DNA of 30,845 nt from Candidatus Nomurabacteria bacterium CG_4_9_14_0_2_um_filter_32_10. Its GTDB lineage: Bacteria > Patescibacteriota > Minisyncoccia > Phycocordibacterales > UBA9973. Numbering within the stretch: the stretch's first letter is position 1; the number at the start of each line of letters is the position of its first letter. This document shows positions 1-30,845 of the stretch, one piece after another. Under the pieces are notes generated by a model. That model worked only from the letters and a program-made list of their open reading frames with translations. It had not been told where the DNA came from and made no database searches. The position numbers were made by a program, and so were the translations under genes. The stretch covers positions 1 to 30,845 of the forward strand of contig PFRK01000037.1 of assembly GCA_002788475.1 (NCBI GenBank), read 5' to 3'.

Positions 1-367
1 AGAAATTATACATACCCATAGCACATAAACCTTGTAATTTTGTGCCAGCCTTTTGTGCAGGTACGTCAATTAAAGTTTCACCCGAAAGTGGAAGATTATT
101 GCGATAATCTAAACTTGGGATTACTAAAGCAGAAGAACAATCAAAACTACCGTTAGTTTTCATTTTTATTACTGTCGGTATACCTGCTTTGGCTGTTGTT
201 ATTCTAGGAGAATATCCTCCTTTAGCATTAATTTCAATAACTTGCTTGCCATCAACAATATTTACATTATTAATATCGTTACTCAAATTACTATTCCCTC
301 TAGTAAGAAATATTGTTCCTCCTATTAAAATCACGACTATAAAAATAGATATTATGGTTGTTTTCAT
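1..367 (-). CDS. Cupredoxin-like domain protein with N-terminal membrane anchor (partial, runs off the left edge)
   Basis: Not in the ORF track. Manual translation from ATG at 367 is open to base 1: MKTTIISIFIVVILIGG...GGYSPRITTAKAGIPT...FDCSSAL...LQGLCAMGMYNF. The C-x-M-x-M-Y motif is typical of cupredoxin-like copper proteins. Confidence 0.85.
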   Translation of the reverse strand, partial: MKTTIISIFIVVILIGGTIFLTRGNSNLSNDINNVNIVDGKQVIEINAKGGYSPRITTAKAGIPTVIKMKTNGSFDCSSALVIPSLDYRNNLPLSGETLIDVPAQKAGTKLQGLCAMGMYNF

Positions 368-377
368 AAAATTATGT

Positions 378-1451
378 TTAAAAATTAAAAATTGGTGGAA
401 TAATACCGACACCGACTAAAGAATTAATTAAATTGAAAATTCCAAAAAATATTACAATGAGACCAGCCGTCTTAAAAAATATTCCAGATTGCGCTTTTTT
501 ATGAATTCCAAGAGAACTAAAACTCAAAAGTAAAAGCACTGGAAGTGTCCCAAGTGCAAAAGAAAACATTATTAACGATCCAGTTAAAAAACTCCCAGTA
601 GTCAAAGTATAAATCTGCATTGATTGAGTAAAGCCACAAGGTAGAAAAAATGTTACGACACCAACTAAAAGAGGAGTAAAAGTGTGATTAATATTCTTGA
701 GACCATGAACACGTTTACCAATAAAATTTGGAATAGTTGGCTGAAGTTTTTTAGCCCAAGGAAATATATCAAGGAGATTAATACCAAGAATAAGAAGAAC
801 AACTGCAACCAGAAAACTAAGAATAAATGTACTAGTTATACCAAGTTGAAATGCTGAACCAAGAGCACCAATAACACCACCTAGAACAAAAAATGATACA
901 AGCCGACCAGTATGAAATAAAATCTGTGGTCGTACTTTACTTGCTCTGAGTGGAATTGAAAGGTCATCTTCTTTGGCAAAATTTGCCGACATAGAAAGCA
1001 CAAGTCCTCCGACTACAGCCATACAGGTCGAGACAGAAGCAATAAGACCAATAACAAATGATGTACCATAACTAACTTTTGATGCATTTATTAAATTTAC
1101 AATACCAAGTTTTTGTAAAAGAATAAAAAAGACAATAAATGCTAAAGCTATAGGAATAGCAATCTTAAAATCAGACCACTTAACTAAATGATTTTGTTTT
1201 TCAAGAGATAACGTATAACCATGTGGTTTTAAGACTGTGGATAAATATTCAGCCACAGCTTCTGGTGTATCTCCTCCGCCAGAGGCGGATCCGCCTCTGG
1301 CGGAAAAATCTCCTGTTATTTCAACATTAAGATTTTTTAATGATGCTTTTGCACGAGAAATACCCGATACTTCACTCAATTCACTTTCAGTAAGTATTAC
1401 ACATGCATTACAATGCATACCGTTAACATGGAATGTATAAGTTTTTTGCAT
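378..1451 (-). CDS. HMA domain + TauE/SafE (DsbD_2-like) membrane protein
   Basis: N-terminal GMHCNAC metal-binding motif, then multiple TM helices with STCMAVVGG and FFLPCGFTQ motifs. Carries two in-frame insertions (939-962, 1275-1304). Confidence 0.85.
   Translation of the reverse strand: MQKTYTFHVNGMHCNACVILTESELSEVSGISRAKASLKNLNVEITGDFSARGGSASGGGDTPEAVAEYLSTVLKPHGYTLSLEKQNHLVKWSDFKIAIPIALAFIVFFILLQKLGIVNLINASKVSYGTSFVIGLIASVSTCMAVVGGLVLSMSANFAKEDDLSIPLRASKVRPQILFHTGRLVSFFVLGGVIGALGSAFQLGITSTFILSFLVAVVLLILGINLLDIFPWAKKLQPTIPNFIGKRVHGLKNINHTFTPLLVGVVTFFLPCGFTQSMQIYTLTTGSFLTGSLIMFSFALGTLPVLLLLSFSSLGIHKKAQSGIFFKTAGLIVIFFGIFNLINSLVGVGIIPPIFNF
1275..1304. repeat. Family A 30-bp palindrome, in frame in the HMA-TauE gene (SARGGSASGG)
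   Basis: Perfect palindrome tccgccagaggcggatccgcctctggcgga. Confidence 0.95.
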
Positions 1452-1515
1452 TATTCTATCATATAGTATCTCTGTAAAAATTCATAATCTACTTCAAAAA
1501 AACAATTCATGAAGA

Positions 1516-2427
1516 TTATATATTACATCCCCCACCTTGTTGCTGTTTTGGTAAAATAATTTGAGAAGAAACACTTTTATATCCTTGTGTACTGGAATAA
1601 TTAATACCTAATATTTCTTCTGAGTTCACATCTTTCCATTCAATACCTTTATTCTTCATATAAATCGCGATAGTTATATATGCATCAGAAAACCAATAAG
1701 AATTCACTACCAGAGCAGTTTTCCACATATCTTGTTCACTAACCCCTTGTGAAGCCATTAACTCCAAAAGTCCAAGCATCGCCATACCATGATTACAATC
1801 AGGGAAATGAGTTGAGTTACCACAACATGGTCTATATATACCTCTAGAAATTTTATCTACAAGAGTTTGCTGTTCTTTAGTTAATGTGACTAATGAATGA
1901 CGACTATAATGATCCATGGGCTTCCCTTTAGCTAATGTCCAACCACCAGTGGATGCAAAATTCCCTGCTTCGCTGTATGCTGGATTCATCATTTCTCCTT
2001 TCTCTAGAATAGGATTTTTATTAGCTAGTCCAAGCGCCCAAAACAAATTTAAGAGATACCCAGAATTTTCTTTAGTAATTTTTAGTTTGCCATTATTTTG
2101 ATCCAGAAGAAGTTTCTTATATTCATCAGTAAATTGTCCTCTACTTTCATATATCACTTTAAACTTTTTAGAATCAATAGTTCCGCTATTTATGAGTTGA
2201 ACTCCAAGATCTCCCCAGACTATCGGCAATGTCACGCCCTGAGATAGAAGTACATTTTCCTCTAAACTTGATAATAACAATGTTTTATCTTGATTATGCA
2301 CAATACCTATTTCTTGTTGCATTTTAACTTTTAACTCTTTTGTATATATCCAAGCACCAATAATAACTAAAAATATAATCAGAATATTTACAGGAAAAAT
2401 ATAATCTTTTGATAATTTTATTTTCAT
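1516..2427 (-). CDS. Membrane-anchored hypothetical protein with RPCCGNSTHFPDCNHG motif
   Basis: 303-aa ORF with one N-terminal TM segment, a Cys/His cluster and a C-terminal GGGC; lies inside the copper cluster. Confidence 0.75.
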   Translation of the reverse strand: MKIKLSKDYIFPVNILIIFLVIIGAWIYTKELKVKMQQEIGIVHNQDKTLLLSSLEENVLLSQGVTLPIVWGDLGVQLINSGTIDSKKFKVIYESRGQFTDEYKKLLLDQNNGKLKITKENSGYLLNLFWALGLANKNPILEKGEMMNPAYSEAGNFASTGGWTLAKGKPMDHYSRHSLVTLTKEQQTLVDKISRGIYRPCCGNSTHFPDCNHGMAMLGLLELMASQGVSEQDMWKTALVVNSYWFSDAYITIAIYMKNKGIEWKDVNSEEILGINYSSTQGYKSVSSQIILPKQQQGGGCNI

Positions 2428-2431
2428 ATAT

Positions 2432-3211
2432 TTAGATAAAGAAAATTAAGATACCAATAATAATCATTACGAATCCTGCCCACAACTTTACTTTACTTGT
2501 ATTGGTATTTTTCCATTCTTGAACCTTTGTAAGAAGAGTTTTATCTGAAGATATAAACAAAACGAAAACTAAAGGAATAATAAGAATAAGATTATAGAGA
2601 ATTAAATAACCAAACCCAGAGAAGTAAGTCACTTGATCACGAAGAAGTCCAATCACCATTAAGTATGGTCCCCCCATACAAGGAAATTGACAAATACCGA
2701 CAAAAATTCCAAGCCCAAATGCCGCCAGCATTGATGAACGTTCCATTAATTTCCCCATAGCTTTTTTAGTGAAAGAAGGAATTTTTAACTTAATCGGAAA
2801 ATTCGGAAAAAAATAATTAAGAAGATTTATAAGTCCAAAAACAATCAAAAGAGTTGCTCCTAATTTCCCCATAAAATGTGGGGTATTAAAAAGGTGCAAT
2901 ACTTTTAAAATTCCAAGACCAATAAGAAGATAAGAAACAAAAATTCCAGCAACATAAATTCCACCAATTTGTAATATCTTTTTTCTCGTCATTTGCATTC
3001 CAAAAAGAAAGGCAATAGTTATAAGAAGGATCGAAAACGAACAAGGATGGACACTATCTAGAAGCGCAGAAATTAACATAAGAGGCAATAACCACGTTCC
3101 TTGTTTACTAATGCTCCAGATTATAGATGAAGTTGCAGGATTATTTTTTAGAATAATTATGCTAATAATAGCAATAAGCAAGATACCAATTGTAATTATA
3201 ATTTTTTTCAT
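2432..3211 (-). CDS. CcdA/DsbD-family thiol-disulfide transfer membrane protein
   Basis: Multi-TM protein with two membrane Cys motifs, DSVHPCSF and CQFPCMGGPY. Confidence 0.75.
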   Translation of the reverse strand: MKKIIITIGILLIAIISIIILKNNPATSSIIWSISKQGTWLLPLMLISALLDSVHPCSFSILLITIAFLFGMQMTRKKILQIGGIYVAGIFVSYLLIGLGILKVLHLFNTPHFMGKLGATLLIVFGLINLLNYFFPNFPIKLKIPSFTKKAMGKLMERSSMLAAFGLGIFVGICQFPCMGGPYLMVIGLLRDQVTYFSGFGYLILYNLILIIPLVFVLFISSDKTLLTKVQEWKNTNTSKVKLWAGFVMIIIGILIFFI

Positions 3212-3216
3212 ATAAT

Positions 3217-3741
3217 TTAAGGTGTTACTCTCGCTTTAATCTCAAACTGAAGTTTATTACCTTCAGAATCTTCAAGATAAATAAATCTATCAATCATTCC
3301 AACACCAGCTGGACCATGAGCGTTAGGATCATATATAACTTCAATATCTGCAGACTCTCCAGCTTTTATTGTTTTATTTAATTTTGGAACAACTCCCATA
3401 CCTTGCATACCAAAAGGACCATTTTTATTTCCACCAGGCTCTATAAAGTAAGCACGTGTACACATACAAGAAGTAGTTAAACTCGGAATTAAAATATCTA
3501 GACTAGTTCCATTGGTAACTTTAAATGTTTTACTTACATCTCCATCTTTCATAGAGATTGTACCAAAATCATAGAGTATCTCTGATGTAATTAATCGGTC
3601 TTTTATTTCACTTATTTTACTTACTTTACTAGAATCACTAGGTAATGTTAATGACATTATATTTTTACTACCCCCATACATAAGTAATAACAATGCACCC
3701 AAAATAGCAAGTATCCATATAATTATTGTTTTTGTTTTCAT
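3217..3741 (-). CDS. DUF1573-like Ig-fold protein
   Basis: N-terminal signal/TM, YDFGTI, TSCMCT and YDPNAHG motifs. Confidence 0.7.
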   Translation of the reverse strand: MKTKTIIIWILAILGALLLLMYGGSKNIMSLTLPSDSSKVSKISEIKDRLITSEILYDFGTISMKDGDVSKTFKVTNGTSLDILIPSLTTSCMCTRAYFIEPGGNKNGPFGMQGMGVVPKLNKTIKAGESADIEVIYDPNAHGPAGVGMIDRFIYLEDSEGNKLQFEIKARVTP

Positions 3742-3834
3742 AAAATTTAAATTAAAATTAGATAAGAAAAAAATCTTTGACTAAAAGATTTTTTAAACAC
3801 CTAAAAAACCCCAAAAGAGCAATTAAGGTGAAAA

Positions 3835-4230
3835 TTATGAAAAAGATGGACTATTTTCTAAAAGAGAAAGCCAATTAATTATTCCTTGTTGAAAAGTATA
3901 TAATTTTTTATTATCCAGAGGATATTTCCATCTATAAAAATATCGTTTTTGATTTGAAGAGTTTTGTTCATTAAAAAAATATAAAATTATTCCTAGTATT
4001 AAGAAAGAAAAAATAAAAAAAGTCGAAAAAGTTATATTTGAAAATTGATGCCAATCATTTATATGATCAAGAATGTTTTCACATATTGAAGAACCATTTT
4101 GAGTATAAGGACAATTAACCATAGAAGTTTCAAACATATGATTGAATTCAAATAAACCAAAAATCCCTACACCTATGTAGGCAAGTAAAATAAAAATACT
4201 AATTAAAAATTTTTTATTTTGTAAAATCAT
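3835..4230 (-). CDS. Small membrane protein with Cys/His loop
   Basis: Two TM segments flank NHM...CPY...CENILDHINDWH. Confidence 0.6.
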   Translation of the reverse strand: MILQNKKFLISIFILLAYIGVGIFGLFEFNHMFETSMVNCPYTQNGSSICENILDHINDWHQFSNITFSTFFIFSFLILGIILYFFNEQNSSNQKRYFYRWKYPLDNKKLYTFQQGIINWLSLLENSPSFS

Positions 4231-4285
4231 ACTAATAACTATATTCTTAACTCTTTAATTTATTTTAATAATTTTTATATAAAAA

Positions 4286-4669
4286 TCATTTTGCATTATT
4301 GATAATATTTTGAATAATTTGGTCAATTTCTTTTGGTCTTTCACCTAAATCAACTTGCGGAAAAAACTGATACAAAATAATCGGCCGCATCCCAGAAATA
4401 AAAGTCCATCCATCTTTAGTATAGACATTTATTTTGCAAGGCAAACAAAGACCAAGTTTTATATCTTTATCCAAAAATTCATTAGCAAACTTTGCGCTAC
4501 AAAATTCAATAATCTTGAATGGTTCTCTTTGAAAATCTTTTTCCCTTAAAGTTTCTTGCACATTATGAACATACAAAACTCGCATACCAGCTTTGACAAC
4601 TTCATCTTGCACCCTTTTGACTATTTCGTCAAAAGTTTTTATTGTAGTTATAGTGTAATCAAATTCCAT
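4286..4669 (-). CDS. DUF302 domain protein
   Basis: IIEFCSAKFA and LCLPCKINVY motifs, 127 aa. Confidence 0.8.
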   Translation of the reverse strand: MEFDYTITTIKTFDEIVKRVQDEVVKAGMRVLYVHNVQETLREKDFQREPFKIIEFCSAKFANEFLDKDIKLGLCLPCKINVYTKDGWTFISGMRPIILYQFFPQVDLGERPKEIDQIIQNIINNAK

Positions 4670-4692
4670 AAATTTTATATATTTAATTATAA

Positions 4693-4938
4693 TTAGTTGC
4701 TCAAATCTTTTTTCTTTTCTTCAAATTCTTTTTTTTCTATTTCACCTTTAGCATATCTCTCTTTCAAAATATCCAATGCTTTTTTACTACTATCTATTCC
4801 ATTTGTTTTATTATTACGAACAAGCCAAACAATAAAATAAATAATTACTGCCCAAAATAGAATCATCATAATTCCACCCCCAAACCAACCCATCATACTA
4901 TCCCAACCACTATAACCATTATATATTCCGTACATCAT
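4693..4938 (-). CDS. SHOCT-domain small membrane protein
   Basis: Met/Gly-rich N-terminus, one TM, C-terminal [21 protein letters not shown]. Confidence 0.85.
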
Positions 4939-4994
4939 AATTTTTTTAAATTAATTAATAATCTTTTTTTACCTCTTTTAATAAATTTCGACTT

Positions 4995-7298
4995 TCATAA
5001 TTTCTTACTTTTAATACGCAAAGAATTTCCGACCACAGAGACAGAAGACATCGCCATTGCAAATCCTGCAAAAACTGGACTTAATAACCATCCAAAAATT
5101 GGGAAAAACAACCCACCCGCTAGAGGAATACCAACAATGTTATAAATGAATGCCCAGAATAAATTTTGTTTAATTCCTCGCATTATTATTTTTGAAAGAC
5201 TGATGGCTTTTACTAACTTCGAGATGTCTCCATGAAGTAATGTTATACCAGCACTTTCTATCGCTACATCTGTCCCCGTAGCCATAGCGATACCCACATC
5301 AGCTTGTGCGAGAGCTGGAGCATCATTTACTCCATCCCCTGCCATAGCTACAACATAGCCCTTACTTTGTAATTCTTTTATTTTATTTAATTTATCTTCT
5401 GGCATCACTTCAGCCACAATTTCATCGATCCCAATTTGTTTAGCAATATATTCTGCTGTATTTTTGTTATCTCCTGTAAGCATTACCACTTTGATATTGA
5501 GTTTATGTAAATTTTTTATTGCTTCTATCGCTTCTACTTTTATTGCATCTGCTACCATTACTACACCTAAAACTTTTTCTTTTGTAACCAAAATTACAGG
5601 TGTTTTTCCTTCTAAAGTTTCTTTTTCAATTAAAGTGGTATCAAAAGAAAGATTAAGATCTTTTATAATTTTCGTATTACCTGCAAAATATTCTATTCCA
5701 TCAATTAACCCTTTTAATCCTTTGCCTTTTATAATTTCAAAATTGCTAATGTCTTTTATTTTTATATTTTTTTCTTTAGCATAATTCATCACTGAGTGGG
5801 CAATCGGATGTTCCGATTTATTTTCAAGCGTCGCAAGGATAGAAACAAGTTCATTATTATTACTATTTGAAAAATTATTAATCGAAATAAGTTCCGGTTT
5901 CCCACGAGTAAGAGTCCCCGTTTTATCCACCACTACCACATCTACACTTCCAAGTTTTTGAAGAGTACTAGCATCTTTGATAAGAATTCCTTCTCGTGCT
6001 CCACGACCTACTCCTACTATGATGGCCGTTGGAGTCGCAAGCCCTAGCGCACAAGGACAAGCAATAACTAAAATACTTACAAAAGAAACCAGACCATAAG
6101 ATAATGCTTGAGAAAATTCAAAATATTGTGTACCTATCAAAAGCCATAGGCCTAAAGCTAAGAAAGAAAGAATTAGAACTACAGGAACAAATATACTTGA
6201 AATCTTATCAGCCAGAGCTTGAATCGGAGCCTTACTTCCTTGAGCTTCTTCAACCATTTTTATTATATGCGCAAGCATAGTTTCGGAACCAACCTTTGTC
6301 GCCTTAAAAGTAAATGAACCTGTCGTATTTATAGTTCCAGCAACGACAGTATCATCAATATTTTTTTGAACTGGCATTGGTTCTCCGGAAATCATAGATT
6401 CATCTATGTAAGATGTTCCCCCTACAACAATACCATCTACTGGAATGCTACTACCAGGTTTTACAATAATTAAATCCCCATGGACGACTTGATCTATTAA
6501 TATTTCTATTTCTTTACCATCACGTATTATGAGAGCAGTTTTTGCTTGAAGATTCAAAAGTTTTTCTATTGCATCTCCTGTTTTTATTTTTGAGCGAGTT
6601 TCTAAATATTTTCCAAGTGTGATAAAAGCAATAACTACAATAACAACATCATAATAGCTTTGATTAACATTTATAAAAGAACTAAGACTCTCCTCAAAAG
6701 CACTAATAACAAAACTATAAATAAAAGCCACCAGTGTCCCAAGACCAATAAGTGTATCCATATTGGCATAACCTGTACGTAAAAATCGATACAAACCAAG
6801 TAGATATGGTTTACCTACTACAAAAAGTGTATATGTAGCCAATACTGGTAAAAGATAATGAAAAAATTCACTCCAAAAATAAGGAATCTCTGGTATGAGC
6901 TTAAACTGAGCAAGAATATCGAAGCCCATAACAAAGACACTTATTATGACAATAGGAATAAGAGACAAAAGTTTATTTTTCATGTCTTTAAGTTCAATAA
7001 TTTTTTCATTTTTCGTTTGGCTAAAACCTAAGTGCTTAGCATGTTTATCTAAAGACATACTCATAGATTCTGCTGTAGATGCCGTCGGAATAATTAGTGA
7101 ATAGCCGAGTGGTTCTATGTGTTTAGATAAAATTTCAGGATTTGTTTTTGATAAATCAAAAGATATCTTGGCTTTTTCTGTACCAGGATTTATTTCAATT
7201 GATTCTACTCCCTCTATCTTTTTGAGAGTTTTTTCAATAATACTTGCACATGAAGCACAATGCATTCCTTTTACTTCAAAAGTTTTTGATTCATTCAT
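4995..7298 (-). CDS. copA: Copper-translocating P1B-type ATPase
   Basis: GMHCASC, CPCALGLATP, DKTGTLT, SEHP, GDGVNDAPAL, YN and MAMSS motifs. Confidence 0.95.
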   Translation of the reverse strand: MNESKTFEVKGMHCASCASIIEKTLKKIEGVESIEINPGTEKAKISFDLSKTNPEILSKHIEPLGYSLIIPTASTAESMSMSLDKHAKHLGFSQTKNEKIIELKDMKNKLLSLIPIVIISVFVMGFDILAQFKLIPEIPYFWSEFFHYLLPVLATYTLFVVGKPYLLGLYRFLRTGYANMDTLIGLGTLVAFIYSFVISAFEESLSSFINVNQSYYDVVIVVIAFITLGKYLETRSKIKTGDAIEKLLNLQAKTALIIRDGKEIEILIDQVVHGDLIIVKPGSSIPVDGIVVGGTSYIDESMISGEPMPVQKNIDDTVVAGTINTTGSFTFKATKVGSETMLAHIIKMVEEAQGSKAPIQALADKISSIFVPVVLILSFLALGLWLLIGTQYFEFSQALSYGLVSFVSILVIACPCALGLATPTAIIVGVGRGAREGILIKDASTLQKLGSVDVVVVDKTGTLTRGKPELISINNFSNSNNNELVSILATLENKSEHPIAHSVMNYAKEKNIKIKDISNFEIIKGKGLKGLIDGIEYFAGNTKIIKDLNLSFDTTLIEKETLEGKTPVILVTKEKVLGVVMVADAIKVEAIEAIKNLHKLNIKVVMLTGDNKNTAEYIAKQIGIDEIVAEVMPEDKLNKIKELQSKGYVVAMAGDGVNDAPALAQADVGIAMATGTDVAIESAGITLLHGDISKLVKAISLSKIIMRGIKQNLFWAFIYNIVGIPLAGGLFFPIFGWLLSPVFAGFAMAMSSVSVVGNSLRIKSKKL

Positions 7299-7301
7299 TT
7301 T

Positions 7302-7565
7302 TTATTTTCGCTTTAATTGATAAACTTTTAAAATTTCTTTAGTAGCTTTATCAGCTTGACCTTTTTTTATTTGATTTACTAAACAATATCCTAAATGTCC
7401 TTCCATAAGCTTATCTTCTATAGTGGAAAGAGCCTGTTTAACAGCAGACGTTTGGGTAATAACATCTATACAATAGATGTCACTTTGAAGCATATTTTGC
7501 AAACCTCTTACTTGTCCCTCAATTATCTTTAATCTACGAATAAGTTTTTGTTTATCATTATGCAT
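7302..7565 (-). CDS. csoR: CsoR-family copper-sensing repressor (87 aa)
   Basis: RRLKIIEGQVRG plus C (YCID), H and C (EGHLGYC) ligands. Start reassigned to ATG 7565 because the longer ORF runs through the promoter, operator and a hairpin. Confidence 0.9.
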   Translation of the reverse strand: MHNDKQKLIRRLKIIEGQVRGLQNMLQSDIYCIDVITQTSAVKQALSTIEDKLMEGHLGYCLVNQIKKGQADKATKEILKVYQLKRK

Positions 7566-7571
7566 ATAAAC

Positions 7572-7600
7572 AGTATATACCCCTAGGGGGTATAAGTCAA
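7572..7600 (-). promoter_or_regulatory. Sigma70 promoter of the csoR-copA operon (TTGACT-N17-TATACT)
   Basis: -35 at 7595-7600 and -10 at 7572-7577; the -10 ends 6 nt before the ATG. Confidence 0.85.
7576..7594. promoter_or_regulatory. CsoR operator
   Basis: TATACCCC-TAG-GGGGTATA inverted repeat matches the TACCC...GGGTA CsoR box type and fills the promoter spacer. Confidence 0.9.
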
Positions 7601-7620
7601 ATAATTCACTGTGAAAAAAC

Positions 7621-7731
7621 AAAAAAACATTATAGATTGTGCTTTTTCCGGCATACGCAATATTAGATTCAGTTACCACATTCAGGTTGGAGTGCAAGCC
7701 GTGAAAAAGCAGCAATTTATGATGTTTTTTT
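7621..7731. repeat. Long hairpin E1 (32-bp stem, 2 bulges, 45-nt loop); homologous to E2
   Basis: 7621-7652 pairs with 7698-7731 (bulges T7702 and G7712). Loop boxes ATACGC and CAGGTTG are shared with E2. Confidence 0.7.
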
Positions 7732-8415
7732 AGGAATAGTTTCTTCTGGCTTTGTCTCTTGAAGCTCAAAAGATTCTTTCACACGAGATTCTAGTTCTTC
7801 AATGCTATGAAAACCAGTCAATACATTTCCTTCAATAACTAAAGCAGGAAGTTCAGTATCTTTTATTTTATAAATCTGAAGCATTGCTTTGACCGCTGAA
7901 AGGTCAATACTATAATCAAAAGAATAGACACGAAGTTCTGGATATTTATCCCGAAGAGAAGAAAGTACTAACCCTTCCCTTTCACATTCACTACAATTTT
8001 CTGCTGTTGTATAAAAATAAAGAATAAATGCTGCTTTAGTTTTACAACGTTCAGAAATCTTTTTTGTTAAGAGATAATCTTTAATTTGAAGAAGAGAATA
8101 GTATTTCTTCAAATATGAAACCGTATCTGTCGTTCCTAAATTATCTTGCCCCCACTCTAATTTACGCCCAAGTTCACCAAGTTCACCTGAAATAACATAA
8201 TCAGAAATATTTTTACAAGAAAGTTCTGAAAGTAATGTAAATTGAGTTTCAGAAGATAAAATATCTATTGATATTTTATCTTGAATTAATTTCAATTGAT
8301 CAATTTTTTTATTACCAAAATAATTACTAACATAGCTAGCACTCAAAAAAAGCCCAACTGTAAATAAAAAAACAATTAAATATTTTTTCCAATCAATGTG
8401 ATTATCTGTATTCAT
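7717..8415 (-). CDS. Membrane-anchored thioredoxin-fold-like protein
   Basis: N-terminal TM and a C-terminal domain with YFY...CSEC and RVYSFD...ELPALVI. Confidence 0.65.
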   Translation of the reverse strand: MNTDNHIDWKKYLIVFLFTVGLFLSASYVSNYFGNKKIDQLKLIQDKISIDILSSETQFTLLSELSCKNISDYVISGELGELGRKLEWGQDNLGTTDTVSYLKKYYSLLQIKDYLLTKKISERCKTKAAFILYFYTTAENCSECEREGLVLSSLRDKYPELRVYSFDYSIDLSAVKAMLQIYKIKDTELPALVIEGNVLTGFHSIEELESRVKESFELQETKPEETIPKKTS

Positions 8416-8433
8416 AATTCGTAATTCGTAATT
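8413..8433. repeat. Heptamer tandem repeat (C(G/A)TAATT x3) abutting a start codon
   Basis: cataatt-cgtaatt-cgtaatt. Confidence 0.8.
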
Positions 8434-8445
8434 TTTAATTGACCC

Positions 8446-9690
8446 TTATCTCCAAGCTGGCTTTCTAGACAGAATAGTATTATAAATAGCTTTTAAAAGC
8501 CAAAAAGGACCAATAGCACTGAAAACTAGAAGAAAATAAATCATATTAAAAGAAAAATCCCATTTTCCATCAACCATTTTTTTACCCAAAGTTATTGATA
8601 AAATAATTAATGAAAATAATAAAATAGCAATAAAAGAAAGAGATTGAGTATTTATAAAAAATGGATCAAAAAAATCAATATTAGAATTAAAGTTAAAACC
8701 TATAGTTTTAAATTCTAAAATTTTAGTAAATAAAAAATTACCCAAAGTATAAATCATTTTCCCAAAAAGATAACTAACTGCAAAAACAGAAACAATACTG
8801 GAAGGAATAGTAAAAAGTGAGAAATTACCATATTTTTTTCTAAAAAGTATCCCTCGATAATCAATCGTATTATTTATAAAACCATAAATCCAACGTAATC
8901 TTTGTTTATATAATTTTGTAATAGTCCCGGGAGTACTAGTATAAACATAAGCATCATTGCATTGCTCTATTTTATAATGATTTTTTTGCATTCTGTAAGC
9001 AATCTCCATATCTTCTGTATTATGAGCATGCCGATATGGACCTAAATCATCAAAAACTTTCTTACGAAATATAGTAAGTGGTCCTGGTGTTACATGTATA
9101 GCCCCTAATAAACCAAGCATCTTTTTTATATAAACAGACATATTATATTCAGCTCTTTGTGCACCTTGAATAATATTTTTTGAACCATTAGCAACAATCG
9201 AAGGAGATACTGCCATAATATTTATATCCTTTTCAAAATAACTCATAATACGAACGAGAGATTCGGGATCTGCAATAGAATCAGCATCAAGGCAACCTAA
9301 ATAATCAGTCTCAATATTTTCAAGACCTAAATTAAGTGCAGTATATTTTCCTCCATTCTCTTTATGAAAAACTTTTATATTAGAATATTTAGAAAATCTT
9401 AAAATAGCTGCCCACGTATTATCAGTAGACCCATCATCTATTAAAAAAATTCTCAACTTGTCTTTAGGATAATTGAGATCAAGAAGAGAACGTACTGTTT
9501 TATATATAGTTTTCTCTTCATTCCAAGAAGGAACGATGATAGTCACTTTTGGATACTTGGTAAGTTTAGTAGGCCCATTTCTTATAATTATTTTCTTCCT
9601 ATTTTCAAGAAAAGTGATTAATAAAAACACCTGTACATAAACAGATAAAAAAGTTAATACATAAAAGACCACATTCGAAATTGAAGCCAT
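8446..9690 (-). CDS. Processive GT2 glycosyltransferase (PgaC/IcaA/cellulose-synthase-like)
   Basis: DDGSTD, CLDADS, TED and QRLRW motifs with flanking TM helices. Confidence 0.9.
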   Translation of the reverse strand: MASISNVVFYVLTFLSVYVQVFLLITFLENRKKIIIRNGPTKLTKYPKVTIIVPSWNEEKTIYKTVRSLLDLNYPKDKLRIFLIDDGSTDNTWAAILRFSKYSNIKVFHKENGGKYTALNLGLENIETDYLGCLDADSIADPESLVRIMSYFEKDINIMAVSPSIVANGSKNIIQGAQRAEYNMSVYIKKMLGLLGAIHVTPGPLTIFRKKVFDDLGPYRHAHNTEDMEIAYRMQKNHYKIEQCNDAYVYTSTPGTITKLYKQRLRWIYGFINNTIDYRGILFRKKYGNFSLFTIPSSIVSVFAVSYLFGKMIYTLGNFLFTKILEFKTIGFNFNSNIDFFDPFFINTQSLSFIAILLFSLIILSITLGKKMVDGKWDFSFNMIYFLLVFSAIGPFWLLKAIYNTILSRKPAWR

Positions 9691-9713
9691 ATATACACTA
9701 TATAATATAACAT

Positions 9714-9852
9714 TTTAAGATAAAAAGCAATAAAAAATACAAATTAGTGCTTTCTGCAACATACGCTTCTGAAAGTTAGTATATTGTTTCCAGGTTGATA
9801 TGTGAGTTGCAAGAAAGTACTTAATTTGTATTTTTTAATATTTTATCTTAAA
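9714..9852. repeat. Long hairpin E2 (30-bp inner stem with 2 bulges, 12-bp outer stem, 45-nt loop)
   Basis: 9731-9760 pairs with 9806-9837 and 9714-9725 pairs with 9841-9852. Loop boxes are identical to E1. Confidence 0.75.
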
Positions 9853-10143
9853 TTACATGTTTCCTCCTGTATTTACACTTGTATCTACAGAAGCATTAAC
9901 TTCACATTTACTACATTTACATTCAAAAATAAACATAATAGCTGCAACTCCTACCAATACATACACAATACCCTCAAGAACGGGTGAAAAACCTAAAACC
10001 ATATTGACAACATTCCAGCCTTCTACACTACCTAAAAACATACCTAAACCTATTAAACCCCAATTTATTCCTCCGATAATTACTAAAATTTTAGTAATCC
10101 AAGTTAATGCACAACTACCTTTACTACAACAACCTTTACACAT
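9853..10143 (-). CDS. DUF378 membrane protein with Cys-rich termini
   Basis: ILVIIGGINWGLIG and IVYVLVGVAA motifs. Confidence 0.85.
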   Translation of the reverse strand: MCKGCCSKGSCALTWITKILVIIGGINWGLIGLGMFLGSVEGWNVVNMVLGFSPVLEGIVYVLVGVAAIMFIFECKCSKCEVNASVDTSVNTGGNM

Positions 10144-10220
10144 AATATTTTATAAAATTAATTTATAATATTTCCCTTCTGAACGACGATTCAGTCGGAT
10201 AAATCTAATAATATATAATA

Positions 10221-10229
10221 ATTATATCA
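10221..10229 (-). promoter_or_regulatory. Extended -10 promoter (TGATATAAT) for the DUF378 gene
   Basis: Consensus TATAAT with a TGn extension, about 80 nt upstream of the ATG. Confidence 0.55.
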
Positions 10230-10261
10230 CATCCCAAAAAGTGCTTCAATAGAAATCAGTA

Positions 10262-11524
10262 TTAATCAAAGTAGTTTTTCAACCTTGCAATCTTTTCATG
10301 CTGGCGAAGTTTTTCATGAACTTTGGCTTCTATCTGACGGATACGTTCACGAGTCACTCCAAATTCTTCCCCTACTCTCTCTAAAGTATGCTGAATACCA
10401 TCAACCAATCCATAACGCATCTCAAGTATTTTACATTCTTTAGGATTAAGTTCATTTAAAACTTCACGAATTTGATCAGACAAAATTCTTCTAGAAGATT
10501 CTTGATCAGGACGTAAAATTTTGTCATCAGGAATGAAATTTTCAAGAGTTGATTTATCATCATCATCTCCTACTGGTTGTTCGAGAGAAATAGTTTCTTG
10601 ACTAATATTTTCAATCACATGAATTTTCTCAACAGGAATACCCATTTCTATGGCAATTTCTTCCGCCAATGGATCCCGACCCAAATCTTGACTAAGTTTT
10701 CTATATGTTTGTTTATATTTTGAAATAGTTTCAACCATATGTACTGGTATACGAATAGTTCTACTTTGATCGGCTAATGCGCGAGTAATAGATTGACGAA
10801 TCCACCAAGTAGCATAAGTAGAAAATTTATATCCTTTAGTCCAATCAAATTTTTCTACTGCTTTAAATAATCCCAAGTTCCCTTCTTGAATCAAATCCAA
10901 AAGACTAAGATTAGCACTCCTACCTACATATTTTTTAGCGATAGAAACAACCAAACGTAAATTAGCTCTAGCTAATAAATTTTTTGCTTCTACATCACCC
11001 AATTCTATTCGTTTTGCAAGATCTTTTTCATCAACTGCATGAATTAGTGCATATTGTCCTATTTCTTTTAAATACATTTGAATAGAATCATGTATAGTGG
11101 ATTTATTTAAATCTTTATCAGAAATATCATTATCTAAATTAAGTAAATTTCCACCTTCCAAAACATCTATCCCAGCAACTGCAAATTTCTCATAAAGTTC
11201 ATCTAAAAATAAAATATTATTTTCGATATTCGGAAAAGTTTTTAATATTTCATCATAAGTAATAAACCCTCTTTTACGTCCTTTCTCTATAAGTTTATTA
11301 GAAAGACGAGTAAATTCTTCCACTTTTTTCCCTCCTGTAACTAATTTTTTAACCTTTGTTTTTTTGACCTGCCTCCCCGCCAACCTCGCCGAGCCTAGGC
11401 GGGCTTTTTTTGATATTTTACGAGACTTCTTAGTTATTTTTTTAACTTTTTTAATTATTTTCTTAACCTTTTTCTTTTTTAAAATTTTCATTTTTTTCTT
11501 TAATTTTTTATTTTTTATTTTCAT
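10262..11524 (-). CDS. rpoD: RNA polymerase primary sigma factor
   Basis: Region 1.1-like [37 protein letters not shown] and [10 protein letters not shown]. Confidence 0.97.
11368..11403. repeat. 36-bp in-frame GC-rich insert in rpoD (peptide [13 protein letters not shown])
   Basis: Ends are CCCGCC...GGCAGG on the coding strand; removing it restores KK-V-KK. Confidence 0.8.
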
Positions 11525-11588
11525 CCCATTAAAAATTTTAATAATAATTTTTTTGTTTTCTGCCCGTTAGCTAAATTTTTAACGGGAT
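11523..11588. repeat. Three-half-site CCCGTT/AACGGG element at the dnaG-rpoD junction
   Basis: 11523-11538 and 11573-11588 form a 16-bp inverted repeat with 1 mismatch; local hairpin 11563-11569/11580-11586. Confidence 0.65.
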
Positions 11589-11596
11589 AAATATTT

Positions 11597-13429
11597 TTAT
11601 TTCTTAAAACGATTATTTTTAATATTTTCCTTTCTTTTATTTATTTCGTTTATTTTTTTCAAAATTTCTATTTCTTCTTTCTTTCCTTTTAAATTTTGTA
11701 AATCCATCATTTTTTCCGCTAATTCTTCATTTAAATATTCCTCTTCTACATTCAGTAACATTTCATTTATATCTTTATCTAAGTTTTCATTATTTGAATA
11801 AAATTCTTCTGCCTCATAAATTAAATCTTCCTTAATATTTTTATAAATTTCTTTTGCTTTATTTAATTTTTTAAAGATTAACTCTGGGTCTATAATTCTA
11901 TTTTTTATACCTGTCTGTCCGATAGGAAGGCTCTCTTGCCAAAAAGCTATCCCTAAAAGTCTACGTTCAATAGGATCTTTCCTCATTTTTTTCCCTATAT
12001 TCTCTTTAGCAATTTTTGTTTCTTCAGTTTCAGATTTTAACTCCGATTCAACTTTTTTCAGATCTTCTATCAAAGCATCTTCAGCTATACCTGATTTATT
12101 ACTAATAAGTTTAATAAAATATGATTTTTCAATTGAACTTTCAATTGAATCAACATATGGTAATATTCTTTCTTTTATTTCTCTTCCTACTAATCTCGCT
12201 GAATCTAAACGATTTTTATGTGTATCTTCTTTATTATTATTTAAAATTTTATCTAAAATAAATTCTATTATATGTTTTGAATTGCGAATCGCTGCATGCC
12301 ATGCATCCACTCCCTGCCTACCGGCAGGCAGGCATTTTCCAGAAATTAAATCTGCTGGATCAACACCTTCTGGTAAAGAGACAACCTTTACATCCATTCC
12401 AAAAGAAAGAGCGATTTTGCCAGCTCGTGTTGATGCATTAAATCCTGCTCGATCAGCATCAAAAGCAAGAACTATATTAGTGGATAAACGACGTAATAAT
12501 CCTAAATTTGAAATAACATTTTCTTTGGAAACCGTAGAGTCTGAAAGTGCTGTACCTGAAGTAGCAACAGTATTTCTGAAACCAGCCTGATGAGATAAAA
12601 CTAAATCCATCTGTCCTTCAACTAAAATAGAAAAATTATTCTTACGAATAGAATCCTTCGCTTTATCTAATCCATAAAGAATTGCAGACTTACTAAAAAT
12701 TGGAGTATCAGGACTATTTAAATACTTGGCTTGTTCATATTTGAAATCTTCTCCACCAGAGGCGGATCCGCCTTCGGCGGAAAAAATCCTACCAGAAAAA
12801 GCAGTAATGCGACCACTCGAATCTGAAATTGGAAACATAATTCTACCTCGAAACCTATCATACATTCCCTTCTCAGTTTTTTTAGTTAGACCAGCAAGTT
12901 CAATCTCTTTATCAGAAAAACCATTTTTTTGAAGATAATTATATAATTCACGCCAATCATTTTTTACAAATCCAATCCTAAAATCTTTAATTGTTTTATC
13001 TTCTAAACCCCTTCCTTTCAAATAAAGAAGTACCTCTTTACTTCCTACTAAATTCTTTTCAAAGAATTTAGTAGATTCTTCCATAACTCTATACAATCTT
13101 TCTTTTTCACCTTCTTTTTCTCTACTAAATCCTGCAAGCGAAATTCCTGCTCTTTCAGATAAAATTTTTAATGCACCTTTAAAATCAAGCCCCTCAAATT
13201 CTTCTATAAAAGTAAAAATATCACCTTTAGCCCCACAACCAAAACAATAATAACTAGCACGATCTGGAGACACAAAAAAAGACGGAGTTTTTTCGTTATG
13301 AAAAGGGCATTTGGCTTTGAAGTTTGTACCTACCCGATCTAATTTTATGTAGGAAGAGACTATTTCTTCAATTGAAAGCCTCTCCTTAATTTGTTGAACC
13401 GGAGAGTTCGTCCCGTTAGAGATTTTCAT
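11597..13429 (-). CDS. dnaG: DNA primase
   Basis: CPFHNEKTPSF...YCFGC zinc-binding domain, FRGRIMFPI, KYLNSP, VEGQMD and AFDADRAG Toprim motifs. Confidence 0.97.
   Translation of the reverse strand: MKISNGTNSPVQQIKERLSIEEIVSSYIKLDRVGTNFKAKCPFHNEKTPSFFVSPDRASYYCFGCGAKGDIFTFIEEFEGLDFKGALKILSERAGISLAGFSREKEGEKERLYRVMEESTKFFEKNLVGSKEVLLYLKGRGLEDKTIKDFRIGFVKNDWRELYNYLQKNGFSDKEIELAGLTKKTEKGMYDRFRGRIMFPISDSSGRITAFSGRIFSAEGGSASGGEDFKYEQAKYLNSPDTPIFSKSAILYGLDKAKDSIRKNNFSILVEGQMDLVLSHQAGFRNTVATSGTALSDSTVSKENVISNLGLLRRLSTNIVLAFDADRAGFNASTRAGKIALSFGMDVKVVSLPEGVDPADLISGKCLPAGRQGVDAWHAAIRNSKHIIEFILDKILNNNKEDTHKNRLDSARLVGREIKERILPYVDSIESSIEKSYFIKLISNKSGIAEDALIEDLKKVESELKSETEETKIAKENIGKKMRKDPIERRLLGIAFWQESLPIGQTGIKNRIIDPELIFKKLNKAKEIYKNIKEDLIYEAEEFYSNNENLDKDINEMLLNVEEEYLNEELAEKMMDLQNLKGKKEEIEILKKINEINKRKENIKNNRFKK
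11910..11930. repeat. 21-bp degenerate CCTGCC/GGCAGG-family insert in dnaG (LPIGQTG)
   Basis: cctgtctgtccgataggaagg; removing it gives the in-frame WQES-IKN. Confidence 0.55.
12182..12211. repeat. Eroded copy of the rpoD insert in dnaG (RLDSARLVGR)
   Basis: 19/30 nt identical to 11372-11401; all 11 differences are transitions. Confidence 0.6.
12313..12332. repeat. 20-bp palindrome within a 7-codon insert in dnaG (CLPAGRQ)
   Basis: cctgcct-a-ccgg-c-aggcagg, one mismatch. Confidence 0.85.
12752..12781. repeat. Family A 30-bp insert in dnaG (SAEGGSASGG)
   Basis: tccaccagaggcggatccgccttcggcgga. Confidence 0.95.
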
Positions 13430-13488
13430 AAATAATTATATTTGATAAAATTTATAAAGAGTCTAGAGTCCTGTTATCTCTAACGGGA
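13411..13488. repeat. Three-half-site CCCGTTAG/CTAACGGG element at the rpoC-dnaG junction
   Basis: 13411-13423 and 13476-13488 form a perfect 13-bp inverted repeat; local hairpin 13469-13476/13481-13488. It supplies the ISNG residues at the DnaG N-terminus. Confidence 0.7.
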
Positions 13489-13499
13489 TTCATAAAATT

Positions 13500-16400
13500 T
13501 TATTCCTCCTCTGGCAAAATTACTCTACTTTTAAATCCAGTTCCAGCTGGAATTAATCGGCCAATTATGACATTTTCTTTTAAACCTCTTAAAGAATCAA
13601 TTCCGCCTTTAATTGCATTTTCTATGAGAACACGATTAGTATTTTGGAATGATGCTGCAGAAAGCCAACTCTTGGTACGAAGAGATACTTCAGTAATACC
13701 AAGTACTATCGTTTCCGCTTTTGCCTCCTGTTGATTTAACTTAACAATTCTAATATTCTCTTCGATAAATGCTGTATTCTCAACAATATCACCAATAGAA
13801 AAATTAGTCTCTCCCGCATCTTTTATTTTTCTTCGTGAAAACATTTGACGAATAATTATTTCAGTATGTTTTCTTGAGATTGAAGCACTTTGAAGTTCAT
13901 AAACTTTATTTATTTCTCTAATTATATATTCTTCAACTAACTCCTTTCCTCCAAACTTATATATCTCAGCAATATCTGCTGATCCATCAGTCAAAAGTTC
14001 TCCTTTTCTTATTTTTTGACCTACTTTTACTATTGGTGTCCTACGGAACAAAACAGCATATTCGATTTCATTTGATTTTCCGTCAACTTTACTATCAGAT
14101 AGTACTTTAATTATTTTTTCTTTTCCATCTTTATCTTTTATCTCATATATCTCTCCATCAGTTTCTGAAACTACTGCTGGATTTTTAGGAATTCTTCTTT
14201 CAAAAATTTCTTCAATACGAGGCAACCCTGTGGTTATATCAGTACCTGCGACACCTCCAGCATGGAATGTACGCAATGTAAGCTGAGTACCTGGTTCTCC
14301 GATAGCTTGAGCTGCAATAATACCAACAGCTTCTCCTAAATCAACAAGATGATTTCGTCCTAAGTCTAACCCATAACACATTTGACAAAGACCATGAATA
14401 GTACGACATGTAAGTGGAGAACGAACAAAAACTTCTTCAAAACCAGCTCCTTCAATATTATAGGCCTCTTCTTTGGTAATTAAGAATCCTTTTTTATAAA
14501 TTACTTTTCCATCTTTATCTTTCAAATCACCTGCTAACACACGTCCACGAATATTTTTTGAGAGTGGAATTTCAATCCCAGAAATATTTTCTCTAGTTAC
14601 TATCTTCCCATTTTTTGTTCCACAATCTTCTTCAGTTATAACTACATCTTGAGCAACGTCAACTAAACGACGTGTAAGATATCCCGCTTTTGCAGTATTC
14701 AATGCTGTATCAGATGCTCCTTTACGAGCACCATGAGTAGTAACAAAATATTCAATCGGAGAAAGTCCTTCAAGATAAGAAGGTATAATAGGAAATTCTA
14801 AAACACTACCTTGGTTATTTTGGATGAGACCTTTCATTCCATTCATCTGAAGTAAACTTGTCATACTACCTCTAGCTCCAGATATAAATAAATCATAGGT
14901 AGAACCATTTTTATCCAAACTATTAGGTAAAACTTTTTCTAATTCTTTTTTAGCATATGTCCAAACTTCAATAATTTTTTGATACCTTTCCTCTTCAGAA
15001 AAAAGACCTTCATTCCATTCTGTTATTATTTTTTCTTCTAACTTTCTCCCTTCTGCTATAATTTTTTCTTTTTCAACAGGTACTTTTACATTATCTAATC
15101 CCCAAGTCGTACCAGAAAATGTCGAATATTTGAAACCAAAACTCTTTATTTTATCTAGAATAGGAGGAGTATCATCCACACCGTAATGCATAATAAGTTC
15201 ATCAACAAGAGAAGATATTCTTTTTTGAGTCATTTCATCACCTACATAGAAAAAATCATTTGGTAAAATACTATTAAAAAGAAGTTTACCAACTGAAGTA
15301 TCAAAAAATTCTCCACCAAATTTTTTATATTTGTGAGTATCTGTCGCCATAACTTTTATTTTAGCTCGGAGAGATACAGCTCCATATTCATAAGCAGTTA
15401 TAGCAGTATTAGGACTTGAAAAATATTTACCCTCACCAAATTCACCATCAACAGATTTCGTCATCCAATAAGATCCAAGAACAACATCTTTACTAGGATG
15501 AACTATCGGATCACCATTTTGTGGTTTAAGTAAATTTTTATTCGCAGCCATTAATTCTCTAGCTTCAGCTTGAGATTCTTTCAAAAGAGGAACATAAACC
15601 GCCATTTGGTCTCCATCAAAGTCAGCATTAAAAGCCTGACAAACGAGTGGATGTACTTGAATAGCATTTCCTTCAATAAGAATAGGATTAAAAGCTTGAA
15701 TACCTAATCTGTGAAGTGTCGGCGCACGATTTAAGAGAACATATTTTCCTTCAATCACTTCTTCCAACATTGCCCAAACTTCCGGTGTACGTTCTTCTAT
15801 AAGTTTATTTGCTCCACGGATATTAAATGCAAGTTCTGCTTGTAAAATCTTAGAAATTACAAATGGTCTAAAAAGTTCCAATGCCATATGTTTTGGCAAT
15901 CCACATTGATTGAGATTAAGTTCTGGACCAACAACGATAACACTACGACCTGAATAATCTACACGTTTACCAAGTAAATTTTGACGAAATAAACCTTGTT
16001 TAGATTTTAAATTATCAGATAGAGACTTTAAGGGACGTTTTTGAGATTGACTCATCGCAGCACTATCATTTTGTTTTGCAATTGAATTGTCTATAAGTGC
16101 ATCTACTGCTTCTTGAATAATCCTTTTTTCATTTCGCAAAATTACATCTGGTGCGTTTATTTCCTTTAATTTTTTCAAACGATTATTTCTATTTATTACT
16201 CGACGATAAAGATCATTTAAGTCTGATGTCGCATGACGTCCTCCATCAAGAGCAACCATAGGTCGCAATACTGGAGGGATGACTGGAATAACAGTTAGAA
16301 ACATCCACTCTGGTCGAATCCCAGCATAAGTCATAGCACGAATAAGTGAAAGCCTTTTTTGTAATTTTTCTTTTTCAACCATACTTGTTTTTTCAATCAT

Positions 16401-17108
16401 CTTTTCAGTAAGAATTTTTAATTTATTTAAATCAATATTCTTAAAGATAGAATAAATAGCTTCAGCGCCAATATTTGCTTCAAAACAAGTACCATATTTT
16501 AAGGAATAATGGTGAAAAGAAATTTCATTTAAAACTTTTCCTTCATAAATTTCCAAAATTTCTTTTTTAGTACTAGAAAATAAATTTTTTAATTTTTCAC
16601 GAGTGTCATCATCAGCTGAATTTTTTAATTTACTTTTATATTCTTTTTCTAAATTTTGAATAATTATTTCTTTTTCATCTTCGTGAACTTTAACTATTAT
16701 ATATCCAGCAAAATATATTACCTTTTCGAGATCAGATACAGAAATATTCAAAAGAATACTCATACGAGAAGGTACTCCTCTTAAAAACCAAATATGAGCA
16801 ACGGGTGTCGAAAGTTCAATGTGTCCCATTCTTTCTCTTCTCACAATAGAACGAGTAACTTCTACTCCACATTTTTCACAGATAATATCTTTATAACGAA
16901 TCCGACGATATTTTCCACAATAACATTCATAGTCTTTTTCTGGTCCAAATATCTTTTCATCAAAAAGACCACCACGTTCAGATCTACCTGTACGATAATT
17001 TATCGTTTCAGGTTTAGTGACTTCTCCATAAGACCAATCCTTTATTTGTTCAGGTGATGCCAGCTTGAGCGAAATGTAATCAAAATCTGTTTTATTTAAA
17101 GTTTTCAT
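13500..17108 (-). CDS. rpoC: RNA polymerase beta' subunit
   Basis: Zinc finger CYCGKY...CEKCG, NADFDGDQMA active-site motif, GEPGTQLTLRTFH. Confidence 0.99.
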   Translation of the reverse strand: MKTLNKTDFDYISLKLASPEQIKDWSYGEVTKPETINYRTGRSERGGLFDEKIFGPEKDYECYCGKYRRIRYKDIICEKCGVEVTRSIVRRERMGHIELSTPVAHIWFLRGVPSRMSILLNISVSDLEKVIYFAGYIIVKVHEDEKEIIIQNLEKEYKSKLKNSADDDTREKLKNLFSSTKKEILEIYEGKVLNEISFHHYSLKYGTCFEANIGAEAIYSIFKNIDLNKLKILTEKMIEKTSMVEKEKLQKRLSLIRAMTYAGIRPEWMFLTVIPVIPPVLRPMVALDGGRHATSDLNDLYRRVINRNNRLKKLKEINAPDVILRNEKRIIQEAVDALIDNSIAKQNDSAAMSQSQKRPLKSLSDNLKSKQGLFRQNLLGKRVDYSGRSVIVVGPELNLNQCGLPKHMALELFRPFVISKILQAELAFNIRGANKLIEERTPEVWAMLEEVIEGKYVLLNRAPTLHRLGIQAFNPILIEGNAIQVHPLVCQAFNADFDGDQMAVYVPLLKESQAEARELMAANKNLLKPQNGDPIVHPSKDVVLGSYWMTKSVDGEFGEGKYFSSPNTAITAYEYGAVSLRAKIKVMATDTHKYKKFGGEFFDTSVGKLLFNSILPNDFFYVGDEMTQKRISSLVDELIMHYGVDDTPPILDKIKSFGFKYSTFSGTTWGLDNVKVPVEKEKIIAEGRKLEEKIITEWNEGLFSEEERYQKIIEVWTYAKKELEKVLPNSLDKNGSTYDLFISGARGSMTSLLQMNGMKGLIQNNQGSVLEFPIIPSYLEGLSPIEYFVTTHGARKGASDTALNTAKAGYLTRRLVDVAQDVVITEEDCGTKNGKIVTRENISGIEIPLSKNIRGRVLAGDLKDKDGKVIYKKGFLITKEEAYNIEGAGFEEVFVRSPLTCRTIHGLCQMCYGLDLGRNHLVDLGEAVGIIAAQAIGEPGTQLTLRTFHAGGVAGTDITTGLPRIEEIFERRIPKNPAVVSETDGEIYEIKDKDGKEKIIKVLSDSKVDGKSNEIEYAVLFRRTPIVKVGQKIRKGELLTDGSADIAEIYKFGGKELVEEYIIREINKVYELQSASISRKHTEIIIRQMFSRRKIKDAGETNFSIGDIVENTAFIEENIRIVKLNQQEAKAETIVLGITEVSLRTKSWLSAASFQNTNRVLIENAIKGGIDSLRGLKENVIIGRLIPAGTGFKSRVILPEEE

Positions 17109-20100
17109 ATTTTTTCAAATTAATATCAAGCGCAAGTCCTCGTAAATAATTGAGTAATACATTGAACGATGCGGTAGAATTTGGTGGTTTAATAGGTTCA
17201 TTTTTGATAATGGAATCAAATGTCGCAGATCGACCAAGAATGTCATCAGATTTAATAGTAAGCATCTCTCGTAATGTATAAGCTGCACCATAACCTTCTA
17301 ATGCCCACACTTCCATTTCTCCAAATCTCTGTCCTCCACCTTGAGCTTTTCCTCCTAAAGGTTGTTGAGTGATAAGTGAATAAGGTCCAATAGAACGCAT
17401 ATGAATTTTATCTTCCACCATGTGATGAAGTTTCAACATATACATATAACCAACAGCAATATCTTGAGAAAAAGCTTCTCCTGTACGCCCATCAAAAAGT
17501 TTTAATCTTCCATTTTCTGGAAATCCAGCTTTTTTTAATTCTTCTTTTATTTCTTCATGTCCTGCTCCTAAAAATGGAGGAACAATAGCTTGATATCCTA
17601 ACGTGTTAGCCGCCATACCAAGATGCATTTCCAAAATTTGTCCCAAATTCATACGAGAAGGAACACCAAGTGGTGAAAGAATTATATCAACCGGTGTACC
17701 ATCTGTTGTATATGGCATATCTTCTTCTGGAAGAATTCTTGAAATAACTCCCTTATTGCCATGCCTACCAGAAAGTTTATCCCCAACTGAAATATTTCTA
17801 ATTTGAGCAACTTCGATAACAATTTTTTTAATAATACCCGCCTCAAGGGTATGACCTAAGTCACGAGAGAAAATTTTAATACCTATAATGCGACCACGTT
17901 TACCGTGCTCCATTCGTAATGATGTATCTTTAACATCACGTGCTTTTTCAGCAAAAATTGAACGTAATAATCTTTCTTCTGGAGTAAGTTCAGTTTCTCC
18001 TTTTGGTGTAATTTTACCAATTAAAATATCATTTTCTCTGACTTCAGCTCCAATACGAACAATACCATCTTCATCCAAATCTTTAAGTTTTAATTCTCCA
18101 ACATTTGGAATATCACGAGTAGTAATCTCAGGTCCAAGCTTAGTATCACGAACAATACAAACAAATTCTTCAAGATAAATAGATGTAAACTTACTCTTTT
18201 TTATAAGACGCTCAGAAATAATTATAGCGTCTTCATAATTTAACCCGAACCAAGATAAGAAAGCAATAAAGACATTCTGCCCAATTGAAATTTGCCCATC
18301 CACTGTGCTAGTGGTGTCAGCCAAGACATCTCCTTTCTTTATTTTTTGACCGACATCTACTGTAGGTCGTTGATGAAATGCAGAAAAATTATTGTTTCTT
18401 AAAAAATTAACAAGCGTGTAAGTTTTTTCTTTTTCTCCTTTAGTTTTAATTATTATTTTTCTAGCATCTAAATAAGATACAATTCCATCTTCTTCTGCAA
18501 TAACAATTCTTCCAGAATCTCGAGAAGCTAGTGTTTCTATACCCGTAGCTACAAGTGGAGCTTCAGGAAGAACGCAGGGTACAGCTTGTTTCTGCATGTT
18601 AGATCCCATAAGTGCTCTATTCGCATCATTATGTTCTAGAAAAGGAATCATAGAAGTTGCGATAGAAAAACCTTGGTTAGCTGCAACATCAATAAAATCA
18701 ACTTCTTCACGATGAATCATACCAGGATTAGTTTTTACTCTCGCAGCAACTTTTTCATCTGTTATCTTTCCATTTTCATCATAAGAAATTCCAGCGTGTG
18801 CAATATTATATTTTTCTTCCTCAAGTGCATTCAAATATTGAATTTCATTTGTGATTTTACCATTCTTAACTTTCATATATGGAGTTTCAATGATTCCAAA
18901 ATCATTTATTTTTGCATAAGTAGAAAGATGTAAAATAAGTCCAATGTTTGGACCCTCAGGTGTGTGAATAGGACAAACTCTTCCATAGTGGGAAGGATGC
19001 ACATCACGAACTTCAAGACCTGCACGCTCACGAGTAAGACCACCAGGTCCAAGAGCTGAAAGTAAACGTATATGCTCTATTTCAGCCAACACATTTTCTT
19101 GACTCATAAATTGTGAAAGCTGGTTTGTAGTAAAAAATTCTTTTATACGAGCTTGTAGTGGGCGCTGATTTATAATATGAATTGGCATCGCAGTATCAAC
19201 ATCAATAATAGACATTCTGTCTTGAATATTTCTCTTTATCTGCATCATACCAGTACGCACTTTTTGTTGAAGCATTTCTCCAACAAATCGAACACGTCTT
19301 TGACCTAGGTGATCTATATCATCAGACTTCGCACCTACTGTATTATTCAAAACAATAATATTTGTAATTACTGTCATTAAATCCTCTTTAGAAAGAGTCC
19401 TGCGAGCAAGTTCTTCATCATCTAATACTTTTTCAAAACGTTTATTAAATCTATATCGTCCAACAGGAGAAAGATCATATCTCTCAGGAGTAAACAAAGA
19501 ATTAATAAATTCTTTAGCATTATCAGCTGTCGCCATATCTCCATCTCTTAAACGTTTGTATATTTCAATATAAGCATCATTTAATGTCTTAGCTACGTCT
19601 TTTGCTAAACAAGCTTCAATCGCTTCTTTACATATATTTTCCAAGCCAGAGGCTTGTCCGCCTTTAGCGGAAAATACTTCTAACATCATTTCATTGGTGC
19701 TATAACCCATAACACGTAATAATGTAGTTGCAGGAAACTTTCTTTTTTTATCTATCCTTACATATATTGCACCATCAGATTCTGATTCTATCTCAATCCA
19801 AACTCCACGAGCTGGAATAATCTTTGCACCAAAATATTTTTTACCTTTACTTTCAGATTCCGTAAAAAAAACTCCGAAAGAACGTGCGAGTTGCGGCACA
19901 ATAATACGTTCTACTCCATTTATAATAAAAGTCCCGTGTGGAGTCATCAAAGGAATCTCAGACATAAAAATCTCTTGTTCTTTGACAGTACCTAAAATTT
20001 TATTCGTTAACTTTACACGAGTTTTAAGAAGTCCTTGATATGAGAGTTTATTTATTTTAGCTTCATTTTCTTCACAATTTGGTTCACTAATAGAAAAAGA

Positions 20101-20304
20101 AGTAAAATCAAGCTCAAATTTTTTACCAGAATAATCTATGATCGGAGAAAATTCCTTAAAAACTTCCTTGATACCTTCTTCTATAAGCCATTTATAAGAT
20201 TTGGTTTGAGCTTCTATTAGATTTGGAAACTCTATTAAAGGTTTTTTATACCTCGCAAAATACTTCTTTGGACGCTTTTCTGTTTGCATGATTGATTTAA
20301 CCAA
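17092..20304 (-). CDS. rpoB: RNA polymerase beta subunit (alternative ATG start at 20289)
   Basis: GDKLSGRHGNKG, GGQRFGEMEVWALE and RALMGSNMQKQA motifs; about 1070 aa. Confidence 0.99.
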   Translation of the reverse strand: MVKSIMQTEKRPKKYFARYKKPLIEFPNLIEAQTKSYKWLIEEGIKEVFKEFSPIIDYSGKKFELDFTSFSISEPNCEENEAKINKLSYQGLLKTRVKLTNKILGTVKEQEIFMSEIPLMTPHGTFIINGVERIIVPQLARSFGVFFTESESKGKKYFGAKIIPARGVWIEIESESDGAIYVRIDKKRKFPATTLLRVMGYSTNEMMLEVFSAKGGQASGLENICKEAIEACLAKDVAKTLNDAYIEIYKRLRDGDMATADNAKEFINSLFTPERYDLSPVGRYRFNKRFEKVLDDEELARRTLSKEDLMTVITNIIVLNNTVGAKSDDIDHLGQRRVRFVGEMLQQKVRTGMMQIKRNIQDRMSIIDVDTAMPIHIINQRPLQARIKEFFTTNQLSQFMSQENVLAEIEHIRLLSALGPGGLTRERAGLEVRDVHPSHYGRVCPIHTPEGPNIGLILHLSTYAKINDFGIIETPYMKVKNGKITNEIQYLNALEEEKYNIAHAGISYDENGKITDEKVAARVKTNPGMIHREEVDFIDVAANQGFSIATSMIPFLEHNDANRALMGSNMQKQAVPCVLPEAPLVATGIETLASRDSGRIVIAEEDGIVSYLDARKIIIKTKGEKEKTYTLVNFLRNNNFSAFHQRPTVDVGQKIKKGDVLADTTSTVDGQISIGQNVFIAFLSWFGLNYEDAIIISERLIKKSKFTSIYLEEFVCIVRDTKLGPEITTRDIPNVGELKLKDLDEDGIVRIGAEVRENDILIGKITPKGETELTPEERLLRSIFAEKARDVKDTSLRMEHGKRGRIIGIKIFSRDLGHTLEAGIIKKIVIEVAQIRNISVGDKLSGRHGNKGVISRILPEEDMPYTTDGTPVDIILSPLGVPSRMNLGQILEMHLGMAANTLGYQAIVPPFLGAGHEEIKEELKKAGFPENGRLKLFDGRTGEAFSQDIAVGYMYMLKLHHMVEDKIHMRSIGPYSLITQQPLGGKAQGGGQRFGEMEVWALEGYGAAYTLREMLTIKSDDILGRSATFDSIIKNEPIKPPNSTASFNVLLNYLRGLALDINLKKYENFK
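19642..19671. repeat. Family A 30-bp insert in rpoB (SAKGGQASGL)
   Basis: caagcc-aga-ggcttg + tccgcc-ttt-agcgga, with compensatory stem changes. Confidence 0.9.
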
Positions 20305-20445
20305 AATAAAACAAAATAAACAAAAGAAAAACAGACGAAAAATGCTTTTCTCTAGCTTCTTTTAAATTTATTTAGGTATTTATGATTAAGCTCTATTAAT
20401 ACAAACTTGAGATACATCCGAAACTCAATCAATCTCTTATAACCT

Positions 20446-20473
20446 AGTATACTCGTATTCGATTTTTTGTCAA
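20446..20473 (-). promoter_or_regulatory. Sigma70 promoter for rpoBC (TTGACA-N16-TATACT)
   Basis: -35 at 20468-20473, -10 at 20446-20451. Confidence 0.75.
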
Positions 20474-20475
20474 CT

Positions 20476-20554
20476 AATTTCACCTCACCTCTACCCCCTC
20501 TCCTTTTTAAGGAGAGGGGAAATTTACCAACATGTAAATGGGGTGAGGTAAATT
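20476..20554. repeat. Branched palindromic element after the trmD stop
   Basis: Outer stem acctcacc/ggtgaggt, 11-bp stem cccctctcctt/aaggagagggg and 6-bp stem atttac/gtaaat. Confidence 0.75.
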
Positions 20555-21218
20555 ATTTTTTTTGTTTCCAATTTTCTATAAGTTTATGATTACCCAATAA
20601 TAAAACTTTAGGAACCTTATAACCTTTTCCTTTATAAACTAATTTTTCTGGCCTTGTATAAAATTCGCTACTAGATATTCTTTCTTCCTCCAAAGATTCA
20701 TATTTACCTAAAACTCCGGGAATTTGCCGAGAAACACAATCAACTAAAATCATAGCTGGAATTTCTCCACCAGTCAAAACATAATCCCCTATCGAAAGCT
20801 TTTTTGTCTTTAAAATTTTATCTACTCGAGCATCAATGCCTTCATATCTTCCGCAAATTAAAATAATATCTGTATATTTTTTAGAAACTTTTTTAGCAAA
20901 TGCAGTTGTAAATTTTTCTGCACTGGGGATAAAATTAATAACTAAAACAGCTTTTGACTTAGAGCTTTTAGCTTTTAGCTTTTTAAAAATAAAATCAACA
21001 GTTTTTAAAAGTGGCTCTGCTCTCATCACCATTCCAGGCCCTCCACCATAAGACTTATCATCGACTGGTCTATAATTATTTTTTGGAGCCTTAATAAAAT
21101 CTCTTGGATTATAGAATCTTACAAAAATAAGTTTATTTTTTATAGCTCGCCCAATAATAGACTCATTTATGTAAGAGCTAAACATATCAGGGAAAATAGT
21201 AACTATGTGATAGGTCAT
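20553..21218 (-). CDS. trmD: tRNA (guanine-N1)-methyltransferase
   Basis: GGGPGMVM, CGRYEGID and SIGDYVLTGGE motifs. Confidence 0.97.
   Translation of the reverse strand: MTYHIVTIFPDMFSSYINESIIGRAIKNKLIFVRFYNPRDFIKAPKNNYRPVDDKSYGGGPGMVMRAEPLLKTVDFIFKKLKAKSSKSKAVLVINFIPSAEKFTTAFAKKVSKKYTDIILICGRYEGIDARVDKILKTKKLSIGDYVLTGGEIPAMILVDCVSRQIPGVLGKYESLEEERISSSEFYTRPEKLVYKGKGYKVPKVLLLGNHKLIENWKQKK
20950..20984. repeat. Heptamer tandem tract (GCTTTTA-like x5) inside trmD
   Basis: gcttttg-acttaga-gctttta-gctttta-gcttttt, encoding KKLKAKSSKSKA. Confidence 0.65.
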
Positions 21219-21220
21219 AA

Positions 21221-21241
21221 CTTATAGCTTATAGCTTATAA
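21221..21241. repeat. Heptamer tandem repeat (CTTATAG x3) just upstream of the trmD ATG
   Basis: cttatag-cttatag-cttataa. Confidence 0.8.
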
Positions 21242-21258
21242 CAAAAAAATACAAGAAC

Positions 21259-21344
21259 AAAAAAAGAGCGAATGCAAAAGTTTTCGCCTGCGGGCACTGG
21301 TTTCGTTTTGTCCGCCAGAAAATTTTTGTATTCGCTCTTTTTTT
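21259..21344. repeat. 86-bp long hairpin E3 between khpA and trmD
   Basis: 21259-21285 pairs with 21318-21344 (27 bp, 2 G-T); inner stem 21290-21296/21309-21315. Confidence 0.85.
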
Positions 21345-21346
21345 AT

Positions 21347-21682
21347 TTATATTCCTTTCAAATCCTCCATTGCCTGATCAACAGTCTTTGTTGCTATTCC
21401 TTCATTTGTAGATCTTGGTTCAGGTCTCATTCCACCTTCTGGTTCGTTAATTTTTAAATTAACACGAGCATTATTCTTCATACCTATAATTCTTAACAAG
21501 GTACGAATGGCTTTTGCTGTATTGCCCATTCTTCCAATAATCTTACCCATATCCGCAGGATTTACTGTAAGAGAAATAAGCACACCCATCTCATCGACAG
21601 TACGATCGAGTTTTACATCGTTCGGATTGTCTACTAATGCCTTTACTACATACTCTAGAAATACTTTGTCAGCGTCTTGCAT
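21347..21682 (-). CDS. khpA: KH-domain RNA-binding protein (KhpA/YlqC family)
   Basis: DMGKIIGRMGNTAKAIRTLL motif; located downstream of rpsP. Confidence 0.9.
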   Translation of the reverse strand: MQDADKVFLEYVVKALVDNPNDVKLDRTVDEMGVLISLTVNPADMGKIIGRMGNTAKAIRTLLRIIGMKNNARVNLKINEPEGGMRPEPRSTNEGIATKTVDQAMEDLKGI

Positions 21683-21711
21683 AGTGTTTCAGATTTTTAT
21701 TTATAATTTTT

Positions 21712-21761
21712 TCCACCTGAGGCAGCCTGTCCGCCTTTGGCGGAGATCAGCCTCTGGCTGA
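21712..21761. repeat. Intergenic cluster of family A 15-bp hairpin units
   Basis: tccgcc-ttt-ggcgga (21730-21744), tcagcc-tct-ggctga (21747-21761) and a degenerate unit at 21712-21726. Confidence 0.85.
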
Positions 21762-21822
21762 AATGTTTGGCAGCGCTACGACCTTAAATGATTAACTGCA
21801 CTGCTGTAATAATTATACACAA

Positions 21823-21860
21823 CTCGCCAAAGGCGAGCAAGCTTGCCTGCCTCTGGCAGG
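21823..21860. repeat. Composite double hairpin directly after the rpsP stop
   Basis: ctcgcc-aaa-ggcgag, caagcttg, cctgcc-tct-ggcagg. Confidence 0.85.
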
Positions 21861-22169
21861 TTATTTTTTAGCTTTCAACTCCTTACGTTTTAGTGTTGGT
21901 TTCTTTTTAGGTAATACATTTTTCTTCTTACCTTCTACTACCTTTTGATGCACCATAAAATTATGCATAGTATCAGAGAGTTGGGCACCTTTTGAAACCC
22001 AATATTTTATTCTATCAGTTTTGAAATTAGTCTCCCCTGCTTTCGGATTATAAGTACCGACTATTTCTAAAAATCTTCCACTTTTTGTGCTATTTTTTGA
22101 ATCAGTCAAAACTGCCCGAAATGCTGGGTCATTCTTTCTACCAATTCTTTGTAATCTTATTTTTAACAT
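21861..22169 (-). CDS. rpsP: 30S ribosomal protein S16
   Basis: MLKIRLQRIGRKNDPAFR...GRFLEIVGTYNP. Confidence 0.97.
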   Translation of the reverse strand: MLKIRLQRIGRKNDPAFRAVLTDSKNSTKSGRFLEIVGTYNPKAGETNFKTDRIKYWVSKGAQLSDTMHNFMVHQKVVEGKKKNVLPKKKPTLKRKELKAKK

Positions 22170-22175
22170 CTTAAG

Positions 22176-22184
22176 AGTCTAACA
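22176..22184 (-). promoter_or_regulatory. Extended -10 (TGTTAGACT) 6 nt before the rpsP ATG
   Basis: TGn + TAnnnT at leaderless spacing. Confidence 0.5.
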
Positions 22185-22208
22185 TAATTCTCCAAAAAGG
22201 CAAATTAA

Positions 22209-23069
22209 TTAATGAAAATACCACATTACATCAAAATATCTTCCGATATTAAAATCACTGCCAACCATACAACTAGAAACCTCAGAATCTCCTATACATT
22301 TAGTCGTCTTTAAACTACTTACTAATGATGCCGGAAAAGAAAGCGCTATATAATTATTTGGTGTATAAGTTTGTTTTGGAGCAGGATAAGTAATATTTAT
22401 TTTTATCCCGTTTATAATAATAGTATCAGACACCCAATCATTTGGGAAAGGATATTTTTTCCCATTAATAATTACTGAATTTTTCCATGATAATTGTTTC
22501 TTTAAAATTTGATCTTCTGTCATTAAACTAACATCTAATTCCTGAGTAGAATCATTTATCTGACCAGAAAAAATCGAAAAAGTCATATTACAAGGACACG
22601 AAAGAGGTTCGTTGGGTATTTGATTTATTGCTATTGATTTATAAGAAAGAAGAATAAAGTCTTTACCCTTCGTATATACCCAACTAGAACTACCAGCACC
22701 ATCAGCATCAAATTTATTATCTCTTACCCAACCTTTAACTGTAAGTTTATCTTCATAATATTTATTAAACGACATACCAAGTTTATAGTATTGAGTGTCT
22801 AAGATATTTTTAGAATTTATTTTATAACCAGAAAGTTTTAAATCAAATATTTCTGTCGTTATAGCAACTTCAGTATTCCAAGATAAGTTTGGATATAAAG
22901 GATAAACGTCAGCAACTAAATTTTTAACTTCTAAAATAGGATCTACTATTGGATTTTGGGTAGTAGAATTATTTTTTGTTCCTAAATAATACGCCCCACC
23001 ACCAACAGCTAACACTACAATTATTACTAATATGATACCTAACCCTATAAAACCTTTGTTATTTTTCAT
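22209..23069 (-). CDS. Exported hypothetical protein with pilin-like N-terminus
   Basis: MKNNKG-FIGLGIILVIIVVLAV resembles a class III signal peptide (no Glu+5); CPC motif. Confidence 0.65.
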   Translation of the reverse strand: MKNNKGFIGLGIILVIIVVLAVGGGAYYLGTKNNSTTQNPIVDPILEVKNLVADVYPLYPNLSWNTEVAITTEIFDLKLSGYKINSKNILDTQYYKLGMSFNKYYEDKLTVKGWVRDNKFDADGAGSSSWVYTKGKDFILLSYKSIAINQIPNEPLSCPCNMTFSIFSGQINDSTQELDVSLMTEDQILKKQLSWKNSVIINGKKYPFPNDWVSDTIIINGIKINITYPAPKQTYTPNNYIALSFPASLVSSLKTTKCIGDSEVSSCMVGSDFNIGRYFDVMWYFH

Positions 23070-23109
23070 AAATTAATTATGAACTTTTTATATAAAAATG
23101 TAAATAATG

Positions 23110-23118
23110 TGTTATATT
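23110..23118 (+). promoter_or_regulatory. Extended -10 (TGTTATATT) 7 nt before the rnr ATG
   Basis: TGn + TAnnnT. Confidence 0.45.
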
Positions 23119-23125
23119 TAGCTTA

Positions 23126-25093
23126 ATGAAGAACAAAAAACAGAAAATATATAAAGCACTGCAAGGTACCATATCTATTACCTCAAAGGGCACTGGATAT
23201 GTCAAAGTTCCTGATTATGAACAAGATCCAGAGATTGATTTTAAAGATCTAAATACAGCACTTCATGGAGATATTGTTGAAATTATATTAAATAAAAAAG
23301 GATATAGACGCCTTACAGGAAGAGTATCAAGAATAATTTCACGTGCAAAGATTGGTTTTGTGGGAGTGCTGGAGGAGGTCAGTCCTCCTTCAGGAGGACT
23401 GACCTCCTCCAAATTCTTTCTAAAACCTGACGATACAAAGATGTATACAGATATTCTGATACCAGAAAAATTTTTAAAGGATGCAAAAACCGGCCTGCCT
23501 GCGCAGGCAGGACAAAAAGTTTATATAGAAATAACTTCTTGGACAGATGCATCTAAAGCACCAGAAGGTAAAGTAATAAAAATTCTAGGTCAACCCGGAG
23601 AAAATAGTGCAGAAATGCATGCTATTGCAATAGAAAAAGGTTTTGACAGTGATTTGCCACAAAAGGTAGAAGAAGAAGCAAAAAAAATTAAAACTCTAGG
23701 AATTAAAGAAGGAGACTTCGTTGAACGACGTGATTTTAGAAAAACTCTTACCTTTACTATCGACCCTGATGATGCAAAAGATTTTGATGATGCTATTTCT
23801 TTTAAAGAAATAGATAGCAATACATATGAAATAGGCATACATATAGCCGACGTAACACATTATGTAAAAATTGGGAGTGAATTAGATAAAGAAGCAAGAA
23901 ATAGAGGTACTTCCGTATATTTAGTCGATAGAACAATACCAATGCTTCCAGAGGCACTTTCAAATGACTTATGTTCTTTAATACCAAACAAAGATAGGCT
24001 CACCATGAGTGCTGTTTTTATTTTAGATAAAAATGCAAAAGTTAAAAAGGAATGGTTTGGAAAAACTATCATACATTCTCAAAAAAGATTCACTTATGAA
24101 GAGGCAGAAGAAACTATCAAGAAAGATTCAAAGCCATTACATAAAGAACTTCTTATTTTAAATAATCTAGCAAAAAAATTAACAAAAGAAAGATTTGCAA
24201 ATGGAGCAATATCTCTCGAGCAGGAAGAAGTAAAATTTATTTTAGATAAAAATGGAGTACCAATAAAAGTTATAAAAAAAGAACGAGGTAATTCTAACAA
24301 ATTAATAGAAGAATTTATGCTTTTAGCAAACAAAAAAGTAGCGGAAACAATTTCAAAAGGTACAAAGAAAGAAGGTGGTGTATTTGTTTACCGTATTCAC
24401 GACAATCCTAGTAAAGAAAAAATGACTGACTTAGCTTTCTTTTTAAAAAGTTTAGGATATAAAATATCTTTAGTAGATGGAGTTATACCTACATATGAAA
24501 TAAATAGTCTTTTAAAGAGTCTAGAAGGAAAAAATGAAGAAGATACAGTAAATCGAGCCGTCATACGTTCTATGGCAAAAGCAATTTATTCTACCAAAAA
24601 TATCGGACATTACGGTTTAGCATTTGAATATTATGCTCATTTTACTTCCCCTATTAGAAGATACCCAGACATAGTGGTACATAGACTTTTAAACGATTAT
24701 CTACAAGGAATAAAAGTAGGAAAAGAAAAATTAAATATATACGAAGAAATTTCAATAAAAGCATCAGAAAGAGAGAAATTTGCTTCCGATGCTGAACAAG
24801 CTTCTATAAAATATAAACAAGTTGAATATATGTCTTCTCGTATTACAGAAGTTTTCGAAGGAATCATAAGTGGAATAACAGAATGGGGTATCTATGTAGA
24901 AGAGAAAGAAACAAAATGTGAAGGACTAGTGCGAGTGCGAGACATGGAAGATGGCTTCTATGTTTTTAATGAAAAGAAATTAGAATTAGTCGGACAAAAG
25001 AATAAAAAAAGATATCGTTTAGGTGATCAAGTCAAAATAAAAATTAAAAATATTGATCTAAAAAGAAAAACGATAGATTACACATTAGTATGA
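23126..25093 (+). CDS. rnr: Ribonuclease R (RNB family)
   Basis: TIDPDDAKDFDDA catalytic motif, HFTSPIRRYPD, C-terminal S1 domain. Confidence 0.95.
   Translation: MKNKKQKIYKALQGTISITSKGTGYVKVPDYEQDPEIDFKDLNTALHGDIVEIILNKKGYRRLTGRVSRIISRAKIGFVGVLEEVSPPSGGLTSSKFFLKPDDTKMYTDILIPEKFLKDAKTGLPAQAGQKVYIEITSWTDASKAPEGKVIKILGQPGENSAEMHAIAIEKGFDSDLPQKVEEEAKKIKTLGIKEGDFVERRDFRKTLTFTIDPDDAKDFDDAISFKEIDSNTYEIGIHIADVTHYVKIGSELDKEARNRGTSVYLVDRTIPMLPEALSNDLCSLIPNKDRLTMSAVFILDKNAKVKKEWFGKTIIHSQKRFTYEEAEETIKKDSKPLHKELLILNNLAKKLTKERFANGAISLEQEEVKFILDKNGVPIKVIKKERGNSNKLIEEFMLLANKKVAETISKGTKKEGGVFVYRIHDNPSKEKMTDLAFFLKSLGYKISLVDGVIPTYEINSLLKSLEGKNEEDTVNRAVIRSMAKAIYSTKNIGHYGLAFEYYAHFTSPIRRYPDIVVHRLLNDYLQGIKVGKEKLNIYEEISIKASEREKFASDAEQASIKYKQVEYMSSRITEVFEGIISGITEWGIYVEEKETKCEGLVRVRDMEDGFYVFNEKKLELVGQKNKKRYRLGDQVKIKIKNIDLKRKTIDYTLV
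23370..23411. repeat. 42-bp palindrome in frame in rnr (EEVSPPSGGLTSS)
   Basis: Perfect 20-bp arms tggaggaggtcagtcctcct / aggaggactgacctcctcca around TC. Confidence 0.95.
23494..23511. repeat. 18-bp perfect palindrome in frame in rnr (GLPAQAG)
   Basis: cctgcctgcgcaggcagg; removing it restores K-T-G-Q-K. Confidence 0.95.
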
Positions 25094-26976
25094 AATATAA
25101 TATCAATCAAAAAATAAAATTAGCATTTTGGATAATATCTGCTGTTATTATCGGTATATTTTTTTCATCTCTCATTTTTAAAAATATAAAATATGAAAAA
25201 ATAATAAATCCAAGTGAAAATATAGCGATAGCCATAGAATCTTTAACCTCACAAGAAACGACACCAAAATATTTTTATTTTATAAAAGATCAAAATAAAA
25301 AACCAAAAGTTTCAGCTTCTGCTTATTTAGTTGGCGATTTAGACACAGGGGAAATTATTCTGACAAAAAATCAAGAAAAAGAATTTCCACTAGCTTCAGT
25401 TTCTAAACTTATGACTGCTTATGTAGCAACAGAATTAATGGATGAAAATAATATAGCTCAAGTCTCAAAAAAGGCATTGTCTACTTATGGAGAAAATGGT
25501 AATTTCAAAATCGGAGAAAAAATAAAAATCTCAGATCTTATATATCCCCTACTTTTAGAATCAAGTAATGATGCTGCAGAAATAATAGCCGAGTATTTCG
25601 ATAGAGATACTTTTATAAAAAAAATGAATCAGGCGGTAGAAAAAATAGAATTATCTAAAACTTTCTTCGATGATCCAAGTGGGCTTTCAGAAAAAAATAA
25701 ATCAACTGTTTTCGATATGTTTAAGCTAGCGGGATATTTAAATCAAAAAAATCCAGATTTATTCAAAACAACTACGAATCGTAGCTATTCTAATAAAAAA
25801 CACAACTGGTTTAGTAATAATCAATTTTTGCGGGAAGAAGGATATTTAGGTGGTAAAAGTGGATATACGGATCCTGCTCTACAAACAGTAATTTCTCTCT
25901 TTTCGGTACCTCTTTCAGAAACTGGAACACGTAATATAGCTATTACACTCTTGCAAAGTAAAGATCGTTACAAGGATGTAGAAAGTATTTTAAAATATTT
26001 AAATAAAAATATATATTATGGTGGAGAAGCTGATGCTAATACTCTATGGGTAAAAGAAAAAGCTGGTATACCTGAAATTAAAGATCCTGACTTCGTAACT
26101 CTCCTTTTTGGTGGAGACATAATGCTTGATCGTGGAGTCAAAAATTCTGTGAATAAAAACTTTAATAAAGATTATCTAGCACTTTTTGAAAAGTTAAACA
26201 TCTTAAAAAAATCTGATATTACTTTTGCTAATTTAGAAGGCCCAGCATCTGATCTAGGTAAAGATATGCGTAATTTATATTCATTTAGAATGGACTCTTC
26301 CATTATACCGGCTCTCAAAGGAGCAGGATTTTCTGTTGTTTCAATCGCAAATAATCACGTCGGAGACTGGGGGCGTGAAGCTTATGCTGATACATTAATG
26401 AGATTAAAGGAAAATGAAATTTCATATACAGGTGGAGGTATAAATGCAAATGAAGTAGAAACACCAGTAATTATAGAAAAATATGGGATCAAAATAGGAT
26501 ATTTAGGATTCTCTGATGTCGGTCCTGTATGGATGAAAGCAACCGAAGATCAAGCTGGCATACTACTAGCAAGTAACCCACGTTTTGATGAAATAATACA
26601 AAATGCTTCAAAACAAGTTGACCATCTAATAATTTCATTCCATTTCGGAGATGAATATAAAACTAAACATAACACTAGACAAGAATATCTAGCACATAAA
26701 GCGATAGATGCTGGAGCAAAAATAGTAATTGGGCATCATCCTCATGTGATAGAAGATATAGAAGTTTATAAAAATGGTTTTATAGCTTATTCATTAGGCA
26801 ACTTTATTTTTGATCAAGGTTTTTCAACAAATACAATGGAAGGGATGCTTCTTGAAATGAAATTAAATAAACTTGGAGAAATAACTATAAAGAAAAATAT
26901 AGTCAAACTAAATAAATTTTTTCAACCAGATAAAGTAATTATCGGTAAAGAAGAAAAAATAATTTTTAAGAAATAA
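25090..26976 (+). CDS. Fusion of S11 D-Ala-D-Ala carboxypeptidase and CapA (PGA_cap) domain
   Basis: SxxK (SVSK), SxN (SSN) and KSG motifs, then GGDIMLDR, NLEG, ANNH, GHHPH and YSLGNFIF. ATGA overlap with the rnr stop. Confidence 0.9.
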   Translation: MKYNINQKIKLAFWIISAVIIGIFFSSLIFKNIKYEKIINPSENIAIAIESLTSQETTPKYFYFIKDQNKKPKVSASAYLVGDLDTGEIILTKNQEKEFPLASVSKLMTAYVATELMDENNIAQVSKKALSTYGENGNFKIGEKIKISDLIYPLLLESSNDAAEIIAEYFDRDTFIKKMNQAVEKIELSKTFFDDPSGLSEKNKSTVFDMFKLAGYLNQKNPDLFKTTTNRSYSNKKHNWFSNNQFLREEGYLGGKSGYTDPALQTVISLFSVPLSETGTRNIAITLLQSKDRYKDVESILKYLNKNIYYGGEADANTLWVKEKAGIPEIKDPDFVTLLFGGDIMLDRGVKNSVNKNFNKDYLALFEKLNILKKSDITFANLEGPASDLGKDMRNLYSFRMDSSIIPALKGAGFSVVSIANNHVGDWGREAYADTLMRLKENEISYTGGGINANEVETPVIIEKYGIKIGYLGFSDVGPVWMKATEDQAGILLASNPRFDEIIQNASKQVDHLIISFHFGDEYKTKHNTRQEYLAHKAIDAGAKIVIGHHPHVIEDIEVYKNGFIAYSLGNFIFDQGFSTNTMEGMLLEMKLNKLGEITIKKNIVKLNKFFQPDKVIIGKEEKIIFKK

Positions 26977-27035
26977 AAGTAAAACAAAAAATCAAACAAC
27001 GTTATGTTATGTGTTTTTCTTTTATTATAAATTTA

Positions 27036-27377
27036 TTATCCTTTCCACGCAGACATTATAAAAAGCAAAATAAGTATCATAGGTACAAAAACAAATAATA
27101 TAATTAATAAAAAAGAAATACCAACTACTTTGGAAGTCTTTTTTAGGGCACTATTTTCTTGTCCAGGTAATATTATGCCTTTTTTTTCCAATCTGATGTT
27201 TCGTATTCCACGAATAAATAAAAGTATTCCATATAACAAAAGTAATATAAATGGTAAAATAACCAAAAGTTCCCAAAAGTTTGTCGGTATTTTTGTATTT
27301 ATTAGTGAAAAAACTCCAAAAAAAGTAAGAATCATTCCAATTAATATAAAAACCTCATTTTTATAATCTTTTTTCAT
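27036..27377 (-). CDS. Small multi-TM hypothetical protein
   Basis: 113 aa with three hydrophobic segments. Confidence 0.6.
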   Translation of the reverse strand: MKKDYKNEVFILIGMILTFFGVFSLINTKIPTNFWELLVILPFILLLLYGILLFIRGIRNIRLEKKGIILPGQENSALKKTSKVVGISFLLIILFVFVPMILILLFIMSAWKG

Positions 27378-27457
27378 AATAATATTATTAAATTAATAAT
27401 TACCCTTTACTTTTTTATCATATCATATATATTCAAAGTTAATCATTAAAAATTACA

Positions 27458-27479
27458 CATTTAAGCCATGGCTGATATG
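27458..27479. repeat. CCATGG-centred palindrome downstream of the cas2-like gene
   Basis: Perfect core agccatggct (27464-27473) with imperfect cat...atg extension. Confidence 0.5.
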
Positions 27480-27490
27480 AGGATAAATGG

Positions 27491-27871
27491 CTATAATTTC
27501 TTTATATAAGATTTTGCTAGTTTAAATGTCTTGCAGTTATCTCCTATTTTTATTTCTTTTAAGTAATCTAAAAAGTCTTTTGGTAATGGAGAAGGCCCTA
27601 CCCAAACACTTTTTTGAATCATTATATAACCAAACTTTATTAGTTGTCTTCGAAACCAATCTCTTTCTTTCTTTTTATCAGATGGAATGTCATACATCAC
27701 AATCAAATTTTTAGAAGAATCTTTATTAAAAGGAGAAATAAAGGTAACATTATAGAAAGTCCTCTTTCTATTTTCTTTTTTTGCACGACTTTTTCTCCCT
27801 TCTGAAAAAATCGGAATACCAAAAGAATTTACTTCTATCCCTTTATAAAATAATCTCTTTTTTGAATTCAT
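27491..27871 (-). CDS. Solo Cas2-like / PaaX-central-domain protein
   Basis: LIVMYDIP...ERDWFRRQL..FGYIMIQKSVW matches the Cas2/VapD/PaaX ferredoxin-fold pattern (YDI and QxSV). No cas1 and no array in the window. Confidence 0.8.
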   Translation of the reverse strand: MNSKKRLFYKGIEVNSFGIPIFSEGRKSRAKKENRKRTFYNVTFISPFNKDSSKNLIVMYDIPSDKKKERDWFRRQLIKFGYIMIQKSVWVGPSPLPKDFLDYLKEIKIGDNCKTFKLAKSYIKKL

Positions 27872-27878
27872 ATAAAAA

Positions 27879-27887
27879 ACTATATCA
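27879..27887 (-). promoter_or_regulatory. Extended -10 (TGATATAGT) 7 nt before the cas2-like ATG
   Basis: TGn + TAnnnT. Confidence 0.5.
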
Positions 27888-27889
27888 CA

Positions 27890-27925
27890 AAATCCCCATA
27901 TACACCATGGCGTATATGGGGATTT
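27890..27925. repeat. 36-bp CCATGG-centred palindrome upstream of the cas2-like gene
   Basis: aaatccccatatacaccatggcgtatatggggattt, 17 of 18 pairs matched. Confidence 0.9.
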
Positions 27926-27951
27926 ATTACAATTCTTTTACAACTTCCTAT

Positions 27952-30258
27952 TTATTTTGCAATAGCTACTGCATCGTCTAATTTGACAGAAAGAAGCTTG
28001 GAAGATCCATCATTCCCTATAGTTACCCCATATAACGTACCAGCACGAGACATTGTCTCACGATTATGAGTGACAACAATAAGCTGAGAGGCCCCTGAGA
28101 GTTTTTCTAACATATCTCCATATTTGCGAGAATTTGATTCATCCAAAGCAGCATCCGTTTCATCAAGAACTAAGAATGGTGGTGGATTTACTTGTGACAT
28201 AGCAAAAAGAAGAGCAATAGATGTGAGTGATCTTTCCCCTCCTGAGAGTGCATTTAATTCTTTTACTTTTTTATGTGGGAGAGAAACATTTATCTCAATA
28301 CCCTGTTCAAAAACAATTTCATCTTCATCTCCTTCCTCTCCTTCTTCTTCCTTTCCTCTCTTCTTTTTATTTTCAGTTGTAACAGAGAGAAAGCCTGTTC
28401 CACCATCAAACATTAATGAGAAAAATTTATCAAATTCTATATTTATTTTTTTAATACCTTCTTTAAACTCTACATCAATTTTTTCTTTCAAATCCACCAT
28501 AAGTGTACGAAGTGACTCTATACTTACGACTAAATCTTCCATTTCTTTTGCCAAAAAATTATCTCTCTCTGAAACTTCTTCAAACTCTTTTATTATCTCA
28601 GACCCACCACCCAAACCAACATCTTCCAATTTTATCTTAATGCGTTCGATTTTTCGTCTTAACTCCTCCTGTTCTATTCTGTTTATTATGACCTCTCCGC
28701 CAAAGGCGGATCCGCCTTCAGTGGAAAAATTTTTGTAAGTTAATATCTCACTGCCAATAAGTATTTCACCTTCTTTTATCTCATTTTTAAAGGCTTCTGA
28801 TTCTTTTGATAAAGACTCCTCTTTTATCGATATGAGCCCCAAAGAAGAAGATAATTCTTGCTGTTTAACCCTAAAATTAAACTTTTCTTTTTCTTTTAAA
28901 TGTAAAGCCTCATTTTCTTGGTTAATCTCTTTTTTTAATATTTCTATTTTTTCAAAAATTTTCTTTTCTTCATCTGTAATATTTTGCATTTCAAGCAAAA
29001 TTTCTTGCTGATTCTTTTTTAACTCAGAATTCTCTGAAAATATAGTTTCTGAATGGTCTGGCTGGGATAGGGACCCAGAGAACCGAGAACCTGAAGAAAT
29101 TATATTTCCAGAGAATTCTTTTAAAATATTCTGAATTCTCAAAAGAATAATCTTGATTTCTGCTGCACTATCTTCTACAATAGCTATTTCTATTTCAGAA
29201 TTAATTTCATCAAATATAGCCTTTATTTCTTCAGGGTTTTTTATCGAAACTTCTGGAATTTTTTCACTTCTCCTCTCTTCCATTTCTATCATTCCTTCGA
29301 TTCTTCCCAATTTACGTTCTATTTCATTCTTAACATTACGAATTTCACTTATTTTTTTCTCAAAGATTTTTAATTCTTTTTCCCCGCCTACATCGCTATG
29401 CATAGCATTGTAGGCAGGTTTTTCATTTTCTTCTATATCTGAAATGTTTTTATTTATATCTCCTAATTCTATCTCTATTTTGCTCTTTTCACTAAGTAAA
29501 CTGGACTGCTCTTTTTCTAAATAAATACTTTCTTTCTTTAAATATTCTTTATATAAAGATAAAAGTGACACCTGCATTTCTTTTGCTTTCTCAAATTTAT
29601 CTACTTGTTTTTTTAAAAAATTCAAATGTGGAGCATTTTCTCGACGTAAAAGAGAGACCTCCTTCATATTATTAGTAGTCCTTTCTAGTTTACGTTGTGC
29701 TTCTTTTATTTTATATTGGTAAATTTTAAGTCCAAGAGCATCTTCTACCATCTCTCTCCTATCTCTAGGAGATGCATTCAATATCCTATCTGCTTCACCT
29801 TGGGAAATGATGTGATGCCCAGAAGAACCAATATTAACTGATGATAAAAGATTATTAATATCTTTTAATCTCACCTCCGAGCCATTCAAAATGTATTTAT
29901 TTAACCCATCAGAAAAAACTTCACGAGAAATTGAGATGACATCGTAATTTAAATTAAAATTTTCACCTGTTTCATTAGAAAGTTTAAAAACTTTATCAGA
30001 GTTATCAAAATATATCGTAACAACTGCACGTGAACTTTTTGGCAAATTTTTAGATCCTTTAAAAATTAAATCAGATCCTGATGTTCCACGCATTGACTTC
30101 ATTGATTGTTCTCCTAAAACAAAGCGAAGTGCTTCTACAACATTTGACTTACCAGATCCATTTGGACCTACTATAGAAATAATAGGATTCTGGAATTCCA
30201 AAATTATTTTTTTTGAAAAAGATTTAAAACCATTAATTTCAAGATTCTTTAATCGCAT
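27952..30258 (-). CDS. smc: Short SMC-family ATPase (768 aa)
   Basis: GPNGSGKSN Walker A, LSGGE signature, FLVLDETDAALD Walker B/D-loop and VVTHN; adjacent to rnc. Confidence 0.9.
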   Translation of the reverse strand: MRLKNLEINGFKSFSKKIILEFQNPIISIVGPNGSGKSNVVEALRFVLGEQSMKSMRGTSGSDLIFKGSKNLPKSSRAVVTIYFDNSDKVFKLSNETGENFNLNYDVISISREVFSDGLNKYILNGSEVRLKDINNLLSSVNIGSSGHHIISQGEADRILNASPRDRREMVEDALGLKIYQYKIKEAQRKLERTTNNMKEVSLLRRENAPHLNFLKKQVDKFEKAKEMQVSLLSLYKEYLKKESIYLEKEQSSLLSEKSKIEIELGDINKNISDIEENEKPAYNAMHSDVGGEKELKIFEKKISEIRNVKNEIERKLGRIEGMIEMEERRSEKIPEVSIKNPEEIKAIFDEINSEIEIAIVEDSAAEIKIILLRIQNILKEFSGNIISSGSRFSGSLSQPDHSETIFSENSELKKNQQEILLEMQNITDEEKKIFEKIEILKKEINQENEALHLKEKEKFNFRVKQQELSSSLGLISIKEESLSKESEAFKNEIKEGEILIGSEILTYKNFSTEGGSAFGGEVIINRIEQEELRRKIERIKIKLEDVGLGGGSEIIKEFEEVSERDNFLAKEMEDLVVSIESLRTLMVDLKEKIDVEFKEGIKKINIEFDKFFSLMFDGGTGFLSVTTENKKKRGKEEEGEEGDEDEIVFEQGIEINVSLPHKKVKELNALSGGERSLTSIALLFAMSQVNPPPFLVLDETDAALDESNSRKYGDMLEKLSGASQLIVVTHNRETMSRAGTLYGVTIGNDGSSKLLSVKLDDAVAIAK
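28696..28725. repeat. Family A 30-bp insert in smc (STEGGSAFGG)
   Basis: tccgccaaaggcggatccgccttcagtgga. Confidence 0.9.
29026..29119. repeat. Inverted-repeat-bounded segment inside smc
   Basis: 29026-29050 pairs with 29095-29119 (23/25); GC-rich core with ctggg/cccag hairpin and gagaacc x2. Confidence 0.55.
29383..29418. repeat. 36-bp palindromic insert in smc (PAYNAMHSDVGG)
   Basis: 15 of 18 pairs matched, centred on ATGCAT; ends are CCTGCC/GGCGGG on the coding strand; exactly 12 codons. Confidence 0.9.
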
Positions 30259-30324
30259 CCCAGTACTAAAATTTTATTAATAACATTCATCATTATACCC
30301 CGTAATCAAAAATTTAGTACGGGA
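30258..30324. repeat. Three-half-site CCCGTA/TACGGG element at the rnc-smc junction
   Basis: 30258-30275 pairs with 30309-30324 (16 bp, 2 bulges); local hairpin 30299-30304/30318-30323. Confidence 0.55.
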
Positions 30325-30330
30325 CAAGTA

Positions 30331-30845
30331 TTATTCTAACCAATTTTTTACTTTTAATGCCATTTCAGCTGCTTTTTGTTCTGCCTCTTGTTTTGATTTA
30401 CCTTTACCTTCAGCAATTAAATTAGAACCAAAATAAATACCCACTGTAAAATATTTATCATGGTCAGGGCCTGATTCGTGTAAAACCTTATAAAGAGGTG
30501 TAACCTGAACGAATTCTTGTGCTTTTTCTTGAACTAAACTCTTTGCGTCACGCCAAAGTTTTTTAGAAACAATTTCTTTCGTATGTGGTAAAAGAGTTGT
30601 CTTTACAAATTTATCTACAACATTATAACCTTGATCTAAATAAACCGCTCCAATATATGCCTCATATGTATTAGCTAAAATATATTGTCTAGCCTTACCA
30701 TTATCTTTAGCTTCACCTTTAGACAAAAGTAAATAATCATTCATCCCTATTCTTAAAGCAACTTCAGAAATGATAATAGCATTCACTAAGGCCGAACGAA
30801 TCGCGGTCAATTCTCCTTCTGTATAGTTTGGATATTTTTTATAAA
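30331..30845 (-). CDS. rnc: Ribonuclease III (partial, 5' end beyond the window)
   Basis: The frame is open to the window edge (YKKYPNYTEGELTAIRSALVN); LANTYEAYIGAVYLDQG catalytic motif and C-terminal dsRBD (GPDHDKYF, GKSKQEAEQ). Confidence 0.97.
   Translation of the reverse strand, partial: YKKYPNYTEGELTAIRSALVNAIIISEVALRIGMNDYLLLSKGEAKDNGKARQYILANTYEAYIGAVYLDQGYNVVDKFVKTTLLPHTKEIVSKKLWRDAKSLVQEKAQEFVQVTPLYKVLHESGPDHDKYFTVGIYFGSNLIAEGKGKSKQEAEQKAAEMALKVKNWLE

Follow-up and report, generated by a model that had tools for sequence, protein, structure and literature searches.

Twelve short segments that interrupt coding regions in the 30,845-nt stretch of DNA analyzed here (the window) are in-frame insertions absent from most or all congeners, as judged by comparison with orthologues from the same genus. 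Nine of the 12 were assigned to repeat families dispersed through the genome, and all insert lengths are multiples of 3. These elements behave like miniature REP/REPIN selfish DNA, but they invade genes far above the usual level. The genome that hosts them, from an ultra-small bacterium of groundwater (Candidatus Nomurabacteria), is ~0.6 Mb long and 90% coding.

The interruptions had been proposed in the original prediction, and segment-by-segment comparison with orthologues bore them out. As had also been proposed, most are GC-rich palindromes: nine are clear, and three (939–962, 11910–11930, and 12191–12214) are eroded. Private peptides in RpoD, DnaG, RpoB, RNase R, SMC, and a DsbD_2/HMA protein agree with the expectation that several short families insert in frame and create new peptide loops. 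The rule that lengths are multiples of 3 stood as well, but one segment of DnaG, taken to be 21 nt long (12191–12211), is one codon longer (24 nt, 12191–12214). The gene at 378–1451, earlier called TauE-like, encodes the DsbD_2/HMA protein.

The basic module is a 15-nt hairpin with a 6–base pair (bp), GC-rich stem and a 3-nt loop, usually present as a 30-nt inverted doublet. Family A (TCCGCC-N3-GGCGGA, 15-nt hairpin) mostly occurs as such doublets, whose two loops are often complementary to each other; the other families have lengths of 18 nt (B1), 21 nt (B2), 42 nt (C), and 36 nt (D). REPs typically carry a GTAG or CGTC tag, which family A does not have; in B2, GTAG is present only within the apical part. 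Counting copies genome-wide yielded 44 full and 14 near family A units in 40 groups, 18 of which are zero-spacer inverted doublets; 39 units in the genome have TCCGCC, TCAGCC, or CCAGCC stems. Although 25/40 groups lie within coding sequences (CDS), intergenic DNA is still about fivefold richer in family A groups per base. Overall, the genome contains 213 GC-hairpin clusters compared to 53 in a Markov shuffle and 83 perfect 6-3-6 GC hairpins compared to 3 in the null. The features of the window, including the intergenic relatives of 32 and 38 bp that had been noted before and are indeed present, are as follows.

939–962, minus strand: older eroded 8-residue insert LSIPLRAS in the DsbD_2/HMA protein; no longer palindromic, not assigned to a family.
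1230–1274, minus strand: hyper-diverged tract adjoining the 1275–1304 insert on its 3′ side (coding sense).
1275–1304, minus strand: perfect 30-nt palindrome (family A doublet); SARGGSASGG in the DsbD_2/HMA protein.
11368–11403, minus strand: family D, 36 nt, nested partial palindrome; a 12-residue peptide in the Lys-rich N-terminal tail of RpoD.
11910–11930, minus strand: eroded family B2 copy, 21 nt, matching B2 at 16/20 positions; LPIGQTG in DnaG.
12191–12214, minus strand: eroded family D core, 24 nt; NRLDSARL in DnaG, related to the RpoD insert peptide.
12314–12334, minus strand: family B2, 21 nt; CLPAGRQ in DnaG.
12752–12781, minus strand: family A doublet, 80% self-complementary; SAEGGSASGG in DnaG, after the conserved Phe of GRIF.
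19642–19671, minus strand: eroded family A heterodimer; SAKGGQASGL in RpoB, after a conserved Phe.
21730–21761, no strand: intergenic family A doublet, 32 nt; TCCGCC unit and TCAGCC unit with a 2-nt spacer.
21823–21860, no strand: intergenic doublet of related 6-3-6 hairpins, 38 nt; CTCGCC and CCTGCC stems with an 8-nt spacer.
23370–23411, plus strand: family C nested palindrome, 42 nt, 95% self-complementary; (L)EEVSPPSGGLTSS in RNase R.
23494–23511, plus strand: family B1 perfect palindrome, 18 nt; adds six residues (GLPAQA) to RNase R.
28696–28725, minus strand: family A doublet, 80% self-complementary; STEGGSAFGG in SMC, after the conserved Phe of KNF.
29383–29418, minus strand: 36-nt palindrome of the CCTGCCTAC...GTAGGCGGG type, 83% self-complementary; PAYNAMHSDVGG in the SMC coiled coil.

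Alignment to orthologues showed all 12 indels to be in frame and, for 1275–1304, revealed the precise empty site: at the DNA level, L171 (93% nucleotide identity) has TTT|GG without target duplication. The other insert of this gene, 939–962, is absent from G006 and reads PSIPLEAS in L171. In the 1230–1274 tract, approximately half of the bases match L171 (counted by eye) compared to 93% over the whole gene. The tract, which is hyper-diverged at synonymous sites, includes a Ser codon difference (TCC versus AGT) and the loss of one codon; in protein sequence, G006 agrees with L171.

In RNase R, the position occupied by the family C element (23370–23411), further copies of which are found elsewhere in the genome, holds a different palindromic insert in G006. 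The last bases of the neighboring B1 element coincide with an ancestral GCAGG. The palindrome in the SMC coiled coil resembles the rnr inserts of G006 and G010.

Among 18 dnaG-rpoD loci (L008–L026) from which RpoD was recovered, the family D insert of rpoD is private to G000. The eroded B2 copy at 11910–11930, which falls in a coil in the AlphaFold2 (AF2) model, is also private, and LPIEQAG is present at the same site in P0077. GC-rich versions of the 12191–12214 insert were found at the same site in P0098 and P0124; on its 3′ side, this insert adjoins a conserved GCGGGGAGG-type sequence (Ala-Gly-Arg) that makes up the right arm of the palindrome. P0120, which has a 71% identical protein, matches the B2 element at 12314–12334 at 27/27 nt but has 5 differences in 24 positions of the flanks. 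The family A copy of dnaG is much better conserved than its flank (Fisher P = 0.006): P0025 and P0026 have one and two differences, respectively, in its 30 nt and seven and six in the 21-nt flank. Identical insert peptides occupy identical sites in phylogenetically scattered DnaG sequences. The recurrence of one insert at one site in scattered lineages, elements identical across diverged genes, and the hyper-diverged flank count against the explanation favored below, as they could reflect recombination or end-homology–guided copying instead of transposition.

Identical insert-bearing proteins were detected on 8 to 14 independent metagenome contigs. Therefore, the segments are not an assembly artifact, which the original prediction had named as grounds for rejecting it. 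The inserts are fixed in all near-identical strains examined, which showed no polymorphism for presence or absence. The earlier description of the elements as “actively colonizing” is thus borne out only in part: the most recent insertion that could be dated is the one with an empty site at 93% nucleotide identity. Congeners bear private palindromic inserts of their own, and in the window, hairpin elements of this kind account for nearly all clean lineage-specific insertions into conserved proteins. The degree of erosion is not a simple measure of age: the well-preserved family A copy of dnaG is common to relatives at 79 to 82% nucleotide identity, while the closest relative (86% nucleotide identity) lacks the eroded copies at 11910 and 12191.

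Within genes, each family is read in essentially one frame, as SAxGG (A), LPAQAG (B1), or LPAGRQ (B2). For family A, 21/25 CDS copies in this genome are in phase 0 (P = 2.6 × 10^−7), as are 12/16 copies in genomes of four other GTDB families of the same order (P = 8 × 10^−4). The CDS copies of B1 (5/5) and B2 (2/2) are each in one frame; all five B1 copies read LPAQA, with Gly next in four. The TCAGCC...GGCTGA variant, which yields TGA in phase 0, is confined to intergenic DNA and to the other phases. Most family A doublets of this genome lie directly 3′ of TTT, and in dnaG, rpoB, and smc, the insert follows an ancestral Phe codon. In DnaG, the only protein modeled, the inserts map to predicted loops or low-confidence regions of the AF2 model, and the loop with the family A insert (residues 218 to 234) has a pLDDT below 50. 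The same loops are hit repeatedly across different lineages.

The family A unit was found in 100/201 genomes of the order and in 108/251 Patescibacteria genomes sampled, with 0 to 71 copies per genome. The reversed pattern, used as a control, matched in only 6 and 4 genomes of the order and the phylum, respectively. The 12-nt stem recurs at hundreds of unrelated loci.

As had been stated before, no mobilizing transposase gene is present in the window. The genome as a whole encodes six RAYT-type Y1 transposases; a profile search placed PF01797 above its cutoff in 6/6, the HFH and YIHxNP motifs are visible, and the best NCBIfam match, NF047646, is below its cutoff. A cognate hairpin is located at one or both ends of all six genes (at both ends in 5/6), and most Y1 homologues in the phylum have flanking hairpins as well. 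The flanking hairpins belong to the ACAGGC, ACAGGG, and GGAAGC families and to three longer ones. The ACAGGC-N3-GCCTGT hairpin of the C6 RAYT is the unit of an in-frame doublet in dnaG of the sister species G006 and is also found in another CDS of G010, while the ACAGGG and GGAAGC hairpins have dispersed copies within CDS of the genome studied here. Elements of the IS200/IS605 type have a tnpA of ~150 residues, often with tnpB, distinct left- and right-end hairpins, and multiple identical copies. The assignment of the Y1 genes to this group was rejected, as their open frames span 224 to 251 residues, no two of the genes are the same, and the hairpins on either side of them are symmetric.

The genome also contains three small (~90 residues) genes with the Pfam GIY-YIG domain, whose nearest solved relatives are UPF0213 proteins. 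One of them (C28) ends in a 6-3-6 hairpin, another (C33) is bracketed by inverted 9-mers that are halves of that hairpin, and 6-3-6 hairpins are enriched 4.5-fold within 150 nt of GIY-YIG genes. At locus L189 of G254, zero-spacer doublets of TCxxxC-N3-GxxxGA hairpins, with the geometry and the GA|TC junction of family A, stand on either side of a GIY-YIG gene; G239 has such a gene with a TCCGCC unit 91 nt upstream. The original prediction had suggested a search for RAYT/IS200-like, GIY-YIG, and other genes flanked by the same palindromes. Genes of both the RAYT and GIY-YIG types exist, but none flanked by family A to D hairpins was found in this genome or in the 10 high-copy genomes examined. 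By a hand tally of raw counts that ignore phylogeny, a Y1 gene is present in 38/44 genomes with at least three family A units compared to 83/157 others and in 16/16 genomes with at least seven. Since Y1 genes (121/201 genomes of the order) and GIY-YIG genes (188/201) are both common, such co-occurrence is weak evidence.

We consider it probable that the segments are miniature, nonautonomous repeats of the REP/REPIN type, belonging to several families and moved in trans by hairpin-specific enzymes. The hairpins would form on single-stranded DNA (ssDNA) and be cut and pasted by enzymes encoded elsewhere in the genome, most likely RAYT-type HUH-Y1 transposases, with possible participation of small GIY-YIG (UPF0213/Ssn-like) nucleases. 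With 90% of the genome coding, selection would weed out any insert that is not 3n long, stop-free, and benign. Alleles with an insert could then spread between lineages through homologous recombination and either stay homogeneous or decay under AT-biased mutation.

The double hairpins might instead be Ssn-related motifs whose partner is a small stand-alone GIY-YIG nuclease rather than Y1; by cutting the hairpins on ssDNA, this nuclease would affect recombination or transformation and perhaps dispersal. The hairpins at C28 and C33, the G254 and G239 loci, and the 4.5-fold enrichment speak for this reading, and Ssn cleaves ssDNA near flanking hairpin repeats and modulates transformation (Chenal 2025, PMC11893778). 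Nevertheless, we regard it as unlikely: the nearest solved relatives of these putative members of the Ssn clade (cd10448) are UPF0213 proteins, the GIY-YIG genes of this genome never adjoin families A to D, the prevalence of GIY-YIG genes is irrespective of family A copy number, and DNA insertion is not a known Ssn activity. Alternatively, new sites may be rare and insert alleles may be moved mostly by homologous recombination, e.g., after natural transformation, possibly with a hairpin-favoring bias like that of uptake signals. The shared peptides and sites in scattered DnaG, the identical B2 insert in proteins that are only 71% identical, the conservation of the dnaG family A copy above its flank, the hyper-diverged tract next to 1275–1304, and the link of NTS/Ssn to transformation in Neisseria (PMC11893778) fit this possibility, which, however, leaves at least 25 family A copies in unrelated genes and the TTT target unexplained. 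Copy density (~0.1 per kb) is also far under that of known uptake sequences, and several unrelated families coexist, making this account improbable.

Local origin without a dedicated enzyme, by template switching, fold-back synthesis, or priming from short end homology, is suggested by the preexisting GCGGGGAGG that equals the right arm at the dnaG family D site (the same 9-mer is present in the rpoD copy), the ancestral GCAGG at the end of the rnr B1 element, and the complementary loops of family A doublets. Yet it predicts locus-specific arms, while one and the same stem recurs across unrelated loci and 108 genomes of the phylum, and the insert boundaries are exact; we therefore give this origin very little credence. 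It is even harder to believe that the inserts are selected host features rather than selfish DNA, serving either as flexible Gly/Ser linkers or as RNA/DNA hairpins at which transcription or translation pauses. The DNA-level conservation of an old copy, the single reading frame of each family, and the presence of copies in informational genes are compatible with such a role, but presence in orthologues is patchy and species dependent, many copies are eroded, identical elements occupy intergenic DNA and unrelated proteins, and purifying selection alone would yield the frame bias.

Among the closest known systems are REP/BIME/REPIN sequences and their RAYT (TnpA_REP) transposases (Nunvar 2010, PMC2817692; Bertels & Rainey 2011, PMC3116915; Ton-Hoang 2012, PMC3333891; Quentin 2018, PMC6006769). 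Common features are short GC-rich hairpins, inverted doublets, several families per genome, Y1 genes bracketed by their own hairpins (the REPtron layout), and copy numbers that are patchy among relatives. In contrast to classical REPs of 20 to 40 nt, the units are 15 nt long, and family A is tagless; about 64% of its groups lie inside genes, in frame and 3n long, whereas REP/REPIN sequences are mainly extragenic. Also different are the lack of a RAYT flanked by families A to D in this genome and 10 others and the presence of six RAYT paralogues in 0.6 Mb.

Rickettsia palindromic elements (RPEs) inserted in frame in genes were reportedly described by Ogata et al. in 2000. RPE-1 is ~100 to 150 bp long and specific to Rickettsia; our elements are only 15 to 42 nt long and differ in sequence and host, a CPR bacterium. 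REPs located within genes, in many cases genes for replication and repair, have already been described in Proteobacteria, Opitutus, and Rickettsia as a minority of mostly extragenic families (Di Nocera 2013, PMC3733652), and the idea of in-gene elements is thus less unprecedented than originally assumed. Like these and RPEs, our palindromes are found in frame in housekeeping genes, notably those of replication and repair, add peptide segments (predicted from sequence), and are frequently dimers; unlike them, they are read in one frame per family and recurrently strike the same loops.

Ssn is a GIY-YIG ssDNA nuclease, and its NTS repeats in Neisseria are ~30 nt long, intergenic, and bear a CGTC-type tag; that report makes no mention of Patescibacteria, “candidate phyla,” or copies in frame or within genes (Chenal 2025, PMC11893778). 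The NTS/SRM system and ours may have in common small stand-alone GIY-YIG genes with dispersed hairpin repeats on their flanks; in both, the repeats are associated with raised divergence or recombination of neighboring sequences. However, the family assignment of the GIY-YIG genes is putative here and the flanking hairpins are not from families A to D. GC clusters of yeast mitochondria and other organellar hairpins are likewise GC-rich palindromes that spread in AT-rich compact genomes, occasionally in frame within protein genes (PMC8811140 and PMC2800124). These, however, are organellar, have different sequences, and usually produce target-site duplications. No HUH or GIY-YIG partner of these elements is known.

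A more far-reaching reading, possible although we lean against it as a whole, is that TCCGCC-N3-GGCGGA and its sister families constitute a CPR-wide selfish element adapted to intragenic life. Such an element, with a length of 3n, no stop codon, and a Gly/Ser linker as its translation, may repeatedly enter the same loops in different lineages in a site-specific manner (at TTT^ or by end homology), and it may be kept homogeneous in DNA and moved by a not yet recognized enzyme. If so, it would rank among the main sources of indels in patescibacterial proteins.

Much of bacterial diversity belongs to the CPR/Patescibacteria, yet the forces acting on their tiny, gene-dense genomes are poorly known. 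Inserts of this kind can distort marker-gene alignments and phylogenies. If the pattern is general, mini-REPs would be a major source, not reported before, of variation in protein length in CPR, and their inserts would naturally mark which loops of RNA polymerase, primase, RNase R, and SMC tolerate insertions and offer a simple system for DNA movement by hairpin-specific ssDNA enzymes (RAYT and Ssn-like).

Inspection of the 12 segments together with their flanks revealed clear GC-rich palindromes in nine, while the other three (939–962, 11910–11930, and 12191–12211) form no palindrome today, just as the original prediction of mostly GC-rich palindromes and three eroded ones had it. By Pfam, the host genes encode a membrane protein with HMA and DsbD_2 domains (378–1451), RpoD, DnaG, RpoC, RpoB, RNase R, and an SMC-type ATPase. 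The SMC-type protein (27952–30258) has 768 residues; since the open frames of same-genus orthologues span 749 to 783 residues, the protein is a short form conserved across the genus rather than a truncated one.

The presence/absence differences anticipated for orthologue alignments were found in dnaG, rpoB, rnr, smc, and rpoD, whose inserts are missing from congeners. All four dnaG segments are missing in the DnaG proteins of 18 same-genus genomes, as are the RpoB, RNase R, and SMC segments in the four or five congeners compared and the rpoD segment in 18 same-genus or same-order dnaG-rpoD loci from which RpoD was recovered. The insert at 12191, predicted to be 21 nt long, in fact spans 24 nt; its length is still a multiple of three. 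The clearest case is the 30-nt palindrome at 1275–1304: a metagenome contig (L171) whose gene DNA is 93% identical lacks exactly these 30 nt, and its empty site, with the junction TTT|GG, shows no target duplication. An older, 8-residue insert (939–962) is common to the window's genome and L171 and missing in the sister species G006. In a three-way comparison of well-aligned genes from syntenic regions of G006 and a second relative, G010, essentially all clean insertions of at least 3 residues private to the window's genome were hairpin elements. The two relatives carry private inserts of their own, which are palindromic too.

Because exact insert-bearing proteins recur on 8, 9, and 14 independent contigs, an assembly artefact is ruled out. 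All inserts were retained in near-identical variants, and no presence/absence polymorphism was seen among near-identical strains represented by these contigs. The runs containing the sequence are groundwater and aquifer metagenomes, and the relatives of RpoB and DnaG are labelled Candidatus Nomurabacteria or Paceibacterota (Patescibacteria). Introns or bypass elements would be a poor description of segments whose lengths are multiples of three and whose frames are open, and this reading was dropped; CRISPR-like hairpins and terminator-only hairpins were also considered and discarded.

The assembly comprises 606 kb in 58 contigs with a GC content of 31.7%, and the window is one entire contig. 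Genome-wide, 213 GC-rich hairpin clusters were found compared to 53 in a first-order Markov shuffle, and perfect hairpins with a 6-bp stem and a 3-nt loop numbered 83 compared to 3 in the null. Listing and clustering of hairpins delimited the following families.

Hairpin repeat families
Family A: TCCGCC-N3-GGCGGA, with covarying stem variants TCAGCC/GGCTGA and CCAGCC/GGCTGG
Family B1: perfect palindrome of 18 nt, CCTGCCTGCGCAGGCAGG
Family B2: near-palindrome of 20/21 nt with one conserved asymmetric position
Family C: GGAGGAGG-type hairpins of 25 or 42 nt
Family D: 36-nt element in rpoD

The 44 full and 14 near units of family A form 40 groups (25 in coding sequences, 14 intergenic, and 1 at a gene edge), 18 of which are zero-spacer inverted doublets. 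Unit lengths of 15, 18, 21, 30, 36, and 42 nt are intrinsically multiples of three. An Rfam search of the window returned no match. A further dispersed repeat, ~40 nt or longer, mostly intergenic and unrelated to families A to D, consists of paired blocks GGTCCCCTGTCC and GACTCCGAGGGCGAAGGCTC.

Copies of the GGTCCCCTGTCC/GACTCCGAGGGCGAAGGCTC repeat
C22: 930–965
C23: 6947–6982
C27: 6618–6660
C41: 1987–2028
C42: 3551–3592
C54: 2711–2746

Of the 25 family A copies within coding sequences of the window's genome, 21 are read in phase 0 (p = 2.6e-7), giving the peptide S-A-x-G-G, or P-A-x-G-W from the CCAGCC unit. Phase 0 was also used by 12 of 16 family A copies located within long open reading frames of five genomes from four other GTDB families of the order (p = 8e-4). 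The TCAGCC...GGCTGA variant, which in phase 0 would yield TGA, was seen only in intergenic regions or in other phases. B1 copies in coding sequences encode LPAQA in 5 of 5 cases, followed by Gly in 4, and both B2 copies encode LPAGRQ. In the AlphaFold model of DnaG (mean pLDDT of 70.5), the inserts fall in coil or low-confidence regions (residues 218–234, 364–373, 401–406, and 501–514).

Most family A doublets lie directly 3′ of TTT in the coding orientation, which in dnaG, rpoB, and smc is a conserved ancestral Phe codon; flanks in other genomes are again mostly xTT...AAA. In dnaG, the family D insert contributes 24 nt, and the palindrome is made complete by a conserved GCGGGGAGG-type sequence directly 3′ of them; the same 9-mer is part of the 36-nt element in rpoD. 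At the rnr B1 site, the last bases of the element coincide with ancestral sequence. Given these overlaps of the dnaG D right arm and the rnr B1 element with ancestral sequence, end homology may take part in target choice. The ~45 nt directly 3′ (coding orientation) of the 1275–1304 palindrome (1230–1274, minus strand) match L171 at about half of positions, as judged by eye. Divergence extends to synonymous sites (Ser TCC versus AGT), and one codon is lost; since the G006 protein agrees with L171, the change occurred on the side of the window's genome. The tract may stem from error-prone repair or from recombination with a diverged allele. A comparable diverged “scar” (EDFKYEQ versus EDDGKS) lies 3′ of the dnaG family A copy.

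Among 63 DnaG sequences with at least 70% identity, ~25 insertion hot spots were identified, and identical insert peptides occupy identical sites in phylogenetically scattered members.

Recurrent DnaG inserts
xRLDSARQ: four sequences at 71 to 73% identity, missing in closer relatives
GKCLPAGRQ: three sequences
SAEGGSASGG: five intact and two decayed
EPCLPAGR: six intact and one variant

The dnaG family A copy differs from those of two relatives (P0025 and P0026) at 1 and 2 of 30 positions, with 7 and 6 differences in the adjoining 21 nt (Fisher p = 0.006 and 0.05) and gene identities of 82 and 79%. The B2 insert is identical to that of another relative (P0120) at 27 of 27 positions; the proteins are 71% identical. 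Given that this old family A copy is well kept while the two eroded dnaG inserts are missing in the closest relative, at 86% nucleotide identity, erosion does not act as a simple clock. Some copies appear to have been maintained, re-homogenised, re-inserted, or transferred. Orthologous proteins (VVRIF|...|DV(I/V)HV) from two different GTDB families, encoded at L074 (genome G174) and L077 (genome G035), both contain a family A heterodimer at one shared position (1498–1527 in each), with the units in opposite order, which points to recurrent insertion or palindrome flipping.

Of 201 genomes sampled from the order, 100 contain the family A unit (range, 0 to 38 copies per genome), as do 108 of the 251 sampled from across the phylum (up to 71 copies); a reversed-pattern control matched 6 and 4 genomes, respectively. 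The identical 30-nt doublet is present in two other GTDB families (genome G186; genomes G078 and G180). In G297, nearly all of the 60 family A copies have one common loop, which suggests a recent burst. A family A 30-nt doublet was also seen in two IMG/VR contigs classed as viral (53 to 55% GC; L178: 4886–4915 and L179: 390–419); the L179 copy lies within a long open frame, in phase 0.

As originally predicted, no mobilising transposase, and no candidate machinery, is encoded in the window. The genome contains six diverged Y1_Tnp genes (open frames of 224 to 251 residues) whose best NCBIfam match, below cut-off, is the REP-associated tyrosine transposase (RAYT) model. In a REPtron layout, cognate hairpins border five of the six genes on both sides and the sixth on one; most Y1 homologues elsewhere in the order and phylum are bracketed in the same way. 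Three of the cognate hairpins share the 6-3-6 geometry of family A. ACAGGC-N3-GCCTGT, which flanks the Y1 gene on contig C6, occurs as an in-frame doublet in dnaG of G006 and in other coding sequences of G006 and G010, and the ACAGGG and GGAAGC RAYT hairpins have dispersed copies within coding sequences of their own genome. These occurrences tie RAYT-type genes directly to hairpin inserts of this class that lie in frame. The hairpin flanking the GGAAGC RAYT gene (C13: 13583–14278), GGAAGC-N3-GCTTCC, is also present twice within the open reading frame of that gene; REP insertions inside tnpA_REP genes have been reported for subclass 2.4 (Quentin 2018, PMC6006769).

Three stand-alone GIY-YIG genes (~90 residues each), whose nearest solved relatives are UPF0213 proteins, are also present. 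One ends in a 6-3-6 hairpin, and another is bracketed by the inverted halves of that hairpin; in genome G254, a small GIY-YIG gene is flanked by zero-spacer TCxxxC-N3-GxxxGA doublets. Small GIY-YIG nucleases encoded beside dispersed hairpin repeats are known from the Ssn family (Chenal 2025, PMC11893778). A 14-nt motif, ATTTCGTACGGGAT, found 13 times outside the window and mostly in intergenic regions (contigs C13, C14, C16, C22, C28, C31, C37, C48, C49, C51, and C53), exactly matches the 3′ terminus (LFRTG-stop) of a small GIY-YIG gene (C28: 65–325); this gene cassette may have left the copies behind as remnants or may use them as target sites. The expectation that RAYT or GIY-YIG genes would be flanked by the same palindromes was not borne out for families A to D, next to which no Y1 or GIY-YIG gene was found in the eleven genomes examined. 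A search of the high-copy genomes G297 and G239 for genes bracketed by paired family A units turned up ordinary genes only. Because both gene types are common, their presence or absence across the 201 genomes discriminated poorly, and their co-occurrence with family A at the genome level is only suggestive. Part of the mechanism is inferred.

Hairpin units, doublets, multiple families, and REPtrons resemble REP/REPIN-RAYT systems. REPs inserted within genes, RPE-4 and RPE-6 among them, are already known, and many affect genes for replication and repair (Di Nocera 2013, PMC3733652). Our literature search returned general REP/RAYT papers and no account of in-frame hairpin inserts in Patescibacteria (CPR); Quentin 2018 (PMC6006769) makes no mention of CPR. 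Compared to REP/REPIN elements and intragenic REPs, the system described here stands out by its minimal module (15 nt), the lack of a GTAG or CGTC tag in its main family, the intragenic position of most groups, strict use of the reading frame, recurrent hits on the same loops, and CPR bacteria as hosts. Overall, the predicted observation was confirmed, and its interpretation, that short element families colonise this proteome and create new peptide loops, is supported. The frame and loop pattern fits a process in which random or semi-random insertion would be followed by strong purifying selection in a genome whose coding share is 90%.

Follow-up and report, generated by a model that had tools for sequence, protein, structure and literature searches.

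A double hairpin inserted in frame into protein genes of a Nomurabacteria-like bacterium, and a candidate GIY-YIG partner

What brings the same short palindrome, in frame, into four protein genes of one stretch of DNA? The stretch analyzed here (the window, 30,845 nt, PFRK01000037.1) belongs to an ultra-small, Nomurabacteria-like groundwater bacterium of the CPR with a genome of 606 kb, and all 24 sequencing runs containing this genome are DNA-type groundwater or aquifer metagenomes. The repeat, Family A, is a hairpin unit with a 6-bp stem on a GCC/GGC core and a 3-nt loop, and a dimer consists of two abutting 15-nt hairpins, 30 bp in all, with no spacer between them. A search of the window for TCCGCC-N3-GGCGGA, allowing up to two mismatches, returned nine matches compared to 0.09 expected from shuffled sequence. 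No Rfam family matched in the window, and we found no paper describing the element in the literature.

Copies, units and hairpin conservation

A sequence-only reading of the window had described four coding copies, each of 30 bp and composed of two 15-bp units, and these are present as described. All four lie in minus-strand ORFs (HMA/DsbD-like, DnaG, RpoB and SMC), in frame after a TTT codon. The features of the window are:

1275–1304, minus strand: perfect Family A dimer in the HMA/DsbD-like gene (378–1451), codons 50–59, reading F/SARGGSASGG/G
1305–1307, minus strand: TTT codon, AAA in plus-strand reading, which supplies the 5' half of the target and which relatives already have where the site is empty; the equivalent TTT codons, likewise 5' halves of targets, are at 12782–12784, 19672–19674 and 28726–28728
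12752–12781, minus strand: Family A dimer in dnaG (11597–13429), codons 217–226, reading RIF/SAEGGSASGG/ED
19642–19671, minus strand: Family A heterodimer in rpoB (17092–20304), codons 212–221, reading VF/SAKGGQASGL/EN
21712–21761, no strand assigned: non-coding hairpin cluster between khpA and rpsP, made of a degenerate unit at 21712, a TCCGCC unit at 21730–21744, a 2-nt spacer and a TCAGCC/GGCTGA unit at 21747–21761
21823 and 21846: related hairpins beyond the cluster, CTCGCC and CCTGCC, respectively
28696–28725, minus strand: slightly decayed Family A dimer in smc (27952–30258), codons 512–521, reading NF/STEGGSAFGG/EV, with two mismatches, both in one unit

In the host genome as a whole we counted 80 Family A units, compared to about 10 in shuffles, and 25 dimers with a unit spacing of exactly 15. 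Many independent metagenome studies contributed contigs with the exact homodimer, at least 120 in total, and named MAGs contain it too; copy number ranges from 0 to 24 across species within one genus. Units start with TCC, TCA, CCA or CCC and finish with the complement, and the dimer loops are purine-rich in the first hairpin and pyrimidine-rich in the second. Placement is mostly intragenic (about 60–70% of dimers), with in-frame inserts in rpoB, dnaG, gyrB-like, smc, HMA and adenosyltransferase genes, among others, while many of the non-coding copies lie 0–50 nt from gene 3' ends. Relative to the gene, the TCC unit precedes the CCA unit in nine out of nine cases. A viral collection held two exact matches and no more, so that phages are no obvious carrier.

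The outer triplets of the stem were fully complementary in 98 of 110 units (shuffle mean, 34), and their pairing reached 96% within units, the two-hairpin fold, against 65% between units, the fold as one long hairpin. This agrees with the earlier proposal that the small hairpin is the conserved unit; the covarying stems on which it drew, CAAGCC/GGCTTG in rpoB and TCAGCC/GGCTGA at 21747, are both present. The former is the compensated stem of the second unit of the rpoB heterodimer, which folds into two separate hairpins, and heterodimers in general fold as two, not as the one long hairpin into which the two REPs of a REPIN pair. As single-stranded DNA, the perfect dimer at 1275–1304 has a predicted folding energy of -17.5 kcal/mol (z -6.7). 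One copy common to the genomes G000 and G010 shows 0 differences in 30 positions, although the remainder of the gene has diverged by 24.8% and its third positions by 44.8% (P about 2e-4 to 3e-3), an identity that pure selfish drift does not predict.

Target site and reading phase

Insertion of Family A adds exactly 30 bp at TTT^RAA and leaves no target-site duplication, and many of its insertions in the host genome are recent: 13 of the 14 alignable coding dimers are missing from the relative G010, whose RpoB is 92% identical. In the nearest relative the orthologous empty sites read TTT^AAA, TTT^GAA, TTT^GAG or TTC^GGA, and clean filled and empty pairs, at TTT^AAA, TTC^GGA and TTT^GGT, differ by 30 bp with no base duplicated. 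Relatives have TTT (or TTC) at their empty sites as well, which assigns it to the target rather than to the element. A short fixed target without duplication is the pattern of IS200/IS605-like insertion; the direct target-site duplication of a MITE moved by a DDE transposase was seen at no clean site. Being in-frame palindromes absent from orthologues, the inserts also follow the pattern of Rickettsia palindromic elements (RPEs) and intragenic REPs.

The sites of the window illustrate this. For the dimer at 1275–1304, G010 has an empty site (..GAA TTC^GGA GAT..) with an exact 30-bp difference, and its dnaG site is likewise empty (ATT TTT^AAA GAT). The rpoB insert is absent from 11 relatives, the closest of which read ..AF^E.. 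(GCA TTT^GAG), and its site is a loop of variable length among them. At the smc site G010 carries merely 18 nt (SNRDGA), after TTC. Across 80 orthologues, the DnaG RIF^ loop emerged as a hotspot of repeated insertion: Family A has inserted independently in L048, L081 and L019, and other palindrome families have inserted there as well.

The four coding copies of the window are indeed preceded by TTT and followed by G (GGA, GAA, GAA and GAG), from which a TTT^G target had been read. The wider set does not bear this out as a general rule. In a logo built from 66 independent copies in metagenomes, T occupies position -2 in 85%, a purine position +1 in 94% and A position +2 in 92%, giving a roughly palindromic consensus, TTT^RAA, with constraint on both flanks. 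The flank logos, which the sequence-only reading had proposed as a check, thus show non-random flanks, with TTT and R-A-A present at the empty sites. Beyond the four copies, A outnumbers G as the base 3' of the element, with A in 6 of 15 cases in the host genome and in 45 of 66 in metagenomes. The ratio of sense to antisense TTT flanks is 9:3 in the host genome and 4:7 in relatives, and because of this difference the strand bias was judged not robust.

Tabulating the reading phase, the other check proposed, gave a clearly non-random result. The phase reading SAxGG was found in 93 of 108 coding copies (about 86%; 15/17 in the host genome, 12/14 in relatives and 66/77 in metagenomes), compared to about 51% expected from the distribution of TTT^RA sites over the coding frames of the host genome (P about 1e-14). 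TTT^RAA sites in genes divide equally between phases 0 and 2, with none in phase 1, so selection picks between two phases only. A phase bias due to the target alone was rejected, as it predicts about 50% and accounts for part of the bias, not all of it. The perfect copy, a true palindrome, is open in all three frames when translated (SARGGSASGG, PPEADPPLA and RQRRIRLWR), which upholds the argument that stop codons do not force its phase; what that argument had left out is that the target excludes one phase. Likewise, the four copies of the window do read S-[AT]-x-G-G-[SQ]-A-[SF]-G-[GL], but the claim that Family A always encodes a Gly/Ser linker holds for these four and overall for about 86% of coding copies.

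Of the units in which phase 0 would create a TGA codon, none of 22 lies in that phase, compared to 27 of 33 other units (Fisher's test, 3.5e-10), and the TCA..TGA unit type occurs solely outside phase 0. Because TGA-reading units never appear in the SAxGG phase, the copies were judged to be translated and selected. On this evidence from reading frames, the coding copies appear to be translated, and the survivors are strongly enriched for the phase giving Ser-Ala-x-Gly-Gly twice. The codons of the element, TCC, GCC and GGC, are rare, each accounting for under 0.5% in the host genome, and their use places the likeness among copies at the DNA level rather than in a converged peptide. Surviving coding copies sit in variable or disordered loops; the adenosyltransferase insert, for example, lies within a stretch with pLDDT below 50 in an AlphaFold model. 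Translational bypass or excision at the RNA level was considered and rejected, as take-off and landing codons that match are lacking and units with a stop do not occur in phase 0. Together, flank and phase data support the earlier view of target-specific insertion followed by selection of linker-coding copies.

A GIY-YIG cassette and other candidate sources of mobility

The sequence-only reading named no partner enzyme; the evidence points to a cassette of a mini GIY-YIG gene and a tRNA. In related CPR bacteria, the Family A dimer forms the left end of this cassette, which encodes a single-domain GIY-YIG nuclease of 80–95 aa and lies in a tRNA D-loop at ..CAGTT^GG.., with the intact tRNA regenerated on its right side. 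Among homologues of the G007 mini GIY-YIG gene, the dimer was located 15–25 nt upstream of the ATG in eight out of eight sampled, and in all eight a tRNA 5' fragment precedes the dimer and the end of the ORF overlaps the intact tRNA. Dimers lie 9–125 nt from mini GIY-YIG genes in G007, G019, G042, G053 and G060, compared to an expectation of 0.14–0.33 (P of 2.5e-5 or less). The dimer of the L413 cassette is identical in 30 of 30 bases to a copy of the host genome (C41:5863), which also carries scars consisting of a tRNA fragment and a Family A unit (C27:3820, C41:10791).

Relatives encode between one and seven mini GIY-YIG genes each. The host genome has three such ORFs (C28, C30 and C33; 84–87 aa, PF01541 scores of 51–65 bits; similar to UPF0213 structures), which are 45–48% identical to the cassette-type nuclease and have no Family A unit within 300 nt; a close homologue of the cassette-type nuclease was not found in the host assembly. 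The host genome nevertheless shows the highest copy number and the most recent burst. Family A is also missing from the 31 best-scoring GIY-YIG loci of relatives, so that one nuclease subfamily alone is linked to it. When 120 metagenome loci were selected for the exact homodimer, the frequency of GIY-YIG genes did not exceed background and none of these genes was adjacent.

Taken as a whole, we consider it probable that Family A is a gene-less mobile double hairpin, a miniature of the cassette end, moved in trans by the nuclease. Solo 30-bp copies would be miniature derivatives of the cassette end, and a hairpin-recognizing GIY-YIG nuclease acting on single-stranded DNA would mobilize them in trans, in a step modelled on the action of Ssn nucleases at NTS/SRM hairpins. 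A nuclease alone leaves the copying and sealing of a 30-nt insert unexplained, which is a point against its involvement, and we know of no Ssn enzyme for which transposition of any substrate has been demonstrated. More tentatively, and with less than even probability in our judgement, the solo hairpins may be inserted by an undescribed Ssn-like GIY-YIG route in which hairpins in single-stranded DNA are recognized, T-T-T^R-A-A is opened and the element is copied in without duplication; the full cassette would target tRNA D-loops, and the 30-nt miniature codon pairs for Phe-Lys or Phe-Glu. If so, no smaller transposable unit would be known, Family A would steadily supply essential CPR proteins with new ten-residue loops, and the enzyme's ongoing recognition of an old copy would account for its perfect conservation.

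An alternative partner would be a RAYT-like HUH Y1 transposase of the host, moving Family A as a REP/REPIN-type element by the 'peel and paste' route of IS200/IS605. Duplication-free insertion at a fixed short sequence fits this chemistry; there are six Y1_Tnp ORFs with HUH and Tyr motifs in the host genome (the best scoring 66.8 bits on the NCBIfam RAYT model, below its cut-off of 80) and up to 11 such genes in relatives, and genomes with RAYT genes carry a mean of 2.2 dimers compared to 0.7 without, a weak correlation (rho 0.25). However, in a search of the host genome and 60 relatives, with inspection of the flanks of 36 RAYT genes, nearly every RAYT examined was bracketed by its own hairpin (ACAGGC, ACAGGG, GGAAGC, CAAGG and similar) and none of the 36 loci by a GCC-N3-GGC unit; the six RAYT-like genes of the host genome are likewise flanked by other hairpins. 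An HMM search around 120 Family A copies, covering about 800 kb, identified a single, non-adjacent RAYT, G047 has four dimers and no RAYT, G042 has eight dimers and one RAYT with another hairpin, and Family A flanks are constrained on both sides instead of one. A RAYT was therefore rejected as the partner and is, in our estimate, improbable. The genes specific to the host were also considered as mobilizers, but the 148 ORFs without a G010 match were too many to inform.

Slightly less probable still is that the hairpins are kept for a function in host DNA or RNA (pausing, stability, recombination or nuclease control), with mobility incidental and the peptide a by-product. The copy that is unchanged in G000 and G010 amid a diverged gene, the compensatory changes in stems and the REP-like abundance of non-coding copies near gene 3' ends are in its favor, yet the conservation argument consists of one shared copy, and covariation is equally expected if the hairpin serves mobility alone. 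Moreover, copy number varies widely within the genus, sites are not conserved between close relatives and the host proteins are unrelated. A reading without any mobile element, as convergent Gly/Ser linkers or an assembly or linker artefact, can draw on the low-complexity peptide and on the BamHI site (GGATCC) within the palindrome, but is scarcely credible and already refuted, since synonymous positions are identical and use the rarest codons of the genome, and the 30-mer occurs in non-coding DNA and tRNA fragments, in more than 120 contigs of independent origin and in two species despite diverged flanks.

As a double hairpin with a probable source in a nuclease cassette, Family A offers a clean system for how hairpin repeats of families without a RAYT spread, with a 30-nt substrate, a six-base target, exact boundaries, dozens of dated pairs of filled and empty sites, and a candidate 81-residue enzyme whose gene has the same hairpins at its end. 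Core proteins of CPR bacteria (RpoB, DnaG, GyrB-like and SMC) have been lengthened repeatedly by selfish DNA. For annotation, the inserts resemble low-complexity linkers; for phylogenetics, they count as homoplastic indels at hotspots, of which the DnaG RIF^ loop is one; and for protein engineering, their sites mark permissive loops.

Comparison with known systems

The free-standing GIY-YIG homing endonuclease SegB of phage T4 carries a DNA-binding extension. Its substrate is double-stranded DNA and its spread relies on homology-dependent homing; it is not known to have a terminal double hairpin or dispersed miniature copies. It resembles the CPR cassette in that a small GIY-YIG gene is lodged in or among tRNA genes and spreads as a cassette (PMC2330249).

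Like REPs, BIMEs and REPINs, Family A consists of short GC-rich palindromes that recur many times in a genome; inverted pairs are frequent, and the family-specific stems covary. Like intragenic REPs, some copies lie in frame within replication and repair genes (Di Nocera et al. 2013, PMC3733652; Bertels and Rainey 2011, PMC3116915). Genuine RAYT genes, each between hairpins of its own as in REP-RAYT systems, are also present in the host genome. Family A differs from these in being mostly intragenic, in its abutting hairpins and in its defined TTT^RAA target. REPs carry a GTAG (or CGTC) tetranucleotide at one end of the stem-loop (PMC3733652), a tag that is absent from Family A units and their flanks, and the bracketing of a RAYT gene that defines a REPtron was seen for Family A at none of the 36 RAYT loci.

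RPEs, as summarized in PMC3733652 from Ogata et al. (2000), are palindromic selfish DNA found in frame in genes for unrelated proteins. In this account of RPEs the parallels are the small-genome bacterial host, the insertion often into essential genes and the tolerance of the insert as an extra surface peptide. Family A adds 10 residues, compared to the 20–30 given there for most intragenic REP and RPE dimers and groups (PMC3733652); it has no sequence relation to RPEs, belongs to another phylum and has a defined target and a single preferred phase.

Ssn nucleases are single-domain GIY-YIG proteins that bind hairpin repeats, which they recognize in the folded single strand, and cut single-stranded DNA a few nucleotides beside them (PMC11893778). 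Their genes are flanked by their own hairpin repeats (Chenal et al. 2025, PMC11893778), and the CGTC-type repeats linked to Ssn also occur inside Rickettsia genes (PMC11893778). The NTS/SRM consensus (CGTC-ATTCCC..GGGAAT-C, PMC11893778) is not matched by TCCGCC-N3-GGCGGA: the Family A repeat is unrelated, has neither the CGTC tag nor the ATTCCC..GGGAAT core, and joins two 15-nt hairpins without a gap. The CPR nuclease gene, furthermore, resides in a cassette that splits a tRNA D-loop and then restores the tRNA. Common to both systems are a GIY-YIG protein of about 80–95 aa with no other domain and short GC-rich hairpins that are scattered genome-wide; in the CPR these accompany the nuclease gene for one subfamily. 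In sequence, the CPR mini GIY-YIG proteins resemble UPF0213 proteins (1zg2).

Family A dimers in the window and across the genome

The genome comprises 606 kb in 58 contigs with 31.7% GC, was contained in metagenome runs from groundwater and aquifer, and includes the window as one complete contig (C35, 30.8 kb). Allowing up to two mismatches, 9 matches to TCCGCC-N3-GGCGGA were found in the window against 0.09 expected. Four 30-bp dimers of abutting 15-nt units (Family A) are located within minus-strand genes (HMA/DsbD-like, DnaG, RpoB and SMC), and there is a non-coding cluster of units at 21712-21860. As the sequence-only reading had described, all four dimers are coding and follow a TTT codon, reading S-[AT]-x-G-G-[SQ]-A-[SF]-G-[GL] on the coding strand; likewise, all three frames are open in the perfect copy, which is truly palindromic.

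Genome-wide, 80 NNNGCC-N3-GGCNNN units with a paired 6-bp stem were detected, compared to 7-12 in shuffled genomes, and successive units were spaced by exactly 15 nt in 20 cases. Once degenerate partner units are included, the dimers total 25: 15 lie in ORFs in the phase reading Ser-Ala-x-Gly-Gly twice (phase 0), two in another phase (one forming the final ten codons and stop region of a gene) and one in a doubtful ORF, the remainder being non-coding. The codon preceding the 15 phase-0 dimers is TTT in 11, and the following codon is AAA (6), GAA (4), GAG (2), GGA (2) or GAT (1). Since the Family A codons TCC, GCC and GGC each make up less than 0.5% of codon usage in this genome, the likeness between copies is at the DNA level and not that of a converged peptide. 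The exact homodimer is present on at least 120 metagenome contigs.

Covariation was analyzed in 110 units, from 55 dimers of this genome and of five relatives. Within a 15-nt unit, the outer triplets of the stem were paired in 96% of cells, versus 65% for a single 30-mer hairpin, confirming that the stems covary within each small hairpin. Fully complementary units numbered 98 of 110 (shuffle mean 34, maximum 47), and 48 of 60 non-consensus units were compensated on both sides (TCA/TGA, CCA/TGG, CCC/GGG, TCG/CGA, CAA/TTG), although several variants have been amplified as subfamilies, so that the counts are not independent events. The data show that paired stem variants alone propagate. The loops differ, with N-R-A in the first hairpin and T-Y-N in the second, equally in coding and non-coding copies, and this asymmetry is thus a property of the DNA element.

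Precise insertion at a TTT^AAA-like target

The ten-residue RpoB insert is absent from 11 of 11 relatives, the nearest of which (91-92% identical) read ..AF^E... In a comparison with nearly the whole genome of the nearest relative, G010, 13 of 14 alignable coding dimers were missing from the latter, the empty sites being TTT^AAA (three), TTT^GAA (two), TTT^GAG, TTC^GGA and GTT^AAA. In clean cases, the filled site is longer than the empty one by exactly 30 bp with zero bases duplicated, and because the element boundaries are not shiftable, there is no target-site duplication. Family A copies are insertions, and precise ones.

One heterodimer, in a PduO-type adenosyltransferase gene (C12:13665-13694; contig C36 in G010), is common to both species, and its site is empty in all other relatives aligned (including genome G006), reading ..TF^G... 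The two copies show no differences over 30 positions, with the remainder of the gene 24.8% different. This identity of an old copy hints at constraint or strand bias, as does the order of units in heterodimers, in which the TCC unit comes first relative to the gene in 9 of 9 (this genome and relatives).

Bases flanking 66 confidently coding phase-0 metagenome copies, among the matches listed
-3: T, 53%
-2: T, 85%
-1: T, 61%
+1: purine, 94% (never T)
+2: A, 92%
+3: A, 71%

The target approximates the palindrome TTT^AAA, with variants tolerated. The proposal of target-specific insertion therefore stands insofar as flanks are constrained and empty sites are mostly TTT^RAA-like, but TTT^G itself arose from sampling just the four copies of the window.

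At least two other lineages have independent Family A insertions in the RIF^ loop of DnaG, where several other palindrome families have also inserted. This loop, after SGRIF (DnaG loci L013-L092; window about 12740-12790), is an insertion hotspot across Patescibacteria, with at least five short insert families distributed by lineage: SAxGGSASGG, VPTPEGVGRPT, PSTSSGQA, LPAGRQ and PARPPGWSGAGG. At the metagenome locus L284 (37-66 and 778-807), two paralogous membrane-protein genes begin M-N-E-(E/N)-M-SAxGGSAxGG-KK, the inserts lying directly after an ATG codon. Other copies (L279:1534; L292:712) sit exactly at the midpoint of a different palindrome (CCCTCCC..GGGAGGG and GGGCGGAGCT..AGCTCCGCCC).

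Further repeats and a gene were noticed:
23376-23405, in gene 23126-25093 (+): second in-frame palindrome family, AGG-N5-CCTCC-N4-GGAGG-N5-CCT, with covarying stems, reading E-x-x-P-P-x-G-G-x-x-S; also C7:17432 and C54:16197
C21:8682, C27:3635, C32:2054: third palindrome family, GCCCGCAAYG.. (ARN..S..G)
12313-12328, inside dnaG: CCTGCC-TACC-GGCAGG hairpin; six more copies in this genome (loop GGTA, TACC or TCT), mostly at gene ends; in another MAG, L075, this family occupies the RIF^ loop of DnaG and reads LPAGRQ
27491-27871 (-): solo 126-aa protein matching the Cas2 and PaaX central (Cas2-like) domains (PF20803, 52 bits; TIGR01573, 34.8 bits); neither cas1 nor a CRISPR array was seen within the window

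Reading phase and translation

TTT^RAA sites in coding sequences of this genome are split evenly between phase 0 (50%) and phase 2 (50%); phase 1 does not occur, as it would require TAA or TGA. Phase 0 was taken by 15 of 17 coding dimers in this genome, 12 of 14 in five relatives and 66 of 77 in metagenomes (among the matches listed); pooled, and with the same limit on the metagenome part, this gives 93 of 108 versus an expected share of 0.51 (P about 1e-14). Dimers containing TCAGCC..GGCTGA, which would carry TGA in phase 0, were never in that phase (0/22), compared to 27/33 other dimers (Fisher 3.5e-10). This exclusion argues that coding copies are read by ribosomes, and the Pro-Pro-x-Ala-Asp reading is disfavoured by selection relative to Ser-Ala-x-Gly-Gly. 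The earlier idea of selection for linker-coding copies is thereby supported, although not that they "always" encode a Gly/Ser linker, as the remaining coding copies use other phases. With phase 1 ruled out by the target, selection need only discriminate between the other two.

About a third of the dimers lie in non-coding DNA, although this amounts to about 9% of the genome; such an excess is expected if coding insertions are mostly lost. The adenosyltransferase insert is placed in coil with pLDDT below 50 (AlphaFold model, 27 orthologues, mean pLDDT 85), and the rpoB insertion site varies in length among relatives.

A mini GIY-YIG cassette at tRNA genes and known systems

Family A dimers were located 9-125 nt from genes for small single-domain GIY-YIG nucleases in five relatives (G007, G019, G042, G053, G060; chance expectation 0.14-0.33). 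Homologues of the G007 protein (65-86% identical; eight contigs from different CPR lineages) share one common design in 8 of 8 contigs. The 5' fragment of a tRNA, with ..AGCTCAGTT or ..CCCTT as its last bases, is immediately followed by a Family A dimer whose first unit is TCC or TCA and whose second is of TCA, CCA or TGA-stem type. There follow 5-8 further tRNA bases and, about 10-15 nt beyond, the ATG of the GIY-YIG ORF, the end of which is overlapped by a complete tRNA for Ile, Asn or Val. This arrangement is consistent with a cassette inserted at D-loop TT^GG, whose left end would be the double hairpin and whose right end would bring tRNA bases 1-17. The copy at C41:5863 in our genome is identical to one cassette dimer, and gene-less scars of tRNA fragment plus unit occur at C27:3820 and C41:10791. 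Among the matches listed, a tRNA lay within 300 nt of 4/43 non-coding versus 0/77 coding metagenome copies.

Despite the largest recent Family A burst, no cassette-type nuclease was detected in this assembly, so that the nuclease would have to be assumed to act in trans, from a paralogue that has diverged or from a gene that was lost or not assembled. The genome encodes three single-domain GIY-YIG proteins (84-87 aa), none with Family A within 300 nt (0/3). The inverted heptamers ACCCGCC and GGCGGGT bracket one of these genes (C30:6804-7058), which directly follows an apparent tmRNA-like or tRNA-like 3' end; the genes on C28 and C33 have 14-bp inverted repeats of the ATCCCGAACGAAAT and ATCCCGTTAGAGAT types on either side.

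RAYTs, the Y1/HUH transposases of REP elements, were rejected as partner, as 0/36 RAYT loci carry Family A and the genes have hairpins of their own on either side; a RAYT HMM search over about 800 kb surrounding Family A copies (among the matches listed) gave one, non-adjacent hit. Relatives have up to eleven Y1_Tnp ORFs, and this genome six with HUH and Tyr motifs:
C5:1539-2219
C6:2643-3308
C39:678-1349
C48:8601-9293
C36:1-708
C13:13583-14278
Most are bracketed by their own inverted hairpins of 20-25 nt, as in a REPtron; those on C13 and C39 contain copies of their own hairpin, and such hairpins are dispersed into other genes (e.g. C41:4633, C37:328).

Full-text literature searches found no report of elements of this kind in CPR bacteria. 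The Ssn nucleases, of about 94 aa, consist of a single GIY-YIG domain; they bind single-stranded NTS/SRM hairpin repeats and cleave a few nucleotides to the side. Their genes are flanked by this repeat, and a likeness to insertion sequences was remarked by the authors (PMC11893778). In-frame intragenic REPs and RPEs are also known (PMC3733652). Family A works similarly but falls outside the sequence definitions of both, having neither the GTAG or CGTC tag of REPs nor the SRM consensus, and differs from them in its abutting double hairpin, defined target, one preferred phase and tRNA-splitting cassette.

Follow-up and report, generated by a model that had tools for sequence, protein, structure and literature searches.

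Two long hairpins, E1 and E2, that occur in the window (the whole 30,845-nucleotide stretch of Candidatus Nomurabacteria DNA that was analysed) are very probably two copies of a ~107-nt non-autonomous mobile palindromic DNA element, here termed family A; that family A is a mobile repeat is held with somewhat higher confidence. On this reading the two hairpins are a selfish hairpin-shaped repeat; they neither regulate the genes they enclose as a switch nor serve them as a recombination site. Family A spreads within Candidatus Nomurabacteria genomes, and its copies are oriented in a polar manner relative to the direction of replication. At gene ends it inserts beside A/T runs, either in a terminator slot or at the foot of another hairpin; it also enters tolerant protein loops, where it is kept in one orientation and frame only.

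When the + strand was folded, E1 gave –40.7 kcal/mol (z –7.1, a value equalled by none of 200 shuffled sequences) and E2 –44.9 kcal/mol (z –7.0). E1 matched the family-A covariance model (CM; model R1) with 119 bits (E 2.8e-23), and E2 matched the family-A CM with 89 bits (E 1.5e-16). Folds and CM matches thus agree with the preliminary description, in which the two hairpins were considered homologous, with paired stems and 45-nt loops sharing a motif. The E1 stem comprises 32 pairs (7621-7652/7698-7731), and the E2 loop lies at 9761-9805. The sequence ATACGC-N24-CAGGTTG occupies loop positions 1-6 and 31-37 in E1 and E2 alike; this exact pattern occurs three times in the genome and was absent from the reversed control. 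The two bulges that had been described on the same arm, some 10 nt apart, are present in both hairpins (near 9811 and 9821 in E2) and are kept family-wide (columns 82/83 and 92/93 of the alignment); next to them a U.G pair, at columns 28-84, is also conserved. The G-T pairs had been placed on the + strand, with which the better folding of this strand agrees (–40.7 versus –33.7 kcal/mol for E1; –44.9 versus –41.4 kcal/mol for E2). The ‘top’ strand of E1 (ATACGC...CAGGTTG) is the + strand of the window and is antisense to the genes.

The reported position at gene ends was also borne out. E1 overlaps the TAA (7717-7719) of the minus-strand CxxC gene, whose last codons (KKTS-stop) come from the right arm of E1, while the outer helix of E2 stops one base short of the minus-strand TAA at 9853-9855. 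The hairpin originally delimited at 9714-9852 exists, but the repeat unit within it is shorter (Table 1). The outer helix is native spacer outside the repeat unit, since relatives without E2 carry the same helix in other spellings (TTTAAGTG/CACTTAAA, TTTAAGG/CCTTAAA or TTTGAGG/CCTCAAA) round a terminator of their own.

Table 1. Features of the window relevant to E1 and E2
Feature	Position	Strand	Evidence
E1, complete family-A hairpin element, 111 nt	7621..7731	+	fold, CM match, boundary analysis
E1 loop, 45 nt, conserved core of family A	7653..7697	+	fold, copy alignment
E1 single-base bulges T7702 and G7712 on the 3′ arm, 10 nt apart	7702..7712	+	fold
E2, 107-nt element from a divergent subfamily of family A	9731..9837	+	fold, CM match, boundary analysis
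Outer helix around E2, 9714-9725 with 9841-9852	within 9714..9852	+	fold
csoR, heading the copper operon that lies downstream of E1	7302..7565	-	PF02583, E 6e-23
Promoter-like site of csoR, TTGACT-17-TATACT, with an overlapping CsoR-box-like palindrome	7572..7600	-	sequence motifs; palindrome in relatives lacking E1
Membrane-anchored CxxC protein	7717..8415	-	CxxC motif; no Pfam match
GT2 glycosyltransferase	8446..9690	-	PF00535, E 1.5e-32
DUF378 gene, terminator slot taken by E2	9853..10143	-	PF04070; spacer comparison
Family-E hairpin, 27-bp A/T-rich stem, 32-nt GC-rich core	21259..21344	+	fold, family comparison
Family-F hairpin, in frame in the smc-like ORF 27952-30258	29026..29119	-	fold, family comparison

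The product of the CxxC gene, previously labelled a thioredoxin, contains the CxxC motif, and a Pfam search returned no match for it. Read in the sense direction, the csoR promoter-like site comes immediately after E1, and its CsoR-box-like palindrome is also kept in relatives that lack E1. A longer ORF (7302-7769) crossing E1 was dismissed: it extends csoR spuriously, Pfam similarity beginning only at residue 72.

The CM search that the preliminary description had proposed yielded many more copies. Nine were found in the 606-kb genome (E 1e-16 to 1e-25), and family A was detected in 31 of the 151 genomes of the genus that were searched, with 1-19 copies each; none was found in 24 genomes belonging to other families of the order. 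Copies are uniform in length (101-115 nt) and share one layout: an A-run, a locus-variable stem of ~18 bp, a 14-bp inner stem, the 45-nt loop, the complementary arm and a T-run. The inner stem, an inverted pair with the two bulges, is conserved, as is the 45-nt spacer, while the outer arms vary; a 72-nt core is 85-94% identical between unlinked loci and inside ORFs. Across 38 distinct copies, 24 of the 30 stem pairs have changed on both sides and 96% of the cells pair, a level attained by none of 500 shuffles, confirming that the stem is retained through compensatory changes. The covariation score of the stem was 0.437, as opposed to 0.158 in shuffles and ~0.09 in slid controls. Among non-canonical stem pairs, G.T outnumber A.C (59 versus 15; 29 versus 15 once the single conserved U.G is left out), favouring the strand antisense to genes. 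Two small helices that RNAalifold proposed inside the loop had no compensatory change in the copy alignment, and therefore no structure is claimed there.

E1 and a copy on contig C25, at unlinked loci, have related stems with compensatory differences and are 94% identical over 72 nt of core and inner stem. What is copied is the entire hairpin with its arms, as indicated by such related, compensated stems at unlinked loci, by the uniform length and by an E2-type stem in the other slot of genome G065, where the E1 site holds an element of the E2 subfamily with the same stem as E2. The alternative that the outer arms are copied from the target or from prior terminators was rejected as a main rule, given the uniform length of the hairpins and the presence of related arms at loci that are not linked. 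The contrast of variable stem and conserved loop drawn from E1 and E2 holds between different sites, but not between same-site copies: upstream of mnmA, the copies of this genome and of G010 differ at 1 position in 44 nt of stem and at 9 in 51 nt of loop. No target-site duplication, flanking direct repeat or conserved target word was found at family-A copies, only A/T runs, beyond which the termini differ among copies; the terminal inverted repeats and target-site duplication of a classical MITE are thus not what family A displays.

Family A also occurs within protein genes, with 14 in-frame copies at 13 sites (tgt, a SAM methyltransferase gene, mnmA twice and other ORFs). All lie on the same strand, opposite to that bearing ATACGC, and in the same frame, giving a LLSHGSHSNLNVVNETNIAYAEEST-like peptide. 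That these copies are open and in frame suggests, as far as the sequence goes, that they are translated.

Comparison of orthologous sites showed plain short terminators, different hairpin families or nothing at the E1 and E2 spots of relatives. The E2 slot is occupied in this genome, in G006 (an orthologous E2 copy) and in G065, and in most of ~110 loci it holds an ordinary short terminator. In genome G069 it holds a family-E hairpin whose stem and core are those of the window's own family-E element, and in L131 the left arm of E2 on its own, together with a family-C hairpin. The E1 slot is empty in G071, G081, G032 and L122, all of which have csoR and its operator, and G141 has nine copies of family A elsewhere and none at either slot. 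A copy without a loop is found at G141:C1:135218-135282; this and a loop-less hairpin with the same arms in the E2 slot of L122 could be deletion products or precursors. The patchy distribution could stem partly from loss rather than gain. In contigs of four groundwater runs no joint skipping E1 or E2 was seen and the depth of the E1 core was raised; in the population data examined, neither a transposition event nor an excision joint was seen, nor any empty/filled allele.

At least eight further hairpin families with the family-A layout are present in this genome, which in 606 kb holds at least nine multi-copy hairpin families and at least 45 copies; at C54:2476-2773 three different families abut. 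Family F is the only one with a significant match to a tRNA (15 nt of tRNA-Lys; BLAST against the 32 tRNAs of the genome). A tRNA origin of the family-A core, considered on account of its T-arm-like word GGTTCGAGTGCGAG, was rejected, the same BLAST scoring no better than shuffles.

The orientation of the copies follows a rule. Of 18 copies between co-directional genes, 17 are antisense to those genes, and in the near-complete genomes G141 and G006 the ATACGC strand coincides with the negative-GC-skew (lagging) strand in 20 of 22 copies. Among those that fit are 9 of the 10 copies situated in spacers of convergent or divergent genes, which lack a transcription cue. Replication-linked orientation points to a single-strand DNA step. 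By analogy with IS608, the active strand of family A should be the one opposite to that favoured by G.T pairs, a point against the proposed reading.

Six RAYT-like genes matched Y1_Tnp (PF01797) at scores exceeding the Pfam cut-off and encode HUH and Tyr motifs; their products scored 28-67 bits against NCBIfam NF047646, whose cut-off is 80. In four cases a RAYT-like gene is found 1.4-2.7 kb from a copy of family A, by a rough estimate only about twice the number expected by chance, and the RAYT orthogroup with the genome's own C13 is the one common to the four high-copy genomes compared, G000, G006, G010 and G065. Close orthologues from this orthogroup are, however, also present in many family-A-negative genomes. 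No family-A copy was found within 22 RAYT-like loci of five genomes, and a no-filter CM search there returned generic short palindromes only. Mobilisation of family A by Y1/RAYT enzymes is a tentative proposal, and rather doubtful.

A terminator role has to be considered for E1 and E2. Each comes immediately after a stop codon and precedes the following promoter-like site, and in the mRNA sense the stem leads into U7 (E1) or U6 (E2). Their A/T-rich stems of 30-32 bp and 45-nt loops are unlike a short GC-rich terminator stem with a 3-8-nt loop. Judged from these sequence features, the chances that the two act as terminators at these sites are about even. The G.T excess on the antisense strand is the opposite of what would be predicted for an RNA terminator on the sense strand. 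It is very unlikely that both are simply ordinary bidirectional intrinsic terminators whose long stems grew in situ, with a convergent or locally inherited loop motif. The location past stop codons with A-run and T-run and the ordinary terminators in the same slots of relatives would fit such an origin, but copies dispersed over unlinked loci and within ORFs, with a core 85-94% identical, already contradict it. In addition, the canonical terminators of this genome are short GC-rich stems with 3-4-nt loops, and a simple terminator scan of the sequence called neither E1 nor E2.

The strong stem covariation, the conserved bulges and loop and the G.U pairs favouring the + strand might instead reflect a structured non-coding RNA with a function of its own, or an RNA element recognised by a protein (antisense on the + strand, or in a 3′ UTR), with a functional loop on a scaffold stem. 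The preliminary description recognised no known riboswitch or ribozyme, and an Rfam scan likewise gave nothing at gathering score, only sub-threshold miRNA-precursor models (18-25 bits versus cut-offs of 89-140). An RNA of this kind is nevertheless quite unlikely. Fourteen copies lie in frame within housekeeping ORFs, a location not expected of a dedicated riboswitch, a processing signal or the boundary of a cassette; the suggested processing element is unsupported. Nor does such an RNA sit well with the patchy occurrence and variable copy number, the orthologous sites variably filled or taken by other hairpins or plain terminators, the loop helices devoid of compensatory change or the loop-less copy; no promoter evidence was found for the + strand. 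Extremely unlikely is a third possibility, that attC-like or other site-specific recombination sites bracket the GT2-CxxC pair as a mobile cassette. Two elements in the same orientation do surround a two-gene unit, and the attC-like extrahelical bases had been correctly noted, the bulges being on the 3′ arm; the swapping of subfamilies between slots in G065, with a solo arm left over, indicates exchange at these sites. However, the order DUF378-GT2-CxxC is kept in 30 of the 30 genus loci compared and GT2 was found in 61 of the 61 genus genomes searched, with or without hairpins, which removes the ground for the proposed module at 7717-9690; the GT2-CxxC pair is neither a mobile module nor one under special regulation. 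Co-occurrence with a tyrosine recombinase, also raised earlier, was not seen: there is one Xer-like PF00589 gene per genome, none adjoining a copy, and none was found in G065, the genome with most copies. As previously remarked for the R-box, the ends are A/T runs with no AAC/GTT box, it being the loop rather than the ends that is conserved, and most copies flank nothing particular or are inside genes.

A mobile hairpin repeat has several counterparts in other systems. Integron attC sites function in a folded single strand, with free stem sequence and extrahelical bases on one arm. Family A resembles them in its varying stem and its two single-base bulges on one arm, but differs in lacking R''/R' boxes of the form RYYYAAC/GTTRRRY where the stem begins and ends, an integrase and cassette variability. 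Single-strand transposition of IS200/IS605 is reportedly coupled to replication, a finding ascribed to Ton-Hoang et al. in 2010. Family A shares with these elements and their miniature derivatives a replication-biased orientation, an imperfect hairpin whose extrahelical bases make it the probable feature for recognition, and the absence of target duplication; unlike them (two subterminal hairpins and a defined target tetranucleotide), it has one hairpin and no target word was found. The GC clusters of yeast mitochondria and the ‘byp’ elements of Magnusiomyces are GC-richer palindromic mini-elements in A/T-rich compact genomes, coding regions included, and the mitochondrial byps of Magnusiomyces are skipped by the ribosome. 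Family A, likewise GC-richer and palindromic, has invaded an A/T-rich genome including its coding regions, although it is non-organellar and unrelated in sequence, and its coding copies are open and in frame. It is also like another terminator-like mobile repeat in its gene-end site and in being bunched with other repeat families; the organism and sequence are different, termination would be a predicted property of family A, and the 45-nt loop is un-terminator-like.

The Rickettsia palindromic elements RPE-1 to RPE-10, described by Ogata et al. in 2000 and 2002, are hairpin repeats of ~100-150 bp, many of them in frame in housekeeping genes; each family gives a conserved peptide, other copies are intergenic, and no transposase is known (PMC10969869). 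Family A is similar in being a multi-copy hairpin repeat of a small A/T-rich genome, with several families and in-frame copies, and dissimilar in its host (Patescibacteria) and in arms that vary with strict compensation around a conserved centre; replication polarity and use of terminator slots were found for family A. REP and REPIN elements are non-autonomous hairpin repeats associated with RAYT (TnpA-REP) Y1 transposases (PMC3116915, PMC3337134). Family A shares with them a non-autonomous nature and clustering or abutting, and may compare with them in its inverted pair of short conserved units and in the Y1 HUH relatives that are candidate mobilisers in the genome; in contrast to REPs, which are extragenic, it also occurs in ORFs and conserves a 45-nt spacer of its own. 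A RAYT gene is normally flanked by its own REPs, whereas family A has none at RAYT-like loci, and this genome differs from REPIN systems in having six RAYT-like paralogues, all below the NCBIfam cut-off.

These observations are consistent with a model in which the copying of family A would pass through a hairpin of single-stranded DNA at the replication fork, in the manner of IS200/IS605 and REP/REPIN elements. The bulged inner stem and the loop would be recognised by a trans-acting enzyme, for which the six RAYT-like HUH Y1 paralogues are the best candidates. E1 and E2 would stand in place of the ordinary intrinsic terminators that once followed the GT2-CxxC operon and the DUF378 gene, and, as A-run/stem/T-run copies, may well have taken over termination at these sites. 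A wider generalisation is more tentative still, and unlikely as it stands: that Candidatus Nomurabacteria, and perhaps Patescibacteria more widely, harbour a superfamily of replication-coupled single-strand hairpin transposons, in which a hairpin of ~107 nt is mobile, the bulged inner stem and loop form the recognition module, each family has a RAYT-like Y1 enzyme, terminators are continually replaced and peptide loops are added to essential proteins.

Among the papers searched, none links CPR, Patescibacteria or Parcubacteria with palindromic or MITE-type elements, and none describes family A. Genomes of 0.6-0.9 Mb are thought to be free of selfish DNA; this small genome nonetheless contains at least nine families of long hairpin repeats, with at least 45 members in all, plus six transposase-like genes. 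If the proposed reading is true, the terminators at gene ends would partly be recycled mobile DNA, and essential enzymes, MnmA, Tgt and SMC among them, would repeatedly gain inserts of ~35 residues at the same surface sites. Annotation would mis-call ORFs through hairpins, as with ORF 7302-7769, and assemblies would be interrupted by them, as where contig C25 ends. The strict replication orientation would also provide a testable handle on copying in unculturable organisms.

Reading of positions 7500-10000 and folding of both strands bore out the preliminary description of two long hairpins with 45-nt loops, same-arm bulges and a shared loop motif. E1 forms 32 pairs, and the two bulges of E2 also lie on a single arm. 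The fold energies of both had z-scores of about -7 relative to shuffled sequences (0/200 as good), the + strand folding more stably than the - strand (E1, -40.7 versus -33.7 kcal/mol; E2, -44.9 versus -41.4 kcal/mol). No matching riboswitch or ribozyme had been recognised earlier, and an Rfam scan returned nothing at the gathering score; permissive filters gave only sub-threshold miRNA-precursor models, i.e. generic long hairpins. The pattern ATACGC-N24-CAGGTTG, in register in the two loops, occurs three times in the source genome (G000; 606 kb, 58 contigs) and never in the reversed control. The third match, on contig C25, was the starting point of a census by BLAST and covariance model, which brought the number of copies of this hairpin (family A) to nine: E1, E2, two on C54, and one each on C25, C30, C39, C43 and C17. 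E1 and E2 are two members of a dispersed family.

Features of the window
Feature	Position	Strand	Remarks
ORF of 155 aa	7302-7769	-	runs through E1
csoR promoter-like site and putative operator	7572-7600	-	directly after E1
E1, family-A hairpin	7621-7731	+ (ATACGC strand)	loop 7653-7697; T7702 and G7712 bulged
GT2-CxxC spacer with ATTCGTAATTCGTAAT repeat	8368-8481
Outer helix	9714-9725 with 9841-9852		encloses terminator slot of DUF378-GT2 spacer
E2, family-A repeat unit	9731-9837	+ (ATACGC strand)	loop 9761-9805
Hairpin of other family	21259-21344		family E; inverted-repeat census
Hairpin of other family	29026-29119		family F; in frame within smc-like ORF

When the nine copies were aligned, 17 of the 38 predicted pairs showed compensatory changes. 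Among 38 distinct copies from six genomes, 24 of 30 main-stem pairs were altered on both sides, with 96% of cells pairing, and the covariation score was 0.437, as against 0.158 in shuffles (0/500 reached the observed value) and ∼0.09 with partners slid; two small helices predicted within the loop showed no compensatory changes in these copies. Both bulges and a U.G pair adjoining the inner one are conserved across the family. The covariance-model search that had been proposed (model R1) found further copies, with matches in 31 of the 151 genomes searched within the genus, Candidatus Nomurabacteria (1-19 copies each, a lower bound, 25 candidates per genome being scored); no family A was found in 24 genomes of other families of the same order. 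The unpublished genome G084 is included in this count and in those for GT2 and the RAYT-like orthogroup (see below), the last also taking in the unpublished G146 and G154; these genomes contributed counts only, and none of the loci described.

Family A is one of many such families in the source genome, where an inverted-repeat census revealed at least nine with multiple copies, family A included (at least 45 copies in total). All have an A/T-rich, locus-variable stem of ∼20-29 bp around a conserved core that is richer in GC and 32-95 nt long, unlike the ordinary terminators of this genome, which have short GC-rich stems and loops of 3-4 nt. Families E, A and B lie head to tail without spacing in one 310-nt spacer (G000:C54:2476-2773), an array resembling a BIME cluster. 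The family-F core (in the window and at G000:C13:3200-3295) shares an exact 15-nt word with the variable loop and T arm of tRNA-Lys(ttt) (0/100 shuffles as good), a match absent from every other hairpin family. Family-A hairpins begin in an A-run, finish in a T-run and measure 101-115 nt regardless of stem sequence. Related arms recur at unlinked loci (E1 and the C25 copy; family E across two genomes), and at a site upstream of mnmA shared with the related genome G010 the stems differ at 1 of 44 positions and the loops at 9 of 51. Uniform length, related arms at unlinked loci and arms kept at the same site therefore identify the whole hairpin as the unit copied; its arms are therefore constrained to pair. 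Neither a target duplication nor a fixed target word was seen at family-A copies, which are found in A/T runs and at the feet of other hairpins.

ORFs contain 14 copies in all, at 13 sites, among them the C25 copy (in tgt), one C54 copy (in a SAM-methyltransferase gene) and two in mnmA of G010. In all 14 the ATACGC strand is opposite the coding strand and a single frame is used, reading LLSHG(S/T)(H/Y)SNLNVVNETNIAYAEEST; since elements turned the other way can likewise be read without a stop (as in E1 and in G010), stop codons alone are insufficient to explain this uniformity. The SAM methyltransferase of G071 has no insert, those of G006 and G008 have other short palindromes at the site, and that of G065 has the same family-A copy; the source-genome mnmA has unrelated short inserts exactly at both places occupied in G010. 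Comparison of orthologues shows the in-gene copies to be insertions at permissive sites. This mnmA (G000:C17:8152-9324) bears three short inserts in all, with RPDLK/SDLKEL-like peptides and AGGCCAGACCTTAA-type words. The assembly contains two copies of tgt (G000:C25:1-260 and G000:C45:700-900; loci L008 and L014), both with an in-frame GC-rich hairpin whose centre is inverted between them; contig C25 stops exactly at this hairpin, and the family-A copy is in C25 only, not in C45. Inversion of the loop, differences between strains or an error of assembly could account for the inverted centre.

The preliminary description had also considered a recombination site bracketing the GT2-CxxC pair, in which case the enclosed genes might vary. 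They are constant: GT2 was present in 61/61 genus genomes searched and the DUF378-GT2-CxxC order was kept in 30/30 loci compared, and it is the slots that vary in hairpin content. At the E2 slot, in the spacer separating DUF378 from GT2, a short terminator of the ordinary kind is present in most relatives, with a conserved promoter-like stretch after it; the source genome, G006 and G065 alone have family A in this slot, and one further locus (L124) has a copy nearby. The same slot holds a family-E hairpin in G069, its stem matching that at window position 21259; the left arm of the E2 element on its own, with a family-C hairpin immediately after it, in locus L131; and a short hairpin with a family-E outer stem and no core in locus L122. 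The E1 slot (the CxxC-csoR spacer) is empty in G071, G081, G032 and L122, with csoR and its palindromic operator still in place. In G065 two subfamilies are exchanged between slots relative to the source genome, the E1 slot containing an E2-type element with the same stem, beside a single arm of the other type; both slots lack family A in G141, which has nine copies elsewhere. These comparisons therefore indicate that hairpin elements have replaced one another repeatedly where terminators sit; E1 and E2 do not bracket a GT2-CxxC cassette. The suggested tyrosine recombinase fits no better: there is one Xer-like gene per genome and none was detected in G065, the genome with most family-A copies, which speaks against an integrase partner. 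The GT2-CxxC spacer had a summed contig depth of 200-600x in four groundwater runs (flanks, ∼5-10x), and therefore contains a short sequence common to many organisms or loci; a AATTACGAATTACGAAT hairpin at G000:C16:11993-12073 resembles its repeat.

A RAYT-like Y1 enzyme is a plausible candidate mobiliser. In the source genome six genes match PF01797 (Y1_Tnp; contigs C5, C6, C13, C36, C39 and C48, loci L100-L105). Their products are 212-232 aa long and contain HUH and Tyr motifs; the nearest NCBIfam model is the REP-associated tyrosine transposase, at scores below cut-off. A tree of 23 RAYT-like proteins from five genomes gave ∼7 orthogroups; the one common to the four high-copy genomes compared was widespread in family-A-negative genomes too, and no family-A copy was present in 22 RAYT-like loci. 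Several of the six source-genome genes have short GC-rich palindromes over their 3' ends or start regions (e.g. C48:8591-8633, C36:674-706, C39:569-652 and 847-877). Two near-identical full-length IS200-type TnpA genes in G065 (C3:74744-75899 and C25:1855-2202) match the Pfam profile from end to end (positions 2-121 and 4-121); they stand apart from the RAYT-like group and have the appearance of an active IS of that relative.

Single-strand transposition by HUH Y1 enzymes (IS608/ISDra2) yields replication-linked polarity. With GC skew computed on a rebuilt 598-kb contig of G141 and two ∼330-kb contigs of G006, the ATACGC strand was on the negative-skew (lagging) strand in 20/22 copies; in convergent or divergent spacers, which offer no transcription cue, 9/10 followed the replichore. 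Of 18 copies between co-directional genes, 17 were antisense to these. All these counts overstate independence, some copies being related by descent. Where the neighbouring genes oppose replication, as they do at a single copy (G006:C20:217755), that copy is oriented with the genes. Analogy with IS608/ISDra2 would make the gene-sense strand the active one, yet, at odds with this, the non-canonical pairs favour the opposite strand (59 G.T versus 15 A.C; 29 versus 15 without the conserved U.G).

In having in-frame copies with a conserved peptide, family A matches the Rickettsia palindromic elements (PMC10969869); it also recalls REPIN/RAYT systems, as outlined in the abstracts of PMC3116915 and PMC3337134, and the terminator-like SPRITE repeat. 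It is set apart by arms that vary between loci yet pair, a conserved centre, the lack of a flanking RAYT, and copies in genes. No publication on such elements in CPR bacteria was found.

Each of E1 and E2 closely follows a stop codon and closely precedes the next promoter-like site. After E1 this is TTGACT-17-TATACT, overlapping a perfect, CsoR-box-like palindrome that precedes csoR-copA (ATACCCC-TA-GGGGGTAT) and is kept in relatives with and without E1; for E2 the site is the conserved promoter-like stretch of GT2. In the mRNA sense U7 follows E1 and U6 follows E2, and relatives have plain terminators at these positions, from which we infer that both copies probably serve as terminators today, perhaps in both directions; their 45-nt loop is atypical for a terminator. 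That the outer helix has other spellings in relatives (AAGTG/CACTT, AAGG/CCTT, GAGG/CCTC) suggests a native structure that covaries and links the stop region of DUF378 with the promoter region of GT2. A G141 copy with family-A arms, an inner stem and a one-base loop (G141:C1:135218-135282; L076:15218-15282) either arose by deletion or represents a precursor; such loop-less hairpins, with family-A arms here or family-E arms in the L122 E2 slot, resemble ordinary terminators. Decay of mobile hairpins may have produced some terminators of the genus or, conversely, hairpins may develop out of terminators. The 155-aa ORF traverses E1 only because E1 is open in that frame, the true csoR start being at 7565; hairpins of this kind may lead gene callers to make genes too long.

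Follow-up and report, generated by a model that had tools for sequence, protein, structure and literature searches.

Rickettsia palindromic elements (RPE) are selfish palindromic repeats of a small AT-rich genome; they have no known transposase and occupy both conserved genes, where they lie in frame, and the spaces between genes (PMC10969869). The inserts described here share both placements, in frame inside conserved ORFs, which they leave intact, and between genes. By description, they are nevertheless set apart from RPE, which measure roughly 100-150 bp and form Rickettsia-specific families, while the present elements span 15-54 bp, are GC-rich and modular, and belong to another phylum. 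The yeast mitochondrial GC42 element, one of the GC clusters whose mechanism of spread is not settled, is associated with an AG target-site duplication (PMC4478555). Like GC42 and the sponge mitochondrial hairpins, the inserts are GC-rich palindromes in an AT-rich genome, and they have in common with mitochondrial GC clusters constrained stems, variable loops, merger or shuffling of units and a sporadic distribution. Unlike GC42, they lack an AG duplication at 11 empty sites and, in contrast to these organelle elements, most copies lie in protein genes, filtered by the reading frame.

REP/RAYT systems carry a conserved tetranucleotide, GTAG or CGTC, at one of their ends (PMC3733652). Likeness to REP/REPIN extends to short GC-rich imperfect palindromes (20-40 bp in REPs) repeated many times, doublets, BIME-like clusters and Y1-like genes flanked by hairpins; however, REPs are extragenic and tagged, whereas the present copies are mostly intragenic, carry no GTAG/CGTC, and stand at the ends of none of the RAYT-like genes and loci surveyed below. 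Members of the IS200/IS605 family insert without duplication beside a fixed short sequence, a tetra- or pentanucleotide, and IS608-type elements use guide sequences to direct cleavage. Their PATEs offer a parallel in hairpin ends, absence of duplication and, for the tandem module pairs described below, perhaps in the target, as most of these pairs lie 3' of a TTT; a unit of two hairpins looks like left and right ends joined directly. Nevertheless, 30 bp leaves no room for guides, and the elements with longer arms have no fixed target. Integron attC sites possess conserved inverted ends and variable interiors, are recognised as folded single strands, through structure no less than sequence, and recombine only at attI/attC via IntI. 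Shared inverted ends and highly variable interiors are found here too, although attC sites sit inside integrons and the present elements are dispersed and within genes. A MITE of a DDE transposon would have terminal inverted repeats, as the inserts do, and also a target duplication, which was seen at 0 of the 11 empty sites; this identity was rejected.

Candidate phyla radiation (CPR) bacteria have tiny gene-dense genomes, and their essential proteins carry odd lineage-specific insertions. The window, i.e., the whole stretch of DNA that was analysed, corresponds to positions 1 to 30,845 of contig PFRK01000037.1 (GCA_002788475.1) of Candidatus Nomurabacteria bacterium CG_4_9_14_0_2_um_filter_32_10, an ultra-small groundwater bacterium of the CPR. 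The source genome (G000) is a metagenome bin of 58 contigs, with 606 kb and 32% GC. Its closest relative (G006) and a second one (G007) were fetched whole for comparison, and hairpin scans covered 31 genomes, plus 401 genomes of the class for one 18-bp element (the 18-mer).

The GC-rich palindromes of G000 fall into two related sets. Triloop modules of 15 bp follow the pattern YCNGCC-NNN-GGCNGR (6-bp stem, 3-nt loop) and occur mostly as 30-bp tandem pairs. Armed elements, CCYGCCYGC...GCRGGCRGG, enclose an interior of 0-24 nt between 9-nt arms, with lengths of 18, 20, 27, 33, 36 and 39 bp. Such short palindromes are much repeated, with 66 modules and 29 armed elements per 606 kb. The modules (42 perfect and 24 near-perfect; shuffled sequence gave 0 and about 1-2, respectively) form 24 tandem pairs. 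The core GCCNNNGGC is present 76 times in G000 against 27 for the reversed GGCNNNGCC, and reversed-pattern controls returned 0 in the 31 genomes and in the 401 genomes scanned. Modules also combine as heterodimers (A-A, A-P, Q-A and P-Q), and on contigs C27 and C28 one element is nested in another. These sets coexist, without blending, with further families of GC-rich hairpins whose ends are different.

All inserts listed by the first-pass annotation are found where it placed them, and the window contains the following features:

1275..1304, minus strand: tandem pair in a DsbD_2/HMA membrane protein gene, TCCGCC-AGA-GGCGGA + TCCGCC-TCT-GGCGGA.
11368..11403, minus strand: composite insert in rpoD, made of a 28-bp palindrome CCCGCC...GGCGGG (11376-11403) and an 8-nt CCTGCCTC remnant (11368-11375).
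12313..12332, minus strand: B2 element in dnaG, 20 bp, CCTG+CCTGCC-GGTA-GGCAGG.
12752..12781, minus strand: tandem pair in dnaG, with a degenerate second module (GGC to GGT) and a family A module at 12767-12781.
19642..19671, minus strand: degenerate tandem pair in rpoB, reading SAKGGQASGL after TTT.
21730..21860, no strand assigned: intergenic mosaic of four modules between khpA and rpsP.
21730-21744: mosaic module TCCGCC-TTT-GGCGGA, of family A.
21747-21761: mosaic module TCAGCC-TCT-GGCTGA.
21823-21837: mosaic module CTCGCC-AAA-GGCGAG.
21846-21860: mosaic module CCTGCC-TCT-GGCAGG, adjoining the rpsP stop codon.
23494..23511, plus strand: B element in rnr, a perfect 18-bp palindrome CCTGCCTGCGCAGGCAGG in phase 2, reading LPAQAG.
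28696..28725, minus strand: tandem pair in smc, with a degenerate first module (TCCACT) and a family A module at 28696-28710.
29383..29418, minus strand: armed element in smc, 36 bp, made of CCTGCCTAC, 18 nt and GTAGGCGGG, in phase 0 and reading PAYNAMHSDVGG.

It had been proposed that different-looking inserts share the terminal hexamer (C/T)C(C/T)GCC. Shared ends with differing interiors are indeed found, and the common part reaches 9 nt (CCYGCCYGC / GCRGGCRGG) for the 18-, 27-, 33-, 36- and 39-bp elements. Interiors of 0, 2, 9, 15, 18, 21 or 24 nt were counted over the 29 armed elements of G000 and the 21 of G007, and searches for these interiors outside the arms never found them. The hexamer holds as a shared terminal motif but not at its third position, which also takes A; for modules it reads YCNGCC, with common TCAGCC and CCAGCC variants, and positions 3/13 and 1/15 covary. 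When nothing but the core is fixed in the search, its flanks at offsets 1-3 are complementary in 57, 59 and 53 of the 76 cases (shuffle means of 26, 44 and 33), with three pair types at offset 1, and complementarity ends at offset 4. Stems are preserved via compensatory changes, such as the G-C to A-T change that separates the 36-bp smc stem from its family consensus, and loops are variable.

Boundaries can be read from relatives in which the sites are empty. In G006 as well as in G007, at least 13 inserts correspond to codon-exact gaps. At the nucleotide level, G006 offers an exact empty site for each of three module pairs, three 18-mers and five elements of 36 or 39 bp. In all 11 of these nucleotide-level comparisons, the insertion boundaries fall on the shared ends, and no target duplication was found; the comparison of filled and empty sites that the first-pass annotation called for places the borders at its hexamer ends. 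The alignments show a copy added between two adjacent bases, without target loss or duplication. Clean excision in phase, also claimed, stands for rnr, for the 36-bp smc element and for the A pairs in the DsbD-like gene, dnaG and smc. The 20-bp dnaG copy cannot excise in frame, the rpoD insert is composite with ambiguous borders, and the degenerate copy said to restore WQES-IKN was not located.

Individual sites illustrate these comparisons. Without its 18-mer, which is missing in 11 relatives, rnr reads ACC GGA CAA against GCT GGG CAA in G006. Aligned with G006 alone, the 36-bp smc element leaves a gap of exactly 12 codons, flanked by ENEK and EKEL; its borders are less sure since the gap shifts when G007 is added as a third sequence. 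Its fold reaches -10.8 kcal/mol for the coding strand, compared with -9.3 for the opposite one. The pair at 1275..1304, a perfect 30-nt palindrome (-17.5 kcal/mol), follows a TTT codon in phase 0 and reads SARGGSASGG; the empty G006 site is GAG TTT / GGA GAT. The dnaG pair (SAEGGSASGG) lies directly 3' of a conserved ATT TTT, where five relatives have TTT and then a short KDDGKS-type loop, and the smc pair (STEGGSAFGG) directly 3' of a conserved AAT TTT, where relatives have a loop of 4-8 residues. At the rpoB site, G006 and G007 have a loop of 3 residues. The B2 element of dnaG reads (C)LPAGRQ in a loop with a net gain of 7 residues over five relatives, in which G006 has a different insert; the remaining copies of this 20-mer are all intergenic. 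Translated, the rpoD insert gives 12 residues in a Lys-rich N-terminal region (6-14 extra residues relative to six relatives), its fold is weak (z = -1.3), and its borders cannot be fixed because of the low-complexity Lys-rich surroundings.

The reading frame leaves a clear imprint on these elements. ORFs contain about 60% of the module arrays and the majority of armed elements, and the 10% of sequence that lies outside ORFs accounts for around 36% of the arrays. In-gene copies are nearly all multiples of 3 and in a single phase, which yields the peptides SAxGG(S/P)AxG(G/W), LPAQAG or PARNA...AGG. Phase 0 holds 14 of 17 in-gene module pairs, and all 18-mers in long ORFs read LPAQAG. Lengths divisible by 3 account for 19/20 armed elements in genes in G000 and 16/17 in G007, versus 2/9 and 1/4, respectively, outside genes. 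GGCTGA would bring a stop in phase 0, and the modules that contain it are confined to intergenic DNA or to the other phases. These frame, phase and length patterns show selection in vivo. The orientation of asymmetric elements is that of the gene strand, even in minority-strand genes, so that peptide selection, mRNA selection and transcription-coupled insertion are not separable. Upstream, TTT is the 5' codon of 10 of the 14 phase-0 pairs, at a TTT codon frequency of 4.4% (P ~1e-11), and is usually followed by a purine (TTT^R); empty sites already contain it. The flanks of armed elements are variable, with no clear fixed target.

Most filled sites are lineage-specific. Inserts specific to G000 include the one in rnr, the 36-bp element of smc and three A pairs, located in smc, dnaG and the DsbD-like gene; G007 copies are mostly empty in G000 and G006, and G006 is almost without elements. 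Identical 36- and 39-mers occupy non-orthologous sites in G000 and G007. Of the 401 class genomes, 41 contain the exact 18-mer, in up to 10 copies (control 0), and they represent 35 of 282 genera; G018 has it elsewhere within the span of its rnr match. Families are distributed separately, with family A alone in G025 and family C without A in G011, G013 and G015. Stems are still perfect or nearly so in three old orthologous copies (one in a SpoU-like gene, one in NusA and the 27-bp element of contig C54), which neutral decay of a dead parasite does not predict and which hints at constraint in place or re-insertion. Taken together, the shared arms, the matching boundaries, the compensatory stems and the class-wide 18-mer point to terminal ends that propagation requires.

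The inserts are best explained, with a probability of roughly 60%, as a superfamily of mobile DNA hairpins, miniature and non-autonomous, that have spread in the AT-rich genomes of this lineage of the CPR. Their functional part would be the GC-rich terminal stem, in the 6-bp triloop form or as 9-nt arms, and module units would travel as tandem pairs. Movement would proceed as a folded single strand, without duplication, in the 'peel and paste' manner of HUH/Y1 enzymes, and the mobilising enzyme would act in trans. A closed GC-rich stem of these sequences may be what the moving machinery requires, which would explain why the shared ends persist. Most insertions would be lost, and survivors would be those between genes or in tolerant protein loops, the surviving in-gene frame (and the orientation, for asymmetric elements) being that which presumably encodes a benign Ser/Ala/Gly/Pro-rich peptide. 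A bolder proposal makes the CCYGCCYGC and YCNGCC-N3-GGCNGR ends the recognition sites of a class-widespread enzyme, possibly a core gene, that inserts folded single-stranded hairpins between neighbouring bases without duplication. It is tentative and rather doubtful; if true, it would represent a new sort of minimal transposition and, through a steady supply of in-frame loops, a major source of lineage-specific insertions in CPR housekeeping proteins.

The nature of the mobilising activity is where the alternatives diverge. G000 encodes six Y1 (HUH) transposase-like proteins (PF01797), each gene with its own dispersed hairpin family, and single-strand hairpin transposition therefore probably operates in these cells. 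The inserts could then be classical REPs of a resident RAYT-like Y1 transposase, which would recognise their common stem and cut and paste them in single-stranded form: the best NCBIfam match of the six is REP_Tyr_transpos (28-67 bits), their flanking hairpins are dispersed and of similar design (similar stem, short loop, several of 3 nt), insertion after TTT without duplication resembles IS200/IS605 behaviour, and the mosaic at 21730-21860 is BIME-like. Nevertheless, all six proteins fall below the curated 80-bit cut-off, and the GTAG or CGTC tag is absent. The flanking hairpins have CAAAG, CAAGG, CAGGG or GGAAGC cores, in a family that differs per gene, and YCNGCC-type hairpins were found at the ends of none of 20 RAYT-like genes (6 in G000, 10 in G007 and 4 in G006), nor at 24 loci in relatives; a B2-like copy lies close to one of the loci in G015, besides the gene's own flanking hairpins. 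Over the 31 genomes, the number of RAYT-like genes shows no association with that of elements: G003, G008 and G014 combine 8-11 such genes with 0-1 elements, and G013 has four family-C matches and zero RAYT-like genes. This origin is fairly unlikely. Dispensing with a dedicated enzyme, common descent and stem thermodynamics would suffice, with copying through host replication or repair (for example by template switching, or when a hairpin strand folded on itself is ligated into a nick or an Okazaki junction) and recombination shuffling the units, as has been proposed for mitochondrial GC clusters. The free heterodimers, the nested elements on C27 and C28 and the failure to find a transposase candidate agree with this, as do yeast mitochondrial GC clusters, with the same stem constraint, loop variability and unit merger or shuffling (PMC4478555), and sponge mitochondrial hairpins, whose double forms stand in tandem and show compensatory changes (PMC2800124). 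However, 9-nt arms on unrelated interiors exceed what thermodynamics needs, the exact 18-mer is kept across 35 genera, the sharp TTT target suggests a sequence-reading protein, and hairpin families with other ends coexist unblended, which makes an enzyme-free origin fairly unlikely as well.

Selection by the host, for instance of an uptake or recombination signal, a pause or terminator hairpin or a protein linker, with the peptides as by-product, would account for the perfect stems that orthologous copies hold over long divergence, for the class-wide 18-mer and for the intergenic copies directly 3' of stop codons; the uptake sequences of Pasteurellaceae and Neisseria, which also occupy tolerant protein frames, are a parallel. 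Yet the distribution is very patchy (almost none in G006, and 360 of 401 genomes without the 18-mer), sites are mostly lineage-specific and in unrelated genes, copies appear as whole insertions and not by point mutation, and their position relative to gene ends is inconsistent, so that a host signal is very unlikely. The likelihood of an assembly or sequencing artefact, e.g., adaptor or chimera, is close to nil: a 58-contig bin and several elements within 200 bp of contig ends could raise the suspicion, but the same elements recur across many genomes that were assembled independently, selection in vivo is shown by the patterns of frame, phase and length mod 3, and 11 runs of different studies contain at least half of the window's sampled words.

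Returning to mobile hairpins, the suggestion that one enzyme mobilises all interiors is not supported, as TTT precedes most phase-0 module pairs but is no target of the armed elements, and the families are distributed independently; module pairs and armed elements suggest at least two partly independent systems. No nuclease or recombinase is found among the genes common to the element-rich G000 and G007 but absent from the element-poor G006, and no kb-sized unit bounded by the arms, as expected of an autonomous parent, was found.

A concrete generator of CPR protein insertions becomes visible here, in the form of 15-54-bp hairpins entering genes cleanly. The exact 9-nt arms and the unchanged 18-mer provide a defined substrate with which to seek the movers of miniature palindromes. 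For annotation, such inserts break assemblies and yield spurious 'novel loops' in phylogenetic marker proteins. At least one other in-frame palindrome family, with ends unrelated to the YCNGCC type, is present in rnr.

G000, the genome to which the window belongs (as contig C35), comprises 606 kb in 58 contigs with 31.7% GC, and its relatives have genomes of 0.4–0.9 Mb. The window encodes rpoD, dnaG, rpoC, rpoB, trmD, khpA, rpsP, rnr, and smc, and the metagenome runs in which its sequence occurs are from groundwater and aquifer. All the inserts named in the first-pass annotation, which described different-looking inserts sharing terminal hexamers, were recovered at their stated coordinates, and genome-wide enumeration of the proposed pattern yielded 92 matches in G000. 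The shared ends stood, but the pyrimidine demanded at position 3 was too narrow a definition, as TCAGCC and CCAGCC stems occur (alongside TCCGCC, TCTGCC, and CCTGCC). The 15-bp module, of which family A (TCCGCC...GGCGGA) is one type, takes the form YCNGCC-NNN-GGCNGR, and its invariant core, GCCNNNGGC, is present in 76 copies versus 27 of the reversed core. When the stem extent was read from the positions flanking this core alone, the three positions outside it were complementary in 57, 59, and 53 of the 76 copies (shuffle means of 26, 44, and 33), with C-G, A-T, and T-A pairs in the outer positions. Complementarity ended exactly at the fourth position; the module stem is, therefore, 6 bp long, and the unit ends where the hexamers end. 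G000 counts 42 perfect and 24 near-perfect modules, compared to 0 and 1–2 in shuffles, and 24 arrays consist of two modules in tandem, exactly 30 bp long together, in various combinations.

A second anatomy consists of 9-nt arms, CCYGCCYGC...GCRGGCRGG, around a variable interior.

Armed elements by interior length
Interior 0: 18-bp palindrome, in rnr
Interior 2: 20-mer, in dnaG
Interiors 9 and 15: elements of 27 and 33 bp
Interior 18: 36-mer, in smc
Interiors 21 and 24: elements of 39 and 42 bp

The 36- and 39-mer interiors were never found without the arms. These are, accordingly, complete elements that have their ends in common, and an origin from an independent hairpin nested in the 18-mer was rejected. 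No larger autonomous parent flanked by the arms was found, the search giving degenerate solo arms only. On G000 contigs C27 (3614-3667) and C28 (3923-3973), one armed element (36 bp) is contained in the loop or 3' arm of a second; these composites read PARNVS-PARNDSRSDSGRQ-SDVGG and look like nested insertions.

Empty sites were compared in two relatives taken in full, namely G006, the closest one (about 80% protein identity; 795 kb), which is nearly free of such elements, and G007 (about 65–70% protein identity; 646 kb), where the same families are abundant. At least 13 G000 elements correspond to codon-exact gaps in both relatives, and the borders are exact at the nucleotide level for 11 sites (five 36/39-bp elements, three 18-mers, and three module pairs). 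For example, one 39-bp element is flanked as AAA TCA AAT / 39 bp / GGA AAA, versus AAA GCA AAT / GGG AAA at the empty site, and one module pair as GAA TTT / 30 bp / AAA AAT, versus GAA TTT / AAA AAC. Neither target duplication nor loss of flanking bases was seen at these 11 sites, and the comparison of filled and empty sites gave no borders off the hexamers. Clean end-to-end excision, as proposed earlier, holds for the sites read by nucleotide, the 20-bp dnaG copy and the rpoD insert being exceptions. The length of the former is not divisible by 3, its net gain amounts to 7 codons, and the same loop is filled by an insert in G006 too; the latter combines a 28-bp palindrome with an 8-nt remnant, within low-complexity sequence.

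Comparison of G000, G007, and G006 in both directions shows most sites to be lineage-specific, and identical 36- and 39-mers occupy non-orthologous sites in G000 and G007. Across the class, the exact 18-mer occurs in 41 of 401 genomes, representing 35 of 282 genera, with at most 10 copies in each; a control pattern was absent from all 401. One copy, CCTGCCTGCGCAGGCAGG at G018:C2:22177-22194, lies within the span of that relative's rnr match (locus L023), about 270 codons downstream of the G000 site, and looks like an independent hit in this gene. Older sites also exist. A 27-bp element common to G000 and G006, with one differing loop base, is cleanly absent from G007, and a pair of A and P modules in a SpoU-like gene is shared by G000 and G007, not G006, with identical stems and different loops. 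At these sites, and at the nusA site described next, either the stem was conserved where it stood or the same position was used more than once. At one codon position of nusA, the 18-mer (GLPAQAG) is found in G000 (C39:3557-3574) and G007 (C3:27392-27409), while G006 (C20, near 63250) reads TTA CCC GCC TCT GGC GGC (GLPASGG), with a module-type hairpin, CCCGCC-TCT-GGCGG; this is either replacement of the element type at an occupied site or drift from one palindrome to another. Among further relatives, G025 gave matches to family A alone (12 in number, of which about 4 are module pairs and the rest hairpins with longer stems), and G011, G013, and G015 gave matches to another family, C, and none to family A. 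The element families spread independently.

The inserts follow the reading frame of the genes that carry them. In-gene module pairs are in phase 0 in 14 of 17 cases in G000, encoding (F)SAxGG(S/P)AxG(G/W), with the same phase pattern in G007, and modules ending in GGCTGA, a stop if in phase 0, are only intergenic or in other phases. The 18-mer gives LPAQAG in each long ORF seen, in six genomes. All 36/39-mers in G000 genes encode PARNA...AGG, in a single phase and orientation, and one is reversed among the 15 in-gene copies listed for G007. If translated, the insert junctions would carry LPAQAG, PARNASHSDAGG, or SAxGGSAxGG. The length is a multiple of 3 for 19/20 (G000) and 16/17 (G007) in-gene armed elements, and for 2/9 and 1/4, respectively, of those outside genes; sequence outside ORFs, 10% of the genome, holds about 36% of the arrays. 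Replication strand as the cause of orientation is weakened, since the orientation of copies in minority-strand genes is that of the gene. As a DNA enzyme cannot sense codon phase, this pattern suggests that many insertions happen, and that only those yielding tolerable peptides persist, which would imply that the inserts are translated. In dnaG (12180-12209), the peptide RLDSARLVGR, from AT-rich codons, resembles that of the rpoD insert.

The first-pass annotation considered that a single enzyme may move elements of differing interior by recognizing their common end. TTT precedes 10 of the 14 phase-0 module pairs (TTT codon frequency 4.4%; P about 1e-11) and is already there at the empty sites, the 3' flank being mostly AAA, GAA, or GAG, whereas no TTT-type flank was seen at armed elements in G000 or G007. 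The evidence falls short of a single enzyme, and differences in target and distribution between element types suggest that at least two systems move the elements. The shared ends themselves are genuine and seem to be under functional constraint. G000 possesses six divergent Y1 (PF01797) transposase-like genes, the best NCBIfam match of which is the REP-associated tyrosine transposase (RAYT), below cut-off. Every one has a hairpin of its own on its flanks, and copies of several of these hairpins are scattered through G000.

Y1 (RAYT-like) genes of G000, loci L027-L032
C5:1539-2222
C6:2634-3308
C39:657-1349
C48:8601-9356
C36:1-708
C13:13571-14278

Hairpins flanking the Y1 genes
TGTCAAAG-6 nt-CTTTGACA
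AACAGGC-CTT-GCCTGTT
TGTGCAAAGT-CGA-ACTTTGCACA
CACAGGG-TTC-CCCTGTG
TCGCAAGGAC-G-GTCCTTGCGA
ACGGAAGC-CTT-GCTTCCGT

Judging from these genes and their partly dispersed hairpins, REP/RAYT-like systems seem to operate in G000. Nevertheless, no matching YCNGCC-type hairpin was found at the ends of RAYT-like genes (6 in G000, 14 in G006 and G007, and those at 24 loci from further relatives); near one locus, in G015, lies a copy resembling the 20-bp type (B2). RAYT-like gene counts showed no correspondence with element counts among the relatives scanned. A presence/absence screen retained 23 ORFs that G000 and G007 share and G006 lacks, and the 20 scanned included no nuclease or recombinase (amidase, glutamate dehydrogenase, pilin-like proteins, deaminase, and unknowns). 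At 27491-27871, the Cas2-like assignment was borne out: this solo gene is Cas2/PaaX_M-like (Pfam 6e-14), and no link from it to the elements was found.

In behavior, the elements resemble Rickettsia palindromic elements, as in-frame selfish palindromes. In anatomy, they resemble mitochondrial GC clusters and double-hairpin elements, which display GC-rich stems, variable loops, unit shuffling, and tandem hairpins with compensatory changes (PMC4478555, PMC2800124). Unlike REP/RAYT systems, they have no tag and lie mostly within genes, and no cognate gene was found; unlike DDE-type MITEs, they show no target duplication. Insertion without duplication beside a fixed flank, as in the IS200/IS605 family, may apply to the module pairs only (TTT in 10 of 14), the armed elements having no fixed flank. 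No published account of these candidate phyla radiation (CPR) elements was found in the literature searched, including for CPR together with RAYT.

Elements are numerous within about 200 bp of G000 contig ends (C25:57-91, C37:169-198, C18:40-77, C4:38, C3:42-171, C24:462). The assembly is probably broken up by these repeats, so genes adjoining the elements could be missing from the bin.

Other palindromes accompany the two anatomies. Positions 23370-23411, in rnr, form a 42-bp near-perfect palindrome with a 20-bp stem (TGGAGGAGGTCAGTCCTCC...), of the CTGGAGGAGG...CCTCCTCCAG family, which has about five copies in G000 and ends unrelated to YCNGCC; shared ends are, thus, not universal among in-frame palindromes. 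About 8 residues (EVSPPSGGLTSS) are extra in G000 at this position, and G006 carries a different insert in the same loop. Between rpoB and trmD, a hairpin, CCCCTCTCC-loop-GGAGAGGGG (20495-20519), has at least five copies in the genome. Finally, a 36-bp palindrome centered on CCATGG (27890-27925) lies upstream of the Cas2/PaaX_M-like gene, and a related 20-bp palindrome, ATCTACGCCATGGCGTAGAT, is found on contigs C2 and C22.

Follow-up and report, generated by a model that had tools for sequence, protein, structure and literature searches.

A probable relic of a 24-nt palindromic insertion in the primase gene of a Candidatus Nomurabacteria genome

The dnaG gene of Candidatus Nomurabacteria bacterium CG_4_9_14_0_2_um_filter_32_10 carries a true in-frame insertion, read as NRLDSARL, which belongs to the same repeat family as an insertion in the rpoD gene. 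It is probable that these dnaG codons are the relic of one insertion of a 24-nt palindrome, ameliorated under pressure from G/C to A/T while the encoded peptide was kept. The stretch of DNA that was analysed, referred to here as the window, comprises the 30,845 nt at positions 1-30,845 of contig PFRK01000037.1 (assembly GCA_002788475.1), and it comes from a genome of 606 kb with a GC content of 31.7%. The features discussed below are listed in Table 1.

Table 1. Host genes, inserts and adjoining native codons in the window.
Feature	Position	Strand	Description
rpoD	10262..11524	-	primary sigma factor of 420 aa; carries the fresh copy; Pfam sigma-70 regions 1.1-4
Half element in rpoD	11368..11379	-	12 nt behind the full rpoD element; 11/12 match to the 3' half of the T..A subfamily
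Fresh element in rpoD	11380..11403	-	24 nt, 75% GC, Gly variant of the A..T subfamily; located in the Lys-rich N-terminal tail
dnaG	11597..13429	-	DNA primase, 610 aa, host gene; Pfam Zn_ribbon_DnaG, DNAG_N, Toprim
Native codons Val-Gly-Arg in dnaG	12182..12190	-	immediately after the insert; [AVI]-G-R in insert-free orthologues
Eroded element in dnaG	12191..12214	-	24 nt, codons 406-413, NRLDSARL, 33% GC; indel relative to orthologues
Further GC-rich palindrome insert in dnaG	12310..12333	-	different family, reads CLPAGRQG; context
Further GC-rich palindrome insert in dnaG	12746..12785	-	Gly/Ser-linker family D1; context

In the alignment, the dnaG stretch is exactly an eight-codon indel relative to orthologues. 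The insert is missing in about 110 of 120 database DnaG orthologues, and in a set of 177 orthologue rows it is present in 11 and missing in 166, the sister sequence P0004 included. Owing to its four inserts, the window's DnaG exceeds most orthologues in length by about 30 aa; GC3 of the gene is 18%. An initial annotation of this DNA had set ten rpoD codons (11372-11401, minus strand) against ten dnaG codons (12182-12211, minus strand), and both read exactly as it quoted them. They differ at 11 of 30 nt, always with G or C in rpoD and A or T in dnaG; all 11 are transitions and 9 are synonymous, the two replacements being Gly/Asp and Ala/Val. The suspicion that the last Gly-Arg might be native to DnaG was justified, yet the preceding Val is native too. 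The copy had thus been quoted too long: Val-Gly-Arg stands here in nearly all orthologues, and 4 of the 11 differences fall where native dnaG codons were set against another portion of the rpoD insert. The first codon of the insert, AAT (12212-12214), had been overlooked. Compared with every family copy it carries a C>A transversion as well as a transition, and it changes Thr or Ala to Asn, so the description of the decay as transition-only is valid for codons 2-8 but fails for the first. In the AlphaFold model of DnaG, a helix (residues 387-401) is followed by a loop (402-406) and a second helix (407-428), and pLDDT falls to 54 at residues 401-410. According to this model, the insert would extend the N-terminal end of the second helix just past the inter-helix loop of the primase catalytic core, and its site appears to be a tolerated place at a loop or helix end.

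The element itself is an imperfect, GC-rich palindrome of 24 nt, seen intact for example at L061:616-639:+. In the orientation and phase of dnaG it reads as [A/T]RLDSAR[Q/L]. Scanning the genus with an 18-nt core and up to 2 mismatches returned 102 matches in 46 of 212 genomes, with no more than 10 per genome, whereas a reversed-pattern control returned 7; these tallies take in the unpublished genomes G254-G256. Among 37 sampled copies, the core is preceded by CC in 32 and followed by CNGG in 31, and the flanks are variable. Two variable positions co-vary (T..A in 16/37 copies, A..T in 14/37) and may simply mark two subfamilies. The co-variation fits base pairing in only one of several registers and is therefore used solely as a lineage marker, by which the window's dnaG, rpoD and ligA copies are of the A..T subfamily. 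Copies in different genes can be nearly identical; for example, the dnaG copy of genome G281 (L061) and the rpoD-tail copy of genome G161 (L025) differ at 1 of 24 nt. Most of the 37 copies lie within long open reading frames, in either orientation, and a minority is intergenic, followed by T runs. The element is read in both orientations and also in another frame. Copies translated in frame occur in dnaG, rpoD, ligA, and in a 637-aa and a 222-aa open reading frame of the window's genome (G000).

Comparison of filled and empty sites in dnaG and ligA shows that exactly 24 bases are added inside a split codon, and no target duplication was found at these sites. As the element is eight codons long and enters after the first base of a codon, the frame is never shifted. 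Intact copies have folding energies of -6.5 to -9.6 kcal/mol, which is modestly better than those of shuffled sequences (z -1.1 to -2.5), and thus no unusually stable structure is claimed. The initial annotation would have been contradicted by the motif occurring in DnaG of genomes that lack the repeat family; this is not what is seen, as the three genomes covered at the DNA level whose DnaG carries it (G201, G229 and G281) all have further family copies.

In rpoD, the full and the half element together make up 36 inserted bases, which are read as 13 codons (11366-11404). The insert was not found in the closest RpoD orthologues, where there is only Lys-rich sequence. The rpoD insert is a composite of 24 + 12 nt and a sister copy of the dnaG insert rather than its parent, both descending from the dispersed family. 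The proposal that the dnaG copy is a decayed form of the rpoD insert is thereby replaced by one of common descent. At the site of the Gly/Asp difference, most family copies have Asp, and the less common Gly occurs in G298, G211 and P0125 as well. Erosion of the dnaG copy is therefore an unlikely source of this difference.

We propose the following history. A single 24-nt GC-rich imperfect palindrome of the A..T (Leu-type) subfamily, which would also have given the rpoD copy, would have landed in dnaG, most likely on the terminal branch of the window's own lineage. Strong G/C-to-A/T pressure, in a genome of 32% GC, would then have converted nearly all synonymous G/C sites and destroyed the hairpin, and residues 2-8 would have been retained through purifying selection on the primase. 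Relative to the A..T consensus, from which we infer the direction of change, 7 of the 8 synonymous G/C sites in codons 2-8 have changed and none of the 7 replacement sites (Fisher p = 0.0012). When the rpoD copy itself is taken as the reference, the counts are 6/7 synonymous and 1/8 replacement sites (p = 0.009). The GC content of the window's dnaG copy (33%) is near that of the genome and far from the 75% of fresh copies, and its hairpin is gone (-0.9 kcal/mol). The DNA symmetry has thus been lost while the peptide is unchanged at residues 2-8, in line with what the initial annotation proposed. Together with the copies of three other genomes at this dnaG site (G281, G229 and G201), the window's copy forms a series of 75, 67, 62.5 and 33% GC, with folding energies in the same order of -8.6, -3.3, -2.0 and -0.9 kcal/mol. 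The window's copy is the last of the series and the single fully eroded one available, and its ancestor is taken from the family consensus. Four-fold sites differ by 45-66% from same-clade relatives, with saturation at about 63%, which makes the timing of the erosion plausible.

A related reading, also present in the initial annotation, is that the peptide has been domesticated, the eight residues being useful to the primase. The 0/7 replacement against 7/8 synonymous changes agree with it, as does the RLDSAR core kept in most copies at the dnaG site, and a benefit might lie behind its repeated fixation at one site. However, about 94% of orthologues lack the insert, the sister included, and the insert lies at a loop or helix end with lowered model confidence. 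Moreover, the residues vary in the dnaG copies of other lineages (Ser/Pro, Leu/Phe, Arg-Leu/Pro-Ile and five states of residue 1). Retention of the peptide is not general across copies, as erosion of the ligA copies includes replacements (5 replacement versus 9 synonymous G/C-to-A/T changes). Purifying selection on a tolerated helix extension accounts for the data equally well, and it is this, rather than a new function, that the data suggest; we consider domestication unlikely. Copies of the Rickettsia palindromic elements (RPEs) deteriorate with time, and erosion with purifying selection on a tolerated insert is what evolutionary theory and the RPE precedent predict.

GC-rich copies occupy the same dnaG nucleotide in G281, G229 and G201, and all 11 filled rows share nucleotide position, orientation and frame. 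The window's DnaG falls in a well-supported clade of 71 rows, of which the other 70 are without the insert; P0004, the sister (support 99*), is without it as well. Given these absences, the most likely origin of the insert is on the terminal branch, which measures 0.093 aa changes per site. Since it is limited to that branch, calling it old rests on an assumed fast synonymous turnover: the term used in the initial annotation is apt only relative to the rpoD copy. The branches that lead to filled alleles are either terminal or short and shared (0.09-0.19), and these alleles have multiple origins; monophyly of the insert-bearing primases is rejected. No filled dnaG allele was found among the 29 species representatives of the first genus sample. 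Comparison of filled alleles at the DNA level, which outside the window covers G201, G229 and G281, places the copies of G281 and G201 in the T..A subfamily and shows that of G229 to be mixed (A..A). The last residue is Leu in the window's copy and Gln in all other copies at the dnaG site, and the window's insertion would be independent of those Gln-type copies. The same positions in dnaG and ligA have been struck repeatedly, the dnaG position independently in other lineages.

The identical position, orientation and frame of all 11 rows could also be explained by a single insertion, whose filled allele spread between lineages via homologous recombination of a short dnaG tract, and Nomurabacteria lineages do co-occur in groundwater communities. 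Such a spread is improbable: the residues flanking each filled allele follow the lineage's own clade, and synonymous sites are saturated between clades, so that little homology is left for recombination. The window's copy is, in addition, of a different subfamily than the others, and ligA shows the same pattern with the element in the opposite orientation. Slightly less probable again is an insert ancestral to the genus that was precisely lost many times, with the window's copy as an ancient survivor. Palindromes are easily deleted, the insert is scattered patchily over the rows (11/177, at least 8 changes needed), and great age would explain the full erosion without further assumptions. Nevertheless, with 70 insert-free clade rows and an insert-free sister, far more precise deletions than gains would be needed, and the dnaG and ligA sites have no flanking direct repeat to drive precise excision. 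The Leu-type copy of the window among Gln-type copies also speaks against common ancestry, and nearly intact GC-rich copies at the site, such as that of G281, cannot be ancient. Finally, a chance resemblance or a native DnaG motif, which might be suspected because R, L, S, A and G are common residues and because synonymous differences between GC-rich and AT-rich two-fold codons are necessarily transitions, has a negligible probability and is refuted by the exact indel and by GC-rich same-site versions that match rpoD-tail copies at 23/24 nt. A loosened peptide pattern was, moreover, found 4 times where chance predicts 0.06 occurrences across all six frames of the 606-kb genome.

With a separate insertion in the window's lineage as the preferred reading, a broader and more tentative one can be considered. 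The element may target particular A-rich R^Y contexts in essential genes almost to the nucleotide, having done so at least 7-8 times at the dnaG position and several times at one position of ligA. Gene invasion of this kind would be homing-like and frame-neutral, with products that become fixed as protein while the DNA signal fades; we take this reading as a serious possibility, though one that we stop short of favouring. If true, core proteins of ultra-small bacteria would keep gaining small insertions in this way. Novel points are the length of the element, exactly eight codons, the lack of a target duplication and the repeated hits on the same dnaG and ligA positions. At one dnaG nucleotide, from intact to fully ameliorated, the copies provide a worked example of the fate of a selfish hairpin in an essential gene, the end state being a peptide invisible to any repeat-finder. 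Such an origin may account for some of the lineage-specific indels that are so far unexplained in patescibacterial core proteins. A literature search brought up no publication that describes inserts of this kind from the candidate phyla radiation.

Several known systems resemble the 24-nt element in part. RPEs (Ogata et al. 2000) are, in the account given in PMC10969869, about 100-150 bp long and inserted in frame in housekeeping genes. As far as that account goes, both are selfish palindromes found in frame in unrelated housekeeping genes of a reduced, AT-rich genome, and both are translated as an extra peptide compatible with the fold, whereas the present element has 24 nt (8 codons) and occurs in the phylum Patescibacteria. 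It also differs in that one gene nucleotide is struck repeatedly in separate lineages and that both orientations and another frame are used. Membership in RPE-1 to RPE-10 of Rickettsia was rejected on the grounds of length, host and lack of sequence relation; the element behaves in the manner of an RPE but lies outside these families. MITEs (ERIC, BOX and others) are 50-500 bp long with terminal inverted repeats and target-site duplications (PMC10969869). They are likewise non-autonomous repeats able to form translational fusions in host reading frames, but neither of these two features is seen in the 24-nt element. The GC clusters of yeast mitochondria are mobile short GC-rich palindromes in an AT-rich genome, present in protein-coding genes too; they belong to a eukaryotic organelle, and some are bypassed and not translated. 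The invasion of an AT-rich genome is similar, and there is no sequence relation.

Bacterial REPs are short imperfect palindromes of 20-40 nt, rich in GC and scattered across the genome (PMC2817692, PMC3333891), typically in more than 100 copies per genome (PMC2817692). The 24-nt element shares the short GC-rich imperfect palindrome, the dispersal and, for some copies, a location at gene ends followed by T runs, and its lack of target duplication is as expected for single-strand HUH transposition. In contrast to REPs, which are extragenic by definition, it is found inside essential genes, with 1-10 detectable copies per genome, and the recurrent hits on a single nucleotide in dnaG and in ligA point to a way of targeting that has yet to be described among REP-like elements. 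The mobilising activity could come from RAYT-like Y1 transposases, which are no more than candidates. None of the five genomes examined has a RAYT/Y1 gene flanked by the element. The distance from a copy to any Y1 gene is about 1-3 kb or more in G000, G229 and G299; G139, with 8 copies, gave no Y1_Tnp match. The best score to a RAYT model is 66.9 bits, against a curated cut-off of 80. In the window's genome, six genes code for RAYT-like Y1 proteins, and each has its own, different hairpins on its flanks. One RAYT-flanking hairpin, C5, resembles the 5' half of the element over 12-13 nt.

The ten-codon strings compared in the initial annotation lie in rpoD and dnaG where it placed them, and its count is correct: 11 of 30 positions differ, with G or C in rpoD and A or T in dnaG in all 11, and nine of the differences are synonymous. 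In an alignment of 120 primases (65–87% identity), DnaG residues 406–413 (NRLDSARL) stand opposite a gap in about 110, all the closest ones included. The V-G-R just after these residues lines up with a conserved [AVI]-G-R, so the whole Val-Gly-Arg is native, one residue more than the Gly-Arg guessed earlier, and the insert ends before it. Eight-residue inserts occur at the identical place in seven proteins from the database and in three of the genus genomes; these other inserts read [A/T/V/I]RLDSARQ or close variants. NRLDSARL is a true insert. That it and the rpoD insert are members of one family is settled, at the level of DNA, by three filled dnaG alleles (genes carrying the element): the G281 copy differs in 1 of 24 bases from an RpoD-tail copy of another genome (L025), and those of G229 and G201 are intermediate between it and the window's copy.

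A search with an 18-nt core of the element, allowing two mismatches at most, gave 102 matches, spread over 46 of 212 genus genomes, against 7 for a reversed-pattern control. The conserved block is 24 nt, with variable bases beyond it (37 copies with flanks). Filled dnaG and N-terminal ligA sites differ from empty ones by exactly 24 bases gained after a codon's first base, and target duplication is absent from these junctions. Being eight codons long, the element cannot shift the frame. The rpoD insert comprises 36 added bases, and continues into A-G-R-Q because a 12-nt half element adjoins the full one. Two variable positions split the family into T..A (Gln-type, 16 of 37 copies) and A..T (Leu-type, 14 of 37) subfamilies; the window's dnaG and rpoD copies and the genome's ligA copy are all A..T. 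The genome (606 kb, 31.7% GC, 58 contigs, the window being contig C35) has 71 short islands of at least 75% GC, many of them palindromic, five inside the window. By the names attached to nearly identical database proteins, it falls in Candidatus Nomurabacteria / Paceibacterota.

Relative to the A..T consensus, insert codons 2–8 of the dnaG copy have changed at 7/8 synonymous-transition G/C sites and 0/7 replacement sites (Fisher p = 0.0012); if the rpoD copy is instead taken as ancestor, the counts are 6/7 and 1/8 (p = 0.009). Insert codon 1, in which one base is native and two come from the element, has also changed. It includes a C>A transversion, so the earlier description of transition-only decay, which overlooked this codon, holds for insert codons 2–8 only. 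Predicted single-strand folding energy declines with GC content across four copies at one dnaG site (see table). Because of the codon counts and this series, the idea that symmetry is lost while the peptide is kept holds for the window's dnaG copy. The same does not hold in general: among the other dnaG-site copies there are Ser/Pro, Leu/Phe and Arg-Leu/Pro-Ile changes, and in seven ligA copies G/C-to-A/T changes are synonymous in nine cases and replacements in five.

On a tree of 177 primases, with insert columns left out, the insert needs at least eight changes, seven forced by well-supported branches. The window's DnaG is sister to the insert-free P0004 (99*) within a 71-row clade whose other rows all lack the insert. 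A single clade of insert-bearers is rejected (AU test, 45 rows; delta lnL 266; p about 7e-95). Gln is the last residue of all other copies at the dnaG site, and the window's copy, being Leu-type, is therefore read as having been gained independently on the terminal branch. Four-fold sites differ by 45–66% from same-clade relatives, with saturation near 63%, and dnaG GC3 is 18%; turnover at G/C sites is therefore expected to be several times faster than the average. Complete erosion within the terminal branch is plausible. The insert had been called old: it is so only by comparison with the rpoD copy, itself missing from the nearest RpoD orthologues, and is not phylogenetically deep.

In an AlphaFold model (mean pLDDT 69) the insert lies at the N-terminal end of helix 407–428, directly after loop 402–406, with a local dip in confidence; solved primase cores align through the region. 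The modelled site is a permissive surface position that suggests no function, and for this reason the proposed domestication of the peptide is unproven.

The N-terminus of ligA (NAD-dependent DNA ligase) is a second recurrent target site. Here the element lies in opposite orientation between KR and VQKLR and reads ASFAESRR. About 37 LigA genes of the genus were sampled; seven have it at the identical nucleotide, in states that run from intact (G281) to half eroded (G061). That one nucleotide position is used repeatedly in dnaG, and another in ligA, implies targeting. What the target sites are seen to share is limited to A-rich flanking sequence and a junction of purine and pyrimidine; in dnaG, native bases 3' of the insert lengthen the stem to 8 bp.

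The element works like the Rickettsia palindromic element (PMC10969869) but fails its defining size and host. It also resembles REP/RAYT repeats (PMC2817692, PMC3333891), but fails their extragenic location and cognate flanked rayt. The literature search found no published description of in-frame REP-like hairpins in Nomurabacteria. The window's genome has six RAYT-like Y1 transposase genes, each with its own distinct flanking hairpin (best NCBIfam match, REP-associated tyrosine transposase, 66.9 bits, below the cut-off of 80); the element flanks none of the six. In G139, with eight copies, a Y1 match was not found. The hairpin upstream of the C5 Y1 gene and the element's 5' half have 12–13 nt in common.

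Coordinates of genes, element copies and other inserts
Feature	Location	Strand or orientation	Remarks
rpoD	10262-11524	minus	complete Pfam architecture
dnaG	11597-13429	minus	complete Pfam architecture
rpoD ten-codon string	11372-11401	minus
dnaG ten-codon string	12182-12211	minus
rpoD full element	11380-11403
rpoD half element	11368-11379
Window dnaG-site copy	12191-12214		33% GC, -0.9 kcal/mol
G201 dnaG-site copy			62.5% GC, -2.0 kcal/mol
G229 dnaG-site copy			67% GC, -3.3 kcal/mol
G281 dnaG-site copy	L061:615-638		75% GC, -8.6 kcal/mol
ligA copy, window's genome (G000)	L115:3993-4016, contig C36	reverse
Further ligA copies	L122, L126, L085, L091, L120, L136		same nucleotide
637-aa ORF copy, G000	L116:2772-2800, contig C13		different frame, PPGLDEAGE
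222-aa glucosaminidase-like ORF, G000	L117, contig C43		AHLDSVRQ, possible eroded copy
Tandem dimer of element	G139:C1:456288-456329		two perfect 18-nt cores, starts exactly 24 nt apart
dnaG copies around aa 185	L003 (G179), L066 (G298)	reversed
Seven-residue dnaG insert, aa 501-507	11908-11928	minus	LPIGQTG
Primase hot spots	11900-12790
RAYT-like Y1 genes, G000	C5:1539-2177, C6:2643-3308, C39:678-1349, C48:8601-9293, C36:10-708, C13:13583-14278
RpoD tails with other insert families	L008, L044, L046, L010, L014, L049, L050, L058, L031, L047

Other inserts occur in the same genes. The G298 copy near dnaG residue 185 shares the Gly-type core of the window's rpoD copy. LPIGQTG, missing from all sampled orthologues save P0057 (LPIEQAG), has the look of another eroded palindrome insert, the second in dnaG. 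Four insertion hot spots in the primase (residues ~217, ~364, 406 and 501) hold different hairpin-derived peptides by lineage, for example EPCLPAGRDD (P0072, P0100), a 16-residue insert (P0026) and RGHSQMGEAKN (P0023, P0026). In relatives, at least four insert families besides this one have landed in the Lys-rich RpoD tail, among them PARNATHSVAGG-type, SRPKASG-type and ASSAIRRKGG-type.

Follow-up and report, generated by a model that had tools for sequence, protein, structure and literature searches.

As a dimer, the repressor PaaX binds imperfect palindromes, and its own gene is among its targets. The phenylacetyl-CoA-responsive repressor PaaX of E. coli W (8a39) and the protein Rv0674 (3kfw) share a Cas2-like central domain with the 126-amino-acid (aa) protein described here, and they share a winged helix with its longer paralogues, whereas the short form lacks this part. 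The 126-aa protein further differs from PaaX in that it has neither a PaaX_C domain nor an equivalog-level score, no paa genes were present among the ORFs inspected beside the loci of its family, and its gene lies between two copies of a palindromic site and belongs to a multi-copy family that relocates. Cas2 (S. pyogenes 5zyf, E. faecalis 5xvn) and VapD have in common with the 126-aa protein a ferredoxin-like fold with an Asp that ends the first strand, and relatives of the protein are named Cas2 by NCBI. In contrast to Cas2, the protein carries an extra N-terminal hairpin and a basic helix, the rest of its family is fused to a winged helix, and its genome has no cas1 and no detected array. 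The VapX-type antitoxin partner of VapD is likewise absent here.

The pdif (XerC/XerD) modules of Acinetobacter plasmids are small gene cassettes bounded by dyad sites of about 28 bp, each composed of an arm, a 6-bp centre and a second arm. These sites occur in varied contexts, and the two that flank a cassette are sometimes mutually inverted. The cassette reported here is likewise small, bounded by dyads and found in varied contexts, yet the arms differ between cassettes within one genome.

RAYT genes lie between two REPs in inverted orientation (Nunvar et al. 2010, PMC2817692). As in the cassette reported here, the gene has a cognate palindrome on either side, of a type that corresponds to the protein clade; symmetry is preserved by compensatory changes, and some solo copies lie elsewhere. 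The 126-aa protein is not an HUH/Y1 enzyme, however, and the six PF01797 matches of its genome lie elsewhere; solo palindromes here are few rather than tens to hundreds, and true RAYT-like genes, most with their own hairpin, coexist in the same genome. In the literature searched, no description of a Cas2-fold gene located between its own palindromes was found. A paper on TTHA0973 (PMC6651687) was considered and set aside, as it concerns a TetR-family regulator and is irrelevant to a palindrome-bracketed module.

Results

A Cas2-fold gene between two palindromes downstream of smc

The window, by which we mean the whole stretch of DNA analyzed, is a complete 30.8-kb contig from a genome of 606 kb (31.7% G+C, 97% complete). 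On the minus strand, smc is followed by a palindrome, a -10 box, the ORF of the 126-aa protein and a second copy of the palindrome (Table 1). The PaaX_M/Cas2-fold gene and its flanking palindromes make up a compact, self-contained cassette of about 0.5 kb. This cassette is common in Patescibacteria of the Nomurabacteria/Paceibacterota type, and the nearest relatives of the 126-aa protein come from organisms named Candidatus Nomurabacteria or Paceibacterota in the source records.

A preliminary description of this DNA had noted a near-perfect 36-bp palindrome 18 nt upstream of the gene and a 10-bp CCATGG-centred palindrome 17 nt past its stop codon, and both were found as described. The upstream element ends 18 nt before the ATG and begins 26 nt after the smc stop; its two arms (27890-27907 and 27908-27925), each 18 nt and joined without a gap, are 94% complementary, and its core consists of a 12-nt arm, CCATGG and a second 12-nt arm. 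The -10 box ends 7 nt before the ATG, which suggests that the mRNA is leaderless. The 10-bp downstream palindrome (27464-27473) by itself folds no better than shuffled sequence, and CCATGG is not enriched genome-wide (47 observed versus 44 expected). It is, however, the core of a decayed 30-nt copy of the upstream element, in which the gene-proximal arm is kept and the gene-distal arm has decayed. This copy shares 17/18 positions with a solo copy on contig C42, and the downstream palindromes of all 15 short-form units can be aligned with it.

Table 1 Positions of the features discussed. Positions without a prefix refer to the window; a C prefix denotes another contig of the source genome.
Feature	Position	Strand	Remarks
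smc	27952-30258	-	
Upstream palindrome	27890-27925		18 + 18 nt with one mismatch; has the smc stop (27952) on one side and the Cas2-fold gene promoter on the other
Extended -10 element TGnTATAGT	27879-27887	-	Read from the sequence; box at the same place in aligned units
PaaX_M/Cas2-fold short-form gene, 126 aa	27491-27871	-	Profile matches, AlphaFold2 model
Downstream palindrome copy, 30 nt	27454-27483		Starts 7 nt after the Cas2-fold gene stop
Solo CCATGG/CTATAG palindromes	C42:5890-5917, C17:1594-1621		Intergenic, 2-4 nt past zinc-ribbon gene stops
Identical perfect 20-bp palindrome, CCATGG-centred	C22:8797-8816, C2:191-210		In DHFR (C22) and in a comF-like ORF (C2)
28-nt palindrome	C21:10747-10774		Between dnaK (8646-10640, -) and a 172-aa PaaX-like gene (10807-11325, +)
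Y1_Tnp genes	C5:1731-1985, C6:2847-3068, C13:13739-14035		
Y1_Tnp genes	C36:229-450, C39:894-1151, C48:8859-9125		

The short-form protein has a Cas2-like fold and no winged helix

Profile searches placed the 126-aa protein above the cut-offs of the Pfam families PaaX_M (PF20803; 52.3 bits, cut-off 24) and CRISPR_Cas2 (PF09827; 31 bits, cut-off 23.8) and of the TIGRFAM cas2 family TIGR01573 (34.8 bits, cut-off 24.5). The score against the PaaX equivalog TIGR02277 was far below its cut-off (20.4 versus 264.55 bits), and Pfam gave no match to PaaX_C in the protein and none to its N-terminal part. The first-strand Asp of the YDI motif and the QKSVW motif pointed out in the preliminary description are present (YDIP, D61; QKSVW) and are at least 90% conserved in an alignment of 121 sequences, in which D61, R70, W72, R74, Q86, S88, W90 and G92 reach this level. 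The Cas2-type Asp is invariant in an alignment of 105 sequences. Median dN/dS over 105 pairs of short forms was about 0.17, and the short-form protein is under purifying selection.

AlphaFold2 models of short and long forms were obtained with pLDDT values of 89-90. The short form is modeled as an N-terminal beta-hairpin (YKG...FGIP), a basic helix and a ferredoxin-like domain (pLDDT 89.5), and the recognition helix and wing of a winged helix are absent from it. Its best structural matches in Foldseek were Cas2 chains (probability 1.0, 24-28% identity), followed by VapD and PaaX. The long paralogues are modeled as a winged helix joined to a Cas2-like ferredoxin fold; their winged helix matched the operator-bound DNA-binding domains of CggR, MntR and PadR, and whole chains matched PaaX (8a39) and Rv0674 (3kfw). 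The absence of cas1 and of an array near the gene, remarked on in the preliminary description, extends to the whole 97%-complete genome, in which a profile search gave no match to Cas1 (PF01867) and a crude repeat screen detected no CRISPR-like array.

The palindrome-gene-palindrome layout is conserved across the family

The preliminary description had named palindromes beside homologous genes, palindrome types that follow the protein clade, and a gene position that varies between relatives as features to look for, and each of these was observed. Both palindromes are carried by 15/15 short-form units, which lie in many genomic contexts, and homology among these units begins and ends at the outer edges of the palindromes. 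Alignment of eight short-form genes from several genomic contexts, together with their flanks, gave a common order of upstream palindrome (12-nt arm, 6-nt centre, 12-nt arm), -10 box, ORF and second copy, the last of these located at or over the stop codon. A TGnTATAAT-like box occupies the same place in the aligned short-form units and across clades; across clades, the median distance from the end of the upstream palindrome to the start codon, with the box in between, was 16 nt, and that from the stop codon to the start of the downstream palindrome was 10 nt.

Flanking was scored as the best ungapped match between the upstream and the downstream flank of a gene, with a threshold of at least 14. 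This threshold was reached by 63% of 73 family genes versus 5% of 149 neighboring ORFs, several of the high-scoring controls being ORFs that touch the same palindromes as family genes, and the median scores were 16 and 9, respectively (Mann-Whitney p = 5e-22). Among 75 further loci, sampled independently from other species and all belonging to the long YKG clade, 55/75 (73%) had paired flanks versus 14/75 when the flanks of different units were paired. The layout was also seen in members from other families of the same order (L024, L032). PaaX_M genes occur in 61/61 sampled genomes of the genus, at 1-13 copies each, and near-perfect palindromes accompany short forms even in complete genomes (G006, G017) without a long paralogue of that clade. 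None of the conclusions depends on the unpublished genome G076. The arrangement of palindrome, extended -10 element, putatively leaderless ORF and palindrome is therefore conserved across the family.

Palindromes and protein vary together

Palindrome identity was 25.9/30 within units and 21.3/30 between units (permutation p = 5e-5, a value that overstates the case because related units are not independent). The palindrome centres fall into the classes GCYATRGC, CGATCG, CGGCCG, GCATATGC and CG-RY-CG, and the class follows the protein clade, with 11 changes on the protein tree, whereas shuffling the labels gave 22.9 changes on average and never fewer than 19. An inner motif, GCYATRGC or TCTGC-N4-GCAGA, is conserved by clade. 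The outer arms vary fast yet stay fully symmetric, and compensatory changes are seen in them, such as T...A in the window for C...G in the two closest relatives; the central 4 nt of long-form palindromes can be non-palindromic. Because the arms drift symmetrically and some centres are not palindromic, a stem-loop of RNA or single-stranded DNA fits these sites as well as a two-fold duplex site does. The upstream palindrome differs at 3-4/30 nt from those of genomes G006 and G057, with which dS is 0.64-0.72; it is thus more conserved than synonymous sites and under purifying selection. The two palindromes of one unit evolve in concert. Gene conversion between two repeats that lie 450 bp from each other could account for this, in place of selection driven by the protein.

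The upstream palindrome belongs to the Cas2-fold gene rather than to smc

The upstream palindrome was considered in the preliminary description as possibly just the smc terminator. The 80 nt from 27872 to 27951, which include it, fold as minus-strand RNA with -29.7 kcal/mol (z = -6.8), and the hairpin is followed by the U-run UUUUGUG in the direction of smc transcription; a consensus terminator scan of 27000-28300 called no terminator. Stem ends rich in C/G are found in the three smc-linked copies of this orientation and are lacking in other copies. In the window, the palindrome probably terminates smc as well. The suggestion that it is nothing but a terminator fails, as the element is present at only 4/30 smc loci examined, and at these four the gene is always present too, in one case inverted and truncated. 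The upstream palindrome belongs to the Cas2-fold gene and travels with it rather than with smc.

The family-wide set pointed the same way. The upstream neighbor is divergent in 36/75 loci, and paired palindromes were present in 69% of loci with a divergent neighbor versus 77% of those with a co-directional one. Stem G+C was 58% at the apex and 27% at the base, and a T-rich tail followed the stem in only 35% of cases. Equal pairing beside divergent neighbors, together with the apical G+C and the scarcity of T-tails, indicates that the palindromes are not merely terminators.

The cassette relocates as a block

The neighbor of the unit changes from genome to genome, with smc, lepA, folD and fusA among the genes beside it. 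One genome has two copies that share 93% identity over 444 bp; this similarity breaks off at the palindromes, and the upstream palindrome has opposite orientations in the two. No target-site duplication was seen at the unit borders, nor was a conserved target. The cassette is an accessory element that moves or is duplicated as one block, and gene and palindromes are a genuine module that recurs, relocates and diversifies together across relatives.

At one locus downstream of smc (L040, G008:C7), an inverted copy of the cassette that retains only codons 1-71 of the gene abuts the palindrome beside the smc stop. This remnant is the expected product of an inversion between the two palindromes followed by a deletion.

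Two known routes of mobilization were considered and set aside. Xer/dif modules do not explain the cassettes: the arms differ between cassettes of the same genome (C35 versus C48), the genome has a single tyrosine recombinase gene (PF00589), and a single Xer enzyme cannot read all of these sites. Mobilization in trans by the RAYT-like enzymes of the genome is unlikely, as the hairpins beside their genes have unrelated sequences and, in most cases, loops of 3 nt instead of 4 nt.

Solo copies of the palindrome

The source genome contains approximately 11 sites of the palindrome family, six of which flank three units and about five of which are solo. Palindromes lie on both sides of 2/3 other family genes in the genome (C1, C48). 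The solo copies include an intact one on C42, a decayed one on C17 and the same 20-mer twice, once in an ORF on C2 and once in an ORF on C22. Those on C42 and C17 come after two paralogous genes, each for a zinc-ribbon protein of about 560 aa, and may thus have been copied when these genes were duplicated. Next to the C42 palindrome lie a -10-like box and then the start of another zinc-ribbon paralogue, the same geometry as that of the cassette.

The palindrome within DHFR encodes the heptapeptide YLRHGVD, which replaces native residues of equal length. It is found at the orthologous site in three other genomes, whose DHFR is 57-67% identical and differs at nearby synonymous sites; that it is shared in spite of these differences points to conservation at the DNA level or to repeated rewriting. 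At L010, in another genome, the 20-mer shared by DHFR and the comF-like ORF borders a short-form cassette. The C48-type palindrome has a third copy, which lies within argS on C48, in a variable loop of ArgRS, to which it adds only about two residues. The copies inside ORFs had been considered as clean in-frame insertions, and this was not supported, given the equal-length replacement in DHFR and the roughly two extra residues in ArgRS.

A family member divergent from dnaK

A single-copy member of the family, the fixed one among the 1-13 family copies of a genome, is located divergently from dnaK and holds this position in many genomes. Its palindrome lies upstream only, in the promoter region shared with dnaK (Table 1), and occurs once in the genome; its sequence is conserved in several relatives examined. 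A terminator role makes no sense in a divergent promoter region. Judged by this arrangement, the member looks like an ordinary autoregulated repressor, a set-up that supports the binding of palindromic DNA as the ancestral activity of the family. HrcA was not found in the source genome, and the dnaK-linked member may be a heat-shock-type regulator in place of HrcA/CIRCE.

G+C-rich repeats and RAYT-like genes

The genome is full of G+C-rich palindromes, and the title of the preliminary description had cast the Cas2-fold gene as a candidate partner of these in-frame repeats. This proposal did not hold, as the cassette palindromes are a separate small family and the genome has RAYT-like genes with hairpins of their own. 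Six Y1_Tnp genes (PF01797; RAYT/IS200-like) of about 220-230 aa are present (Table 1). A G+C-rich hairpin lies beside those on C5, C13, C39 and C48, its arms having 44-78 matches genome-wide when one mismatch is allowed; on C39 the hairpin is found on either side of the gene. A transposase gene with such a hairpin next to it is the classical partner arrangement for these repeats, as described for REP/RAYT (PMC2817692). For the C36 gene, a G+C-rich hairpin about 220 nt downstream was seen only in the palindrome census. With six RAYT-like genes, five of them accompanied by hairpins, the Cas2-fold gene is not needed as a partner of the repeats. The in-frame G+C-rich palindromic inserts are most likely driven by the RAYT-like transposases rather than by the Cas2-fold gene. 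The caveat entered in the preliminary description, that the flanking CCATGG palindromes share no sequence with the families of G+C-rich inserts, is correct.

Discussion

The reading we favor, to which we give about an even chance, is that the cassette is an accessory, relocating unit whose protein product would recognize its own palindromes, the upstream copy being an operator over the promoter. A dimer of the Cas2-fold protein would recognize both palindromes. The upstream one covers the -35 and spacer region beside the -10 box, and binding there would repress the gene itself. The downstream copy would be a second site and would form a hairpin at the 3' end, and the upstream copy in the window, with its G+C-rich stem ends and U-run, would double as the smc terminator. 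The cassette moves or is duplicated as a whole. Counting against an operator is the absence from the short form of the recognition helix and wing by which PaaX-type proteins bind DNA, while the palindromes of short forms persist where no long paralogue of their clade is present. Two models had been offered in the preliminary description, a selfish module of nuclease plus hairpin and an autoregulated gene whose operator is the palindrome. Both survive, with the second favored and with the addition that the cassette itself is mobile.

The first of these models makes the protein a metal-dependent nuclease or synapsis factor that acts on the terminal palindromes in hairpin or cruciform shape and moves or copies the cassette, and occasionally single palindromes, in the manner of REP/RAYT yet without an HUH enzyme. 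We consider it unlikely, though much of what was observed at the unit borders is in keeping with it: the units have discrete ends at the palindromes in many contexts and number 1-13 in the genomes of a single genus, the orientation of the upstream palindrome differs between two copies with 93% identity, and one relative has an inverted, truncated copy after smc. The Cas2-type Asp is invariant among 105 sequences and at least 90% conserved among 121, solo palindromes exist, some of them inside ORFs, and RAYT genes likewise lie between two inverted REPs (PMC2817692). Such a module would, however, have to be reconciled with the small number of solo copies (about five versus six flanking copies, two of them after paralogous zinc-ribbon genes), with the lack of a visible target-site duplication or conserved target, with ORF-internal copies that are not clean insertions, and with a vertically conserved family member that resembles an ordinary regulator.

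The palindromes could instead be structural hairpins (terminators, insulators or stabilizers of mRNA 3' ends) that travel with an often-duplicated gene and are homogenized by gene conversion, the protein not binding them and acting otherwise, for instance as an RNase, in a toxin-like role or in partnership with other members of the family. That proteins related to the short form, Cas2 and VapD, are nucleases according to the titles of their structure entries agrees with this, as do the missing winged helix, the arms that drift while remaining symmetric, the loop-like central 4 nt of many units, and the strong fold and U-run right after smc. We nevertheless think it improbable that hairpin structure is the whole explanation. 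Pairing is kept equally often beside a divergent upstream neighbor, the stems have their G+C at the apex and mostly no T-tails, the terminator scan called none here, the inner motif is conserved by clade (GCYATRGC or TCTGC-N4-GCAGA), and the palindrome of the dnaK-adjacent member lies in a promoter region.

It is highly improbable that the Cas2-fold gene seeds in trans the G+C-rich in-frame palindromic inserts of the genome: gene and repeats do occur in the same genome, but the flanking palindromes share no sequence with the G+C-rich families, and five of the six Y1_Tnp/RAYT-like genes have an adjacent G+C-rich hairpin. A chance pairing of an ordinary smc terminator with a random CCATGG site, which is barely conceivable although CCATGG occurs at chance frequency and the 10-bp palindrome folds like shuffled sequence, is refuted by recurrence in 15/15 short-form units and in most of approximately 150 family loci.

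Returning to self-recognition of the palindromes, its boldest form, for which the prospects are rather poor, is that a Cas2-fold protein without a winged helix specifically recognizes, and perhaps cuts or synapses, the palindrome or hairpin that bounds its own gene. If the Cas2-fold part reads or cuts the palindrome, this would be a new activity for the fold. The cassette would then represent a new kind of mobile unit that combines a gene with its repeats, similar to REP/RAYT but non-HUH, and a living relative of Cas2 tied to palindromic repeats outside CRISPR, with a bearing on the origin of the association between Cas2 and repeats.

Automatic annotation has produced thousands of "Cas2" and "PaaX" proteins in Patescibacteria (1,825 clusters at 90% identity, 1,283 at 50%), in genomes that mostly lack both the CRISPR system and the phenylacetate pathway that these names imply. 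Genes that lie in cassettes between their own palindromes allow such names to be corrected. The hundreds of natural variants are ready-made pairings of protein and site, a natural specificity code, and the cassette is an accessory module that relocates and is abundant in some of the smallest genomes known. The analysis also separates two repeat systems within one genome, the G+C-rich in-frame inserts and the palindromes of the cassette.

The 3' flank of smc (27000-27951 in the window) is a hotspot of variable content in relatives (loci L038-L065). Across genomes it holds a Cas2-fold cassette, a response regulator, DUF559/Vsr-like genes, solo palindromes or nothing. The DUF559/Vsr-like endonuclease genes that follow smc at L042 and L050 are flanked by CCCTCTCC...GGAGAGGG repeats, and solo long palindromes occupy the flank at L053 and L054. 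Family cassettes were also located within a few kb of argS in five genomes compared, the corresponding region here being C48:21787-25189.
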